64,000 bases of DNA from Marsupella aquatica (taxonomy: Eukaryota > Plantae > Marchantiophyta). Location of the stretch: positions 7,216,234 through 7,280,233 of the forward strand of contig OZ316894.1 of assembly GCA_973895155.1 (NCBI GenBank). Reading direction: 5' to 3'. The notes beneath the pieces were generated by a model. The model saw only the letters and a program-made list of their open reading frames with translations. It searched no databases and had not been told where the DNA came from. The translations under genes were made by a program, and so were the position numbers. Below are positions 1 through 64,000 of this stretch, piece after piece; the first letter of the stretch is position 1; every line of letters starts with the position of its first letter.

Positions 1-2823
1 TCATCTAGGCGGAATGCCAATACCGTCGGCAAGATTGCGCTCTCCCGTGTATGATTTGGTTTTAAAAGGTTGGCAAGATAGACCTCGCCAGCGGCTCTTC
101 AACACCTGCTGAACTCTGAATCAATTGCTAGCGTAGGAGGAACCTCCACTACTTTCCCCCAATTAGTATTTGTCGGGAAATTCACCGCATCCTTGGTGCA
201 ATAGTAGTCTTCAATAAGGGACTTCAGTTTCCGCACGATCTTCACATCTTTGGCCAACTCCTCTATAGATGGCATGTCTGATTTATTAGAGGCATCTTTC
301 TCACCATCAAAACAACCATCAACTCACCATCAAAACAACGAAACATGGCAACAGTAATTGCTTTTTCAGACTTCTCATTTCCTTCTACCCCAGCTCCATC
401 GGGAAGTTTCCCATCCAACCACAATTGGCATACCAAACTCCATAACTCAAAAAGAGCATCGTCCGCAAACAGTAACCAGTAAACATTTTGACAATCTTTC
501 CTTCCCATGGTCATTCTTGCAAGAGCCAACCAATCCTACAATTGCAAAGGAAAGTCTGTTAGTTCTCCATAACTCAATTGTTTGATAGCACTCAGGTGCG
601 GATTGAGACCATCCCAGTCCAACACAGAACTAGACAGTATCAGTGGAAATATTCTATTGAATGTGCATGATTTAGTTTGGACTGGGACCATCCCAGTCCA
701 GAACAAAACTAGACAGTATCAGTGGAAAAATAATCTATTGAATGTGTATGAATCCATTTGGACTGGGACCATCCAGTCCAACGCAAAACTAGGCGATATC
801 AGTGGAAATATTCTACTGAATGTGCATGAATCCATTTGGATTGGGACCATCCCAGTCCAACACAAAACTAGACGATATCAATGGACAAAGATTCTACTGA
901 ATGTGCATGAATCCATTTGGACTGGGACCATCCCAGTCCAACGCAAAACTAGGCCATATCAGTGGAAATATTCTACTGAATGTGCATGAATCTACGGTAT
1001 TGTACCCATCAAGCAGTAACACTTCGTACCTGAAATTTTTGATTGTCTTGAGCGTTTGTTTTGTTGTCCCCATGTTTTGGCCGGCTAGGTCTTCCACAAT
1101 CCACAAATTGTCGCCTAGCATGAACGACTATATCTTTGAAGCATGACTGAAACACCATCGTGCTATTGATCGCATTAGATCACATTGAATGCTCAACTAA
1201 TATTGACGATGGTGTTTGATGAGATAATATTCTTGACTTTCAAAATTCCAGCTTTTTCGCCAATGCTGTCAGCTTGGCATCCTTGTTTGCCCATTCTCGA
1301 ATCCATCTGGCTACTCTAGCCAAATGTTGACCGCTAATGGCAAGGAATTGAACCTTGCCCTTTTTCACGGCTGCTACAAAGTCCCTCCTATCTGATTCTG
1401 TGTTGTCATACTGCATTAGGTTTCTATGTTTTGTAGTGTAAGGAATCAAGTCTGCTATGTGTGGTTCATGCCCCAGATTTCTTATCATGGAATTGGCCAC
1501 CTCCTTTACATGGTCTGCATTCAACATTCTTTAACAGAGTCTTGCCGACGCAGGGAAAATACTGTCTATAGGAATAAAAAATATTGAATTGATCCCAAAC
1601 GTATAATATTGCTCCATTTGTTGCAATACCTCATTACCTTCTAAGACCTTCTTCTCCTCAGGAGCGTCCAACTGCTCGTCCACATCTTGTGAATGCACTG
1701 TTAGGTTTTCTGTAGTGTCATCCATGATGGCACTGTCAATTTTCTGCTTCTTCTTCTATCTTGGTCTCTTTTCACTTGCACTCGGCTTCTCAACCGAACG
1801 TTTCTTCTCAACTAGCTTCTCAACTTGGCTTCTCGTACTCGGCTTCTCAACTGGCTTCTCAACTAGCTTCTCAACTCGGCTTCTCGTACTCGGCTTCTCA
1901 ACCGGAAGTTTCTTCTCAACCGGAGGTTTCCTTTGGCTTTGTTTTCATTTTCCCACTGCTCCTTGAGAGGTCGCTGCTGTAGTTCCCGCGGTCTCTGTTG
2001 TAGGTTCTGGAGCTTTCTCTGGCGCTTGCTCGGGCACAGGGTTTGTATTCACCGCTGGAAGCTTTCTCGTCTTGGACAAAGATTCTATCCATTGCTTTGC
2101 TTTGACTAAATCAAACTTGGGAGCAAATGCAACATCCTTATCAATTAAAACACCAGGCTCCTCTGACTCCAACGATAACAATCCAACTTTCTCAAGTAAA
2201 TTGCTTAACGTCCAGGTAGTTGCAAAAGAAAAATTGCCTTGGTGCTTCATCATGTTGAGTTTCAAATATTGAAACCCATACACAATGTCGACTGGAAGCA
2301 TACCAGTTACCCCGACGACCAACTTCTTTGTGTCATAGGTCTTTGGAAAAAATCCCATTGACAAAACGCTCAATTCCCCACTTGCGTGTCATTCGACATT
2401 GAATTCAGAGGAGTATGCCTTTGACAGAAGGTTAACTTTAACGCAACAGGACTTATCATGCATCTCGAGAATGACCGTATTCATCCCTCTCCCTCCAATG
2501 CCAACAGAGACCACAGGTCCGCAAACAAAAGTCAGGCTATCATTTCCTCTGCACTTTAAGGTCAAAACAGGTTCAATCGTGGTTGATGGCACTTCATTAT
2601 TAAGCGGGGTTCTTGAGAACTCAAGCCCCCATCGAAAGCGTGGGGATCTCTCATCTAGTAAGAATCCATCCAGGCAATGGGTCGATGCAATCGCGGGTTT
2701 GAAAACAACAAGATCGCTCCCTGCATCATAAACGTCATCCATGTTAGACTTAAAACCTTTAAAACATTTGAATAACTCTTGTTGGATTAGGATGGTCCTA
2801 GTCCAACTTTGGATTGGGATCAT
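1..2823 (-). pseudogene. ParB/Srx-like-domain protein gene (homologue of the copy-2 ParB + methyltransferase-like gene), disrupted, continues off the window edge
   Basis: ORF pieces 2389..2823, 1945..2373, 1531..1725, 1240..1527 (KVQFLAISGQH), 263..529. Near the edge AGEVYLANLLK matches AGEVWISNLLK in 34565..35449. Probable intron at about 600-1025. Several stops and frameshifts. Confidence 0.7.
600..991. repeat. ~80-bp tandem repeat (about 5 units), each carrying the palindrome GGACTGGGA-NNN-TCCCAGTCC
   Basis: cccagtcc-type cores recur near 612, 692, 772, 852 and 932. Perfect palindromes at 679-699 and 919-939. Lies in the inferred intron. Confidence 0.9.
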
Positions 2824-2912
2824 CCAAGTCCAAGTTTGGATTTGGATGGTCCGAGTCCAAGTTTGGATTGGGATGGTCCCAGTCCAAGTTTGGACTCGGA
2901 TGGTCCCAGTCC
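2779..2912. repeat. 27-bp tandem array (21-bp palindrome + 6-bp linker), about 5 units
   Basis: Repeated ggattgggatggtcccagtccaagttt-type units. Confidence 0.9.
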
Positions 2913-3124
2913 TCTAAGACTTAGGGAGGATAGGTGATGGATACTTACTAGGGACTTGTGATTGAAATTGTCTGGAGTCTTCGAGTGCCAGTTCCACACT
3001 GTCGCTCATAGAGGAGAGGTCAAACTCCTTCGTTTCTTCCACGTAGGACATCACAAGGACGCGATTCGCTTCCATCTTTCTAACACGTGGCGTCTTAGCA
3101 GGCGTCCGATCTAGGGCAATAAAA

Positions 3125-3352
3125 AAGAATGGAGGTGGAAGGCAAAAGGCAAAAGGCAGAGGCAGACGGAGGCGGGGAGGCGGAGAGAGAACGGAGAACG
3201 GAGAGCAGAGAGCAAGGAGAGCGAGAGGAGAGAGCAAGGAGAGCGAGAGGAGAGAGCAAGGAGAGCGAGAGGAGAGTGAGAGAGTGAGGAGGAGAGCGAG
3301 AGGAGAGCGAGAGAGCAAGAGAGCGAGGAGTGAGAGAATGAGAATGAGAATG
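3125..3352. repeat. GA-rich low-complexity repeat between the divergent genes
   Basis: gagagcgagaggaga-type units. Copy 2 has similar GA/CT tracts at about 48843-48900 and 49216-49270. Confidence 0.8.
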
Positions 3353-4174
3353 AGGTCCTGGTTGGACCTCTCCGTCCCTTTACCCCCTCTTGCCTCACCC
3401 CGGCCTGTGTACAGCCGGTTGCCTCCTTCTATTGCGTACGGCCTGCTCCTGCATACGGCCCGTTGCCCTCACCTTGCATACGGCCTCCTTCGTTGATGTC
3501 ATGCCTACCTAACAGCCTTCCATGGTAGTCCCCGCGCAATTAGGCTCGTGAAGATAAGGTGTGTCCGCAAGCTAAGGTGAACGCGTACTCAACCCTTATC
3601 TTCACTCAATTTCCGGTTGAGCCGACTCGAGTGAAGGGTATAATTTGGGAGACGCCCACTTCGGAGCTCATTCTTGTTCTAGTTTCCCAAATCTAAGCTC
3701 CATGTAATCCGGAGTGGAGTTTCTCTTAAAGTGTTATGTATTGAGCCACTTACCTTCATTGGGTCAGCTTAGCCAGCTTCTTGACTTTTGGAGTCCTCTC
3801 AGTTTATCTTTTACAGACATGTGTGGTTTAGGGTTCAGTTCTTTTTTACTCCCAAGATTTAGTGGCATATAGCTTGTATTTCAAGCATCTGGGAAGTTTT
3901 TACCATTATTCAAACAACAATGTATACCCCTTGGATGTGATATTCATCTTCTACCAGATCTTAATACTAAGGTGAGTATAAGGTTAATGCATTCAAATAT
4001 AAGGTTCCATTATTTCATGAAACTGTATGTAGACATTAGGGTCTGCCTTAAGACCACGCAAACTTTAGGCTACACCATATCTAGGGAGATCCGTAAAATA
4101 TGGGGTCTTCCTAAATTTGGATTTTTCTTAGCTTCAGATGTTTGAAGTTTATCTCCCATTACATCATGGGTTGG

Positions 4175-4895
4175 TCTAGGATGGTCCTAGTCCAAGTTTG
4201 GATTAGGATCATTCGAGTCCAACTTTGCATTGGGATCATTTGAGTCCAACTTTGGATTGGGATCATACGAGTCCAAGTTTGAACTTGGATGGTCCAAGTC
4301 CTAGTTTGGATTGGGATGGCCCCAGTCCAACTTTGGATTGGGATCATCCGAGTCCAAGTTTGAACTTGGATGGTCCGAGTCCTAGTTTGGACTTGGATGG
4401 TCTAAGTCCTAGTTTGGATTGGGATGGTCCGAGTCCAAGTTTGGATTGGGATGGTCCGAGTCCTAGTTTGGATTGGGATGGTCCGAGTCCTAGTTTGGAT
4501 TGGGATGGTCCTAGTCCAACCTTGGACTGGGATGGTCCCAGTCCAAATCCAGAATCGGAGGATCGTAGTCCAAATCCAGACTCAAAGGATTGCAGTCCAA
4601 ATCTGGACTTGGAAGGTCCCGGTCCAAATCCGGACTCGGATGGTCCCAGTCCAAATCCAGAATCGGAGGATTGTAGTCCAAATCCAGACTCGGAGGATTG
4701 CAGTCCAAATCCAAACTTGGATGGTCCCGGTCCAAATCCGGACTCGGATGGTCCCTAGCCAAATCCAGAATCGGAGGATCGTAGTCCAAATCCAGACTCG
4801 GAGGATTGCAGTCCTAATCCAGACTTGGATGGTCCCGGTCCAAATCCGGACTCGGATGGTCCTAGTCCAAATCCAAAATTGGAGGATAGTAGTGT
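4175..4895. repeat. 27-bp tandem array whose right half forms a 108-bp (4x27) higher-order repeat
   Basis: Translates as PSLDWDGPS repeats, then as a four-unit cycle (PNPESEDRS PNPDSKDCS PNLDLEGPG PNPDSDGPS). Perfect palindrome at 4524-4544. Confidence 0.9.
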
Positions 4896-4940
4896 GAATC
4901 AAAATTTGCATGAGTTTGGTTTTAATCCATTTTTTTCAGT

Positions 4941-6310
4941 GTGCAGGATAATAGAAAAAGGATGTCTCAAAGGTTTTCTAGGGGCAATGATGTTACCTTG
5001 ACAATCAATGGTTACGACGTTGGAAATGGGACAGTTCAAAAGACAGATCCACGAGAGAGTGTTCAAAATATTGTGCTGGGAGAGAATCGAATTGGGGTTC
5101 TCATTGAGAAGGCCTTTGGTGAGACTAGGAAGCTCCCTTTTCCAATGCCTAGGGAAGAAAATCTTCATGATGCCATTGACTCATGTGTCATTTGGGATAT
5201 GTCATGTGCATATCGATCTGCGGATAAGATTACTCAAAAACGCATCAATATTGGTAGTTGTTCGACTCGAAAAGATAACAACATCCATAATTTTGCAAAT
5301 GTAGAGGAGGATGCTTCGACCACCCTAAGGCCAGGCGATGAGGTTGAAATGTTTATCTCTGGCCATTGTGTGGCCTTTGGAGTTGTTTTCAAGACCGATC
5401 CAATGGAGAGATGTCATAACATATTACTCGGTGAGTCTCGGGTTAGTGTAAAAGTCACAGATGTGATTCATGGTAGTAAGACTTTACCTTACGCACATGG
5501 TGGAGCTGCAACAATTGAAGAGGCAAAGGGCTCCTGGGTTCTATGGGATGTGGTTGACGTCCACAATAAAGTATGGAATGTTGATATTGATGGGAGCAAC
5601 AAATCTTCCTCTAAGAAGCAGAAGGACAAGGCAAATTTTGTTTCACAGTCTTGTTTGGCGAACACCACGGACACTAAGTGTGACTATTTTCATCAGGAAA
5701 ACTGGATGTCAGAGTTGGTTGAACTCTACACTGGTTTGGATCGAACCAAAATGGTTGCCACTGGAACGATCACTGTCCCTCAAGTGACAACAGCAGTTGA
5801 TGATGAAATTCTTGGTGATGACCATGTTGGGATTGAGTGAAAGATGTTGTGGCAGCACAATACTTTCCCAACATCCACAAGGGAGTAGTGAGTTTGATTC
5901 GATGGCGGATTGATTCAACAAACCTAGTTGCAAATGGAAAATTTTTGTTAGACATTTTGGTGGAAGGTTCTGAAATGGACTCAATGGATAGGGATGAACT
6001 CAATGCGGATGTAAGTGATAGAGGAGTACTGCGTTCAAGGCCGTACAATTTTAACAAGAGGAATCAAGTAGATCCGAATGAAAAGAAGAGGAGGTTGTTG
6101 GAAACCAAGGCAATTTCAAAAACAACAGAGGCGTCAATTGATGACGTGAAAAGAGAAAATTGTTGCAAGCAAAAATGTTGTCTCATTATGCCAAGGGAAA
6201 ACATCGAAGATATTAGGATGAAATTTCATGGGATGTCAAGCGAGTCAAAAACGTCACACATTTTCAACCTCTTCCACTATAGAGAGGATGATGTTCGTGA
6301 TAAGGGACAC
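4941..6310 (+). pseudogene. N-terminal part of transposase-like protein (three Tnp1/En/Spm-like repeats + Cys-rich CCxxxCC region), truncated
   Basis: Three repeats of a V.G.V..TDP......LG..R..V.......LP.P.......A....V.W-like unit (third degenerate). RPYNF and ENCCKQKCC match 50899..51417. Frameshift near 5840. Confidence 0.7.
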
Positions 6311-6928
6311 TGTGAGATAAGGATGTTTATAAAAGAAGGGTTAACTAACCATAAATTTTAGAATTTTTACGTTTAAGATCTCAAATGAGGCTGAAGAGGG
6401 ACCTGAAGACTACTTTGAAGTGTTATGAGACTTTCAAGCTGATCTGAGGTCAACCCGGATTGATATTAGAGAAGGAGGATCGACCCGAAACTTTTTACTA
6501 TAAGCCTGGAATGAGATATAAAGCTTATACCGAGACTCTACTCAACAACAGCTATCCATTGCCAAAGTTTTTAAAACCATAAGTCAAACACAGGCACGAC
6601 CACAACAGAATCCAGATATAAGGAAGGAGAGTCGATCCGGCCTCTCACACCTCTCAAAGCCAAACTTAGTAGGTTTTGAGCTCCCAAGCGCATTAGGCTG
6701 TTTAAGTAGTAGAGTGAGGAGGCTCTACCCTTTTGGTAGAGGATCTTGGGTCCGGATTATAGGACCAATCTTGCATTGCATGATGAGAGCCTGGATATGA
6801 GGGAACTGACTGATTCGTTGTGAGGGGAATGCCTACTCCACCGCTGGAAGTGAAGGCAGGAAGTTTGAGATCCTGATAGTGGATACATCGGTTGTGAGAA
6901 GGGAAGCCAGGTCGACCCGGACATCACA
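6311..6928. mobile_element. Solo-LTR-like sequence (TGTGAGAT...ACATCACA), no matching TSD
   Basis: Starts exactly where homology of the transposase ORF ends. TG..CA ends. Flanks gacac/attgc differ and belong to different elements. Confidence 0.45.
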
Positions 6929-7826
6929 ATTGCAGGCCCGATTGAGTCCAGATTTTCCCCACGTTAGATGACCCTGCATTGTGGTTGACGAAATCCTAAA
7001 CCCTAGCACACCAGGAGACCAGGAGGATGATGATGAGGATGATGACGATGATGAGGATGAGCCAGATGGGGAGGAGCAGCAGGCACCACCACCACCCCCC
7101 TCCCGTCCAGCTCGTCCCGCCCAAAGCAAGAAGGACAAGGGGAAGAGGCCAGCAAAGAGGAGTAGGCGGGCTCCATTCTAGAGGATGCAGATGTAGTTCA
7201 CTCCATATGGCATATGGATTAGTCAAAGGATAGTGTCTTGGTATTTGATACCCCATAGGGTTTTAGAAAACCCTAATTTTTGTACATTCAGGGATTTTTG
7301 GCATATATAAAGTTTTGCTTTGGTATCTTCATGTGGAGCAATAAGACCCCAACCCAATTATGAACCCAAATATACAAAACCCAGCCCTCAAACTATCCTT
7401 GCGAAACACATGCAAACGCCATACTATCGCAAACTTGCCATACATTGAGTATTGGAACATTGCGATACTTTTGGTTCCGCAATTGTGCGACACCCTGACT
7501 GACGCAGTTATGCGATACCATATGAATGGCAACAGAATTGTCAAGACAACAGCTTTGCAAATAAGTTATAGTTCAGAGCGCATCGCAAACCGATAAAGAG
7601 TCTATCGAGATCGCATAAATGTGATTTATGTGCGATAAAATAAGTTTTGTAGTGTGCGAAGGTGTTGCGAAGGGGTTGTGAAAGTCCGATTGCAAAGCTG
7701 TGGGTTTCAAAGAATGCGAAAAGGTTGCGATGCGTAGCGTTTCGCAAACGCCGGAATTTCATAATTTGGTCCTTTGTTAGTTGCGATGGGACGGGGTTCG
7801 CAAAAGGGGTCGGTAGTGTTGTAGTG
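6929..7826 (+). mobile_element. Terminal fragment of a CACTA element (family of 35931-46811)
   Basis: Ends TAGTGTTGTAGTG at 7826, as at 46811. Dense TCGCAA/TTGCGA subterminal motifs at 7400-7805. Acidic last exon 6981..7181 ends KRSRRAPF. Confidence 0.8.
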
Positions 7827-8400
7827 GCTGAAGATTGAAGGCATGATACAATTTCTTGAGCAGAGGCCACAGTATTTCTGGAAAGAATGTATCATCCGTG
7901 GAGTGATGCAAAAATGAGGAAGGAAACAACCCACAATTCTCTGGATTTGCAAACGCCTTCATTGGAGTGTCATCAAGAAGGAGTGTATTAGTTTCATCGT
8001 ATAATCCACCATAACGTTTCCAAACAACCCTCAAATCCTTCAAATGAATATTTGCCTTTCCATCGGTAATGTCAGGCCTCTGGATTCCAGTATTGAATGT
8101 ATCTTCTTGTGTGAGAATAAACTTGAATTGCTCTTGCTCTTCTTGACTGAAGATCAAATGAATCATTTCATCCATCCTGGGTTTCCTTGCACAAGTCCAA
8201 ATGGCAACATCAAATAACAAAAAAGCTGCGATAAAGAACTCGTGAAGATGGGGTCGCTCAACATACATAAAGTTAAACCATCCATGTCTCCCTCAGTGGA
8301 CACCCTTGACACTTGTCGCACTACGGCGCAGTCCGGAACTTGGCGTTTTGACAGAATCCCAACACATTTTGTTGAGGTCAAGAATCAATAGCTTCCGTCT
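7827..8400 (-). pseudogene. FCP1/NIF (HAD-family) phosphatase-homology domain
   Basis: RRKLLILDLN at about 8370-8400 (frameshifted), then RPHLHEF..AF..FDVAIWT, LKDL..VW and NTLLLDDTP.K...NP.N in ORF 7777..8268. 3' end cut by the CACTA end at 7826. Confidence 0.8.
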
Positions 8401-8850
8401 GATCGGACCGTGAAGTGGAGGCAAGGGTCCTGCAAAGAAGGAACACCAATGTTAGAATTGTGGGAGATAAAACAGAGGAATGCTGGAGACGATCTCGAGC
8501 ATCACAAGTGAATGAACAACAGTCAACATCATACCTATTGTTGGTTGAAGGTCAGTAGTTGAAGAAATCTCAGGACATCTTTGGGGATTATTGTCGACGC
8601 ACTCCACAACTGATAAGGGTCCGCCTATTTTTGTGAAGGTAGACATAATAATTTAGACGGCTGAATTGCAGGACTGTTCAAACTAACTTGGGTTTCAACC
8701 TCACGTGCTGAAAGACCCAAATTCATCTAGAAGGTTATCTCCTAGTTGGTTTTGGATGTCCAAATTTATCCCTCCGGGAAGGGTCTCAACAAGAGCTGGC
8801 TTAGACCAAACTAGCACTAATTTGAGCTTATCCTTCCTATACTTTCTAGA

Positions 8851-9291
8851 TCAAATAATCTTCTCAGACTGCTCTATACTAACTTGTTGACCTTTTGACG
8901 GTCCATCAGTCCAAACATAATGAGTAGCACTTGCTTTGAGTGATTTGTAACCAGTTCTACCGATTTCAGTCCCCGGTTTGCTAACAAAAGGGAGAATTAC
9001 GGGGCTTCCAGTAGAAGAATCTGTGAAAACAAGCTTATTCTCTGAAGCGCAAAACATTTGGTCCAAGGGAGAGGACGATGCACCTGCCTCGTCCTGAGGG
9101 GGAGTATGGCAGCGACTAGCTTTCTTAGTAGAGAGAATCTCATCCAGTTGAGGAGGGCTTGGAATTGGTTGGCTAACTGCGTCTTGCAAGGTGGATTCCC
9201 AGCCAACATCCAAGGTTGAAGACTGTTGTTCACGTTGTGCGTCCCCAAGTGTCAAGCGGTTGACATTGGGTCTTGACACCAAAGCTGTCAC
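8851..9291 (-). pseudogene. Ser/Pro-rich ORF, probably a linker exon upstream of the FCP1-like domain
   Basis: 146-aa ORF on the same strand, between the MTase-like and FCP1-like regions after removing insertions. No recognisable motif. Confidence 0.3.
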
Positions 9292-10312
9292 TATTGGGTG
9301 CCAAAACTATCTCCTTGTACCTGAGGATCACGGAGGGATGTTGTGAAGGCTGGTATACACCGGTTTATCCCCTTAACGTTAGACTATCATAGCAAGACTC
9401 TGTCACACATCACCCAAGCTCAATCCCAAAGGACTAAGGTTGGGAATCAGCTCTTGCACTCATGATAGTTCTGGTGAGAAGGGGTCTTCATGTCGGGCCC
9501 GTACACACAGGGCCTAGCACTAGTACATTTTAGGGCCATTTACCGATATTTACACCATCGGACGCCTTCGGGAAAATGCGACGCCATTTTTGAGGTTTCC
9601 GATTCTAACTGCATCGCTCCGTCTGATACTCCCAGAATCGGATATGGACCATCGGACCTGTTTCAGACCACCCGATACCAATACTATCGGACATTGCATA
9701 TCTCCTGCAATCGGATACATTAGGTGTCCGATGTCACAAGAGCCGGAAGAAGCCTCTCCTTGCACTAGGTGAAGATCTATCGTCCGACAGTTGTCCGTAT
9801 GAACTTGCAAGGGATATTGCGTTAAAATTCCCATTGGGCATTGCGATGGTGGAATAAACGGATGTTCCGATAGTTTTGGTATGGGAATTTGACATATAAT
9901 TGGTATCGGAACATACGAAACGGAGGGATTCGGAAGCAATGGAGGGGTGCGATAGGAGAAGTATCGGAAGATTACTCGGGAAAGACCTAGCTTCATTGCA
10001 ACATTTGGTTTCTTGTGGGGATTTTTTCTGTTGGGGTTGAGGGTGGTTCTTGGGGGAATTTATGCAATACAACATAGAGGGATTTGTTGAAGATGTTGAA
10101 GAGGTTATTTGAAAGACAATGCCAATAGAAGTAATTAACACAAGAAGGATATATGGCCACAAAGGGTACTCAAACTCCAAAAGGGAAACATACCCCAAAA
10201 TGTACAAGAGTGATCCAAGTACTAGGATCACAAAAGTAAGCACATCCAACTCCTAATCTCGTCTAAGTCTAAGGCTACACAGTATGTCTCTATCTATCTA
10301 AGCTAGTCTAAG

Positions 10313-13300
10313 TCAAAATGGAGCATGTCGTCCCTTCCTCTTTTTGGAACGAGTCCCAGGTGGTGGGGGTACAATACTAGTCTGGGCAGGAGCCTGGGTG
10401 AATGGGGACTCGTCCATGGTGACTTGGTCCACAACATCTGGCCCCTGTGTAGAGGTCATAGGAGGCACTGGACCCATGGGCCCTAAGCGTTACTAATACA
10501 GGGAGGACGTGCGAACATCGCAAGGGTATTTTTAATGTAATGCAAACTAATTTTTATAATAGTTTTTAAAGTAGGCAACATCCTTGTATATATTCAGCAT
10601 AATATTAGTAATAAGGCTCTTATCAAATACATGTCACATTAATCTTATGCAAGGGTACCCAAAATGCCAAGTACACGCGTCACTATATGGTTGGCACACA
10701 TGTCATCACTTCACTTGCACACATGTTCATATAGTAAATCAGACATTTAATTATTTGTCGTCATAAGGCAAGTTTGGTTTCGTGGGCTTTAGGAACACTG
10801 AGAGGATAGTGCAGCCATGCTTGTCTGTATACTACAGGAAGAACTATAATTCTCTGGTACTAATTTTGTTTAACTATATAAAATATGTACCCTAAACAAA
10901 GGGCGTAACATACAAGTCCCCTATGCAAAATAAAGTCTTATCTATTTCAGTATGATATTTGCAATTTTAAAAATTCAAGGATGTTTTCAATTCCTTGAAA
11001 AACTATATTATAATTTATAAAAGGATAAAATTTAATAGGAAAAGTTAATATTTTTACATTAACAAGGGGATTTTTTTTGTGAACAAAAATATTAAGAAGG
11101 GGTACATGGGGGTGTCTGTTCTCAGGGGGGTTCACTTTATATAGTAAGAGTGAGGGCCCAGGGCACTGGACCCACGCCACCACCACCACCACCACCACCA
11201 CCATGTGACGCTAGGGAGTCATGGGAAGGTCCGCTCCCCCCACTTGCATGGCAAGTATGAAAGGAAGCTGCACCACCCCCACTAGCCCCGTTGCCAACGG
11301 ACTGCCGTGATGTACCACCCCCGCTCCCTCCTGAATGGCCAAGGGCAATATGAGCACCCCCAGTCTGGGCTGAAGGGTGAGAGACACCAACTCCACCGGC
11401 TGTACTCCCTCCTAACTGGCCAGGGGCAGGTCGACGACCCCCAGTGCGGCCTGAGTGGTGAGAGACAACACCGACACTACCTCTACTCCCTCTACTCCCT
11501 CCTGACTGACCCTGAGCACTAACATCGCCCCCAATGTGGCCTGAGTGGTGAGACACACCACCGACACTAGCTCTACTCCCTCCTGACTGACCAGGAGCAG
11601 TAACATCGCCCCCAATGTGGCGTGAGTGGGGAGAGACACCAGCAACACCACCACTCCCTCCTGACTAGCCAGGGGCCCTAACACCACCCCTTGTCAAGCC
11701 TGAGTGACGAGAACCTCCTGAGCCACCCCCATCTGCACCAGAGTGCTGTGAGCCTCTAGAACACCCTTCCCCATGAGGCTCTAATCGGCCAGACTCACCA
11801 ACAGCATGTCGCTCATCTCGCGACACATGCCGAGTGCCTCGAATATCAGCTCTGCCACTAGCCCGTGACTGGCGTCGGGGACCCTCACCACCTGTGCCAA
11901 CAGCCCGTGAGTCACGTCTGCCACTAGATCCAACCCCTATGGCTCTAGCTAGGCTGGTGAGGGGTCCCACTAGCACCACCCCTACTGGTCCTAGTATGTG
12001 TCACACGAACATCCGCTATAGGGCCACGACGGGTCGACTGAAGAGCCCTAGCACTACCCCTAACTGTATCGGACCGGTGAGGAGGGGGTATGGCCACAAT
12101 CCCCTCCTCTGGGTCCGATGACTCTGAATCAGATTCGCCGGATCCCCCACTGCTATGCCCTGAGCCCTCGTCCGCCGAGTCCTCACCCTCCGATCCCTCC
12201 TTGTCTAAGCCCTGCATATATCCAACCAACCACCCAAATTAGTATACGCTTTTTAGAAATAAATTTCAACACCCAATTAAGACATTGCATTAAAAATAAT
12301 CTCCTTACTGAACCCAGCTCCTCCTTCAAGTGAATCCGAAGAGCCCGTGGTCCTTGTTTCTTAGCCAACTCCCTCTCTTTTGGCAATATTGGTCGCCCAT
12401 GCTCGCGCTCCTGCCCCCCTCAAAAAATGCACCGGCAACCAAATTAGTCCCAATTAGTGCCACCGGGTCACACCCCAATTAGATCCACACTGGATCACCC
12501 CCAACATGTTTTAAAATGGTCAATGGAACCAACCACGATAATCCACAAGGGTAACCGTCAAAAATTTTGAAAATTCAAACTGTCCGATTACTTTCTGATT
12601 GTTTGTCCGATAGCATCAAGGTCGGATTGGAATCGGACACGACGTCCAAAAAAGCCATAGCAGTATTTCCGACTGTCCTTCCGATTCTATTACTATCGGA
12701 CCATAATCGGAAATAGGGCCCCGACAAAAAAAGATGGAGTTATCGATCGCATGCATAGTGCGCTTGCAGGGCCCGCACGGCTTGACAATAAGAGGGGACT
12801 TTGGGCCGGGGCTCTTCAGGCAAAGAAGGGCCTCAGGTGATCAGGTGAATGGAGGGAAGAGCTTGGAGAGAGGAGGTGGAGTCTACTTACAAATTCTGCC
12901 TTGAGACGCAGCGACCCGCCCTGCCCCATTCTGTGAGTGACTACTGGCCTGTTCTCAACTCAAATCAATGCCTTTTGCATATGTGAGGGAGGGTCCCCAA
13001 GCTGAATTGACTTTGCATCCCAATGTTGCAGGTTTTGATCAGCATGGCGGGTGTCAATAGTCTCCCCTGCCTGGGCCCTCACTGCAAGGACTTCTAGCTT
13101 AGCTTGCCAGTATCTCCTTGCCTGCCAGGCTCGAACCTGCAGCTCGGTCTCAATCCAAGCTGGCCATACCTCCACAGGAATATCATTTGGGCACCCTCTT
13201 TGCCTGATCACCTCCTCACTGTCCTTGCACTCACCAAGGTACTTCCTTAGCTTCTCCCTGATGTGATTCCTTCTGTCTGCAAGGGATAGACTGATTTTCT

Positions 13301-14033
13301 TGTTTAAGAACCTGTCATCAATGAATGAGCCATTGCAAAAACGTTCCTTCACCTGCTCACAAACTGTGAACTTCTCTTCTTCCTTTTTCTTCCCCCAGCA
13401 ATCTAACACTCCAAAATGGGATCTAAGTACTTGCCCAAGCTGACTCCTGAAAAGATTATAGCTCTTGGCCCTCGGAGCTCCTCCCTCATTCAAATAAATT
13501 TTTGGCCTCTTGCTTCTCTCCTCTGCTCGCAGCTTCTCCTCCTCCGCTCTTTTCCTATCTGCAGCCCGTGCCTCTCTACATAAGGCCTTCTCTCTCTCTC
13601 GTGGTGAGAGGGCCTCCACAGGTACAATCTCCTTCTCCTCCCTTCTCTTCCTCTTCTCTTTCTCCCTAGTACGCTGCCTCTCCTCAAATGTTTTCTGAGC
13701 TTCAACAAGAACAGTGCTCCTAGAAGAGTCTAGCAATCCTTGTGTCAATGCAGCCACCTTTTGCGCATGCTCTATGGAGAGCCCTACCTGCTTATGGAAA
13801 ATTGCAGCCATGATCTCCCCAAAGTCTTCTGATGGCCCTGCTCCATCCCCAGTAGCTCCTCCAGCCCCACCTTGTCCGGCTCTTGACCCTCCATCTCCAC
13901 CATCTCCTTGCCCTCCAGCTGTTCCTCCAAATCCTATTCCTGTCCCTGCTCCTGCCCCTCCCCCAGCCCCTCCATCGCTCCCCTCCATAGCCATTTGCTC
14001 TTCGCTGCCGTGAGCCACGCGCTTATTTTTCAC
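10313..14033 (-). pseudogene. CACTA accessory (TnpA/ORF2-like) multi-exon gene with Gly/Ser/His-rich repetitive C-terminal region
   Basis: ORF 12960..14033 continues (frameshift) to VTHRMGQGG..LKAEF|GTAAG. Exon near 12300-12400 ERELAKKQGPRALRIHL. Gly/Ser-rich exon 11140-12230. Last exon ends KKRKGRHAPF* at 10313. Homologues at 43928-46024 and 62723-63730. Confidence 0.65.
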
Positions 14034-14901
14034 AAAGACATGAACTCCCGACTGTTTTTTGATGCAAAGCCCGACTCAAGTGCGTTTGCACTTAGGTCGA
14101 GTGCCCTAAAAATGCTTCCGACTACTCATCCGATTCTATTTACATCGCAAATTCCCATTAAAACTGTATCGGAGATTGTATCGGATGAACATCGGACCCC
14201 TCCTGCGAAGCACTAACCTAAGGCTCTTCCGATATAGAGAACATGGTAAATGAAGTTGGTCTTTCTTTGGATGACACTACGTTGGTTCTATGTGTTGGCC
14301 AGGGGTTCTACGGATAGGGCGGACCATCGGAGCCGTGGTATCCCGAGTCACATGCATGATTTTGGAGGTGGTTGGTATGTATAAGGGTTGCGGGTTATTG
14401 TTAAAGGTTACTCCAAATTTTTAGGGTGGCATTTAATTTGGAGTGCCAAATACAATTTGACCTAGCTAACCTTATGCATCTTGCATTCGGAATTTTGCAG
14501 TTCCTTTTTGCGGAGGGTTAGGTTATTGCGATTATTTTGGGTCCATTTTTGCAATGCATCATGCACAGTGAGAGCCCGCACATCTGAAAGGTATTACCAC
14601 CTCTACAATGTGAGCTATATTTACTATGAAGCATTACCTATAATTACTATGAATTTATTGATATTGGTGTACCCCAATTAAGCTCAAGTGTACTTGTGCA
14701 GCAATTTCAGATTTGTCTTAGAATATAATCTACTAAAGGCCAAGATCCTAGTCGGCACTGCAAAGCGCGGGTCTCATTCAGGTATTATTGATATGAAGAC
14801 ATCTATATGTTTTTTTTGCCTTCATATTTATTGCATTGGTCTTACATATTTAATTCCCACAATGGCACATAAAAGGTTATTTTTGTATGGGTGATGGACA
14901 G

Positions 14902-15135
14902 ATGTCTTCTTCCGAGAGTTCAGAGTCGGATTCTGACTCAACCTCTTCATCTTCTGAGGGGGACATTCCTCCCCCCCCCCCTCCAAGGCTTCAATGTCCT
15001 CCTCCTCTAGGACCTATTCCATGTTGGTGTGTCCGATGTAAAGGCATGGTGGTTCGTCAAGCCTGGGAAGCCATTGAGCATATTGAGAACTATGGCAGAC
15101 ACGAGGGCAATTTACCAGGATATTCTACTCGCGAG
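14902..15135 (+). CDS. First coding exon of the CACTA-1 transposase/SET unit (Ser-rich, CxCxxC...H zinc-finger-like)
   Basis: MSSSESSES...PCWCVRCKG...HIENYG, followed by donor GAG|GTATGC at 15135/15136. Homologous exon at 41834..42047. Confidence 0.65.
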
Positions 15136-15233
15136 GTATGCACAATTAATTGCTCTTGGAGACATTGACATGTACAATTTGCCACATTGCACCCATACAT
15201 TTATTAATTGTTGGTTTTTTTGTGATTGAATAG

Positions 15234-16153
15234 GTGCCTTGTAGGACCCCTCCTCCATTGGTCTCTAATGACTTATGGGTAAATACGCTTTTGGCTGGTG
15301 CAAGAGAGTTGCTTGCATCATCATCAGCTCCCTCTCCATCTAGCCCCCCCGTGTTCAGCCAGAGAGTGTAGCAGTTCCATCTAGGGTTGGACGCACCTGA
15401 GCACGTTCCCAGAGACAACGTCGCCGTTATGAACCCTTGCCAGGCACTCATGAGATTGAGGAGCAAGTTGTAGACCGTACTCTTAGAGTGCCACCAGGAG
15501 AGGACTATGTGGAAGTGGAAGGGAGGTTGGGGTTGTCATATGTCACCGGGAAGGCATTGACAGTGTTGAAGGATTTCTTGTCTGATAGATTCAAAATACC
15601 CCCTGGCCTAACCACTGATACCCCTATCCACATATGGGGTCACCAATGGATAGTGAAGGCGTCTTCCCTTGGCCCTGACATAGGATTTGGGGTGTTTGCC
15701 TTGGAGGACATTGTGGTCCCGCCCAAGCCGTGGCCCCGAGGTTATGATGGTGAGCACCTATTTCCATACATTGGTCCTGTGTATACTTCAAAAGGTTGGA
15801 ACATTCTATTGCGCCAACACCCATCGTGGGGTGTCTATGCATTGCAAATGGATTCTGATCCAGATGAGCTCATACGGAGGCCTTGGCATTCTCGGATGAT
15901 TGATGGCGACCCTGTTCACTCCGATAATATAGCTGGGTACATCAATAGTACTCGTGGTAGAGGGAGAGGACTTAGGCCTAATTATGTAGAGTGGATTCAG
16001 ATATTTGGTCCACCTAGAGAGCCTTACTATGTAAAACATATGGATGATCATGTCATGACTGTAGCCATTACAACCATTAGGGCTGGCCAGGAGTTGTTTT
16101 GTGACTATGAGTGGGATAGGCCCAAGAAAGCATTGCTTTCTCGCCCCATGTAG
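15234..16153 (+). pseudogene. SET-domain (protein lysine methyltransferase-like) exon
   Basis: GFGVFALEDI, PYIGPVY, IDGD...NIAGYINST and IRAGQELFCDY motifs in ORF 15437..16153. Acceptor AATAG|G at 15233/15234. A stop and a frameshift lie upstream of the domain. Confidence 0.85.
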
Positions 16154-16367
16154 GGCAGACATATATGTATATATACCACCTTTTTGTTTAACATAAAATA
16201 CATGATACAGGTTTTCAAACTAAATTGGTTAGTTGTGTAAGTCAATCTTTGATCAAGGTTTGAAAGTATACTAGTAGAATGTGTAAAGAGAATTGTCTAT
16301 ACCTTTAAACACTTGTCTCATTGCATGTGGCCCTTCTAATATAATATGTATGTTTGTGAAATGTTAG

Positions 16368-18609
16368 AATGCATATGTTCAACCAGATATGGGGGTATTA
16401 TCACCAGCAATGCGGCAACACCTTGTTGAGGCCATGGGTGATTGGCGTAGGGCTCAAGCATCAGAGAATGAAGATGCCCCTCCTGAGCATGTGTCTAATG
16501 CCACCGAAGATAGACTTGAGGAGGAGAGGGCAATGGATGATCTTATGCACCAGTTCTATGACGTGGAGGATGGTGACCATGATATGGGTGATGCATTTCA
16601 TACCAATGCACATCCTCATGGTGACAATCCTTCACAAGGTTCTTCCTCTAGACAATGGGAGGAAGCTCGTGACCATGCGCAAACATGAAGTTTTGAGGGG
16701 TCACAACTATCTCGGCTCTCAGGAATAATGTTATTGTTGAACTTGCAGCAAAGACATGGAGCAAGCTAAGCAATCTCCTTCTTGATGATCTCTTCAGGAC
16801 CTTGCATAGTCATATTTTGCCAGAAGGGAACTGCTTGCCTAGTTCATGGAAAGCGGAAAAAAAGGTGTTGAAATCCATAGGCCTCAAATATGAAGTCATA
16901 CATGCTTGTGTGAATGGTTGTGTTCTGTTCAGGGGCGAACACAAAGATGCCACTACATGTCCTACATGTGACCAACCGAGGTATCGAGAGGACATGCTGA
17001 CTGGAAAAGTAGCACAGAAGGTCATGAGGTATTTTCCTCTTATCCCTAGATTACGGCACCAGTACCGATGTACAGAGTTGGCTGAGTATATGGTGTGGCA
17101 TTCCAAGAACCGGTCAGATATGAGTTCAGATCGGCCAACCATGCGTATGATGGTGGACTCACCTGCAAATAGGTTTGTGGAGGACCGATGGGGTGACTTC
17201 AAGACAGACCCACGTCATTTATGACTAAGTTTGGCATCAGATGGGATCAGCCCCTTTGCATTGGCCGGGAAGGCCCAACCATACTCAGTTTGGCCAGTAG
17301 TCCTTACAAATTACAACATCCCTCCATGGATGGCCATGAAGAAAGGTCATTTGCTGCTCTCAATGATTATCCCAGGCCCCAAGCAAGTAAAAAAGATTGA
17401 TGTTTACTTGGAACCATTGTTGGAGGAGCTTCAACAACTATGGAGGGGAGTGGATTGCTATGATGGTCGAGTGCTGACGGGTGGTTTACCTCATGAATTT
17501 AAATTAAAAGCCATCGTTATGTGGACCATACATGATCTTCCTGGTATGTTAAAATATACCTTCCCCAATATTATGCATGGTTTTTTAAGGTAGATAATAC
17601 ACTATAGGATAATGTTATATATAAAAGTTTGCCTGGCTATTGTTTAATGTATTGATTGTGTGTGTTGTAGGGTTTGGATATATCTTTAGGTTGCAGACAT
17701 CAGGATACCAAGCCTGCCCAACTTGTGGTCCTGATTTGGAGGGAGTGGCACGCCCTAAGTCTACCACCCTACGGAAGATAGTTTACATTGGTCACACAAA
17801 GTATCTCCCCCCAGAGCATGAATGGAGCCGTGACCCATTCTTATATGACACGGATGATGGCCAACCAGACACACGCCCTCAACCAGTGCCAAGGGATCCA
17901 CGCTATTGGAAGGAGGTATGGGATAGAGTGACAGACCCAGATGATCCCTTACCATTGGCCCGGTGTGGCATGACTCGTTTGTCTGCATTAATGTCAAAGC
18001 TGCCATATTGGGCTGAGATGCCAATTAACCATTTGTTTGACCCTATGCATATTGAGGGGAACGTTGGGAGGTCATTGATTCGCCATCTATATGGAGAGAA
18101 AGACAACAACTGGAGAGAGAGTTGTGAGGAGATGGGGATGCATGGTCCTCATGGTTTTTGGCCATCTATGGATCCCCCTAATGGCCCCCTTACTATTCAC
18201 CCTCCTTGGGTATTGACCAGAGGTGAGCGGATTGAGTTCCGCAATCGTATAGGGTCAATGAGGTTTCCTACGGGCTACGGGGCCAATCTGCGCAAGGCAT
18301 TTGGGGGACCAGACTGTCCACGTTGGCGAGCTTTCTTGAAGACCCATGATTACCATCGTCTACTACAACATGTCATTCCAGTGGCCATCATTGGATTGGG
18401 TAGTGAGGATCTTCATGATGCCCTATGGTCATTAGGTAAGCTCTTGAGGTGGGTGTGTCAAAAAGAGGTGAATGAGGATGAGATTGCAGCTATGGACCTG
18501 TTTGGAGTGGAGGTATTGTGCAAGTTGGAGAGGGCACTCCCTCCTTCATTCTTTGATGGCCAAGTTCACTTCCTCCTACACCTAGTGCGTGAGGTTGGCA
18601 TTGCAGGGC
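16368..18609 (+). pseudogene. CACTA TnpD/Tnp2-type transposase, 5' part (Transposase_21 + DUF4218-like)
   Basis: IHACVNGCVLF, ASDGISPF, SVWPVVLTNYNIPPW, WTIHDLP, DPMHIEGNV, LKTHDYH, PPSFFD. Intron 17544-17670. Several stops. Interrupted at 18610. Confidence 0.93.
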
Positions 18610-19398
18610 TGTGGTGCGTCCCATGGCTCCCTAAACCCAAGAAACCCCCCAGCTCAAGCCGATTCCCGCAGGTTTCGCGCTTGGCGAGGCCGTTTCCGCG
18701 GCTTAGCGGCATGGGACGCTGCTAACCTCCTCCTACTCTTACTATTAGCCTTTTACCCACATATACTGGACAGATCCTTCATCGGGTCATGAGATACGTA
18801 GCCGGCCTAATCTAGGCCTTCCCTTGTCTTCCTCTCCTTCTGGTTAGGTATGTTTGGATTCCGCCGCCGGAATGATCCCCAATAGGCTTGGTTAAGCCGC
18901 TAAGACCTCTCTCAGCTCGACACATCCAACTCTCACTCCCTTGTTTACTTTCCTTCCTTCTGGTAGATGTGGGCACTCTTCACACAAGTTAATGCGACAC
19001 ACAAATAGCAAAATGACTCCTTCTGACTGAGTCATACCATGCACTTGCCATACAAACAGTACATCTCATACACAAGTTCTGCGAACTGAGCCGTGAGGCC
19101 AACTCTATTCAGCTCTTAGGCATGAGGAAACATGAATATACACAAGGTCACGGTATGACTAACCGAGAGCTTCTCTTACTACTTGATCCCAGCCCGGCTG
19201 GTGCAACTAAAAACTTGCTAAAGAAGAGGCCCTGAGCTCCCCGCTGCCCAGGTACTTATCCTGGTAGTGGATCCGCCTAATTCTTTGCAGCATAAGCCTA
19301 ATCTACCTAACAGTAATCTACTTGCCCGAAACTACCTATGTACAGCAAGGCAGGAGCACAAGTGTTGCTCCTACCAGTGGAACCGCAATCCCACTAAG

Positions 19399-20948
19399 CT
19401 AAGTGTCAGGGCCGCTCCTGGTCCTGATCCTAATCCTAAACTTGGAGATCAGCGCCCGCCCTGCCCACTCACGCCTCCTACCTCCACGTCCGCCTTTCCT
19501 AATAGGAACGGCGCCCTTGCACCGCCACGACACCGGTGGTGGATCCTCAATGGACGCCCCCAATGCTTCCTCCGCAACCACTGCCGTTGGTCCATCCTCT
19601 GACAGATTACCTGCCTCTGACCGAGTCAACTTTTCGGCATGACTGGGCCCACCCTCGGCTTCGGCATCGGATCGGGAATCATTCTCGGCTACGGCCTCAG
19701 CCTCAGCCTCGGCTTTAGCCACTGTCTCCCTGGCCTGCTCAAGAGGTGGATCTGGGATACCGGCCTCATTATTGAGTAGTTTGGCTTGGGCCGCGCCATC
19801 CCCACCTTTGGTGATAGCGGAATCTATTGCCGTGCTCATGCCGGAGGTTGGTGCTGGGTCTACCTCCTTGGTCACCACGGCCAGTGGAGTCGTATTACTC
19901 CTTGACCCTGAAGGTTTCCGCTTCTTCTTCTTTTCTGGTTCGGCAACTGGTCCCTTCCCCTTCCCACTTACTTCCGTCACTGGTGCAGGTGGCGCGGCTT
20001 GTTCTTCGGCCAGTACCACTCCTGGTAACTTGGTTGCCCCAATTGGAGTTGGGCCTGATGAAGACAAGCACTTAAATACTGCGGCTTGTTTCTTCAACCG
20101 CTCTGTTTGGTTGTCGGCCCACCGCTGTAGGTTCTCCATCTTCCTCGTGAGTTCCTCCAACTCCTCCTGGGTCTCATCCAGGTCCCTGCGCGCCTCCTCT
20201 AGTTCCTTCTGGGCTTCCTCCCGTTCCCTGTGGGATTCCTCCAGTTCTTTCTTCAAGGTAGCCCTCTCCTCCCATGTTGCTCTTAGCTCCTTGTCGAGCT
20301 CCGCTACGACCTCAGACTCATGTTATTCATCTTGGCATAAGTCTGGTCGAGCTGGGCGTCCTTCTCCCGCAGGTCGGCCTTGAAGCTGGCCGTCAGGGAC
20401 GCAAGCTCCTGCTGTAGCGCAATAATCCCTTGATAGGATTTCCCTAACTCGGCCTCCTTCTACTCAAGGACTCCGTGGATTTTCTCGAGCTCCCCCTTCA
20501 ATGCCCTCTCCCTTCTCTGAGTCTCCGCCGTGACCCGGTTGTTGACTGCTATATGGGCCTCTTCTGCGTTTCTCAGCTCCTTCCATTTCTCCCTGTCCTT
20601 GATTGCGTCGGCCAATTCTCCCTGGGTCTGAGTCAGTTTATCCTTGATAATCTGATTATCAGCCTGCGCTATGTCCAACTGCCCCTGTATGATGTTCAGC
20701 TCATGCCACTTAATCCTCAGTTCATCTTGGGCTTTCTTGGCCGCCTTTAGATCTTCAATCTTGGCTTCCATCCTCCTAAGCCGCCGGATGACCTTGTCCT
20801 TCTTGCTTCTCTCTAAAGCCACCGCTTCTTCTAATTGGTTCTTCTCCAACTGCTCCCTATGGAAAAAGGGTCCTACCTCCAACTCCTCCCCAAAGATGCC
20901 GAGCGCAAGTTCCCCACACATCTCACCATACTCCATGGCTCTATTCTT
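19399..20948 (-). pseudogene. Unit A long ORF, C-terminal coiled-coil and acidic part
   Basis: ORFs 20460..20936 and 19399..20256 are E/K/L heptad-rich and homologous to 57771..59521. Confidence 0.7.
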
Positions 20949-22335
20949 TGTGGTATGGGTGTCCCTGCAATTTTTTCTGGAAACTTGTTTATTTTTAGCA
21001 TATCACAAGATTTACTTACACTTTAGACACCTTCCGGCCAACATTTACTTGTTCTGGACACTTATAGAAATATTTGACATCTCCGGCTTTCCTGACGATT
21101 CCTAGTGTACTTTGCCCGACGCTGTGACCAGCGCCCGTTTCTTTTACTCAAGACGCTGCGGAAGCGTCCAACCTCCTCATGACGCTTTTGGCAGTGCCCG
21201 ACCGCCACCAAGACTCTATGAGGATTTCGACCGACGCTGTGGAAAGCGTCAGCTTCAACACACGACGCTGTGAGCAGCGTCCACCCTAGTATTGACGCTG
21301 TGAGCAGTGTGAGCAGCGTCCGTTGGTTTTACTTAAGACGCTTCTAGCAGCGTCCAGATTCTCCCGACGCTTCTAGCAGCGTCCGCTCAACACTTAGTTT
21401 TTGAAGTAGATTACTAGTAAAGTAGTATTCTACCACCCTTGTTGAAGTACTTATGCTGTGCTTCTCCCTTGTTTAGTTTTAAGCTTGGAAAGGCACGACT
21501 GTTCTTACCTCCTCCATTTTAGGATTCCAGCACTTATAAGACAGAGTAGAATGCTCATTTGAAGTAGAGAGAAATAGAGTTAATACTGTATTCAGAATTG
21601 AGTCTTCTGAATAGTTTTCTCCTCCTTCCATTGTAACAAGGCATGCTGTGAGTGTTTTGTATGGAAGTAAAGCTATATTGATTGAAGTTAAGATTGAATT
21701 CAAGAGATTCCTGTGGTGATTGAATTCAGTTGCAGATTTCTGAAACTCGTATTGAATTCACTGCTAGGCTTGCTTGCAGAGTCGGGATTCGCTAGCCAAT
21801 TCAAGAATAGTTAATGATAAATGAGAAGTAAATTCTGATTCTCAGAGTAGTTAGTACTGTTGCTTTGATTCTGGAATATGGTTTAGAGTTTGACTGAATT
21901 GCGTATCGCTGATGTCAAACCATGTTGACGGCATTTTAAATCATATCATTCATTTGCAATCAGAAAGCTTCTGCTTCATCAGATTGAGAATTCCATTATC
22001 ATTAACCTTTGTGTTTTGAAGAGTGAGATGGATGAATTATGAGATAGATTTCATGTCTATACTGAGCCCAAATCCTTTCTGAAGGAGTGGCAGTAGCTTG
22101 TAGTCTCTAAATCCTTACTCATTTCTTCTCTAATTCATAAATCAGAAGTTCAGTTACTTTGTTGTTTGTTTATTCGATTTTTTTATTGAGAAGTGAAGTC
22201 AACATAGAGCTCAAGACTCTAAATCACTCGGAGTGATAAAAGTTATACAATTCATTCTGAAATCTGTTCTTAAAGGGATCGAAACCCTGGTTTTAGGTGA
22301 GGAGAGTCACTTTTGATACTTAGCACTATACGACA
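20949..22335 (+). repeat. 5' LTR
   Basis: TGTGGTATGG...ACTATACGACA, near-identical to 26500-27886. Confidence 0.97.
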
Positions 22336-22341
22336 TCTTTT

Positions 22342-22359
22342 TGGCGCCGCTGCCGGGGA
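22342..22359 (+). promoter_or_regulatory. Primer-binding site, Athila-type (tRNA-Asp-like)
   Basis: TGGCGCCGCTGCCGGGGA, 6 nt after the 5' LTR. Confidence 0.85.
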
Positions 22360-23553
22360 ACGAATTTAAGATTGAATTGACGTACAGGCAGTGTATGCCA
22401 GAAGGAGCTAGACGGGAGAGGAATTCACGTTCTACTATAATTGTGAAGATGCGTCATCACTCCAGTTAAAAAGATGAAGAGCTTCCATTTCGAGGTGATG
22501 CCGTACTCTATCCAAAGCGCCCCGGAAGCTCTCTTAAGAGTATTGGAAAAATTTGTGGTGCCAAACTTAAGAGAAGAAACCGCCCTCCCACCAGAAAAGG
22601 CCTCACAGAGAGGAGCTGTTGCTCGTCAAGTTGCTTTGGAGATAGTCGAAGACACCAAAGACACTTTGAGTGACAAGTGAAGTTATTCTAACGTTGCTCG
22701 GGACGTATGATTTGTAAAATTGTCCAACCATCCTGGTTCGTGTGACCGATGCCACCTATCCGATCTTTGGGAACATTAAGAATTAGGAATTTGAGGAATC
22801 GTTATGTTAATTCTTGGGTTCTGAGCCTGAGAGGGAGGAATGGCATACATTGGTTAACTATCACCTGGTGGGAAGATGAAAGTTTGCATTTAGTAATATT
22901 AAGGCTGAATGGTAGGATCACACAGGAGTGATATTTAGTCATTTCCATTCGGGAGTTAGCGGAAAGAATCATGCACCAGGAATTGCGTAGAAGATTAGGA
23001 AGGAGTTAGATGTCTGATTAGTAGGATGGCCTAGTGTAGCGTACCATGTGGTAAAGAAATTTCAGGGTGAAGGAAGTCGGAGATTATGGGGAACGCCCGG
23101 TTCCAGTAATCGCCACCGTAAAGGAGATAAGGAAGGACGCCGCGAAGAGCGTCCAATGCGATTCGTCCCAGAAGATTCCGCAAGTCAGGACGCTTCGAGT
23201 AGCGTCCGATCCCAGTGGACGCTGTGAGCAGCGTCCGGTGGAATCTGTGACGAACCAACGTGCGCGACGCTTCTGGTGTGCCTTTCCGCGTCTCAACCTG
23301 AAGGACGCACCAGAGAAAACGAGGTTTTAGAATCTCGGCTGGTCACTGAAGGGAAGTATTAGCTACGGGATAGCAAGGGGGAGGAATCATGCAAGGGATG
23401 TTGAACGACGCTACGGGAAGTCACTTTGAGGAAGCAGGTTCATATCTCCCGGAGTGGGGTGATAACGTCGCACCTAAATGATGACTCCTTGCATAAAGAC
23501 TCCTGAGGAGCGGGTCTGGTGTCTCAAAATCACCCGTGCTTGGAGAATGAGGG

Positions 23554-25029
23554 ATGTCTGAGGGAGATCCACCGAATAAAAGAAAACCTACCAAGACCTC
23601 CAGTAATTCGGATGCTGCAAAATTAGTAGTGACCCCTCGCACATTGTTACCCGAATTCCAGTCACCAGGAGCACCTGCACCGGGTAGTGTGTGGAAACAA
23701 GTGGGATCTATTCAAGAGGCAAGTGGCTCTTTGGAAAGGCCCACGTCGACCCGACCCCTGTTTGTAAATCTTCGTTCAGGTCCAAAACTTATTGGTTCTC
23801 AAAAGACCAAGCTCCGCCAGCAGACAGTACGTTCGGTGAACCAAATTGACTCTGGTGTGGATAGTACCACTGAGAGGGCCTTATCTCATACCGAAGGAAG
23901 AAATTTGGGTTTGCCCGAGAATACAGTTGCAGAATCGCTGGCCCAAGATAATTCTGTCGATCTTTCACAATTGGATAATCCAGAACCACTGAGTGAAGCC
24001 GGTGGTTCGTCTTCTAGTGAGACAAGCAGCAGTTCAGGCTTGGGCAGCCCAAACCCATTTGCTACCCGATCAGCTCTTCCTTTCGTTACCCTCCTAGCTC
24101 CAACCACGATGGCTCGAAATAATGTGAGGTACGACCGGTTCTTCGGTACTTCCAAGGAGGATGCAGAGGTGTATTTGAAAGAATTTGAAGCTGCAGCTGC
24201 ATCCAATGGACAGAGTCAAGACGCTGAAAAAGCCAATCTGTTTGGTGGTCTAATGAAAAAGGGTGCTCAGAAATGGTATGACCGTTTTCCGGACAAGCAG
24301 GATTGGGGGAAATTGAAGGCTGCTTTCTTGGCCAAATATAAAGAAGAAGGAGCAGCTGCGCGTGCCTTTGCCCGAATCTCACATCTGCACATGAAGAAAC
24401 ATGGGTCTGTGAGGAAATATGCCGACAAATTATTGGATTTGGTAGATCAATATAATCCAGCTACCTCGAAATCTACTATCAAGGACTGGTTTATTAACGG
24501 TTTACCCTCCAGGATTGCTCGTTACGTGAGACGAGAAGGTGGCACCACTTTGGAAGAAGTACAAGAGGCAGCCCAGAAGTACGTAGACTCGGAGATTTCA
24601 GAGAGAAAACGAGTTAAGAAGGACCTGAAGAAAGACAAAAGAAAGAAGAAGAAAACGTCCAGGTCTAAATCTGACTCGGAGACGGAATCAAGTGGAAGTA
24701 GCACTAGTGAGGAGGACGAGAGTACAAATTCGAGCACTAGTGATAGTTCAAGCTCAAGTTCCGACTCAGAATCCGTTGCTCCTAAAAAGAAGAAATCCTC
24801 TGTAAAAGGGAATAATAAAGTTCCCAACCAGAAGAAGATGGATCGCATGATGGAAGAACTCTCTGGCCAATTGTCCAAGTTGAATGTCAATATCGCCGCG
24901 GTAAAACCAGTACGAAGGTTGCCTGCTCCCATGAGAATGAACGTATGGTGCACCCGATGCAGTCAGCAGGGACACCCATACCACATGGAAACGGTTGCGC
25001 CATGCTATCAGTCGACAGATCTTTCCTGA
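23554..25029 (+). CDS. gag: Retrotransposon Gag-like protein
   Basis: F.G...EDAE.YL..FE, A.KWY, W..LK..FL.KY and F.NGLP capsid-like motifs. Partial zinc knuckle CTRCSQQGH. Confidence 0.85.
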   Translation: MSEGDPPNKRKPTKTSSNSDAAKLVVTPRTLLPEFQSPGAPAPGSVWKQVGSIQEASGSLERPTSTRPLFVNLRSGPKLIGSQKTKLRQQTVRSVNQIDSGVDSTTERALSHTEGRNLGLPENTVAESLAQDNSVDLSQLDNPEPLSEAGGSSSSETSSSSGLGSPNPFATRSALPFVTLLAPTTMARNNVRYDRFFGTSKEDAEVYLKEFEAAAASNGQSQDAEKANLFGGLMKKGAQKWYDRFPDKQDWGKLKAAFLAKYKEEGAAARAFARISHLHMKKHGSVRKYADKLLDLVDQYNPATSKSTIKDWFINGLPSRIARYVRREGGTTLEEVQEAAQKYVDSEISERKRVKKDLKKDKRKKKKTSRSKSDSETESSGSSTSEEDESTNSSTSDSSSSSSDSESVAPKKKKSSVKGNNKVPNQKKMDRMMEELSGQLSKLNVNIAAVKPVRRLPAPMRMNVWCTRCSQQGHPYHMETVAPCYQSTDLS

Positions 25030-25933
25030 AGCATCTTCCCAGGATTTTGAACAGGGAGAAGCACCTATCGGAACAGACGAGCTACCCCTTCCTGTACTTT
25101 TGACAGATCGAACTAACCAGGAAGTCTCTTTACCTAGCGATAATTTTAAAGAAGAACTTCCTGTTTTAGTACCAATGCATCCCATTGCAGATCAACCAGC
25201 TACTGTTGCAAGAGAAGAATTTGAACCACTGGAGCCCGAACCTTCTGCTCCTTCGTCTCCTGTTACATTGCCAATTCGACCAGTTAAGGAGTCAGTGATT
25301 CCTTCCGCTATGCCAGATGTAATTTTCCGTTGGATAGGAGCACCAAGTGATGGAGAAGAAGACGAAGACCCTCGCATTATCAGAGTACCTCCTCGACTTC
25401 GGCATACAGTGGATTTGCCACCCCGAAATCCTATCCCTAATTTGGCTTCAATTCACAGGTGGGAGAAGAAACATTTTCGAGTAGCTTTTCGACATCTGGA
25501 GATGGAGAGCATTTTGCAGCAGCAGCAGATTTTGCCAATGACATCCCATCCGAGGATTCGTAGTTTGATTCGCACATATGAACCTGGGAAGGCGGTTCCT
25601 CCCATTGATAAGGACAGACGACATAAGTTTTCGGAGTTCGAAATTTGGTGTTGGGTGTATATGCTTCGACGAGCTCAAGCTCCATTTCCGCCCCTTGTGC
25701 CGGAAATTCCATGGCCCTATCCATACTATGTTTGGGTTTGTCCTGGTGGGTTTGCTATTCCAATTAAATATGAGAAGAAGCTTGTTAAGCTAAGGGAGCA
25801 GTTGATTACAAAACAATGTATGCTACCGGCTTCCCAAGGGTTCAAGTCGCTTAGGTGTTTAGCGTTCCTACCTATTATTCCTTCTTATCCGGATGTGATT
25901 ATTCAAGGTGTTTTATCTAGGACACAGATTTGA
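24995..25933 (+). CDS. Unknown Pro-rich ORF between gag and protease
   Basis: 312-aa open frame overlapping the end of gag. No motif recognised. Confidence 0.45.
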   Translation: MRHAISRQIFPEASSQDFEQGEAPIGTDELPLPVLLTDRTNQEVSLPSDNFKEELPVLVPMHPIADQPATVAREEFEPLEPEPSAPSSPVTLPIRPVKESVIPSAMPDVIFRWIGAPSDGEEDEDPRIIRVPPRLRHTVDLPPRNPIPNLASIHRWEKKHFRVAFRHLEMESILQQQQILPMTSHPRIRSLIRTYEPGKAVPPIDKDRRHKFSEFEIWCWVYMLRRAQAPFPPLVPEIPWPYPYYVWVCPGGFAIPIKYEKKLVKLREQLITKQCMLPASQGFKSLRCLAFLPIIPSYPDVIIQGVLSRTQI

Positions 25934-25945
25934 AGGACACCATTT

Positions 25946-26422
25946 ATGAGAGATATCAAACGGTGTTGTCATTTATATGTATATAAGCCGTTACTTTTGC
26001 AGCATCCTGCAATTGTTTCCTTCTTTCTCCTTCGAATTGATATTTATCTGCTCATGTGGGACATCAAAGCTACTATGGATTGTTGGAATTCTTTACCCCG
26101 TGCTTTCCAACATTCCTTTGAAGGCAAGATCAAACTGGGAGGACATGCTATTCAACACTTTGTTATTGATCCAGGCTCTCGAATTAATTTCCTCTCCCAC
26201 AGACTGTGCCAGCAATTTGTTCATCAAGAAGTACAACCGATATCTGCTCAGATATCAATCGATGGACGAATCATTAATCTTTGGGGAAGAGTTAAAGGAG
26301 TCCCAATACAGATCGGAGAAGAATTCCATGACCTCGATTTTTATATTCTGGATTCGGATATCTCCCAACTCCCGTCAATGATTTTGAGCACTACTTGGAT
26401 TATTAAGCCAGAATATTATTAA
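25946..26422 (+). CDS. Retropepsin-like aspartic protease (probably degenerate)
   Basis: VIDPGSRINFLS...G.VKGVPIQIG...DFYILD...MILSTTWI. Confidence 0.7.
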   Translation: MRDIKRCCHLYVYKPLLLQHPAIVSFFLLRIDIYLLMWDIKATMDCWNSLPRAFQHSFEGKIKLGGHAIQHFVIDPGSRINFLSHRLCQQFVHQEVQPISAQISIDGRIINLWGRVKGVPIQIGEEFHDLDFYILDSDISQLPSMILSTTWIIKPEYY

Positions 26423-26486
26423 TGAAGAACATGTCACTCGCTTCTGATTCAATTCGGTCATGTCTTGTGGGGACACGGCGAAATTT

Positions 26487-26499
26487 AAGTGGAGGGCTA
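26487..26499 (+). promoter_or_regulatory. Polypurine tract
   Basis: AAGTGGAGGG immediately before the 3' LTR. Confidence 0.65.
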
Positions 26500-27886
26500 T
26501 GTGGTATGGGTGTCCCTGCAATTTTTTCTGGAAACTTGTTTATTTTTAGCATATCACAAGATTTACTTACACTTTAGACACCTTCCGGCCAACATTTACT
26601 TGTTCTGGACACTTATAGAAATATTTGACATCTCCGGCTTTCCTGACGATTCCTAGTGTACTTTGCCCGACGCTGTGACCAGCGCCCGTTTCTTTTACTC
26701 AAGACACTGCGGAAGCGTCCAACCTCCTCATGACGCTTTTGGCAGTGCCCGACCGCCACCAAGACTCTATGAGGATTTCGACCGACGCTGTGGAAAGCGT
26801 CAGCTTCAACACACGACGCTGTGAGCAGCGTCCACCCTAGTATTGACGCTGTGAGCAGTGTGAGCAGCGTCCGTTGGTTTTACTTAAGACGCTTCTAGCA
26901 GCGTCCAGATTCTCCCGACGCTTCTAGCAGCGTCCGCTCAACACTTAGTTTTTGAAGTAGATTACTAGTAAAGTAGTATTCTACCACCCTTGTTGAAGTA
27001 CTTATGCTGTGCTTCTCCCTTGTTTAGTTTTAAGCTTGGAAAGGCACGACTGTTCTTACCTCCTCCATTTTAGGATTCCAGCACTTATAAGACAGAGTAG
27101 AATGCTCATTTGAAGTAGAGAGAAATAGAGTTAATACTGTATTCAGAATTGAGTCTTCTGAATAGTTTTCTCCTCCTTCCATTGTAACAAGGCATGCTGT
27201 GAGTGTTTTGTATGGAAGTAAAGCTATATTGATTGAAGTTAAGATTGAATTCAAGAGATTCCTGTGGTGATTGAATTCAGTTGCAGATTTCTGAAACTCG
27301 TATTGAATTCACTGCTAGGCTTGCTTGCAGAGTCGGGATTCGCTAGCCAATTCAAGAATAGTTAATGATAAATGAGAAGTAAATTCTGATTCTCAGAGTA
27401 GTTAGTACTGTTGCTTTGATTCTGGAATATGGTTTAGAGTTTGACTGAATTGCGTATCGCTGATGTCAAACCATGTTGACGGCATTTTAAATCATATCAT
27501 TCATTTGCAATCAGAAAGCTTCTGCTTCATCAGATTGAGAATTCCATTATCATTAACCTTTGTGTTTTGAAGAGTGAGATGGATGAATTATGAGATAGAT
27601 TTCATGTCTATACTGAGCCCAAATCCTTTCTGAAGGAGTGGCAGTAGCTTGTAGTCTCTAAATCCTTACTCATTTCTTCTCTAATTCATAAATCAGAAGT
27701 TCAGTTACTTTGTTGTTTGTTTATTCGATTTTTTTATTGAGAAGTGAAGTCAACATAGAGCTCAAGACTCTAAATCACTCGGAGTGATAAAAGTTATACA
27801 ATTCATTCTGAAATCTGTTCTTAAAGGGATCGAAACCCTGGTTTTAGGTGAGGAGAGTCACTTTTGATACTTAGCACTATACGACA
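26500..27886 (+). repeat. 3' LTR
   Basis: Same length as the 5' LTR. One substitution noticed by eye (g at 21155 vs a at 26706). Confidence 0.97.
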
Positions 27887-27891
27887 TTCTT

Positions 27892-30096
27892 AGCGTAGGT
27901 GGAGTAAGTAGAAGTGATCGGCATCGCCCATCGCGGCCTCTGCTCTCAAGCCGTCTTGCGGATCTCTTCAATTGTGGCTAGAGGTTTGCTTCCTTTTTTG
28001 GCTAGCCGCCTGATGTCCTCCGGCCAATCTCCTCCTGGCAAATCCTTTTCCCTGGCCAGGGCTGCCTTCTCTTCCTGCCTGATTCGCTCCTGAAATTCCT
28101 GCGCCGTCTGTTTTATGCCGTCAAAGCTCGGGGGAGCAACATCTGGTGGGGGAGACTCAGGGCTACTCTGCTGGTTGGGGTCCCCTCATACTACCCTTGG
28201 AAGTGTGGGGATAAACCGGCCACAGGTCCTTACTCCTGGAACGTGATGGTCCGACCCATAGCCGGAGTTATCATGGCTGCAGTCCTCCACTGCCTCCTCT
28301 ACTTCTTGGACTTCCGGCTTCTCCCTCTCTTCTTCGTCGGTAGGAGCTTCAGGCAATTCTGCCTCAGATTCAGAGCTTGAGACTCCCACGTACATTCGAA
28401 CACCCGGCTTGGATTTTGGCCTGATTCTGCTTAGGTTGACCTCTGGGGCAATGTCCTGCATTGTTGCCGTTGCCGTTGTCGTTGCCGATGCCGATCTCTT
28501 CTCTTTCTCCAGTAGTTTCAGCAGATTCTGCATGCCTGGTTGCTACATCGGCAAGTCCTCCGTCCTTGGCCTAAACACCTGCTCAATCGTAGGGCTAACA
28601 GGTGGTTGAGGCTTCTCTGCTACTGGCCTCGGTGCTGGGGCTTCCTCGGGTGCCCTTACCTGTAGGGGAAGTACTGGGGCAAAGGTCTGACCTTTGGCAT
28701 ACCGGCACAACAGCGGCATGTGATAGTCAAGCCGCGACACGCTCCCCATGCCGATTACCTGCTGCTCCTCCTTTAAGATCTTCTTCAATTGGTTGAGGAG
28801 GTACCCATTGTAGTCCCGGCTTGGGTCTGGCTTCTCTGCCAGATAGACCTGTGCCTTGCCGATCTCTGCCCTCGGCAAGTTACAATGCATGGTCACCAGC
28901 AAGAAGTCGATCATCTCTCCTATGTGCAGGTTGGTGCAGGTGTTTCGGAAGAAGCCATTCTTCGTTGATGGCCCGGGGAACGACCGGAACTCCTTGTCAG
29001 GCAAGGTCTTCCTGGTATCAACTTTGGTCTTATTACCTATCGGCAAGCCAAACACTTCGGCAATCACCTTGGGAGTAAGATAGAAATCCTTCCCATATAT
29101 CCTCGTGCAATTGGTCTCGGGTTCCCATGACCCCACAAATTCTAATAGGTCTGAATCCGGTACCTCCGGCTTCAGCCATGGTAATCTTACAAAGGCCTCT
29201 AAGCCGGATCCGGCCATGAAGCCTTGGTACTTCTTGGTCTGCATGGCCGTAAAGCATGCATCCTCCTCCCGTGCAAAATGTAGTTGCACCTCCGCTGGTA
29301 GGGTTGCCGCCCAGCCCTTCCAGGTGTCATCCCTGGTTGGAATGGCATTGATGGGATCGTCCTCCTCCTCTTCGGTTTCTCCCTGCCTCCTGCTCTGCTG
29401 CTCGGCTGGCTTCCTTGGTGCCGCCGACCTCGTTCTTTTTGCCGGGGTGGCTTCATCATTGACGGCTCCCTTCCTCTTCATCTCTGCTGCCGTGGAGGTT
29501 TCTCCTAGCACCGTTGCCGGGGTCCACCTTTCCGTGCTACCCTTCAATTCCCAGTGTATGTCGTTGCAGTTCTTGATGGCCTCTCGAATGCCGATGATTT
29601 TGTCTTCACAAAACAGAAGATCGTCGAGCTGATTGGAAGTAGGAGTCCACAAGAACTCAGCGTTGATGAGTTTGCCTCCTAAGAAAGCCGTCTTCTGCAG
29701 CTCCCACAATCGAGCGAGCTCCTGTCGTTCTCGAGCTGCCCTTTCTGATTCTTTGTCCTTGTAAGTCTTGATGTACTCAGTTGCCCGTTCGAACAGGCAT
29801 CCCTAGAAATGTGCCGCTTGATTGACGTTGCTCATACCCTCCTTGAGTCGATCATTGGTATCTGTTCCCACCCCGCGTGCTTGCCTAAGCAGCTGACAGT
29901 AGTTGGCCTCCCGTAGTCGTCTGCCTAGTTCATGCTCGCAAATGAGCCACCATCTCCTGCAAGCGCTCCTTACCCCTCTCCTCTTCCTGTCCTTTCTCCC
30001 ATTGATCTTTCCTAGCCGCCGATGCTTAGCGCGCCCTAACCCTAATCTTGTTTTCACCCCCAGCGTCCTTACCTCCGGCCTCGGCCCAGGTTCCAT
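27892..30096 (-). pseudogene. Unit A long ORF, N-terminal part with a segment resembling plant retrotransposon extra-ORF / plant-mobile-domain proteins
   Basis: ORFs 29803..30096, 28543..29709 and 28186..28533 are in one frame, separated by stops. Contains GLEAFVRLPW...LLEFVGSW...IYGKDFYLTPKVIAEVFGLP. Homologous to 53520-55685. Confidence 0.65.
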
Positions 30097-30216
30097 AGTC
30101 GCCCCTAATTGTTTATATTTTCCTTGTTTTGTCCCTATTCTAAGGTGTTTCTAGGGTGCACTCCTGCTTTACCCACTTAACTGGCCGAGTGATTCCTGGC
30201 TAGGCATCACAAGGGC

Positions 30217-31238
30217 CGGTACATTGTCGTTGGATGTACTGGGTAGAGCGGTTTATGGGAGTGATGAAGTCATATGTGTCAAATCGTGTGAGAGTGGAAG
30301 GTAGCATCGCTGAGCGTCATCTTGGAGTAGAGAGCATGTTTTATTGTACAAACATTGTAGCTACACTTGATCCCAGTGCACCAAGGGGGTGGATAGACGC
30401 GCGAGGCATCAAGGGAAGCAGACTTTGAAGATGATCGTCTTACAGGGGCAAAGGGAGAACGAGTTTTGGGCTCAGCTGAGCACCTTCAAGTCACTACATT
30501 TATGTTGTATAACTTGCCTGAGATTGCGGGAGATTGGACAACTTTTTATGAGGAGGAAAAGGCAAATAGTCATTGGCCACGCATCTTCCCCAAGTTTGTC
30601 CCATACATGAGGGCAAAGTTTACCGAGATTGATGCCTTGTTGGAGCAAGGGGAGAGCGTGTCAGACTTCCCTTTGGTTACAAACAGCCTTCGCACCTTGG
30701 TTCATGGACCATTACTCACGGTGACAACTCGGACCGCCATGTGGTCAAAGGGAAGGCATTTTCGTGTGCAACGGCTTGATGATAAGAGGGCAGCTACACA
30801 GGATTGTGGGGTCATGGGTTGGTTCACCCAAGATTCACAAAGTAGCATATCTGATAGGAATCCAATACGCTCTACAGTGGCCCACTATGGCAAGATTGAA
30901 GAGATATTGACAGTGCATTATCATGCACACACCACTTTGGAGGAGGTGGTGTTGAAGTGCAAATGGTTTTGGATGAACCTTGTTGGCCATAACCAAACTT
31001 GCAAAGAGGATGCTTGTGGGTTCACACGGTTGAAGACGGTGCAAATAGTGTCATTAGCTCAACTTGGAGAACCTCTGATCCATTTGCATTCCCCCACCAT
31101 CTTGAGCAGGCCTTCTATCTTCCGTATCCCGATGATCCTGAGTGGTCCATTGTCATGACTTATATTCCACAATCACGATCCATCATCCAAGAGCGACCCA
31201 ATGTGGTTGTAGTTGAAGATTTGGACCCCGAGCCTTGA
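30217..31238 (+). pseudogene. CACTA-1 transposase, 3' part (DUF4218/DUF4216-like)
   Basis: PVHCRWMYWVERFMGVMKSYV.NR.RVEGSI, TQDCGV, YGKIEEI, LKCKWF, DPFAFPHHLEQAFY. Frameshifted. Confidence 0.9.
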
Positions 31239-33282
31239 GGTCCTTGCTAGCTAGTGTAACTTGGGATTAATCGAGTAGGACCCCTCCATATGTTTATTTT
31301 TACCGGCATTATATATATCATTGTTGTATTTCATGTTCCCTCTACTATGAAAGGGACCAGATTTCTTAATAAAGTTATGAGTATTTGTTTTCCACACCAT
31401 ATCCGATACAATGAACATCGCATAATTGTCGGAAACATCTTACCTTAATTCCGAAACCTTGTCCGATTCAGTCTGCATTGGACCCCTCTTAACAGTTATC
31501 GGATACTTGTCCTATACATTTCCGTTACTAATCTTATCGGAAGATATCCGATTCTAAAACTAACGGAAGGAAGGACCGTTTACATTTGCATCGGAAGGTT
31601 AACATGTGATTCAAAAAGAATGGCAAATTGCGTTACTATTGAAGTCAGACAATTCCAATGCATTTCCGATTTGTTTAGTATCGGACGGTTGAGCTCTCGC
31701 GATATCGGAGCATCGGAAAAACGCTGAAAATGTACTAGTGTAGCGCTACGGTGCGCATATGTCTATACGTATGCTTACTGCCATAGGTATGTTTCTATTC
31801 CGCCGCCGGAATGTACCCATAAACCAGTGACTCTGACCGATTCCCGGCTTAGGGACTTCTAAGCCATTGCCCCACCACTCTGTCATTCCACTCCCAACAA
31901 TTAGAGTTATGACAGTCTTCACCCAACCCACTTCAATGCACCCGGTACACCTCTCAATGGCGCTGCTAGTCCCATCATACACTCAGATTGCCTCACACAC
32001 ACACATCCATGAGAGAAATGAGGCCTGAGAGGAAAACTCAATTAGATTCAATGATGTGCACAATAGTTCACTGAGAACACTTGATTCGAACAATAGCCCC
32101 AAAGGCTGTCTACTCCAGATTGCGACGTGCTTGCCTTGCAAGCCCCGTGCTTGCCCTGCAAGCTCAATCCTAAACCTGAGCCCGACTCACTCCAGATTGC
32201 GACGACAGATTGGACTCAAACCAATCCTGTACTTGCCTTGCAAATTCAATCCTGAACTCAACCTCCTTCACTGCACTTCATTCTTGGGGGCACATACAGA
32301 TCTCACACCTCCATTTTAGAATGTCAAGTTACGCATGCACAGTTGACTCGACTTCAAAGCTGGTACCAGGCCTAATGGCGATCTACCCCAGACTGCAATG
32401 AGGCCCGGCCTCATGCTTGCCCTGCAAGCTCAGCTCTGGCCATAAATCCCTTAGTGCTCTCTACCAGACAAAGGCCGGGACTCCCCATGGATCACGTAGC
32501 CTTGCCAAACTGAACTGTAAATGCTCCTCCTGCTGCACCTTGATCAGTGTCTCAGCCTCCCTACTGTGCTCATCGTAAATGCAATCAAAATCCTCCCCAC
32601 AGTTTACAATCACCAATACGTCACCTATCACCAAGGCTATGTATCGGGGGAAAAGAACCCAGTTGTGCTGCCCACTAGAAAGAGCCACAATCCAGCTTGC
32701 AAACCTGGCAAACCGTTGCTGTGAAGCTTGGCTGATTACTCCTTGAGTAATAGCACAACCCAGCTCTCCCCAACACACGACGTCCAAGTCCAGCCTTGCT
32801 TGCACAGAGCTCCTCCCTGATGCTCAGTCTACGTGAGATCACACAACTGAAGTCCCCCTGCCTCTACCGGGGGGCTGCCCTATATACTCTCACACTAAGC
32901 CCAAATGGGTGGATGCTACGTTATTGGCGCCCCATCCTAGCCCTAACAGAGCCGCCACTATATCTAACTACTAAACCCTAACTCGCAATTTTATTTCTAT
33001 CTCAAACTGACTGTATTTCGGATTTGGCCCTCCTCCATAATTTTCGTGAGCTTGCGCCTCCTCTCTAGATTTCTCTATTCAACCATTTGCTGCGTGGATA
33101 GCAGTGTTGGAAGCGGCTTGAGCTCCTCTTTCCAACGAGGTCAATTATAGCCGATTTGGGCAAATACAGAGAAAGTTATACCCCCGCAACCGATAGGGGG
33201 TACACATTGTTGCGCTAACCCGAGTTTGGCTAACCAAGCTATCCTATCCACCGAGTAGAGCTAACCGGTGGCCTCTGGCTAA

Positions 33283-33483
33283 TCTGCTAGCCGCTAGTCT
33301 GCTATCCGCTAGTCTGCTAGTCTGCTAGTCTGCTAGCCGCTAGTCTACTATCCGCTAGTTTGCTAGCCGCTAGTCTACTATCCGCTAGTCTGCTAGTCTG
33401 CTAGCCGCTAGTCTACTATCCGCTAGTCTACTAGTCTGCTAGCCGCAAGTCTACTATCCGCTAGTCTGCTAGTCTGCTAGTCT
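33283..33483. repeat. Short tandem repeat (ccgctagtctgctag / gctagtct units)
   Basis: Directly visible, inside LTR-like unit B. Confidence 0.9.
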
Positions 33484-34109
33484 GAGCCCAAACCCGAGCT
33501 TACCTATAATTATGCTAACCCGGGCCCGAGGTCAGGCTAACCCAAACTTGGGCTAAGCCTAAGCTGAAGCCGGGCTGACCTAAGCTAAGCTGTGGCCAAG
33601 CTTAGGTTAACCCGAAACTGAAGCCAAACCTGCTAATTCCGATCACACATTAACCCGACACACTAATCAGGCCGTATCTTTCTTAATACACCTCTGTTCC
33701 CAAGTGTTTTATATCAATTTTACTCGCCTTGACCAGATCTTTCCAATGCTCTTTATAGATCCGGATTTGGCGACACATTGAAAGAGATACGGTCGCCGAC
33801 CACCTGCGACATAGTTTTTATTTCCCTACTCTTAACGCCATGATTGCCCTTATTCTTGCCATCTCGCTGATCGTTCTACAGTCTCACAGTTACTTACTGT
33901 GCACAACATACCAATTCCATCGTATTATTGAATAAGGACCATGTCACCGGCGTCACACCAAGGCCACCCGATGAAGGAACACCTGGAAGGTCGAGATCAT
34001 CTCGAGCATCATTTCCAAATTCAGGCAGTATTTCACCCTCCTCTTCCATGTAGCTTGGGATTTTCGGGCCCTCCATTTTGCGATGCTCTAAATTCTCCGC
34101 AAATACTTC

Positions 34110-35449
34110 CTAAAAAACACTGGCTTCCACCGGAGCTATGTCTGAGGCTGCCTCTTCTATAACAACGAGGAGACCGACAGTAATTTCCTGAGATGCTAAC
34201 GACTCTTTGGGTGGCACATATAAAACTTGCTTGTTGTCATGGAGGAGCTTAGCAAAGGCTTTTGTGAATTCCATCTCTTGAGCTGTGTCCAAATACACAA
34301 AACAATCCCGACCAAGAATGACACAAGCTTTCAATGTCTGTCCTCCAGAGAAGAAATCCAACACTATGTGACTTGGGCAGGAGAAATAATCAACAAGACG
34401 CTTTGTCATTTGCAAAGGCTTTGCTCTCGGATTTACAAAGCCACCCCGCCGACCGACCATCTCATAAGATGGGGCCATCTTCTCCAAAACTTTGACATCA
34501 ACAGTAGATTCATCGAGCTTATCTTTCCCCTTTGATTGGTCTTTGTTGTTCCCAGTAGGGGCCTTCAAACCAAGATTGTGAAGTCTTTGTCCCACTTCTC
34601 ACTGTAGTTCCAAAATGCATAAAAGTCATCAAAGAAAATTTGGGACCAGTCTGGTTCCTCTTCACAATAAATTCCCCCAAAGATGATTGAGTCTTGGGCT
34701 CCAATGAGAAAATCTCCCTCCTCCTTGGGCAGCTGATCACGGTAGAAGCTCCCGTACTCCAGCTTCGTGTGGACTTTCTTCTCACGAAAAATATTTCCAA
34801 AGGCACTTTGAATCTGGCCTATCAATGGGCCTTGACGGACAAAAAAGATTACCAAGAGCTCCGTCAAGTTTGCCATCTGTAAACAATACTCCAGCAAGAC
34901 AAAAAATTTGGCATCTGTCCACTGCCGTTGTTGAAGACGACCAAAATTGACAATGGAAAGTGGGCACGTCCTTTGCACCGAGTCAACAATCTCTTGCTTC
35001 ATTGTCCTCATCAAATTATCGCTAAAAAATGTGCGATAAGGAGTATCCTCCATTGAAGGCATCCCACCAAATAACTTGCAATATATCTGCTCAAGCCTAA
35101 CAATGAGACTTTGCGGAAATGGGTCTTTTGGCCTATTTCTTTTTAGGAGGTTGGAAATCCAAACCTCTCCAGCAAGTTGTCTAAGTTTGGGCAACTCACC
35201 ACAATCCATAAATGCAGGCAAATATTGAGTTAGCTCAAACCAAGTGAGTGAATCGGCAAACCGATCCGGATACTTCAAAACGAAGTACTCCACAATTTTT
35301 TCCCTCAGCTTGGTCATGACTTTGAAAGTATGAGCCATATCACTCATTGATTTGAACATCAGATTTGTTGGCTCGAGACGATCTTGAGGTAGAATTAAGG
35401 AACTATGTTGAAATTTATCGGAGAATACATGAAGATAAATCAAATACAT
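34110..35449 (-). pseudogene. N4/N6 DNA-methyltransferase-like fold (beta-class order), catalytic motif not recognisable
   Basis: NPRAKPLQMTKRLVDYFSCPSHIVLDFFSGGQTLKACVILGR resembles the motif X-I-II block of amino-MTases (KP..L..RL....S.....VLDPF.GSG.T..A...LGR). No DPPY/SPPY/NPPY seen; LSIVNFGR sits where it might be expected. Frameshift near 34580. Confidence 0.65.
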
Positions 35450-35477
35450 AAACTTGACCTCAAGGCTCGAGACAATC

Positions 35478-35930
35478 TCAAGCTAGAAGTGGATTTGAGT
35501 TTGAATATACCTGGAACTTTTGATGATCCATGAGTGTATTGGACCCAATCATGGGTCTCTCTGGATGGCCACACTTGTCAAACTGTCGATGGGCATGGAC
35601 CATAGTATCAAGAAAACAAGACTCATACTCCATGGTCTTATTAACAACATTTGCCCTTTGTGAGTGTTGAGCAAGTATTGTTCTTGGAGTTTTGTCCGAA
35701 AGAATTCGTGACAATTTGCGACCTCCTTCAACTTTGCATTGCTCTTAGCCCAACCTATGATCCAAACAACTGCCTTTGCCGAGTGTTGTCCACTAATTGC
35801 AAGGAATTGCACCTTCTTATTCTTAACACCCCACTCAAACTCCTTTCGATCCTCAGGATTATTCTCATAATGGAGCAACTGCGAACTCTCTCTTGAATAT
35901 GGAATTAAATCCGCCATAGCTAGTACCATT
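35478..35930 (-). pseudogene. ParB/Srx-like domain portion of the same gene
   Basis: KVQFLAISGQHSAKAV, an (I/V)xG(N/Q)H-type motif. Joins ...KSIVRNPG (46815) across CACTA-2. Colinear with 1240..1527. Confidence 0.65.
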
Positions 35931-37285
35931 CACTACTACATATTTGCCAATTTTGCGAAGGCGTTTTACAAGAGGAAGAAAGCTTTGCAAGATTAATCTC
36001 ATCGCTAACCTTGCGATACGATACGCATCGCACTTAGCGAATCTACACACATCGCAACACATAATTGCGAAACTTAGACCATCGCAACATTTTACGACAC
36101 TTCAGGTATCGCAAAACATTTCCGAAGCAATTACCATTGAACAAGTTAGCGATCTTTACCGCTTCGCAAATTCATTGAGATGCGCCGGAAAACTAAATGG
36201 TTGCGAATATTAAAGCATCTCAAAATATTTTGCGAGTCTTATTGTCTCGCAAATGAGCGATGTTTGTGGAATATATGGCTAACTTGCGATAGTAATAGGC
36301 TCGCAAATCCTGTGCCTGTCTAGGGTCTCATTTTGTGAATGTTTTGGTTTCGCAACTTTGAGATGGTGGTATCTTCGGAAGTTTGCGATGAGGGGATGAT
36401 GGCAATTAGGGAGCAGTTAAGTATCGCAAATGTAGCGATGAGTTTGCGGGTGTAGGGGTTTCGCAAGATGTTTCGCAAAATATTATGAGCGCTTCAAAGA
36501 GGTGGAAAAGGAATGGGATTGGGGAGGGAGGGTAAAGGAGGGTGGATACATGTAATTTTTAGGGAGGGACAATGAAAAGGAGGAGGAAGGGAATGGGGCT
36601 AGGAGGGACAAGGAACGGAGGGATCCAAGAGGGAGGATACAGGTTTAGGGGGCACAAGGAAATGAGGGAGGAGGAAGGGTATGTAGATATAGTTTTAGGG
36701 AGGGTTTGGATTTAGGGAGTGAAAATAAAAAGGAGGGAGTTTAGGGTTTAGAGAGGGACAAGGAAAGGAGGGAGGGTATTGGTTTAGAGAGGGACAAGGA
36801 AATGAGGGAGGTTTAAGGGTATAGGTTTAGGAGGGAGGAGAGAAGCTAGGTTGTATAGGTAAGAGTGGGGGACAGGGGTGGAAAGTAAGGAAAGTATAGG
36901 GTTGAAATAGAAAGCCAGGGGTTGGGACAAGGAGAGGAAGGAGGAAGGAGGGTTTAATAAGAGGGACAGACAATGAAAGAAAGGAGGAGGGAGGTGGGTA
37001 CAAGTAATAAGGAGAACAGCTAGGGGGGGATTAGGAAAGCATGGAGGATAGAGGACTACAAGCAACATGAGTTTTCTTTGCATAAAGTCTACCAAAAGGT
37101 GTGGTGAGTGTGGGGTAGGGATGGGAGATATAGAAAACAACATTTGAAAATGATATACTTACAAAACATAAGTTTATTGATAATTGAGAAGCGCATATTT
37201 CTCCATTCTACCGAGAAGAGAAATCTTCATATCATCAAATCTAACTATATATCCGTGTAGCTATATATCCACAAACACAGACCCC

Positions 37286-40200
37286 TCAAACTTGGTCCTC
37301 ATCATCTTCAGGTTGGGACACAACCAGAATATCAGGCTTTTCCCCAACGATTGAACGAGACCGTGGCACATATGTGATGACAAGTGACCATTCCTCTGGG
37401 TTTGGGGGGTATGGAATATAGAAACATTGTTCCACATGACTTGGAAAAGTGAACGGCTCTGATGTTTGCCAATGAGATGGCTGGAAACTAGTGGCAGACA
37501 TCTTCAGTCGTGTAAATCCACACTCATCTTGAACCACAGTAGGATTGTTACCTGCAAGGTTCACTTTGAACCACTTGCACTTGAAGACATACTCTTCAAA
37601 CTTTGATTATGCATCATAAGATATCACTAGAATCTCTTCTACCTTTCCATAATGTGGCACAACATCTCGAATAATATTTGTGTCATGGCGACTGCTGCGG
37701 GAATCTTGAGAGAATTGTCCTTGAACTCCACAATCAAAGGTACGACCCCTCTTCTCATCAAGGGAAGAAATCCTAAAATCCATAAACCATAAGGATATGT
37801 TACACAAAAATAGACACAAATATATTCCAATTAATTGAACACACCAAGAATCTGCCTCTTCAATATACGTGCTTGTATTACAAATGAATTAAATTAAACC
37901 AAGTGATTCAAATCAAAGGTTACTAAGGTAGATGGAGATCACCTGAAATGTCTTCCTTGTGTCCACATTGCTGTCCTTGTTGTAACCACTCTCAAGGGAC
38001 CATGAACAATGGTACGAACATCATCTGTGATAGCCGGAAAATGTAATACACTCTCTCCCCTGACCACCATGTCATCCACCTCAACTAACTTCTCCTTCAT
38101 ATAGTCAAGGTACTTTGGAAAAATCCTTGGTCTTGTGCTGTTACTTTTGGCATCCTCATAGAAATCCCTCCATTCTTCCATGATATTGCTGTTACTCAAC
38201 ATGAATGTGGTCAGTTGTTTCACCTCCACTGGTGTCAACATGCAAGTTTTCCTAGCACCTGTTAAACAATCCTCTTCATCTTCCCTCTCCTCTACCCAAG
38301 TACGGGGAGAGGTACAATCAATTGTGGCCAATATGGTACTACAATAGAACATACTCTCAGCTGCTAAGTATCCTGTAGCCATGCTTCCCTCAACCCGTGC
38401 ACGGTTACGTACATAACCTTTTAACACTGCCATGTATCGTTCTAGCCAATACATCCACCGACAATGCACAGGACCTGCAATGGCCACCTCATGAACAAGA
38501 TGAACAAGTAAATGCATTTGACAATCAAAAAAGGAAGGAGGAAGGGCCTTCTCCAACTTGCATACCACCTCTGCTGCCAAAACCTCCATCCCAGGGATCT
38601 CATCAGTATATATCTCCTTAGAGCATACCCATCTCAATAGTTTTCCCAATGACCAAAGGGCATCTTGCACTTCTTCACTTGCCAAACCTATTATGGCCAC
38701 AGGCAATATGTGCTGCAATAACCTATGGTAGTCATGTGTCTTGAGATACCTTGGCCACTTATGATTGTCCTCCATCCCAAAGGCCTTTCGGAGATTGGCA
38801 CCATAACCAGTAGGAAACCGCATGTCTCCTATGCGATTCTGAAACTCCCTTCTCTGGCCAATAGGAAGCACCCATGGAGCTGAAGGTCGATGCTCGATCC
38901 TTGTGATAGGATCACTTATGACCCACACGTCTGGATGCATCTCAAGATCCTCACAAGCCTCCCTGAAGTTAGTGTCTTTCTCTCCATAGAAAGCCTTTAT
39001 CAAAGCCTTTCCCACATTTCCCTCAATGTGCATGGGGTCTAATAGATGGCGGATCTTCAACTCACCCCAATAGGGCAAAGTGGTTAATATACTCCACCTT
39101 GTCAAGCCACTACCGTCAAATTGCATGGGATCCTCTGGGTCTGCCACTCTTGCAGCCATGTCTTTCCAGTGTGTAAAAGTTGTTGGCTCAGGTACATCAC
39201 GCTTGTCACCAAAGGGCATATCAATAGAGGAAAATAGTAGTGGGTCACGCCTCATCTGATGTCCCATTGGAAGAAACTTTGTATGCCCAAGATAAACAAT
39301 CTTGCGAAGATGTGATGAATACTTGGCTACATCACCAAGGCTTGGGCCACAAGTGGAGCAAGCCTTGTAGCCTTGGGTTTGCAACCCACTCACAAAGCCA
39401 AATCCTGGTCATATAAATGTTCACACATTATGTTAGGATTAGCACATGGAAATGAGGGGATACCATGCATTAGAATATGATGCATTTAAACAACAAAGTT
39501 CTTACCTGGGTAGTCATGCATGGTCCACATACAAACCCCTTTGAGTTTGAAAACCCGTGGGGTACCCCCTGTAGTCTTTCGACCATCATATGCCCATACT
39601 CCTTCCCATAATTTCTGGAGTTCCTGAACCAGTAATGTCAAATAGGTGTCCATGTTCTTCACCTTCTTTGGCCCTGGGATAATCAAAGATAGCAACAAAA
39701 AACCCTTTTTCATGGACAACCATGGTGGAAGGTTGTAATTCATGAGAACCACAGGCCAGACCGATGTAGGTCTCCCCTTCCCTCCAAGTGAATGAGGGCT
39801 AACTCCATCTGATGCCAACCCCAGTCGCACATGCCGAGGGTCACGCTCAAAATCTGGCCATGTTGATTCCACATGTTTATGAGCAGGAGAGTCAACTGGT
39901 AATCGCATGACACCGGGCTCCGAACGATGTTTCTTGTGCCATACCATCAACTCGGCCAAGTCAGAACATTTATACATGTGCAACAAGCGAGGAATTATGG
40001 GGAACCAACGAACTGCTTTCCTTGGTACCTTCTGGGTTAGCATGTTTGGCTCATACCGTGGCTCATGACACACTGTGCATTCTGTGATATGGGCTGTATC
40101 CCCGTGAAATAACATGCAATCATTCACACAGGCATGAATAATATGGTAATCCATACCAATGGATGAGAGAACCTTCTTTGCATCCTTCCAGGTCCCTGGC

Positions 40201-40682
40201 AACACATTCTCCGAGGGTAACATCAAGTCATGACAATATTCAAATATGTCTGATAACATAGAATTGCTTGTCTTGTGTTTAGCTTGAATGTTCAAGAGCC
40301 CCAATATGGCAGAAAGACGGCTCAACCGAGCACCCTCAAAAATAGGTGTTCGAGCATGTTCCTCTGCCTCTTTCCATTGTTGTTGTCCCTCTGGAGTATG
40401 TTGTGGCCGTGGGTCATTTGAAGGGCCAACCTCATGACCAATGTGAGGCACATCATCCTCAACATCGGCACCAAACCAATCAACCATGAAGTCATCCATG
40501 GCTCTATCTTGATCATGCATGACCTGGTCATCAGTCCGAGGTGCGGCTTCCTCATCAGCACCACCTACATCATTACTTGATGAGGAATCACCCTCTGATG
40601 GTTCTCCCTCTTCTGGCATACCCATCTCCCGATATGTTGCTCTCAACCTTCGTGGTAACATTTGTTGAGATGGTTGCGCATT
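37286..40682 (-). pseudogene. CACTA TnpD/Tnp2-type transposase, nearly intact
   Basis: ORFs 39486..40661, 37939..39393, 37607..37819, 37286..37564. Predicted introns 39405-39505 and 37773-37942. One lesion near 37607. Confidence 0.95.
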
Positions 40683-40893
40683 CTATGCACATTACAACCA
40701 AAAAACCTCCTCATGTATATTTGACCAAGTACAACAAATTAAAATAGACTTAACACCATTCATTCAAGACATTAAGAATTAAAGTAAATGCATGGGCTAA
40801 AACCTTATTACTCCAAAATGAGCCCAAAGGCCATATATATAATAGTAAATGGGAAGTCCAAAATAGGTGCAAGAGGATAAAGGACATGATTTC

Positions 40894-41724
40894 CTAATCC
40901 CACTCATAGTGTGTGAATAACTCATCTCCTGCTCTAATGGTCCTAGTAGCAAGAACTAAGCAATGGCCCTTATGATATGTCGTGCCATATGGTGCCGGCA
41001 TTGGACCATCAGTAAAAACCCACTCACAATTGGCCCTACGCTTGGGCCGAGTCCCCACAGTACTATTTATGAAACCAGCAATATTCCCATTACGTATGGG
41101 ATCACCATCTATCACCCGCTGCTCACTATACCTTCTAGTGCTACCATCAAAAGTATCCATCTCTAGAGCATATGTTTTCCACTCAGGATGTTGTGCAAGG
41201 ATCATGTTCCAATGTCTTCTCTTGTAGATGGGTCCACCGTATGGGAACAAAGTAGGACCCTCTCTACCACGAACACTTGACCCACCCTCCTCATCCATGA
41301 TGATATCCTCACAAGCAAATACTCCATATCCATGTCTCTCTCCAAGTGTGGAAGTTTTCACAATCCAACGTCTACCCCAAACCACAATCTCCTCATCAAA
41401 ATCTGTAAAATAAGGCAAGCCAAGAGTGATAGGTTCCCAATCCTTGATGATAGAGGCACACTTGCCAGTGAATGAACAAACACCCCACCTACCCTGAACT
41501 AGTGTTCTGGATGGGTCATTGGGTGCTCGTGGCCTCCTGTTGGATTGGGGCCTGGACCGGGGTCTTCGTGTCTCAGTGGGCACATGAGGGTGTTCCCCTT
41601 CTGTCCCATGATTGGTACTAATTCCCAAACCCAAGGCTTGTGAAAGTGCATTGCCTATAGCATCTAAAACTCCTTGTGATGGGACATAGGGTGGTGGTGT
41701 CACCAATCTACGCATACTGGATCC
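40894..41724 (-). CDS. SET-domain (protein lysine methyltransferase-like) exon, open frame
   Basis: GYGVFACEDI, PYGGPIY, IDGD...NIAGFINST, NCEW and ATRTIRAGDELFTHY. Acceptor AATAG|G at 41725/41724. Confidence 0.88.
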   Translation of the reverse strand, partial: GSSMRRLVTPPPYVPSQGVLDAIGNALSQALGLGISTNHGTEGEHPHVPTETRRPRSRPQSNRRPRAPNDPSRTLVQGRWGVCSFTGKCASIIKDWEPITLGLPYFTDFDEEIVVWGRRWIVKTSTLGERHGYGVFACEDIIMDEEGGSSVRGREGPTLFPYGGPIYKRRHWNMILAQHPEWKTYALEMDTFDGSTRRYSEQRVIDGDPIRNGNIAGFINSTVGTRPKRRANCEWVFTDGPMPAPYGTTYHKGHCLVLATRTIRAGDELFTHYEWD

Positions 41725-41833
41725 CTATTCCATGCAAACACCCACAAACAACCAAATGTGTAAACCATGTGTAAACATTGATTCACCTCTAAAAATAACA
41801 GTAAAGAACGGCAATCAATTGAAACAAACTTAC

Positions 41834-42047
41834 CATATGGGATGAAGAAGCCCCGGGAGTAAGACCTCTATCTCTCAATATGTTGAGCACACACATAAGA
41901 TTTTTGAGAAATTTGGCCCACACATCTGGTGCAGTCACAAAGTCTTCGGGGTGGACCACGAGGACCAGTAACCTCGGGCTGAGGAGGAGGGGTTATATCG
42001 TCATCAGAGGAGTACTCACTACTGGATAGTTCAGAGGAAGAGGACAT
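41834..42047 (-). pseudogene. First coding exon of the CACTA-2 transposase/SET unit
   Basis: MSSSSELSSS...LCDCTRCVG...HIER, then a small frameshifting deletion. Donor ATG|GTAAGT at 41834/41833. Confidence 0.65.
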
Positions 42048-42149
42048 ATCCACTGCCACATTACATTGCATGTAGGGCATGATTAGGAAAAATTAGGCCA
42101 TATATAAAGCGATTTTTAAAAAAATGAACTCAAAAAACAATTAGGTTGG

Positions 42150-43220
42150 TTTATACATGGGGTTTTATTACCCTTTTATATTTGTTAGCATGAAACCCAA
42201 ATTAAGGTGAGTGTCATGCAAGAAGAAACCACATTATAACCTTTGGGAAAATTGTAATACCCTATGTCCTAAGTGAGGTTAGATTATTACCTGAATGAGA
42301 CCCGGGCTCAACAGTGCCTATAGGTCACGTGGCTTTTGGAACATTTGCCAAATCTAGAAGTAGGAGGAAAATACTGGAAACAAAATGTAAGTTTGGATGG
42401 TAATTAGCAGCCATCAAGTTGTGGAATCTTAGACATTTACCCACATATATCATGGCACAACAAAGAAGGGCAAGCATAAAAATCTGTACTAACAACATTG
42501 ACTGTATACATGATGTTATACCTTTTAGATGCCCGGGTTCCCACAATGCATATGCATTAGACAAAAGTTGAGGTAGTAGTGTTGGCCCTGCGTTGTATCA
42601 TGATTACATGGGTTTTCCCCTCAATTGTTAGCATAAAACCCTAAACCCTAAACCCTTATCCCCCCTCGAGTGAAAGGTGAGTGTCATGCAATAAAAACCC
42701 ACCCTAGACCCCTGGGAAAACTCTAAAGGCCTAAGCCCAGAATGAAGTTGGACAATAATTACCTGAATGAGATCCGGACTCAATAGTGCCTGTAGGTCGT
42801 GTGGCTCATTGAACATGAGCTGAATCTAGAAGCACGAGGAAAATACTGGAAACAAAAAAGTAAGTTTGGATAGCCATTAGCTTCTCTCAAGTTGTAGACC
42901 CCCAAACATGTGCATATAGATATTCTTGCACAACAAAGAAGGGCAAGGTTTATGAACAATCTCTTTATCAAACCCTGCTAACATACATGTTTAAATATAC
43001 CTTTTAGATGTCCGGGTTCCCACAATGCATATGCATTAGACAAAAGTTGAGGAAGCAGTGATGGTCCTGCACTGGATCATGATTACATGGGATTTCCCTC
43101 AATTGTTAGCATAAAAACCAAAACCTCATCCCGCTTCAAGTGAAAGGTGAGTGTCATGCAATAAAAACCCACCATAGACCCTTGGGAACTCTAAAAGCGT
43201 AAGCCAATGAAGTTAGCAAA
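42150..43220. repeat. 470-bp tandem repeat, about 2.3 copies
   Basis: ggtgagtgtcatgca at 42206, 42676 and 43146, with long flanking similarity. Confidence 0.85.
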
Positions 43221-43927
43221 AACCTAAATGGTCAATTCCCTTCAACCATCCTATGCTTCTCTCTACCATAATTATATGCCACCCCTCTTGGTTACCCTCC
43301 TAAGATACCATAAAAGTAACCCAAGATACTATAAAACTGAAACCTCTCTTTCAAACCCTCCTAAGTTGGCCTAAACCCCAAAACCCAAAACATAAAACCC
43401 CTCCTAGCTCTTACCCTCCAATACATATAACCCCAACCTTCATAAATAAAACCCCCCTGCAAACCCAAAACATAAAACCCCTCGTATCTAAGCCAATCTA
43501 AGCCCAACCTTCACAAAAGAAACCCTCCCCTAACCAGGCCAAACCCCCTCCTCTTACCCTGCAATATAACTCCAATTTTCTAACCCCCCCAATCCTTATC
43601 TCATCACATCCCACTAAAATGCAACATAATCCTCTACATCTACCCCATTTAATGTTCATAAGCCCCCTTAGTATCCCTAACAACACATCAAATACACATG
43701 CGAGACGGGGGTTATGGCAAAACCAAATAGCGAAGGCTTTTGCGAATCTTGAAGCTTCGCAAAGATAGAATTTGCGAAGCTTTTTGCGAAGGCCGATGCA
43801 TCGCAAACTGCGATGCGAAACGAATCGCAAAGCCCAATATTTTGAATCCTTATGGATTGCCGAGCGCGGACAAGGCGGATTCAGTTCATTCAGGCTTGAG
43901 GAGAGCAACGAGGGCAAGGGTGGAGCG

Positions 43928-46024
43928 ATGGCGAGCGAAGAGGGGACTGGTGGTGATGGAGGAGCTTCTGGCAGCAGCGGAGGCAACCGAGGGGGGGGGA
44001 TCGATTGAAGGCGATTGTGGATGAGCATTTTTCGGTTGCACAGTTGAGTCAAATTGATTTCACCAGTCCAGCAGGGCTGGCATCATTGAGTGCCCTTCTG
44101 GGCCAAGCCTTGCAAGCAGGTCTCACTGCAGGGCAAGCAGCAGTGGAGGAGGATGCAAGGAAGGCAGCAGAGCAGGCGGCTGCTGAGAGGAAGCGAAAGA
44201 GGGACGAGAGAGCTCAGGCTGGAGTGCTCTCACCTCAAGCATTGGAAAAGAAGAGGAGGAAAGATGAGAGAGACCTGATCAGGAAATAGAGGGAGGAGCA
44301 AAGAAAGAAGGAGGCAGCAAGGAGGAAGCTGCCTCTGATTACTTTAGAGGATGAGGGGATTCCCACTGAGCTTGCTTACAATGGGGCCAAGAGCACAATC
44401 AGGCACATTGTATCCACAAATTTTGCAAGAGGAGTCGAGTGGGGCACTCGCTCAAAGGCAGAGCAGAAGCGAGTCATCAATCAGGTGAAAGATGCATTTC
44501 GAAATGGAGGAGAGATGGATTCACAGTGGCTTGCTGACAAAATTTCAAACTCCATGTCACAAGCTAGATACCATGATAGAATGAAGATCAGGTCTCACCT
44601 TAGAGATTTGGAGGAGTATAGGAATTTGCAGAGGTTGCTGCAATTCTCAGAAGATATCTGGCAGGCCTTCTACCAGACAGAGGTGAAGTTGAAAGCAGCC
44701 AGGCTCCTCAATGATTTCATAGAGAAGCTGGCAAAGGCTCGAAGGGCAAAGGAGGCCGGGAAGTCTGACCGGGACCTGAAGGTGATGGAGCAGAAGGTAG
44801 CCCAGCTCCAGCAGGTTGTAGCAGAAGTAGGCGATCCACCCAACAAGTTCCTGAAGGCAGCTGAGCGAGTCCGAGACAAGCCCAACATCACCCACAGGCT
44901 GGGTCAAGGTGGCCTCCCCGGCCTCAAAGCAGCATTCGTGAGTGCACCTCCCTCTCCTCCCTTGACTTCTTGCTACTCCAATTCCTATTCCAACACACCT
45001 GCAATGAGCCAACTCTTTCTTGCATTTCCACCAAGTAGTTACAATTAGACTTGTTGTGTCAGATTAGGTCACGTACAGTTGCTTCCCTCTCGGGTTTTTG
45101 CCATGACAGAGTTTGCGATACATTTGCGATGCGGGTAGCTTCGCAAATCCTTCGCAAACCTTATTATGCCCTTTTTTTGCTTACGTTTGCGAAGGCGTTG
45201 CGAAGACGTTGGCTTCGCAACCAGCTTCACAAACGTAATTGTCCTTATGATTGCGAAGCTGGCGCCTTCGCAAAATTTCAAAAATTTGAATTTTTAAATT
45301 TTCCGATCGTTTAAGTGTTCTTTGAGGGTCTTCCCCATATATGCCACCCTCCATAACCCCAAAACCTTGATGCACCACACCACCAGCCCCAACAAACCCC
45401 CTAATTTTTAGAAGCCATGTGAATCGGGTTATGGGTTGGTGTTAACCCAATTGTGCTGGTTTTGTTTTGGCTTAGTACAAGAGGTACAAGAGGAAGATTA
45501 CGGCGGCTGAGATGGAGGTGGGCCAGAAACATGGGAAGGAGCATCTCTTTCAGCAAGTTGATGAATTATTGGTGAGAATTTTTAGGTTATTACATTCATT
45601 GCAATTTTGAATGAATATCTCTTTTGTTCACACTTGTAAAGAATATGAGACTAACAGACACTCTGGTTTGCTAATGGAAGCAGGGAGGGGAGGATGGTGA
45701 CTCCCATACCGAGGGTGGCACCGATAGTAGTGATGAGGATGTGGAGGGGACAGGGGAGGGGAGCACAGCTCCTGCTACTCAAGCCAGGCCAACTAGCACT
45801 GGAGACTAGTCATTTGCATTAGCACGTTCCAGTGGTGCTGGGGGTGGTAGCGTGGCAAGCCAGGGCGGTGGAGGTGGGGATGAGGATGAGGATGAGGATG
45901 AGGGTGACCCCGAGGGTGACCAAGAGGAGGAGGAAGTCCAGGTTGCACCCCCCCAAGAGCACACAAGGGCAAGGAGAAGGCCAAGGGGAAGAAGGCAAGG
46001 AGGGGCAGGAACACTCCTTTCTAG
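43928..46024 (+). pseudogene. CACTA-2 accessory (TnpA/ORF2-like) multi-exon gene
   Basis: MASEEGTGG..., LSPQALEK, ITHRLGQGG..LKAAF|GTGAG and an acidic last exon ending KKARRGRNTPF*. Colinear with 10313-14033. Confidence 0.65.
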
Positions 46025-46811
46025 CTCGATGTAGACAAGTTGTAGCTAGAGCACTTACATCGAGTTCACATGTATAGCGATCAGCATGCATGGCCGTGGC
46101 ACTTTACCTAAGGGTTTTTACCCTTCCATTTTGAACTTTTGTACTTTTTCAGTAATGCCATTTTAATTGCGGTAGACTGGGTCAACATCACTTTCCTCCC
46201 TCCTTCAAAACCCATGAATGGTCTCCCTCACCCTCACCCTAACCCAAATACACAAAAACCCATGAAATATACATTTTGCGAAGCTTTTGAGAACCAACCC
46301 CCATCTCAAAGAGCCACGGTGAACGTATCGCAACCATTCCGAGGAGAAACATATCGCAACACTTGCGATGTTGTCTAAATCACAACCCTAGCAAAGACTT
46401 CCTCTCCACACGTTTGCGAGTTAAATGCCTTCGCAACAAAGCGGTCATCCGCTTCTCGCAATCTTACGAGTTTGTTTGCATCGCAAGTTATAGAGAAATT
46501 TAACATCGGAAATTGCGATGTAAATGTTATCGCAACGCGAGCGATTCATTTGTTCTTGCAAAATAATGAAATTTGTCGTTTCTTAAAATTTGCAAGGACA
46601 GTGCCGTCGCAACATTGCGGAGATGTTGCGACGTATTTAGAATCGCAAGTTGCGAAGTAGTTGCGAAGGGCCGTTTGCGAAGAATTTGAGATGGGAAGTA
46701 GCGAAGACGTTGCGATGCGAGTAAGTTCGCAAATTGGGTATTTCGGATTTTGTTTCCTTTGTATGATGCGAAGGGTGGTGGTTCGCAAAAGAGGTGCATA
46801 GTGTTGTAGTG

Positions 46812-47908
46812 ATTCCAGGGTTTCTAACTATGGATTTTGCAACCTCCATGGCATTGTCTTTATTGAACATCCTATATACCAATACTACAGAAGGCGAATC
46901 TATACTAGTGACAGGAATGTCAAAAGTTTCATTCATGCCAAATGTGTAATACTCCTCAATCTCCTTAAGAACTTTGGCTCCTTCTTTAACGCTCTTTTCT
47001 CCTGGAGCATCTCCTGGAGTGCCGTCATCATTGGTATGTGCAATCACACCCGAGGAAGATGCCGGAATGAGATCTACCTTGGGTGGCGTGGACTTTTTTG
47101 GAGGATGAGCCTTCTTCGCTTTGCTTTCGGGTTTGTCAACCCTCTTCCTCTTTTGAGACACCATTGCTTCCTTTTTGTCCAAACCGGACGTCTTGTCTCC
47201 TGCAGCTATGGATTTCAGTTTATCTGTTTGTCTCCGATGAGACAACACCCACTTTTTACAAGCATCATCGTCAAATTCTCTGGCTCCAAACACAAAATTA
47301 GGGGATATGGATTCAAACTCCCCCAATTTTGATTCCGACATTAGTCTCAAAACCTTCCACGTGAAAGGAGTCATGAATGCATCATCATGATCAAACCCAT
47401 AATTTTGACAATAAAGGAATCCAAAAATTATGTCGGCTCCAGATATAGGACTATCTTCAAGCAAATTACTTGCAGTAAAACCCTTGGGGAAGAACCCCAT
47501 TGATATCATGCTCAGTTGTTTCTTGGTTGCACGTTCAATGTTAAGATCGCAAGAGTAGTTTTTGGCGTGAAGTCTAATTAGAGCCCACTTCCCTATCTCG
47601 TGGTTCTCCACCGTCAAAACCATGTCCTTACCGTTACTCGTCACAATAGAAACAACAGGCCCTAGTAGGTTGCACACTAGAGGATCGACTGATGGAGACA
47701 TCGTCTTCACACAAATAATAGTTCCTTCCATGTCTTCAGTTTCAGCAAGCTCAATGGCCCAACAGAATCCAAATTGACCTTGTCCAGGGCAGGAAACCTC
47801 AATTGCATGTTCATCTTCGACTACCAAATTAGGCGATCCTAATTTTGCACCTGGTACAGCCAAAATGGTGCAATTGTCATAAACATGTACCACAAAACCA
47901 AGAAACAA
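46812..47908 (-). pseudogene. N-terminal part of the ParB/MTase-like gene, copy 2
   Basis: SMGFFPK and KVLKEIEEYYTFGMN..F.IP..SI match 1531..2823. Interrupted by CACTA-2. Confidence 0.7.
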
Positions 47909-49777
47909 ATAGGAGGCTCGAGATGATCTCTATCTTCCTTCATTTTTAGGACAGTTGAGTCGACAGTTTTATGCACTATAGTCTGACATGTTCCAATGCC
48001 ACATCTCATCCGGGGAATTTAAAAGAGATTTCAACCCCAAGAAATCTAAAAAGAGAACACAATAGTCAGGAACTACAAGAGGCTCGAGATGATCTCGAGC
48101 CACCATCTGTTTAAAAGAAAAAGACAAGGGCTCAAGATGATCTCGATCCTCAGATATATCAATTGAGGTTTTATTCCATTGCATATCATAAATCAGTCAA
48201 AAATGATCCAATGTCACCTATTCGACCACATTCAAAACCCTCTAACTCAATGGTTTGTCATCTTCACAAACGAGTTGGAGGACTAAGAAAGTGGTCCAAA
48301 AGGCAATCTTGGATCACATTGGATAGGATATTAGTAATTGAAGTAGATGACATGGAGTCCTTCCAACTGGAAGAAATCGGCCAAGGGATACGAATGAACT
48401 TAATGGAAGATGGTGATGAATATATTTGGCTCGAGACAATCTCAAGCCTAACATCTCAAACGAGTGATCCGAATATCATATTCAACAATGAACATCATAT
48501 TCAATCAATGATTAAAATCCACTTTCTCCATTGACTTCTCATACCCACAAACCCGTTTGGATGTCAATGATCATAACAAGTTGGAGGGTAGAGAAGTCCC
48601 TGGAGGAAGGAAATTTTAGATATTTTGGATATGATGTTCACTTTTGAATTATAAGAGCTTGAAGAAATCTGACTAGGTAACATGCAGGAAATGCATATTG
48701 GCTCGAGACAATCTCGAGCCTAATGCCACTTACATCAAATGCAAAATCAATTGATAGCACAAACTTTTGAAGCAAAGTAATGCAGAAAACATCACTTAGC
48801 TCGAGATGATCTAGGAGAATTATAAGAGCGCGAAAAAATCTAGAGGCAAGAGGACTCAAGGAGGCAAGGGATGCGAGGAGGCGAGGGAGGCGAGGAGGCG
48901 AATGTGCAAATGGGGAGTTCAAACCCCCTGAAGCCACTATAAGCCCCTCGGGGTCGGCCTTGAGGGCCGTGCCAAGCGTGCCACGGGCTCGTGCAGGCTG
49001 CCACGCAACCAGCTGGGTGCGTACAATCATTATTACGGTCACACGTGTTGTCATTATTGTTATCCATACTTCAGCCCTACCGCGAGTTTAGCCGTGCCAC
49101 AAGTTCAGCCAAGCTGTCTGATTGGCCTTTTTGTCAGTCAGGATTTTATATATTGCTTCTCTTTGCTCTCCAGCGGGTCATTCTTCTCATTTCGTTTCAC
49201 TATTCGCTTGTTGCTCCCTCTGCCTCTCTCTGCTCTCTCTCTCCCTCTCCCTCTCCCTCTCTTTGGCTCTAGATTTCTGCTCTGATCTCTTTCTATCGTT
49301 CTTTTTAAGGGTTGTGGACTCTGCGTTTGTGTTTAGGATACGTCGAGACATTATCATTTTAAGCTCTGAAGGAGGTCTAAAATAATTGAGCTCCTATCTT
49401 TTAGAAAACCAAACCTTTTCAACTTATACTAATGTTGGTCAAAATCCATTTGGAAGCCTTTTCCCTCTATTTGATGACCTTTTAGAAGCTATTTCTCAGT
49501 GTCTGGAAGTAAATTGGGAGCCTACTTTCTTAATTGCACCAAATCATACCTCTAGATCATCTAGAGCCATTTATATGTTCTTATTTTGGGTGGCTTATTA
49601 TTCATAATAGTATCTTTGTCAAATACAGTGTCTTTTTTGGCTCGAGATCATCTCGAGTCATAAGTTTGATCCTCAAAATTATTAACTTTTGCCTTCTAGC
49701 TAATCGTGCATTCGGTTGTCCTTCTTCTAATTGGGTTTGTAGATAGTCGGAGGTATAGAATCTGAATTCACTATTTA

Positions 49778-52700
49778 GTGAGATTTCATATTCTACCTCA
49801 AGATCGTTTTAAGCTAAATACTTCTGAATTTTTACATATTGGTGTTTTTGGTCCCTCTTCTACCTCGAGATTGTCTCAAGGTAGAAGAGTTTCTTATTTT
49901 CTCTATCACACAGTTTTGTGGGATAAACTTCTACACTTGGGTTTTTTGGTTTGCTTTTGTAGTCACTTTACTTCGAGATCATCTCGAGGTAGCTACATCC
50001 AATGGTTTGGACCACGTTTTCAAAATGGGGATTTTCTTTTGAGGGGACGAGGTTTGCCTTGTATCAACGGAGTGGAAGTTGCTTGCGAGACCGTCCTCAA
50101 GGTTGATCCGGGTGACTCAGTGTGTAATGTTGATTTGGGAAGTAATCGTATTCGAGTTCTCATTGAGAAGTGCTATGAGGGATCATGGGAAATTCCTTAC
50201 CCTTTGCCGCCGATCAGGACCCTGTTTGATGCTGTCAACTCCTGCATTATTTGGGATGCCTCTTTTGCATATTTGAAGTCACAGTCAACTCCAGCAACAA
50301 CACAAATGGATGCCTCTTGTTCTACAAAGGATACGGTTCTCGGTTTTGTACCAGAAAAATCTTTGGTGGGAAGTTTGGGAGACTCGATTATATCCAGCAA
50401 TGAAGTCGAGCTCTGGATCGGCAATCAGATTGTGGCTCGTGGATTTGTATTCAAGACGAATCCCAATGAGACCTGTCACAATGAAAGACTTGGCACTTCT
50501 AGGATTAGTGTAAAAATATGTGAAGTTTTTCAAGGAAGGGAGAGGTTACCCTTTCCTCACGCTGGAGCCGATACCGTTCAGGAAGCATTTCACACTTTTG
50601 TATTCTGGACTTTAAAGGATGTTACTCGGAGGAGTTCTTCCCAGGATATACTAAACGACCTGTCCACACGGGATGTTTTTGGAAATTATAATTTCAAGGA
50701 TTATAGTTTGCGTTCTAATTGGATGACCAAGGAGGTGGAATTGTATGCTGAGGATAATCGAACCAAAGTGGGGGTTGGCATCATCACAGTTCCTTTCGAG
50801 TCACATGCAATTGATGATGAGGTTCTTGGGCCAGATCACGTTGGGGTTGCGGTCACACGCGTGATTGACCCCCTATTTTTCCCAAATATCTCCCAGGAGT
50901 GCCTGGTCTTGTTAGGTGGGCCGTCCGTTCACTTTTGCTGATATCAAGGGGTATTTTTCTTCTGGATCTCATTGAAGAGGTTTCTCCGAAACCAATTATT
51001 GATGGTCGAGATCATCTAGAGGTAGATATGAAAGGTGACACTGAGTTTTCAAAGCGCCCGTATAATTTCATCAAGAGAACGAAGGTTAACCTAGATGAAA
51101 AAAGGAAGAAGCACTTGGAGTCTCGGGCGATACTGAAAATCACAGAGGAGGAAATTGACTCCATCCAAAGAGAAGGTTGTTGTAAGTTGAAGTGTTGCCT
51201 CAACATGCCGAGAGAAGACCTACAGGCGATAAGGAGGGAATACCATGGGATGTCAAGCGACAACAAAACCAGTCACATTCTCACTCTTTTTGGCTGTAGG
51301 GAGAAGGAAGTGGAGACAAAAGGATATTTTGTTGTAAGAAGTAGACTTGTTTGCAAGGGTGCATTTATTAAAATGCATGGATTCAGCACTGCCAAGTATT
51401 ATGATTACAAAAATTAATATGAAGCAGGTTGCACCATTGGATTCCACGGAAACAAGGGTTCACACAAGACACGGGGAAGCACCTGGCACACTCGTGCTTT
51501 GTTGGAGTCCATTATAACCCAAAACAGAGAACCCATGCCGCATCTTCCCTATGGAGGGTCTCATGGTACTGACACGGTTGAGTACAGACTTCCATCTTGT
51601 TTCACGAAGAAAAAGATTTTTGAGGAGGTATACTCAAAAATGGAATTAGATGGCTACGTGAAGGTGAGTGAAAACACTATGTATAAACTCTGGAGTGAGT
51701 CCTTCATGAATTTTGACTTTCACAAGGGAAGTGCATTTCCAAAGTGTACACTTTGCACTAAGTTCAAAGATCAGTTGATGCGGGAGAAGAGAAAGAAAGA
51801 GCGTTTAGAGATTGAGGAAAGAAGAGCTCGCCATCTTCGTGAGCAAATGTCTAGGAGATATGTTTACTATGCTCATAGGGTTCTTGCGAAGAAGGATCCT
51901 GAGAACTATCTTTGCATTATACATGACAAGATGGACCAAGCCAAGACATGGATCCCTAGCTAGGTTGGTCCCCACTCCTAAATCATTGTCTGGTAGTGGT
52001 CAACCGCTCCCCATTGCACTCACTGGGATGTTGACCCATGAAAGGGATCCCGGAGTGTATGCTCACTTCAGTTTCACTGGGCTTTGGCCGGGAGATGCAG
52101 ACTTCATAGTGATTCATTGGCCAAGTGCCTTAGAGATCTGGAGGATTACAAGGGGGGAAAATCTGGAGACCTCCTTGAAGGATTATATTGGGCTGCAACG
52201 AGGCCAAATTTTCAATCTCTTTCGGACTTTGAAGCATTTCTCGCAGGTTACTTAGAACCCAAAAAAGTCTCAATTGCTAGATTTCAAGGAGCTAAAGATG
52301 ACCAAGATCTTGGGTTATCAAATGTGGTGGATGACGACTTTGGTGTTGATCCCAAGGCTACATCTACCTCTTTCAAACCATTGCCAAGGCACCTGACCTT
52401 GCAAATGGATAATTCAGGGAAAGATAACAAAACCAGTACGTGTGGCATTTTGCAGTGAGCTTGTTAGTAGAGGGGTTTTTGAAACAGTGCAGATGTCGTT
52501 TCTCATGGTTGGTCACACCCATGAGGATGTCGATGCATTGTTTTTGAAAGTATCCAACCAAGTGAAGTACAAGGAGGTTTCTACCCTCTTGGGGTTGATG
52601 GCTGAGATTTGGGAGTGTGAAAGCATTCATCCTGTCCCACGGTTGATCCAAGAGGTTGCAGCTTACAAAGAGTTTTTGAAAACTTTCAAGGTAAAAGACA

Positions 52701-53402
52701 TAGAGGGTCACTCAAAACCAATGGCATTTCTTTTCTCTATGAGAGATAATGTTCCAATATATCAATACAAAGCACATGTGAAACAATCTTGGTACCCTCC
52801 AGCCGGAAGGTCCATTTGGAGAACTGATTCCAACACCAATGCTCTCATTTTACCAAAAGGTCAACCGTTTGAAAAACCCATCTCCGGGGATGTACGAGGC
52901 AAGGTTGAAGAAATCATCCCATTCCTTAATTGCTATATTGATTTCTTGAAGAAAAATTGTAAGGATGAGACCTCTACAGCATATCGTGAGTGGTTTCTTT
53001 TGGTGAAATATTGGAAGATGGTGGTGCAAGTATTATCTGGGGAGCTTACAATTGAAGGGGAGGCAGAAATACAGTTAGCATTGACATATGAGTTATGGCC
53101 AAAAACCAACCACGGAACTGGTTACAAGGTTAATAGTACAGGAACCTCTGAACCATTGGGGGAGCCTAGTAGTAGTACACAAAATCCAGAAATGGTGGAG
53201 CTTCAGAATGAGTACCTGGAAGAGATGGATGATCAAGCTGCAACATTTGTTGGCGCTCGACACGAGCGAGAACTTGCACGTTGGATTCCTCTGCAGGACA
53301 TTCAAGAGGGTCACTTTGTATTTCTCCGTCCAGAGGATGAATGGGAAAAGAAGAATGGGAAAGAACGTTTCTGGTTGGTGAGAGCTTTGGGTGTTGTGGA
53401 CC
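49778..53402 (+). pseudogene. DDE/D-type transposase-like protein (DUF7869-like / Sola-like core) with three N-terminal Tnp1-like repeats
   Basis: F.KCTLC, IIHDKMDQ, LTLQMDNSGKDNK and FLMVGHTHEDVDALF motifs across ORFs 49778..53407. Several frameshifts. True start uncertain (homology begins near 50010). Confidence 0.75.
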
Positions 53403-55685
53403 TGTGATGCCTAGCCAGGAATCACTAGGCCAATTTAAATGATAAAATAAGGAGTAAACCCTGGAAACACATTATTATAGTAGCAAAAAGATGGAAAATA
53501 TAAAGAATTAAGGGTGGCTATGGAACCCGAGCCGAGGCTGGAAGTACAAATATCGGGGGAGAGAACATGATTAGGGTTAGGGCGTGCTAAGTGTTGGCGG
53601 CTATAGGTAACTAACAGGAAGGAAGACCAGTCAGGGAGGGGTAAGGATCGATCGCAAGGAATGGTGGCTCATTTGCAAGCACGAACTAAGCAAACGACTA
53701 TGGGAGGCCAACTACTATCCGCTGCTCAGGCAAGCACTCGGGGTGGAAGCAGATACCGACAATCAACTCAAGAAGGGTATGAGCAACGTCAATCAAGCTG
53801 CTCATTTTTGGGGATGCCATTTAGAACGGGAAACTGAGTACATTGGGACCTACGAGGATGAAGAATCGGAGAGAGCCGCTCGAGAATGGCAGGAGCTCGC
53901 TCAACTGTGGGAGCTGCAGAAGTCTGCCTTCTTAGGAGGAGAACTCATCACAGCTGAATTCTTGTGGACGCCTACTATCGACGAACTTGACGATCTTCTA
54001 TTTTGTGAAGACAGAATAGTCAGCATCCAGGAAGCCATCAACCGCTGCAACAACATACACTGGGAGTTGAAGGGTAGCACGGAGGGGTGGAGGAAGGCAA
54101 CCGTGCTAGGAGAAACATCCACGGCAACCGCTATGAAGAGGAAAGGGAACATCAATGAAGAGACCACCCCTGCGAAGAGAACAAGGTCGGCGGCACCAAG
54201 GAAGCCAGCCGAGCAAGCAGGGAGCATGAGGCAGGAAGAAGTCAAAGAAGAGGAGGTCAACCCCATCAATGTCGTTCCGACAAGAGATGATACTTGGAAA
54301 GGCTGGGCGGCGACCCTCCCCGAGGAAGTGCAATTACACTTTGCACGTGAAGAGGATGCATGCTTTACGGCTATGCAGACTCGGAAGTACCAAGGCTTCA
54401 TGGCCGGATCCGGCTTGGAAGCCTTTTGTGAAGTTACCATGGCTGGAGCCGGAGGTGCCGGATTCAGATTTATTAGAATTTGTGGGATCCTAGGAGCCCG
54501 AGTCCAATTCCACAAGGGTGCATGGGAAGGATTTCTATCTCACTCCCCGAGTAATTGCCGAAGCGTTTGGCTTGCCGATGGGCAATAAGACCAAAGTTGA
54601 TACCAGGAAGACCTTGCCTGACAAGGAGTTCCGGTCATTCCCAGGGCCATCAACAAAGAATGGCTTCTTCTGAAACACCTGCACCAACCCACACATTGGG
54701 GAGATGATCGATTTCTTGCGGGTAACCATGTATTGCAACTTGCCGAGGCCAGAGATCGGCAAGGCACAGGTTTACTTGGCGGAGAGGCCAGACCCCAGCC
54801 GGGACTACAACGAATACCTCCTCACCCAATTGAAGAAAATCTTGAAGGAGGAACAGCAGGTGATCGGCAAGGGAAGCATGTCCCGGCTTGGCTATCATAT
54901 GCCGTTGTTGTGCCGGTATGCCCGAAGTCAGATATTTGCCCCGGTACTTCCCCTACAGGCAAGAGCACCAAAGGAGGTTCCGGAACAAAGGCCGGCAACA
55001 GAGAAACCGACCCAGCCTGACAGTCCTACAATCAAGCAGGTGTTTAGGCCGAGGAAGGAAGACTTGCCGATGCAGCAACCAGGCATGCAAAATCTGCTGA
55101 AATTGCTGGAGAAGGAAAGGAGAACGACAATGGCAACGGGACCGGTACAGAATACTGCTCCCGAAGTTGGCCTAAGCCGACTTACCAGGGAAAACCCCTT
55201 TACCGGGGCCAAGGAGAGAGGGAGGCCGGAACACGAGCCGGGAGTCCGAATGTATGTAGGAGCCTCAAGTCCCAAAGCCAAGCTAAAGCAGCCCGTAGCT
55301 CTTGGTCGCAACAGAGAGAAGAAGAGATCAACCTGGAAGCCGGAGGAGGAACCACGACCCGTGATCTGTGAGGCCGTGTTCACGGCAAAACCAGGAGAGC
55401 AGTGGAGGGAGCCGGTAGTCCAAGCCGCGGAGGAGGCAGTAGAAGGCTACGACAATGATGACTCCGGCTACAAGTCGGACCATCATGTTCCAAGAGTAAG
55501 GACCTGTGGCAGGTTCATCCCCACTCTTCCAAGAGTAGTTTGAGGGGACCCCACCCAGCAAAGCAGCCCCGAATCTCCCCCACCAGATGTCGCTCCCCCG
55601 AGCTTTGACGGCATAAAATAGATGGCACAAGAGTTTCAGGAGCGACTCAGGGAGGAAGAGAGGGCAGCCCTGGCTAGGGAGAAAG

Positions 55686-57652
55686 CACTAGTACATATTT
55701 AGCTGATTTCCGATGCTCAATTTTTGCAAACAATCGGCGTCCGATTCTTTTAGAATCGGAAATTCCCATTATCACAAAATGGCAATATGCCATACTCTCG
55801 GCTTCGGATATCTTCATTTCCGATGTAATTAACAACGGAACCTTTCCGATGCGGTAAAAAATGGATCATATCCGTTACAAACTACATCGGATCCCCTAAC
55901 AAAAAATTTGATTGATATGTCCGATATTTTTTGTAATGGAAATGATGTGCGTTTCAATATTGATCGGAAAAGTTCCATAGTTGATAAGAACGGATATTAT
56001 ATCCGATTGTGGTAAAATGGCAAAGTCAGATGTTGAGAGAATGGGAAAGTCCGATGCTGAGAGAATGGGAAAGTCCGATGCTAGGAGAATGGGAAAGTCC
56101 GATGCTAGTAGAATGGGAAAGTCCGATGCTGGGAGAATGGGAAATTTTCATTTTGGCAAAATGACAAATTCCTATTGTGTTAGATGGGGCATGTAGTTGC
56201 ACCGACATACTCTTCCTAGAAAAGAGGATAAAATCATTCTTGCATGTTTGAATGACTTCATACTTGAGGCAAATGGACTTAATTGAATGTTGTTCTTGCC
56301 TCCTTCCAAGACCCCAAAATATTGTTCCCTTTTGGCAATATTTGCTCAACATGCAAAATCAAAATTTATCATCTAAAAGGAGATTGCTTGTCCCATGTAG
56401 TCTTTGTTGCAAGTCCAACAACAACATAGTTGATGAAAGATGAGACAATCGGGAGCTGCCCTTGACGCCAAGGCTTTGGAAGGACCAAAATATTAATCTT
56501 CCATAACTAATTAACTATAATGATCTCATGTCAAGTTGGATGGAGGAGGGCTTTACTATTCACGATTGACCCCAAATTTCTATTGATTGCTCCAAGGGAA
56601 TGTAAGAGGGTAATCGTAATTATAGATCACTCGATGCAAACATGCAATATCATGATAGAGCAAAATTGGGATTTATTAGTCTAATGCCACACTTTTGTGG
56701 CATAATCACTACATTGCCACTCTTTTTCTTGTATTTATCACTCTACCTCTCGTTTGAGTCATTGGTTAAGAAAAGTAACTCAAGTTAACTACCTAAGATC
56801 CGTCGTTGAGATTTCTTTTGGTCTTCCCATTGGATGGTCGTCGCTTCCCTCACGGTTACATTTTGAATCCTTAGTATAGTTTGCGGAGTCGGCTAATCCA
56901 TTTCTCCTCCCCTCCATTTCTCTATCACCATAGTCGAGGCGCATTGACTGCGTCTTTGCTCCATCCTTGCCACTATCGTTGCGTCCTCATTTCCCCGGCC
57001 CGGGCTGTGTTGTCGTTGACCCTGGCTGCCTCTAGCTTGGCTGGGGCTGCATTGTTGCATGTTTCCTGTTGGCCTCTCCAGACTCTGCCCAGCTTAGGTC
57101 CAAATTATGGGTCTTAATAAATTTAGAAGTGTATAAAATCCCTAAACACTCCAAGTCAAACAATAAAAGTGTTAAGCTTGCATGTACATTGTGAGGGATA
57201 AGAACCACAAAGTTAAGCTCATGTTGGAGGAATAGCAATTGGGATGGGTGACCACTTAGTTGAGGAATGAAGAGTTGAAATGTCAAAGGAGATGGGCACC
57301 TCGCTCATGGTTGCAAAATGAAAGTAAATATACAAAGGAAGAGATTGGTGACCTGAGCACCCCGCGTCCGCTCCAATGTGTATCCCATTTTCATTGTTTT
57401 GCTCTTTCCCATTCTCCCAGCATCGGACTTTCCCATTCTCCCAACATCAGACTTTCCCATTCTCTTAGCATTGGACTTTCCCATTCTTTCAGCATCGGAC
57501 TTTCCGATTTAAGTCCAATTGTTGATATCCGATACTTTTATCATGGCATGTTACGATGCCAGCATAATCGGATGTATGGTTTTTTCATATTTTGTTTTAC
57601 AAAGACGTCCGATGTGGAGAGAATCAGAAAAATGAGGTAAAATGTACTAGTG
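55686..57652. mobile_element. Non-autonomous CACTA derivative, 1967 bp
   Basis: CACTAGTACAT / ATGTACTAGTG ends. TSD AAG at 55683-55685 and 57653-57655. 24-bp tandem repeats at about 56020-56145, inverted at about 57403-57508. Decayed TnpD fragment (KSICLKYEVIQTCKNDFILF) on -. Confidence 0.92.
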
Positions 57653-58346
57653 AAGTTTACCAGGGGGAGAATGGCCAGAGCACATCAGGCGGCTTGTAGA
57701 AAAATGAAGCAGCCCTCCAGCCACGATAGAAGAAATCCACAAGGCGGCTTGGGAACAAAGGCAGCGATGGTTGATGCCGATGACTTCTACTCACTCCGCC
57801 TATGCTAAAGAAAGAGCCATGGAGTACGGGGAGATGTGTGGGGAACTTGCGCTCAACATCTTTAGGGAGGAGTTGGAGCAGGGACCCTTTTTCCATAGGG
57901 AGATGTTGGAGAAGCGCCGATTAGAAGAAGTGGTGGCTTTGGAGAGAAGCAAGAAGGACGAGGTCATCCGTCGGCTTAGGGCAAGGGAAGCCGAGGTAGA
58001 AGACCTAAAGGCAGCCAAGAAAGCCCAAGATGAGCTGCGGATTAAGCGGCATGAGCTAAACATCATGCAGGGACAATTGGATATCGCGCAGTCAGATAAT
58101 CAGATTATCAAGGATAAACTAACTCGGACCCAAGGAGAGTTGGCCAATGCGATCAAGGAGAAGGAGAAGTGGAAGCGAGAGCTGAGAGATGCAGAGGAGG
58201 CCCACATACCAGCCAACAACCGGGCCATGGCGGAGACCCAGAGAAGGGAGAGGGTGTTGAAGGGGAAGCTCGAGGATATCCGCGGAGCCCTTGAGCAGAA
58301 GGAGGCCGAGTTAGGGAAATCCTATCAGGCGATTATTGTGCTACGA

Positions 58347-58643
58347 CTTGGGGGTTTTACTTCCACAAAAATGACATATCACGTGCGACGAAGGATCGGG
58401 TCATTTTATTGGTTCTAAGGGAAGACTTAAGAATTTTTGTAGAAGAACAATAGGGTCTTTTAAATTCAATTTTGAGACTTATAAGAACATTAGGGTCTTT
58501 TTAATCCAATTTTTAGAATATTCCAAGAATATTCCAACTTTATAGGGGTTAAAAAATAATATATTTTTCTTACATTTTAGGGGGTCCGAGGCCTAAAAAC
58601 ATCGCAGGCGATGGGGAGGTCCCCATATAGTGAGACCCCTGAG
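58347..58643. mobile_element. MITE-like insertion, about 297 bp
   Basis: Absent from copy 1 of unit A. Flanked by the direct repeat TGCTACGA (8 bp; up to 11 bp depending on boundary). Imperfect TIRs CTTGGGGGTTTTAC / GTGAGACCCCTGAG. AT-rich. Confidence 0.75.
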
Positions 58644-60382
58644 TGCTACGACTGGAGCTTGCATCCCTAACGGCCAGCTTCAAGGCCGACCTCCATGAGA
58701 AAGACGACCAGCTCGACCAGACTTATGCCAAGATGAATAAAATGGAGTCTGAGGTCGTAACGGAGCTCGACAAGGAGCTAAGAGCAACCCAGGAGGAGAG
58801 GGCTACCTTAAAAAAGGAGCTAGAGGAAGCCCAGAGAGAGTTGGAGGAAGCCCAGAAGGAGCTGGAGGAGGCGTGCAAGGACCTGGACAAATTGCAGGAG
58901 GAGTTGGAGGAAAGCACGCGGAAGATGGAGAACTTACAGCGGCGAGCCGACAACCAAACAGAGTGGCTGAAGAAACAGGCCGCAGTATTTAAGTGCTTGG
59001 CTCCTCAAGTCCAACTCCAATAGGGGCAACCAAGTCACTTGCCAGGAGTAGTGCTGGCCGAAGGACAAGCCGAGACACTTGCACTGGTGCCGGAGGTAAG
59101 TGGCAAGGGGAAGGGACCAACTGCCGAAACAAGGAAGAAGAAAAAGGAAAAACCTTTTGGGTCAGGGAGTAACATGGCTTCTCAAGCCGTCGTGACCAAG
59201 GAGGTAAACCCGGCACCAACCTCAAGCAGGGTCACAATAGAGGATCCAACTGTCCTACAAGGCGGGGATGGCAAGGGCGAAGCCGGAATGCTCAGTGATG
59301 AGGCCGGTGTACCAAATCCACCACTAGAGCAGGTTGGGGAAGCCATAGCCATATCGGAGGCCGTGGCCGATGCTGAGGCCAAAGCCGAGGGGGGACCCAG
59401 TCAGGCCGACGGAGAGTTGACTCGGTCCGGAGCAGTTAATCTGTCAGAGGACGGACCTATGGTAGTGGCTGCGGAGGAAGTGTTGGGGGCGTCCATTGAG
59501 GATCAACCACCACTACCATGACGGTGGTACGTGGCGGACCTGGAGGGAGGAGGCGTGAGTGGGCAGGGCGGGCTCAGATCTCCAAGTTTAGAATTAGGAT
59601 CAGGACTGGGAGGCGGCCCTGACACTTAGCTTAGTGGGATTGCAGATCCACTGGTAAGAGCAATACTTGTGCTCCTACCTCGCTGTACATAGGTAGATTA
59701 CGGTCAGGTTAGATTAGGCTTACGCTGCAAGGAATTGGGCGGATCCACTGCCAGAATAAGTACCTGAGCAGCGGGGGGGTTCAGGGCCTTCTTCCTTAGC
59801 AAGTTTTTAGTGCACCAGCAGGGCTGGGATCAAGTAGTCAAAGAAGCTCTCGATTAGTTATGTTGTGGCCCTTGTGTATATTCATGTTTCCTCATACCTA
59901 AGAGATGAATAGAGTTGGCCTCACGGCTTAGTTCGTAGATCTTGTGTATGAGAAGTATTGTTTGTATGGCAAGTGCATGGTATAACTCAGTCAGAAGGAG
60001 TCATTTTGCTATTTGTGTGTCACATTAACTTGTTTGAAGATTGCCCACATCAACTAAGAAGGGAGTAAACAAGGTAGTAAGAGTTGGATGTGTCGAGTTG
60101 AGAGAGGTCTTAGCGGCTTATCCAAGCCAGTTGGGGATCATTCCGGCGGCGGAATCCAAACATACCTAAAGGAAGACCAGGAGAGGAGGACAAGGGAAGG
60201 CATAGAAGAGGCCGGCTATGTATCTCATGACCAGATGAAGGATCTGTCCAGTACATGTGTGTAAAATATTAGTAGAAGGAAGATAGCAGCGTCCCATGCC
60301 GCTAAGCCGCAAAACCTGCGGGAATCGGCTTGTGCAGGGCGGTTTCTTGGGTTCAAGGAGCCATGGGACGCACCACAAGACC

Positions 60383-60720
60383 CAAACCATGAAGTTCCTT
60401 CAGGAGACTTGCAATGCAATGAGAATTCTCCTACTAGTACACGGTATGCTCCTATGTTCCAAGTGCAATGGTGGAGGCCTAAACATGGTAAGTATGATGC
60501 ACCGGATCACGTGCGATATTCACATTGCTTTCAGACCACTAAGACTTGGGAGGTGGATCCTGGGTTTGACAGTGCCACTGAACGTTGGCAATTTGCTAAT
60601 TCTGCTATGTATGGATTCAAGTCACGCTCTAGAGAAGAAAATATAATTGATAGAGGTTTGACCATTCCCAAGAATGTTTAGAAAACACTCAAAACCTACA
60701 TGGAAGGGATTGTTGAGTAA
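60383..60720 (+). pseudogene. C-terminal end of the transposase-like gene (completes a BAH/Tudor-like beta-barrel candidate)
   Basis: In frame with ...FWLVRALGVVD after removing unit A. Contains MFQVQWWRPK. Premature TAG at 60679-60681. Confidence 0.65.
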
Positions 60721-60746
60721 GTCAAAATGTATTTTAGTAGGCACTC

Positions 60747-61844
60747 TGTAAGAGTGAGGGAGTCTATAACACGATGACCGACCAAACGAGAAGTGTGACG
60801 ACCAAACAAGAAGTGTGTTTTGATTTTTGCAAAAAACGGCAAAAAATATCTTAAATTGATATCAAAAACACAAATTCTTAGATGAATGCAAAATTGGATC
60901 CAACATCCGATTCCAAATTGAGATACTTTTTGACAAAAAATGGAAAATCATTAAAAATTTTGATTTTAGAACAATTGATCCCAAAAATATTTGTCAAACA
61001 GAAAACCCATAAAACAATGATTTTCAAGTCCTATTTCCGCGCGCTTAATCAATTCGCCCGGAAAAGCTTCAATAACACAAATCTCCATTTGACAAGCAAA
61101 TCATTCAAACCAAAATGGGATACGCCGTATCCCATTTCAGATTCATCCGTGGAAAATCAAACAAAAACACGCTAAGTTGATCATTTGGGGCCTTAAGTTA
61201 CCATACCGAGTAAACTAGATTTGAATATTTACCAAAGGTAAAATGACGTACTGCATAAACTTTACTAGCAACCACGGTCGACAAATGCAGTCAGTTAAGT
61301 TAGCCCAAGCAGATGGTTGGACATACTGTAGACCATTTATTTCCCAACCGCCACCCTCCATCTAACAAATTAGAGATATGAATACCAACAGGGATCCATG
61401 GATCCCATTTTATTTCCCAAGTCCAAAAAGAGCTCAGCCAAAAGTCTGGGTGAATACGAAATGGGATCCACGGATCCCATTCGGTATTCACCCTTCCAAA
61501 TTTGCCCTTGTCGAACCCCCGCGTCACTAAATCAATGTTTGAATACCAATCGGGATCCATGGATCCCATTGTCCGATCCAACTCAAGAAACAAACAATTT
61601 TGGAATACTCTTTTCTCTCAAAGATCAATTTTGTTCACATTTAAAAATTTGTACGGACCAATGAATGGAAGCCACGTGGACATCTTCCCAAAAACTATAT
61701 AAGAACAAGCTCGCATGTGATTCCGTCTTCATTTTTAGCGACTCATTTTAGGTTCTCAAATATTGAGTCTCTATTTTCCTAGATTGGAGTCACTGGAACG
61801 TTCCACTCCCCATAGGAATCCTTACTCCTATAGAACCTTGATAC
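60747..61844. repeat. Unclassified repeat-like (possibly LTR) segment with three GGGATCCA(T/C)GGATCCC palindromes
   Basis: Begins TGTAAGAG. 21-bp tandem duplication at about 60779-60817. Palindromes near 61391, 61463 and 61552. CTATATAAG near 61695. Other end not in window. Confidence 0.3.
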
Positions 61845-64000
61845 CACTAGTACATTTTTGGGCCTTTATCCGATGCCATCCATCGGATCCCTTCACGAAA
61901 GTTGCACACTAAATTTGGTACTTCCGATGTAACCCGCTTCGTATGTTCCCATTCTCCACATATCGGACACCGACCATCGGACAACCTTCGGACTTTCCGT
62001 TTCTCTCTACATCGGTATTTCCGAAGCAAACCATTTCAGACTATTTTGTATCCAATGCAAAGAGAGTCAGATATCCACTTGGGTGACCTTAATCGCAAAA
62101 CTTGGCGTCCGATACATATCATATCGGAATTTCCGTTACCTAGAGCTTCGCAATGTGCGTAATTTATAGCATCGGAGTTTCCGATGCGTTTAGTAACGCA
62201 ACATCCGTTGGATTATAGATCGGAAGGTCCAATGTTGCATGTATCGGACAATCCGAGTGGTTTCATATTGGATGGTCCGAAGTGGTCGGTATCGGACATT
62301 GGATTTTTGTCATGCTTGTTGGACGAGGGGTCCGATGCATTTAGTATAGGACTGTTCGAAGAGCAGAGTATCGGATGTCCCGATACTGAAAGCATGGGAT
62401 AATTAGGTGTTTTTCCGATGTATATTGCATTGGACTAGTAACGGACAAGGGTGATTCTTTCTTGATAGAAGAGTGGGCCTCATGGGGTTGGTATTTGAGG
62501 GTTTAGGGTTAGTTTCATGGTGAAATGGGCCAAATTGGGTTAAATTATGATTGATGCAAAAGAATGTTATATGTACAAGCTCAAAATGTCATATTCAAAA
62601 AGGGAAACCCCCTGGTATGTACAATATGTAGTAGCCTAGGTAGTTTACTATACTAGATGGTACATATATATGCTAGTATAAAATCTACCATGCACTACAT
62701 ATCTAGCTCATGCCACTAAGCTCTAAAAAGGTGTGTTGCATCCCTTCTTCTTCTTCGGGCAAGAACGAGGGGGTGGTACAGGTCCAGGAACACAAGACCC
62801 CTCATCTCTCTGGCTGCCCACAACTGTGGCAACCACCTGCTCACCAGTGGGTTGGCCTGATGCTGGCCGGGACCCTGACCCACTAGATGCACCGCTAGGA
62901 TGCTGAGGTGCAACAGATGCCTCTAAACCCCCTGACATAGCAAAGTGGAAGGAGCCATCTCCCCCTCCGGTAGACCTGTGAGAGTGATGGGATGCATCCC
63001 CTGCAGATGCTGTCTGTGGCCCATGCCGTGCGGTACTCCCACCAGACTCACGTGATGGCGCTCGCCCCCTAGAGCCACCATCCTCCATGTCACGACCCAC
63101 TTGTCGAGAAGAGCCAGGTGTACCGGATAGTACTCCAGAGCGATGGCCTGGTCCCGCGCCACCTCTACTACCCCCTGAGGGGCCGGGCCTCACACTCCGT
63201 GACACTCCCGACTGATGGGAGGCCACAACATGAACACCATGTGACCTACCCCTCTGTGCTGATGTGGGGGCAACATGAGGGATTGCAGGGGTAGGGGTAA
63301 CTCGGGGCACCCTCCCCGATCGCTCTGCCGCACCCTCTAAGGGCACCGACGCCTCAGAATCATATCCCTCCTCTCCCTCACCATTCTCTCCTTCTTCACC
63401 ATCACCCTCCTCCTCACCCTCACCCTCCTCTCCCTCATCAGACCCTGTCTCCTCATCCTGCACAATACATAAGTAGGGTTAAATTGCATTTGAAAACATA
63501 GTTCCTTGAAAGCTCTCTAATATTGACCACAACCAAAAACAATTTGAACCTATATAGGGCCAATTCAACACCAATTACCTCTCCCAACTCCTCCTCAAGG
63601 TGGAGCTTAAGAGCTCGGGGTCCATCCCTCTTTGCTAACTCCCTCTCTGACGGCCCAATAGGTCGACCCCAGTCCCACTCCTGACACATCACAATACCAA
63701 ACAAGAAACCCATTAGCATGAAAACTAGTCTTTGCATCGACCCAACTTTTCCCAATTCTTGTAAGGGGTCCCATGCCTTCTTAGGGTACTGAAGAATGCA
63801 AACCCATACCCCTAATTGAGTGAAACAGCAATATTTTAAAAAACCCGTTGTTCTTACGAGGGGTCCGATGCTGTTTCCGATACTTAAAGCAACGGAATAG
63901 TATCGGATCCCGGTAACCCTAAATGGCATAACAACAGGTCCGATACTAGGTCCGATGCTAAAAGCTTCGGATGAGTATCGGACAGAATAGTCCCGAGAGC
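61845..64000. mobile_element. CACTA element (CACTA-1 family), left end, runs off the window
   Basis: CACTAGTACATTTTTGGGCC..TCCGAT like 9518. Dense TCCGAT/ATCGGA repeats. Carries the 3' exons of the accessory gene. Confidence 0.9.
62723..63730 (-). CDS. 3' exons of the CACTA accessory (TnpA/ORF2-like) gene
   Basis: ERELAKRDGPRALKLHLEEELG exon, then an acidic and Gly/Ser-rich last exon ending KKKKGCNTPF*. Homologous to 10313-12400. Confidence 0.65.

Follow-up and report, generated by a model that had tools for sequence, protein, structure and literature searches.

Two related DNA transposons lie in the 64,000-nucleotide stretch analysed here (the window), and each of them carries its own version of a 21-base palindrome. 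This raises the question of what reads these sites and to what end. By its sequence, the element appears to be a DUF7869 DNA transposon combined with a divergently transcribed ParB-like/beta-class-MTase-like (accessory) gene. The parts of both copies and the positions of the sites are collected in Table 1.

Table 1. Parts of the two elements and their palindromic sites in the window
Feature	Coordinates	Strand	Remarks
Copy-1 accessory gene	1-3080	-	N-terminal domain, ParB-like segment, start of helical/MTase-like exon; decayed, continues past window edge
Copy-1 tandem array, ~80-bp unit	600-992		Sites 600, 679, 838, 919 and degenerate 760; putative intron after ParB-like exon
Copy-1 27-bp tandem array	2782-2912		Five sites; close to 5' end of accessory gene, likely first intron
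Copy-1 27-bp tandem array, 108-bp higher-order repeat	4173-4893		Upstream of transposase ORF
Copy-1 transposase	4962-6340	+	Truncated: N-terminal part only
Copy-2 site	8481-8501		Directly 3' of last exon of accessory gene
Copy-2 accessory gene, C-terminal domain	8704-9306	-	tblastn to P0012, E 7e-25; profile match; displaced ~24.6 kb by nested insertions
Copy-2 site	33988-34008		Low-complexity coding linker past MTase-like domain; sole site in reverse spacer orientation
Copy-2 helical and beta-class MTase-like region	34113-35371	-	Frameshifted; Pfam N6_N4_Mtase, E 8.3e-7
Copy-2 sites 35370, 35464	35370-35484		Between ParB-like and MTase-like exons
Copy-2 ParB-like segment, second half	35536-35929	-	Sequence comparison
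Copy-2 accessory N-terminal domain and first half of ParB-like segment	46811-47887	-	Split off by CACTA insertion
Copy-2 sites 47915, 48081, 48129, 48428, 48700, 48798	47915-48818		Six dispersed sites; putative bidirectional promoter, accessory-gene side
Copy-2 sites 49548, 49639, 49795, 49862, 49970	49548-49990		Five dispersed sites; putative bidirectional promoter, transposase side
Copy-2 transposase	50030-53403	+	N-terminal beta-barrel repeats, DUF7869 (Pfam E 4.5e-25); frameshifted
Copy-2 site	51003-51023		Inside variable linker of transposase ORF
Copy-2 transposase C-terminus	60355-60720	+	Beyond nested insertion; tblastn E 5e-22

The five perfect sites reported in the first-pass annotation were all exact in the sequence. 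In copy 1 they start at 679, 919 and 4524 and have the form GGACTGGGA-N3-TCCCAGTCC, and in copy 2 they start at 48081 and 48700 with the form GGCTCGAGA-N3-TCTCGAGCC. The copy-2 variants listed there were also recovered, at starts shifted by 0-3 bp (Table 1), and the family reads brought to light an additional, decayed site at 49795. When up to four mismatches were allowed, the copy-1 motif was found at 30 sites (0.15 expected per 64 kb) and the copy-2 motif at 11 sites (0.25 expected), the expected counts being taken from an order-4 Markov model of the window. All 30 copy-1 matches were within 1-6360, and the copy-2 core CTCGAGA-N3-TCTCGAG (up to two mismatches) had all its 14 matches inside the 11.2 kb of copy-2 segments; a scan of the remaining 46.5 kb of the window with the same mismatch limits found neither. 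The spacer, given earlier as a free N3, is constrained to T-Y-R (TCA, TTG or TCG in copy 2, TGG or TCA in copy 1). The proposed shared consensus GGNYYGRGA-N3-TCYCRRNCC was exact at just nine sites, six in copy 1 and three in copy 2, and was discarded as a useful descriptor. A reading of the motif as a short XhoI- or Dam-like target was rejected because CTCGAG and GATC are missing from copy 1 and from the other clades.

The sites are family-specific and confined to the element. There they are placed around the putative promoter, within introns and in tolerant linkers of the coding sequence. Their placement around the promoter and in the intron after the ParB-like exon had been noted before and was found again; to it are added the coding linkers (33988, 51003) and the 3' side of the accessory gene (8481). 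The sites are internal to the element and not terminal, and none was present in 60341-61850. The motif is absent from the nested elements, as had been claimed, but other palindromes recur within them. The best motif occurred 22 times in the nested CACTA at 35930-46810, which has the target duplication ATT and splits the copy-2 accessory gene, 10 times in the nested element at 53405-60330 and 6 times in one nested LTR, each against 1-3 in shuffles. Recurrent palindromes within the window are thus not special to the ParB-like/MTase-like element.

Could the sites be neutral by-products, such as palindrome-seeded minisatellites and micro-duplications, or sites for a host transcription factor? All copy-1 sites are within three tandem arrays and are therefore not independent of one another. 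In the two 27-bp arrays the palindrome was no better conserved than the remainder of the unit (0.81 versus 0.79/0.66, and 0.75 versus 0.72/0.95), which fits a minisatellite origin. The family contigs showed local tandem duplications around sites, also in line with this explanation, as is the missing depletion of variants in the palindrome arms: 8 of the 39 variable positions listed (25 further rows are outside this listing) fall in the arms, which make up 19% of the bases, and among these listed positions 5 change toward the consensus and 3 away. On the other side, the dispersed copy-2 sites have unrelated flanks at background level. The pairwise identity of the 16 copy-2 sites was 0.74 in the motif versus 0.27-0.32 in the flanks, and that of the sites in the relative L020 was 0.90 versus 0.24-0.30, the motif values being inflated by selection and the flanks being the informative part. 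Copy 2, L020 and the sister element L014 all have sites with background flanks, some of them in coding linkers, and one would not expect the sequence of a host factor's site to vary with each transposon clade. In favour of family-specific binding sites, the majority differences of the family contigs at 48444, 49800, 49808, 49811 and 49878 all shift the sites of the window toward the palindrome, site 48428 is restored by the family reads and two spacer variants keep T-Y-R. We regard a neutral or host-factor origin as highly improbable.

The motif variants were then compared with the protein phylogeny, and in the metagenome relatives they follow the transposase tree. The sister element L014, whose transposase has 58% identity (SH-aLRT 98), carries GGATCGAGA-N3-TCTCGATCC with both arms changed, two occurrences being in an in-frame variable loop. 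The form GCTCAAAC-N4-GTTTGAGC was present in four of four loci of another group (L015/16/18/21), L013 has TTTGGCCA-N2, L020 has GTCGGCTG-C-CCGCCGAC with a fixed unpaired asymmetry, and an AT-rich clade has ATYTGGTGG-CCACCARAT with no spacer. There was nearly no cross-matching of motifs between clades and no short core common to all of them, and no motif was seen in the relatives L023, L030, L034/35, L036/37 and L042. Together with the background flanks and the restoration of decayed sites by the family reads, the tracking of the transposase tree bears out the earlier claim of family-specific, sequence-specific sites.

We also considered a role as hairpins, in RNA or in single strands, through which the palindromes would serve splicing, the handling of transcripts or the binding of an RNA-binding protein. 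The spacer orientation relative to the host gene was the same in 15 of the 16 copy-2 sites (nominal p 5e-4, post hoc and with sites that are not independent), the sites fold with z of -2.3 to -6.4, as any palindrome would, and several overlap AG or GT dinucleotides. However, the primary sequence and not pairing alone is kept across unrelated flanks, the orientation is opposite in the L014 sites and in the copy-1 array near 2784, the AT-rich clade lacks a spacer and the L020 asymmetry is unpaired. A function as hairpins has the lowest probability of the explanations considered.

The transposase itself might bind the sites, for self-activation or for assembly along the long element, and the accessory gene would then be incidental. 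The motifs track the transposase tree, palindromes also occur where a relative has no accessory gene that could be detected, and the AtMu1 transposase alone is described as activating cognate copies (bioRxiv 10.64898/2026.08.24.746577), all of which speaks for this possibility. The accessory gene was found in none of the 32 relative loci, including the palindrome-bearing ones and their 10-kb flanks; the contigs are mostly short, and those that are long are decayed. Against the transposase as binder, the sites are internal with none in 60341-61850, and upstream in the AT-rich clade lies the decayed remnant of what looks like a divergent ORF. This remnant had no match to the accessory family or to Pfam. 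The N-terminal repeats of the transposase were modelled as beta-barrels with weak Tudor/Agenet/KOW matches (E 0.005-0.1), and the models would resemble chromatin readers more than sequence readers. Overall, we consider binding by the transposase doubtful, but it ranks first among the alternatives.

The transposase gave weak Transposase_23 matches (E 0.04-0.22) and weak matches to RNase H-like folds, none at E<=0.001, and a search of PDB sequences with its profile yielded nothing meaningful. Scans of viral and prokaryote genome contigs with the transposase alignment yielded no family member. DUF7869 is presumably linked to the Sola DNA transposons, which have a DDD transposase. These have TIRs and a 4-bp target duplication (PMC10741241); a comparison of 6300-8750 with 60700-61900 found no element ends.

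The accessory protein was analysed for the two activities that its architecture suggests. Its ParB-like segment scored 0.97 for DUF3723 and 0.91 for ParB_N with a language model (Atlas), and the ParB homology found no confirmation in Pfam, PHROGs, NCBIfam or hhalign (hhalign probability 0.5%). The predicted model had a pLDDT below 50 in this segment. The CTP-binding arginine patch of ParB is GxxR, and the segment reads GQHS, GQHL and GQHS in the three sequences and not GxxR. The MTase-like domain matched Pfam PF01555, with 97% in hhalign across its C-terminal half, and its predicted structure resembled PvuII, RsrI and CcrM in Foldseek (E 4.5e-7 to 5e-6). It thus has the SAM-binding motif I and the beta-class fold, and the FxGxG-like DFFSGG is retained in most family members that reach this region. 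In copy 2, DFFSGG is kept and VNFGR stands at the expected place of DPPY. Searches with two pieces of the accessory gene found no match among longer proteins, and alignment scans found no family member in metagenome contigs or in viral contigs, the latter giving just ordinary phage MTases. No match to the VANC or TnpA families was obtained in Pfam and other profile searches.

If the protein were an active ParB-methyltransferase, it would load at or target the sites and write 4mC or 6mA to mark the element as self. The fold (E ~1e-6), the retention of DFFSGG and the conserved aspartate at the putative motif IV position are consistent with such an enzyme, and an activity of this kind has been proposed for the Ectocarpus protein (PMC12477816). 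Yet the catalytic motif IV, [DNS]PP[YFW], was found in 0 of 36 family proteins, whereas DPPY or DPPF was present in 8 of 8 phage MTases checked. In 27 of the 36 the place is taken by D/E-F/L-x-x; the position of motif IV follows from the predicted topology, as the hhalign profile alignment ended short of it. The clades also lack a common short core, and the ParB-like segment has GQH[SL] in 3 of 3 sequences. An activity like that of MpDN4MT1 was rejected because MpDN4MT1 carries TSPPY and the accessory family does not. The domain therefore looks catalytically degenerate in the present lineage, as far as its sequence tells. The methylation of the sites suggested in the first-pass annotation is doubtful because the DPPY-type motif is missing from all 36 proteins, and we judge an active methyltransferase to be improbable, only slightly less so than a neutral or host-factor origin.

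Taken together, the palindromes are best explained as family-specific sites for an element-encoded dimeric protein. The binder would most likely be the divergently transcribed ParB-like/MTase-like accessory protein, which is predicted to bind the palindromes rather than to methylate them. Through binding, this protein may single out copies of its own element to be activated or shielded from silencing. We give this reading, with the accessory protein as binder, a probability of about 0.5. Since binding would benefit the element, sites could arise and persist as isolated motifs, as in copy 2, or amplify as tandem repeats, as in copy 1. Protein and site would drift together, as has been demonstrated for VANC and TnpA, and each family would therefore address mainly its own copies. 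A bolder version, which we consider unlikely and somewhat less probable than binding by the transposase, is the re-creation of a bacterial ParB-parS module within a land-plant DNA transposon. A fusion lacking both enzyme signatures would read the palindrome, load internally and coat the element, keeping it unsilenced or compact for transposition, while site and protein co-diverge. If so, the broad transposon clade would hold a naturally evolved series of protein-DNA pairs orthogonal to one another.

A similar architecture and the idea of self-binding have already been published for Sola1-1 of Ectocarpus and Plavaka of Bostrychia, and the actual motifs and their change from clade to clade are new. 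In what is available of these two recent algal genome papers, self-binding or self-modification by a transposon-borne ParB/methyltransferase is speculation only. The present locus offers concrete candidate sites, with three variants related to one another, those of copy 1, copy 2 and L014, for cross-specificity, and the apparent degeneracy of the MTase-like domain calls for caution with the methylation idea in this lineage.

Compared with bacterial and phage ParB-parS and with ParB-MTase fusions (PMC4738411; L001, L011), as far as described, the element shares the order of a ParB-like part followed by a beta-class MTase, and the repeated palindromic cis sites typical of ParB-parS are present in both copies. 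It differs in lacking a ParA partner, the arginine patch and DPPY and in having a eukaryotic host. Sola1-1_Ec32 encodes a ParB-like and N4/N6-MTase protein of ~1100 aa opposite the Sola transposase, for which self-binding and self-modification were proposed (PMC12477816). By this described architecture it is likewise a large DNA transposon in which the ParB-like/MTase gene and the transposase lie on opposite strands. Its host is Ectocarpus, whereas that of the present element, for which annotated homologues exist in the liverworts Riccia and Calypogeia, is likely a land plant. The account of Sola1-1_Ec32, supplements aside, names no binding motif and no degenerate catalytic motif, both of which are described here. 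In the Plavaka elements of Bostrychia (PAG2/PAG3; bioRxiv 10.1101/2025.02.11.637652), the ParB-like accessory protein PAG3 is reported beside inverted-repeat tandem arrays, proposed as self-binding sites, and an adenine methylase is carried too. Unlike in the present element, the transposase is of the EnSpm group, the fusion partner of ParB is a 2OG oxygenase, the methylase has a gene to itself and the arrays adjoin one gene, whereas the present element also has single sites scattered through both of its genes.

In the VANC/VANDAL anti-silencing system, the motifs are described as specific to each family and changing with it; they lie in introns and in the intergenic and terminal non-coding parts and are amplified as tandem repeats (PMC5735166). 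The enrichment in non-coding parts and the change with each family are as found here, but VANDALs are Mutator-type with non-palindromic motifs of 8-9 bp, binding and demethylation are demonstrated there, and no homology to VANC was seen for the present element in Pfam. TnpA of Spm/CACTA, in the account given, binds the clustered family-specific motif CCVTCGCAAA (bioRxiv 10.64898/2026.08.24.746577) and is thus also an element-encoded regulator with clustered family-specific motifs; the nested CACTA of the window carries its core TCGCAA 52 times. TnpA sites are terminal and the regulator is derived from HTH domains of the transposase, whereas the present sites are internal. If the palindromes are indeed bound, self-recognition of the VANC/TnpA style would extend to a further group of transposons, by means of a protein of bacterial origin.

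The palindromic sites of copies 1 and 2, the two DUF7869 transposons of the window, are real and probably functional. The five perfect sites were located exactly where the first-pass annotation had placed them, and its variant sites were all present within 0-3 bp. At up to 4 arm mismatches, the window gave 30 matches to the copy-1 motif, every one within 1-6360, and 11 to the copy-2 motif; the numbers expected per 64 kb are 0.15 and 0.25, respectively. All 14 copy-2 core matches fell inside the 11.2 kb of copy-2 segments and none in the remaining 46.5 kb, confirming that the motifs are absent from the nested elements. The spacer, previously described as N3, is constrained (in copy 2 to TCA, TTG or TCG), and the consensus proposed for both copies matched exactly at only 9 sites. 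In copy 2, the spacer stood in the sense orientation of the gene around it at 15 of 16 sites, a post hoc count; that the sites act as RNA hairpins is the least probable reading.

The copy-1 sites form three minisatellites, and the palindrome of the 27-bp arrays is conserved no more than the rest of the unit. Those of copy 2 are dispersed, and the identity of their flanks (0.27-0.32) is at the background level. That the family is multi-copy was seen in contigs of five public runs (X1, X2, X5, X6, X7). The majority differences of these contigs at 48444, 49800, 49808, 49811 and 49878 all shift the window's sites toward the palindrome, and an additional site was exposed at 49795. Among the 39 variable positions listed (25 further rows lie outside this list), 8 lie in arms, 5 toward the consensus and 3 away; since arms occupy 19% of this stretch, variants are not depleted in them overall. 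Neutral repeats or sites of a host factor are a very improbable explanation.

Both copies have the transposase, with its DUF7869 domain, on the plus strand and a divergent accessory gene on the minus strand. Ten transposase homologues were found, five of them annotated in Riccia sorocarpa, and an accessory-protein homologue is annotated in Calypogeia fissa, which makes a bryophyte the likely host. Copy 2 was broken apart by nested insertions, which explains its outlying sites at 8481, 33988, 35370 and 35464. No element ends were found when 6300-8750 was compared with 60700-61900. The phosphatase gene (see table) is possibly a third cargo gene, the gap in copy 2 possibly a deletion between motif copies, and the palindromes downstream of its transposase possibly subterminal repeats. 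The transposase N-terminal repeats resemble, though weakly (E 0.005-0.1), KOW domains and Agenet/Tudor readers of H3K9me.

Positions of elements, gene parts and palindromes in the window
Feature	Position	Strand	Remarks
Copy-1 array of the 80-bp unit	600-992		unit also holds a second 9-3-9 palindrome, TCAGTGGAA-ATA-TTCTACTGA
NIF/HAD phosphatase gene	7826-8450	-	immediately downstream of accessory gene, site 8481 between the two; cut at 7826 by CACTA end
Copy-2 accessory-gene C-terminus	8704-9306		
CACTA element	15400-18700		SET-domain gene
LTR element	20946-27887		very young (LTR identity 99.86% across 1391 bp); target duplication TTCTT; has a gag domain, but no ORF for reverse transcriptase was seen
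Copy-2 gap	35370-35484		~95 residues of copy 1 and homologues missing, exactly between two sites
Nested CACTA	35930-46810		splits copy-2 ParB-like exon; ATT duplication; SET-domain gene; 52 TCGCAA
Transposase N-terminal repeats	50030-50870		model as tandem beta-barrels, as do residues 27-231 of P0003 (transposase family)
Copy-2 transposase C-terminus	60355-60720		
Palindromes downstream of copy-2 transposase	61115-61570		perfect ATGGGATAC-GCC-GTATCCCAT and three of ATGGGATCCA type

Other elements of the window have recurrent palindromes of their own, 22 in the nested CACTA, 10 in a second CACTA-like element and 6 in an LTR, against 1-3 in shuffles. Family-specific palindromes are thus a common feature of these elements and, taken alone, are no pointer to ParB. 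TCGCAA is the core of the TnpA motif CCVTCGCAAA, as given in the available part of bioRxiv 10.64898/2026.08.24.746577; other CACTA elements use TCCGAT instead. The LTR element's palindrome, GACGCTGC-N2-GCAGCGTC, recurs in its LTRs and the adjoining internal region (15 sites in 9400-33900).

The transposase scan gave 32 loci from metagenomes, of which several are duplicates. A quick maximum-likelihood tree, built from 21 loci, 6 proteins and copy 2 but omitting copy 1 as too short, shows the palindromes changing clade by clade. In L014, the sister of copy 2, a variable in-frame loop contains GGATCGAGA-N3-TCTCGATCC twice; in each arm a single position separates this motif from that of copy 2, and two positions separate it from the common left arm of copy 1, GGATTGGGA. 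GCTCAAAC-N4-GTTTGAGC is common to L015, L016, L018 and L021 (4/4), TTTGGCCA-N2-TGGCCAAA has 10 copies in L013, and GTCGGCTG-C-CCGCCGAC has 7 in L020, across coding loops, an intron and the 3' region. The AT-rich clade uses ATYTGGTGG-CCACCARAT; in the five loci tested, the best motif occurred 4-5 times versus 1-2 in shuffles. No motif turned up in L012, L017, L019 and L022, where upstream DNA is little or absent, nor in L023, L030, L031, L034/35, L036/37 and L042. The sites had been proposed to co-evolve with each element's protein. The variants do follow the transposase clades, but kin share labels, and what the pattern demonstrates is therefore inheritance with change and not co-evolution with a protein. 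The accessory gene was undetected in all metagenome loci, long flanks being present only in decayed AT-rich loci, whose flanks hold a divergent remnant that matched neither the accessory family nor Pfam. That the transposase itself binds the sites is possible but rather unlikely.

A search of 1.84 billion representatives yielded 31 relatives of the accessory protein. The structure model of P0044, the longest family member, matches the beta-class methyltransferases PvuII, RsrI and CcrM. The [DNS]PP[YFW] motif occurred in 0/36 family proteins, and DPPY or DPPF in 8/8 phage methyltransferases checked. After the strand placed at motif IV by predicted topology, the profile alignment spanning the C-terminal half only, 27/36 read D/E-F/L-x-x. 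This argues against the suggested methylation at the sites, and active methylation there is improbable. For the ParB-like region, Atlas gave leads only, DUF3723 first and then ParB_N, and hhalign and family scans did not confirm ParB; the segment reads GQH[SL] where ParB has GxxR. Residues 50-300 of P0044 resemble fungal DUF3723 (Atlas 0.97), a hint that this family, too, may consist of ParB-like accessory proteins with self-binding. DUF3723 is a Starship auxiliary family, according to the portion of PMC11162782 consulted.

Taken together, the sites are likely bound by some element-encoded protein. In the most likely reading (probability about 0.5), a dimer of the accessory protein would bind the family's palindromes without methylating them and, once bound, would tag cognate copies against silencing.

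In the literature searched, no mention of 'DUF7869' and no bryophyte case or motif description was found; the supplements of two algal papers may describe motifs. Both the architecture and the self-binding idea are already in print. In the available parts of the sources, the VANC system of VANDAL (PMC5735166) and the TnpA system of Spm/CACTA (bioRxiv 10.64898/2026.08.24.746577) are established, and a ParB-like Plavaka gene is adjoined by inverted-repeat arrays (bioRxiv 10.1101/2025.02.11.637652); PMC4738411, PMC10398659, PMC10741241 and bioRxiv 10.1101/2021.02.12.428880 were also drawn on in part. In gene layout, copies 1 and 2 resemble the Sola-1 element, which, in the part of PMC12477816 at hand, has a ParB-MTase gene on the strand opposite the transposase and for which self-binding was proposed. 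The sites make this open proposal directly testable.

Follow-up and report, generated by a model that had tools for sequence, protein, structure and literature searches.

A decayed copy of a transposon family was identified in the window, i.e. the whole 64,000-nucleotide stretch of DNA analysed, in which a DUF7869 transposase gene is accompanied by a cargo gene. In the reading that we prefer, at a rough probability of 0.4, the likely role of the cargo protein is to bind the palindromes of its own element and to serve as an anti-silencing or licensing factor, not as an ordinary methylase. The element would represent a multi-copy plant transposon family of a liverwort, likely of the cut-and-paste type, and in its cargo product a DUF3723/ParB-like domain is predicted to be fused with a beta-class methyltransferase fold that lacks the usual catalytic motif and may derive from bacteria or phages. 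The protein would bind the palindromes as a dimer, would still bind SAM, and would either shield the element or displace host methylation, in a role specific to its own element.

In copy 1, the cargo gene on the minus strand and the DUF7869 DDE-like transposase gene on the plus strand lie head to head, and both are split by insertions outside the system. Every gene piece named in the original prediction was present at its coordinates, and the insertions it had described as TSD-bounded were confirmed: a TG..CA element (9250..33957, TSD CCAAG/CCAAG) and a CACTA element (35931..46811, TSD ATT/ATT; Transposase_21, DUF4218, SET) in the cargo gene, and a TG..CA element (53403..60377, TSD read as GGACC/AGACC) in the transposase gene. 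Nested within the 9250-33957 insertion are a CACTA element (9518-31740, TSD TAG/TAG), a second TG..CA element (18610-30211), and an LTR retrotransposon (about 20946-27887), and a further CACTA element (55686-57652) is nested in the insertion of the transposase gene. A suspected junction near 33585-33825 was abandoned after the TSD of the 9250-33957 element had been found. The cargo frame could be rebuilt as predicted by splicing out the insertions, with both junctions in frame (NPG/MVLA and PSSGGLG/DAQREQ), and intact relatives align over the rejoined pieces. Copy 1 is truncated on its left side at 7826 by the right end of a CACTA element; neither end of the copy 1 element was found, and a TIR search of the right flank returned none.

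From its 5' end, the cargo gene (minus strand throughout) encodes a PH-like N-terminal domain, a Lys-rich linker, and the start of a GQH domain (46812..47908; 42% identity to the relative P0012 over 366 aa). The structural model of a relative's N-terminal domain gave weak PH/PTB/FERM matches (Z 4.0-4.6). The remainder of the GQH (DUF3723/ParB-like) domain (35511..35930; 56-69% identity to P0012) contains one frameshift and ends at a splice donor, which reads CAG/GT in both copy 1 and copy 2 and lies at the same F/Y-Q/E-V position to which the match runs in six of seven relatives. It is followed by an intron remnant with two palindromes (35351..35510), a helical domain and the predicted beta-class amino-methyltransferase fold (34113..35350; frameshift near 34570, with some 90 helical-region codons lost), the start of an acidic linker (33958..34112), and, beyond the insertion, the linker end with a conserved C-terminal segment that terminates with GSFST and a stop codon (8704..9249; 41% identity to P0026 773-901, E 1.6e-20; 30% to P0036). 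The copy 1 stop at 34110-34112 is absent from nearly all other contigs (39592/40292 in depth differ at 34112 in run X1). Intact cargo relatives were recovered from Calypogeia, Riccia, and other assemblies, and one of them (P0058) carries the GQH, helical, methyltransferase, and C-terminal segments in a single 1009-aa ORF. Many divergent contigs in runs from three organisms cover the methyltransferase region. The helical/methyltransferase piece retrieved none of 515 candidates in a word-based search and only scores under 0.8 in an atlas search; of 17 pattern matches to the cargo in viral contigs and 90 in metagenome contigs, none was confirmed by alignment, and P0058 had no match among plasmids.

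A NIF/FCP1-like (HAD IIID-like) gene at 7827..8646 (minus strand), likely with one palindrome-holding intron, is cut at 7826 by the CACTA right end. It has a strong Pfam match to NIF (7780-8289, minus strand, E 1.4e-13); FCP1/NIF phosphatases share the motif DxDx(T/V), for which the decayed copy 1 has DLNKM, with DLN for DxD. The original prediction had made FCP1 a domain of the cargo protein, which found no support, since all five long relatives checked end 2-20 residues past the GSF/GSH motif and the window frame stops there too. Inspection by eye revealed no in-frame splice that would link the GSF exon with the NIF exon, and NIF/FCP1 probably forms a separate gene downstream of the cargo.

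The GQH domain resembles DUF3723 and, weakly, DndB. Language-model scores to DUF3723 clusters were 0.95-0.96 (179-195 of 256 features), the DUF3723 Pfam HMM (PF12520) did not match, DndB was matched weakly by two of eight members (E 0.0067), and Noc appeared at Foldseek E 1.4-1.6 only, with the domain modelled at pLDDT about 40-70. Searches with this domain gave no phage match and no meaningful PDB sequence match. SGQH is invariant in 8/8 members, the next residue being Ser, or Leu in copy 2, whereas the ParB/Srx nucleotide-binding motif is GxxR/GxHR and the Arg of ParB and DndB sits where the GQH motif has Ser. The ParB domain of the original prediction is supported only in part, by the DUF3723 and DndB similarities, and ParB itself was not among the listed structure matches of the low-confidence models. 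DUF3723 is described as a family of unknown function that is conserved among Starship cargo (10.1101/2021.12.13.472469).

The methyltransferase fold of the original prediction is supported and, judged from the model of a relative, comprises a complete beta-class domain rather than the SAM-binding end alone. In copy 1, N6_N4_Mtase (Pfam) matches at 34113-34595 (minus strand; E 8.2e-7, 29.6 bits vs a cut-off of 26.7) over profile positions 163-208 only; this match and a profile match to M.RsrI (E 1.6e-6) cover the SAM-binding motifs X and I. The P0058 model (residues 52-745) superimposes on CcrM with Z 15.6 (rmsd 3.5, 206 aligned residues) and on other family members with Z 14.8 (RsrI), 14.7 (MboIIa), 14.1 (PvuII), and 13.9 (N4CMT), compared to Z 5.6 for the best match outside the family. 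Model residues 414-685 fall on CcrM 12-258 in the circularly permuted order, in which the half with motif IV precedes the half with motif I. When profiles were compared with those of three phage methylases, support was limited to the SAM half (probability 95%), and motif IV was not located. VNxxxK, DFFS[GS]G, and R[ED]C[FI] are conserved in long relatives, and copy 1 has VNPRAKP and DFFSGG.

The absence of a DPPY/SPPY motif, already a caveat of the original prediction, extends to the whole family, with DPPY, SPPY, and NPPY all missing and [DSN]PP[YFW] found in 0/34 sequences. In the 23 of 31 matching relatives in which the motif IV strand was located, by secondary-structure order and not by a printed residue alignment, the catalytic position is D in 23/23, followed by F in 22/23 and with R as fourth residue in 18/23; copy 1 has N-F-G-R at 34948. 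The conserved Asp and the SAM-side motifs, kept across relatives of 24-52% identity, would be equally well compatible with an active, unusual enzyme that sets a 4mC or 6mA self mark on its own palindromes and thereby blocks host 5mC or times transposition. The whole beta-class fold of the model, the C and A bases of both palindromes, often as CG, and the reported use of bacterial-type 4mC enzymes by a liverwort (10.1101/2021.02.12.428880) favour such activity, but we consider it unlikely: in motif IV, the carbonyl of Pro and the stacking of Tyr are reported to position the target base (PMC10406627), and SPPY to APPA exchange is reported to abolish N4CMT activity (PMC8885841), but Pro-Pro-Tyr is absent here throughout; motif I (DFFSGG) lacks one residue relative to DFFAGSG of RsrI; and the methyltransferase domains of DIRS1 are described as an earlier case of inactive copies on a transposon (PMC4738411).

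The transposase gene, expected to face the other way as a DDE/D-like gene, is indeed a frameshifted DUF7869 gene on the plus strand (49766..53402; IIHDKMDQ, LQMDNSGKDN, GHTHEDVD) with a Pfam match at 52397-53404 (E 4.5e-25); its C-terminus lies beyond the insertion (60378..60680, plus strand; 39% identity to P0001 1125-1247, E 4.5e-22). The three acidic motifs are conserved in relatives; the first matched the pattern in 4/7, and the others have LIHDKMDQ. No match was found among PDB sequences or in 27 viral contigs (0/27). As a large transposase that contains Q-x-DN and GHT motifs, it presumably resembles those of Sola-type DDD transposons.

The predicted second, diverged copy with the same layout was recovered at 1-6331, head to head and with the intron position kept. 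Its cargo gene (1..2913, minus strand) includes the N-domain, GQH domain, intron, and helical domain and runs off the window, and only the 5' part of its transposase gene is present (4926..6331, plus strand; tblastx segments 45-53% identical to copy 1). Linkage of cargo and transposase was seen only in these two window copies, which, together with the spliced eukaryotic structure of the cargo gene and the absence of detected termini, would suit a captured host gene carried passively in a Pack-type element or two chance neighbours. We regard this as improbable: both genes are equally diverged between the copies (about 50% protein identity), the region has the character of a repeat family, and one palindrome recurs across both genes of copy 1.

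This palindrome (A) occurs at 14 sites with <=2 mismatches in the 11,456 bp of copy 1 and is absent both from 46,222 bp of insertions and from copy 2 (null expectation: mean 0.015 over 200 Markov simulations), and palindrome B (GGACTGGGA-N3-TCCCAGTCC; 600..4868) occurs at 17 sites in copy 2 and 0 elsewhere, each motif having been defined from the very sequences in which it was counted. Arrays of palindrome B lie at 600-940 (intron), 2784-2912, and 4173-4868, and 7/14 copy 1 sites lie in the intergenic region (47909..49765), a likely divergent promoter. Each copy has its own motif, placed chiefly in introns and in the intergenic region. A three-copy palindrome is also present in one insertion segment.

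Palindrome arrays also lie beside more distant DUF7869 transposases (8/67 loci vs 1/80 in the null), and four loci (L020, L026, L003, L006) have arrays upstream of related transposases and no cargo seen; the transposase rather than the cargo may therefore be the palindrome binder. No cargo relative was found beside related transposases at 80 loci (0/80), and 52/62 upstream ORFs scanned from ten of these loci yielded only an integrase and one weak match; most of the cargo-less contigs are short or distant, so that cargo could be missed. If these palindromes serve as sites for the transposase, the cargo would act independently of them, in the manner of a ParB-like clamp or a chromatin factor for synapsis, target choice, or transmission, a role modelled on what is suspected for Starship DUF3723 proteins and consistent with the DUF3723 scores of the GQH domain. 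We hold this for possible but doubtful, as palindromes in the window also occur in cargo introns, far from any likely end, and Ser replaces the ParB/DndB Arg. A bacterial-style self-marking machine, in which a ParB-like clamp and an active, rewired amino-methyltransferase place 4mC or 6mA on subfamily palindromes to escape 5mC silencing, appears distinctly unlikely. Every subfamily would then evolve its own site, as in a restriction-modification system.

The copy-specific dispersed palindromes recall the VANDAL (MULE)/VANC system of Arabidopsis. There, too, an accessory gene is described next to the transposase, and subfamily-specific short motifs, partly in tandem arrays, occupy introns and the region upstream of the transposase, with turnover by tandem repeat formation (PMC5735166). 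VANDAL elements differ in transposase family, VANC is a DUF1985/DUF287 protein and not a methyltransferase fold with a GQH domain, and the motifs here, unlike theirs, are palindromes; the anti-silencing role of the present cargo is putative. CcrM, M.RsrI, M.PvuII, N4CMT of bdelloids, and MpDN4MT1 of Marchantia share the predicted fold and the motif order, catalytic half first, but the cargo has D-F-x-R in place of the D/S-PP-Y of beta-class amino-methyltransferases, carries the domain behind PH-like, GQH, and helical domains, and is transposon-borne, whereas N4CMT and DN4MT1 are host genes. The DIRS1 retrotransposon likewise places an amino-methyltransferase domain with catalytic substitutions on a eukaryotic mobile element, described as a PCIF1-derived group-2 domain within a retroelement polyprotein (PMC4738411), in contrast to a beta-class domain encoded by a separate gene of a DNA transposon. 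Starships conserve a similar DUF3723 domain as cargo of eukaryotic DNA transposons but are fungal and use tyrosine recombinases, and the account of them, as far as its available text goes, reports no methyltransferase fusion of DUF3723 (10.1101/2021.12.13.472469).

Our literature search found no published account of such a cargo-carrying DNA transposon with a methyltransferase-fold gene, for which we infer the function given above. To our knowledge, few transposon-encoded counter-silencing proteins have been recognized. A conserved beta-class fold on a plant DNA transposon with visible candidate target sites that differ between subfamilies would offer a testable second counter-silencing system and a handle on DUF3723, the Starship family of unknown function. 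If active, the cargo would use a new type of catalytic motif, and the transposon would be a eukaryotic element that marks itself. The family also suggests how bacterial-type amino-methyltransferases might spread in liverwort genomes.

The window consists of plant-type transposons nested in one another (CACTA and LTR elements), and its CpG is depleted to about 0.3–0.8 of expectation. In copy 1 of the cargo-carrying transposon, two insertions interrupt the cargo gene, a TG..CA element at 9250–33957 (TSD CCAAG), itself carrying three further insertions, and a CACTA element at 35931–46811 (TSD ATT), with the reading frame kept across both junctions; the transposase gene is interrupted by a TG..CA element at 53403–60377. 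Intact relatives align in order across the insertions, namely the cargo relatives P0012 (47848–46814 and 35926–35508) and P0026 (35350–34233 and 9090–8704) and the transposase relative P0001 (50093–53401 and 60355–60717). Copy 1 is a pseudogene, as originally predicted, with frameshifts, about 90 codons gone and a stop at 34110 that is absent from nearly all other contigs covering the cargo region. The head-to-head layout proposed for copy 2 was also recovered, with about 50% identity to copy 1 in both genes and a common intron donor in the cargo gene. The cargo and transposase genes, whose linkage was seen in two copies within one window, very probably form one element. The transposase was assigned at the level of sequence, not fold, from a DUF7869 match and three acidic motifs. 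No TIR or TSD of the element was found in a search of the right flank, and the left side stops at a CACTA right end (6323–7826, 72% like 46649–46811; left partner not found within the window), whose junction with the truncated copy 2 is the product of a deletion or rearrangement.

The original prediction had placed an FCP1-like (NIF) domain within the cargo protein. Its Pfam match, at 7780–8289 (−), is strong, but the five long relatives examined all stop 2–20 residues past the GSF/GSH motif, as does the window frame, and no in-frame splice from the GSF exon to the NIF exon was seen when the window sequence was read by eye. A separate NIF frame opens at 8646. Because it shares its strand with the cargo gene and carries the copy 1 motif, palindrome A, in its likely intron, the NIF gene, observed in one copy of the element, is probably a third gene of that element.

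Further coding sequences lie in neighbouring elements and at distant DUF7869 transposase loci. SET-domain ORFs adjoin the transposase in two different CACTA elements (15401–16150 (+) and 40897–41724 (−); Pfam E 5e-6 and 8e-6, both above cut-off) and are predicted transposon-borne lysine methyltransferases. Two copies, 81–87% identical, of a roughly 5-kb TG..CA element (18610–30211 and 53403–60377) are flanked by 5-bp TSDs and lack paired LTRs; their long ORFs match no Pfam family, and the two copies may be very long solo LTRs that can encode protein. The LTR retrotransposon at 20946–27887 has 1.39-kb LTRs that are 99.9% identical. Its scanned ORFs include gag and a protease-like product but lack a reverse transcriptase; it inserted recently and is likely non-autonomous. 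Directly 5' of two distant transposases (L047:6190–7353 and L049:7115–8116) is an ORF with ELWSGVGS, which resembles motif I of cytosine-C5 methylases; it had no match in Pfam or PADLOC, and this clade of transposases may thus have another methylase-like cargo. Beside other DUF7869 transposases are ORFs for an OTU protease and a Tudor-like protein (L039:2424–2942; L028:7122–9248).

A HMMER search with the middle piece of the cargo protein gave 31 matches (22 at E ≤ 1e-10). In the relative P0058 (1009 aa; cluster member) a single ORF encodes the GQH and helical domains together with the methyltransferase and the C-terminal segment, so the domain fusion is no artefact of splicing out insertions. 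The predicted methyltransferase fold is supported by a structure model of P0058 residues 52–745 (12-sequence alignment; pLDDT mostly 60–90 over the methyltransferase), which matches beta-class amino-methyltransferases across the whole domain, best CcrM (Z 15.6, rmsd 3.5, 206 aligned); the top 20 structural matches are all beta-class or MT-A70, and the next has Z 5.6. The SAM side is conserved among relatives. The motif IV strand, assigned by strand order, was readable in 23 of the 31 matches and has Asp in 23/23, followed by Phe in 22/23, with Arg as fourth residue in 18/23; the window copy carries Asn in place of the Asp. The earlier caveat that a DPPY/SPPY-type motif is missing holds throughout ([DSN]PP[YFW] in 0/34 sequences). 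The motif IV Pro carbonyl and Tyr hold the target base (PMC10406627), and loss of these residues kills N4CMT activity (PMC8885841), so the domain is more likely to be non-catalytic or re-purposed than to act as a standard methylase. The Asp invariant among relatives would still permit activity, and an active, atypical methylase is a rival reading, though a rather unlikely one. An inactive methyltransferase domain is recorded in DIRS1 elements (PMC4738411).

The GQH domain is strongly conserved among relatives. By eye it follows the ParB N-terminal pattern, but without Arg after GxH, and tool support for the proposed ParB identity is indirect: scores of 0.95–0.96 to DUF3723 clusters and one unnamed cnidarian cluster, on a measure uncalibrated for protein parts; E 0.0067 to DndB (2/8 members); and Foldseek E 1.4 to Noc, both models being poor over this domain. 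DUF3723, which the domain may resemble, is a family of unknown function conserved among the cargo genes of Starships, and ParB is not mentioned in the accessible portions of its descriptions (10.1101/2021.12.13.472469; 10.1101/2025.02.28.640899). The N-terminal domain is weakly PH-like (Z 4.0–4.6).

Liverworts recur among the relatives: Riccia sorocarpa accounts for 5/10 transposase matches, and Calypogeia fissa for 2/7 matches to the first cargo exon and for the cargo relative P0027, which makes a liverwort the likely source. The methyltransferase region is covered by contigs, most 90–99% identical, that come from three organisms and four sequencing runs; in one run 2283 contigs aligned there, a depth that does not equal copy number. 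This coverage is the behaviour of a repeat family. Full-text literature searches, which excluded most subscription papers and Repbase, returned no description of the element and no paper on DUF7869, and no such plant transposon clade is described in the accessible part of a survey of eukaryotic amino-methyltransferases (PMC4738411). The cargo-carrying DNA transposon family is real and apparently not previously described.

Each copy has its own palindrome, with patterns derived from the same sequences in which they were counted (≤2 mismatches): palindrome A (CTCGAGA-N3-TCTCGAG) has 14 sites in 11,456 bp of copy 1 and none in 46,222 bp of insertions or in copy 2 (simulation mean 0.015), and palindrome B (GGACTGGGA-N3-TCCCAGTCC) has 17 in copy 2, partly in 27-bp tandem arrays, and none in copy 1. 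A third family, GGGATCC-N2-GGATCCC, with three copies in the right flank (61389–61570), may lie subterminally in this element or be part of another. A blind scan for at least three identical palindromes was positive in both copies and in one of three insertion segments; it also flagged 8 of 67 distant DUF7869 transposase loci (some redundant), versus 1 of 80 shuffles. These loci (L020, L026, L003, L006, L054, L058, L063, L064) each have their own array of 14–22 bp palindromes, mostly 5' of the transposase. No cargo relative was detected in any of 80 distant transposase loci, which makes the transposase a genuine rival candidate for binding the palindromes, although we consider this rather unlikely. 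The location of the palindromes resembles that of the target motifs of VANC, the anti-silencing protein of VANDAL transposons (PMC5735166). Self-specific DNA binding by the cargo protein, which would act against silencing of the element, is the most likely of the readings, at a tentative probability of roughly 0.4.

Follow-up and report, generated by a model that had tools for sequence, protein, structure and literature searches.

The locus examined here raises the question of why a CACTA transposon of the liverwort Marsupella aquatica carries an exon for a SET domain inside its transposase gene. The element, E1, lies in the window that we analysed, a 64,000-nucleotide stretch of contig OZ316894.1 (positions 7,216,234–7,280,233). 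We favor, at a probability of about 0.55, a reading in which E1 belongs to a CACTA lineage with liverwort relatives, whose gene has one splice donor and two acceptors and yields either the transposase or a predicted lysine methyltransferase composed of a zinc motif and a SET domain.

E1 spans 9518–31740 on the forward strand and measures ~10.6 kb once a nested insertion is subtracted. It has 14-bp terminal inverted repeats at 9518 and 31740, opens with CACTA and closes with TAGTG, and is flanked by a 3-bp target duplication, TAG, at 9515–9517 and 31741–31743. Short motifs cluster at both of its ends. The transposase exons (16368–18609, forward strand, with a predicted intron at 17544–17670) encode an acidic linker, and Pfam finds Transposase_21 (PF02992, E 2e-32) and DUF4218 (PF13960) in the downstream frames. 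A TG...CA insertion of 11.6 kb (18610–30211), which has a 5-bp target duplication, AGGGC, and contains a second LTR element, splits the transposase, and the frameshifted 3′ remainder follows at 30212–31238 on the forward strand. The translation contains CPTC and HFLLH, which are the C(2)C and H(3–4)H motifs, as well as the residues that we take to be the catalytic D/D/E. E1 is a genuine member of the CACTA/EnSpm superfamily, the criteria for membership being those given in the available part of PMC4158355.

A second, divergent gene, ORF2 (12960–14075, reverse strand), sits head-to-head with the transposase gene and is 29% identical to its counterpart in a second element, E2. It is possibly TnpA-like: an Atlas look-alike carries PF03004, a TnpA-type family, at a score of only 0.88, which is a weak lead. 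Pfam gives nothing above cut-off for ORF2, and phmmer found no match between it and PF03004-bearing proteins. Upstream of the transposase coding exons, the donor of a non-coding exon is predicted from a motif match only at 14770–14783 on the forward strand, and E2 has two copies of a 12-mer from this site ahead of its own first coding exon.

The first coding exon of the transposase gene (14902–15135, forward strand; 234 nt, phase 0) is serine-rich. It reads MSSSESS...CWCVRC...HIENYG, with a CxCxxC...HxxxxG motif, and ends in the donor GAG/GTATGC (the slash marks the junction). The predicted intron A that follows (15136–15233, forward strand; 98 nt, 33% GC) ends in the phase-0 acceptor A at 15234 (TGAATAG/GTG), which opens the SET exon with VPCRTPPPLV. 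This exon extends to 16153 on the forward strand and ends in its own stop codon at 16151–16153; the Pfam SET model PF00856 scores above cut-off (E 5e-6, frame 15401–16150), with the core at 15689–16108 and the catalytic tyrosine codon at 16106–16108. Next comes an AT-rich spacer (16154–16367, forward strand; 214 nt, 30% GC), which is predicted to hold the 3′ end of the SET message together with the end of a long intron, and then acceptor B at 16368 (TGTTAG/AAT), also in phase 0 and opening NAYVQPD. By upstream U-richness, the acceptors at 15234 and 16368 rank first and third among the 80 AG sites in 15171–16400. The GC content is 48–51% in the E1 exons and 27–33% in the intervening parts.

The original prediction had described a Ser-rich/CxCxxC exon with a phase-0 donor at 15135, one acceptor leading to SET and another leading to the transposase, and a SET domain with its own stop at 16153, and all of these are borne out in the DNA. 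Two of its statements need amendment. It had placed a stop and then a frameshift lesion ahead of the SET domain; both exist, but the frameshift precedes the stop at 15398–15400. It had also taken acceptor 16368 to be in frame with the transposase, which is right as to phase but holds only across a stop at 16686 and a later frameshift near 16765–16775.

These lesions tell us what kind of copy E1 is. The read-set contigs indicate that one base is missing near the C-run at 15344–15350, and a TAG at 15369 results from this frameshift; the stop in the SET frame at 15398–15400 is a TGA whose first base is a C in nearly all of these contigs. The four read sets consist of contigs that cover introns, and the depth of these contigs does not equate to copy number. 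Among the joints listed for the sets (15 of 45 in one scan), none corresponds to either predicted junction, a result that does not bear on expression. Near-identical contigs in all four sets carry the same SET frameshift, so this lineage may have survived with no functional SET on the element itself. A diverged subfamily that has the base lost from E1 is represented by contigs in two of the four sets. The transposase carries a further stop at 17222 in addition to the stop at 16686, the frameshift and the 11.6-kb insertion. The E1 copy is a dead, non-autonomous relic.

The second CACTA element in the window, E2 (35931–46811, reverse strand; target duplication AAT), has its parts in the same order as E1. 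These are a divergent ORF2 (~43900–44900), a first exon with an 11-nt deletion (42047–41834, reverse strand), a SET exon that is fully open and 43% identical to E1 in the SET region (41724–40894, reverse strand), and an acceptor B at 40682 on the reverse strand, after which the exon is open for 398 codons. A metagenome scan added 35 loci. By tblastn, the downstream exon follows SET, or the transposase is present, in 19 of them, the first exon lies upstream in 16 and the divergent ORF lies upstream in 10; most of the others end near the match, and L023, L033, and L034 break off into other sequence. As 33 of the 35 loci constitute one family, the independent lineages number only about four, namely E1, E2, this family, and L001.

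We aligned E2 with 24 of the 35 loci and found that the splice layout is largely kept. Of the 19 rows that cover the donor, 18 keep its GT, and 13 of 15 have a first exon in phase 0. An intact acceptor A is seen in 22 of 24 rows, and acceptor B lies at the aligned column in 14 of 16, with L001 having an acceptor of its own at the contig end. The length of the SET exon stays in frame in 12 of 17 rows, and the exon is fully open in five (E2, L001, L003, L007, and L009). Between E2 and the family, conservation is 1.00 in the donor flank and 0.77–0.80 in the acceptor A flank, compared to 0.47–0.48 in the intron interior, and 0.58 in the acceptor B flank, compared to 0.38–0.40 in the interior. In these alignments, then, the splice-site flanks outscore the intron interiors in conservation. 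A candidate shared lesion, a 'majority stop', was rejected, as even at the most frequent stop site only 5 rows read TGA, compared to 23 that read CGA. The original prediction had set the SET exon inside the transposase gene as an alternative splice product; the nested exon is genuine and under selection, the phase-0 donor and the two phase-0 acceptors are kept in four lineages, and the layout of the DNA makes alternative splicing between the SET exon and the transposase exon likely, as a prediction.

The same alignment bears on whether SET and transposase are instead joined in a single protein of the SETMAR type, by way of a donor that lies within the SET exon or at its 3′ limit. Three gene models from Riccia (P0050, P0055, and P0089) do join SET to the transposase. 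Against this, the SET stop is co-located in 18 of 18 rows, none of the five E2-type sequences has a conserved strong phase-0 donor within the SET exon, and P0055 and P0089 truncate SET before the catalytic tyrosine, as prediction artefacts would. We regard such a fusion as highly improbable.

Another possibility is that a transposase intron harbors SET as a nested gene, transcribed separately and with a start codon of its own, and that the zinc-motif exon serves the transposase only. In E2, L001, and the metagenome family, an AUG follows acceptor A by 4–6 codons, and a methionine lies ~8 codons past acceptor B in all families, so that separate starts are possible. In E1, however, the SET exon has no in-frame AUG until after motifs I and II, and the in-frame codon immediately 5′ of the exon is TAG; SET therefore likely needs the near junction. 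Furthermore, the U-rich phase-0 acceptor A is kept across all lineages, and intron A is merely 98–118 nt long. We consider the nested gene unlikely and retain the shared donor as the preferred reading. A conserved poly(A)-like hexamer was not found in the AT-rich spacer.

The far junction is suggested by the nature of the first exon, which the original prediction had taken for an N-terminal zinc finger common to both products; its homology to the N-terminal domain of the transposase is weak but consistent. Two family members match PF13963 below threshold (E 0.011 and 0.031). A profile built from 36 related transposase N-termini matches 9 of 10 first-exon sequences at E < 0.01, and a profile–profile comparison of the first exon with these N-termini gives 70% and E 4e-5. 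One related transposase, P0106, bears a PF13963-like domain directly at its N-terminus. The first exon weakly resembles a transposase-associated N-terminal domain, and splicing to the far acceptor is likely required for the transposase to acquire it.

The SET exon encodes a SET fold with catalytic motifs, as judged from the predicted structure. The model (220 residues, from a 47-sequence alignment) has a pLDDT of 89.8 and matches known structures with a Foldseek E of 2e-6 and a Z-score of 11.8 (rmsd 3.0, 127 aligned residues). The top Z-scores, 11.8–10.8, are tied among Set1, SETD8, EZH2, SET7/9, and PR domains. The GxG glycines are found in 44 and 46 of the 47 sequences. In the ELxxxY motif, the glutamate is kept in 44 and the catalytic tyrosine in 43, and the residue two before this tyrosine is mostly small or aliphatic. 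RxxNHS is the consensus of the corresponding SET motif. Here motif III reads NIAGYINS, with N152 in 43 of 47, S153 in 46 of 47 and a histidine in none (0/47), and the tyrosine of YxG is replaced by phenylalanine in 13 sequences and by cysteine in 1 (n = 47). The nearest Atlas cluster and the top viral fold matches come from large DNA viruses and serve as leads only.

These departures, together with the tie among histone-methyltransferase classes, lend some weight to a view that accepts the predicted splicing but takes the SET product for a regulator that is non-catalytic or acts on something other than histones. It might, for example, methylate or bind the transposase, ORF2, or a host silencing protein, and inclusion of the exon would also throttle transposase output. 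A product with the common N-terminus could compete with the transposase. On the other side, the SAM-binding glycines, the asparagine and the catalytic tyrosine are kept over deep divergence. Moreover, the best sequence match in the PDB, LegAS4 (E 2e-5), has N-F-S without the histidine, and an aliphatic residue two before the tyrosine, and is nonetheless reported as an H3K14 trimethylase in the available portion of PMC10653858. Departures of this kind from the SET consensus thus need not abolish activity. We view the non-histone regulator as a doubtful alternative worth keeping in mind, and lean towards the ZnF–SET protein being an active methyltransferase. Given the small or aliphatic residue two positions ahead of the catalytic tyrosine, it would probably be capable of multiple methylation.

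Comparison between lineages shows purifying selection on the SET core. Its dN/dS is 0.24 (95% interval 0.15–0.37) for the family versus E2 and 0.32 (0.21–0.52) versus L001, and 0 of 1000 bootstraps reach a dN/dS of 1. The transposase is lower still between lineages, at 0.07–0.15 compared to 0.24–0.32 for SET. Comparisons that involve E1 are near saturation at synonymous sites. The test of dN/dS across copies that had been proposed for this locus gives a divided answer, as recent copies look neutral (SET 0.95) and selection is visible only between lineages. The pooled within-family value for the transposase is 0.56–0.58; an apparently stronger constraint on the transposase than on SET within the family was dropped, as a count of distinct changes by methylation context gave p > 0.25 throughout, and by that count both regions are neutral in recent copies. 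Neutral decay is the expected course for inserted copies.

The SET exon might also be a neutral passenger, a captured gene fragment of the Pack-CACTA kind, a view with which the neutral changes in recent copies and the SET frameshift of the E1 lineage would agree. Yet the between-lineage dN/dS is far below 1, the exon has identical position and phase even in elements so diverged that synonymous changes are nearly saturated, and the SET family spans 81 clusters, liverworts included. A mere passenger is scarcely credible.

These 81 clusters (at 50% identity) are matches at the protein level; we looked up 25, and those with a species name belong to two liverworts, Riccia sorocarpa and Calypogeia fissa. 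The liverwort sequences are scattered over the SET tree, a tree built without host outgroups, which suggests an old and diverse family. A quick transposase tree, which took in 61 of 69 candidates and 4 rows of our own, places the six SET-linked rows in one group (support 89, unstarred), and these six may share one origin. Among database proteins, P0022 and the Riccia models P0027 and P0036 fuse the first-exon type to SET, which speaks for the preferred reading; these joined proteins may be gene predictions. A search by pattern found no relatives in viral contigs (136 candidates), in prokaryote genomes (39 candidates), or in phage records. NCBIfam and PHROGs returned scattered weak matches, to at most 4 of the 47 members, and a weak search that covered only proteins of 882–2515 residues found no long SET fusions among 3169 candidates.

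The preferred reading, a shared donor with two acceptors, can be followed through to its products. Splicing to the far acceptor would very probably give a full transposase with the usual N-terminal Cys/His domain. Splicing to the near acceptor, in a message ending within the AT-rich spacer, would quite likely give a ZnF–SET protein of ~340–385 residues. What this protein would act on is a more tentative matter: the substrate might be a histone on the element's own chromatin, with a mark that counters silencing and is supplied in trans to sister copies. The fullest version of this proposal is speculative, and we would not expect all of it to hold. In it, an ancient bryophyte CACTA lineage would switch the splicing of the zinc-motif exon between the transposase and a histone methyltransferase of its own, perhaps one of a giant-virus or protist kind, which would write a protective mark on cognate elements. 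This would be an anti-silencing enzyme encoded by the element itself and tied through splicing to the output of the transposase.

One of the closest known arrangements is that of maize En/Spm and Arabidopsis Spm3, in which TnpA and TnpD arise by alternative splicing and Spm3 TnpA is reported to be anti-silencing (available text of bioRxiv 10.64898/2026.08.24.746577). E1 resembles these elements in its CACTA ends, 3-bp target duplication, Tnp2 transposase, and a single gene that would make a transposase and a regulator, the last predicted here from DNA. It differs in that the alternative exon encodes a SET enzyme fold and not the transposase-derived DNA-binding domain of TnpA, and in having the separate divergent ORF2. 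The TnpA/TnpD parallel drawn by the original prediction thus stands as an analogy only: the likely counterpart of TnpA, by weak evidence, is a separate ORF2-like gene on the opposite strand, and a captured enzyme takes the place of splice partner.

Capture of SET domains by DNA transposons is already known. PAG2 of the red-algal Plavaka elements, which belong to the EnSpm superfamily, joins SET to an N6-adenine methylase within a cassette of three genes and is proposed to be a chromatin modifier, and Helitrons have also captured SET (both from the accessible part of bioRxiv 10.1101/2025.02.11.637652). PAG2 and E1 share a SET domain on a DNA transposon of the EnSpm superfamily. However, PAG2 is a separate accessory gene, whereas the E1 SET is an exon in a classical plant CACTA transposase gene and has no methylase partner (Pfam finds SET only). 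HarbingerS and oomycete MuDR elements carry captured SET lysine-methyltransferase genes (Kojima and Jurka 2014, cited in PMC12730594); these belong to other superfamilies and hosts, and the available section of PMC12730594 describes no exon-sharing nesting for them. A SETMAR-like fusion differs in turn, as the E1-type SET has a conserved stop and no single frame into the transposase. Among small stand-alone SET proteins (Legionella RomA/LegAS4, giant-virus SETs, and SETD8), LegAS4 shares the N-x-S without histidine and the aliphatic residue two before the tyrosine, but identity to these proteins is 14–26%, and the E1 SET is without ankyrins or Cys-rich pre- and post-SET regions and has a family-specific N-terminal extension.

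Among the matches listed, we found no paper on plant CACTA elements whose transposase gene encloses a SET exon, and the available part of PMC11982613 holds nothing on such an exon; Repbase or the supplements of the red-algal preprint may hold such families. Nesting with a shared exon in plant CACTA elements was thus not found in print.

The plant anti-silencing factors VANC and TnpA are described as sequence-specific regulators (in the parts available of PMC12730594 and bioRxiv 10.64898/2026.08.24.746577), and VANC of the VANDAL elements (MuDR) induces hypomethylation (PMC12730594 and bioRxiv 10.1101/2025.02.11.637652, as far as available). In its predicted role, the E1 SET would resemble VANC as an accessory protein of a plant transposon thought to counter silencing; the accessible descriptions of VANC mention no SET fold. 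If the proposal is true, a land-plant transposon encodes a chromatin-writing enzyme, and the splice choice competes with its own transposase, a design different from that of VANC and TnpA. Such an element would make directly testable the long-standing question of whether the SET genes that DNA transposons have captured do deposit marks, as E2, L001, L003, L007, and L009 offer open exons and both mosses and liverworts can be transformed. Finally, some of the 'SET genes' annotated in liverworts such as Riccia and Calypogeia may be transposon exons.

Between E2, the second CACTA element in the window, and the metagenome family, which comprises 33 of the 35 related metagenome loci, synonymous divergence is lower in the SET domain than in the transposase of the same pair (0.61 versus 0.84–1.44), the regions compared being the SET core (40897–41517) and transposase 37943–40340 in E2 coordinates. 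Splice signals within the exon, or exchange between families, could account for the lower SET value. The later transposase exon of loci L002, L015, L021 and L026 carries an extra intron or insert of ~150 nt relative to L006 and E2, a feature that sets these loci apart as a subfamily.

In the 5' region of E2, a ~470-nt tandem duplication (42204–43214) repeats the predicted non-coding exon donor. In E1, the first CACTA element, a CAG preceded by a C-rich tract lies just 3' of the SET frameshift (15356–15359). Its use as a cryptic acceptor would bring the SET frame back, and this is speculative because plant acceptors are usually U-rich. Also within E1, downstream of its divergent gene ORF2, an array of ~81-nt units (11137–11712) lies in a Gly/Ser/His-rich minus-strand reading frame and is possibly an additional ORF2 exon.

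Elsewhere in the window, the stretch 147–4894 has CACTA-like ends, with no matching 3-bp duplication found flanking the end pair, and long arrays of 27-nt tandem repeats (2728–2966 and 4083–4895). There is also a 2-kb non-autonomous CACTA (55686–57652) with ends resembling those of E1 and an AAG target duplication; it has inserted into an inverted relative (53403–60377) of the element interrupting E1. Inside the insertion that disrupts the E1 transposase lies an LTR element (20949–27886) whose ends read TG...CA. It shows a 5-bp duplication and contains a gag-like ORF (23551–25029), and its LTRs are 99.86% identical across 1391 nt, which points to a very recent element.
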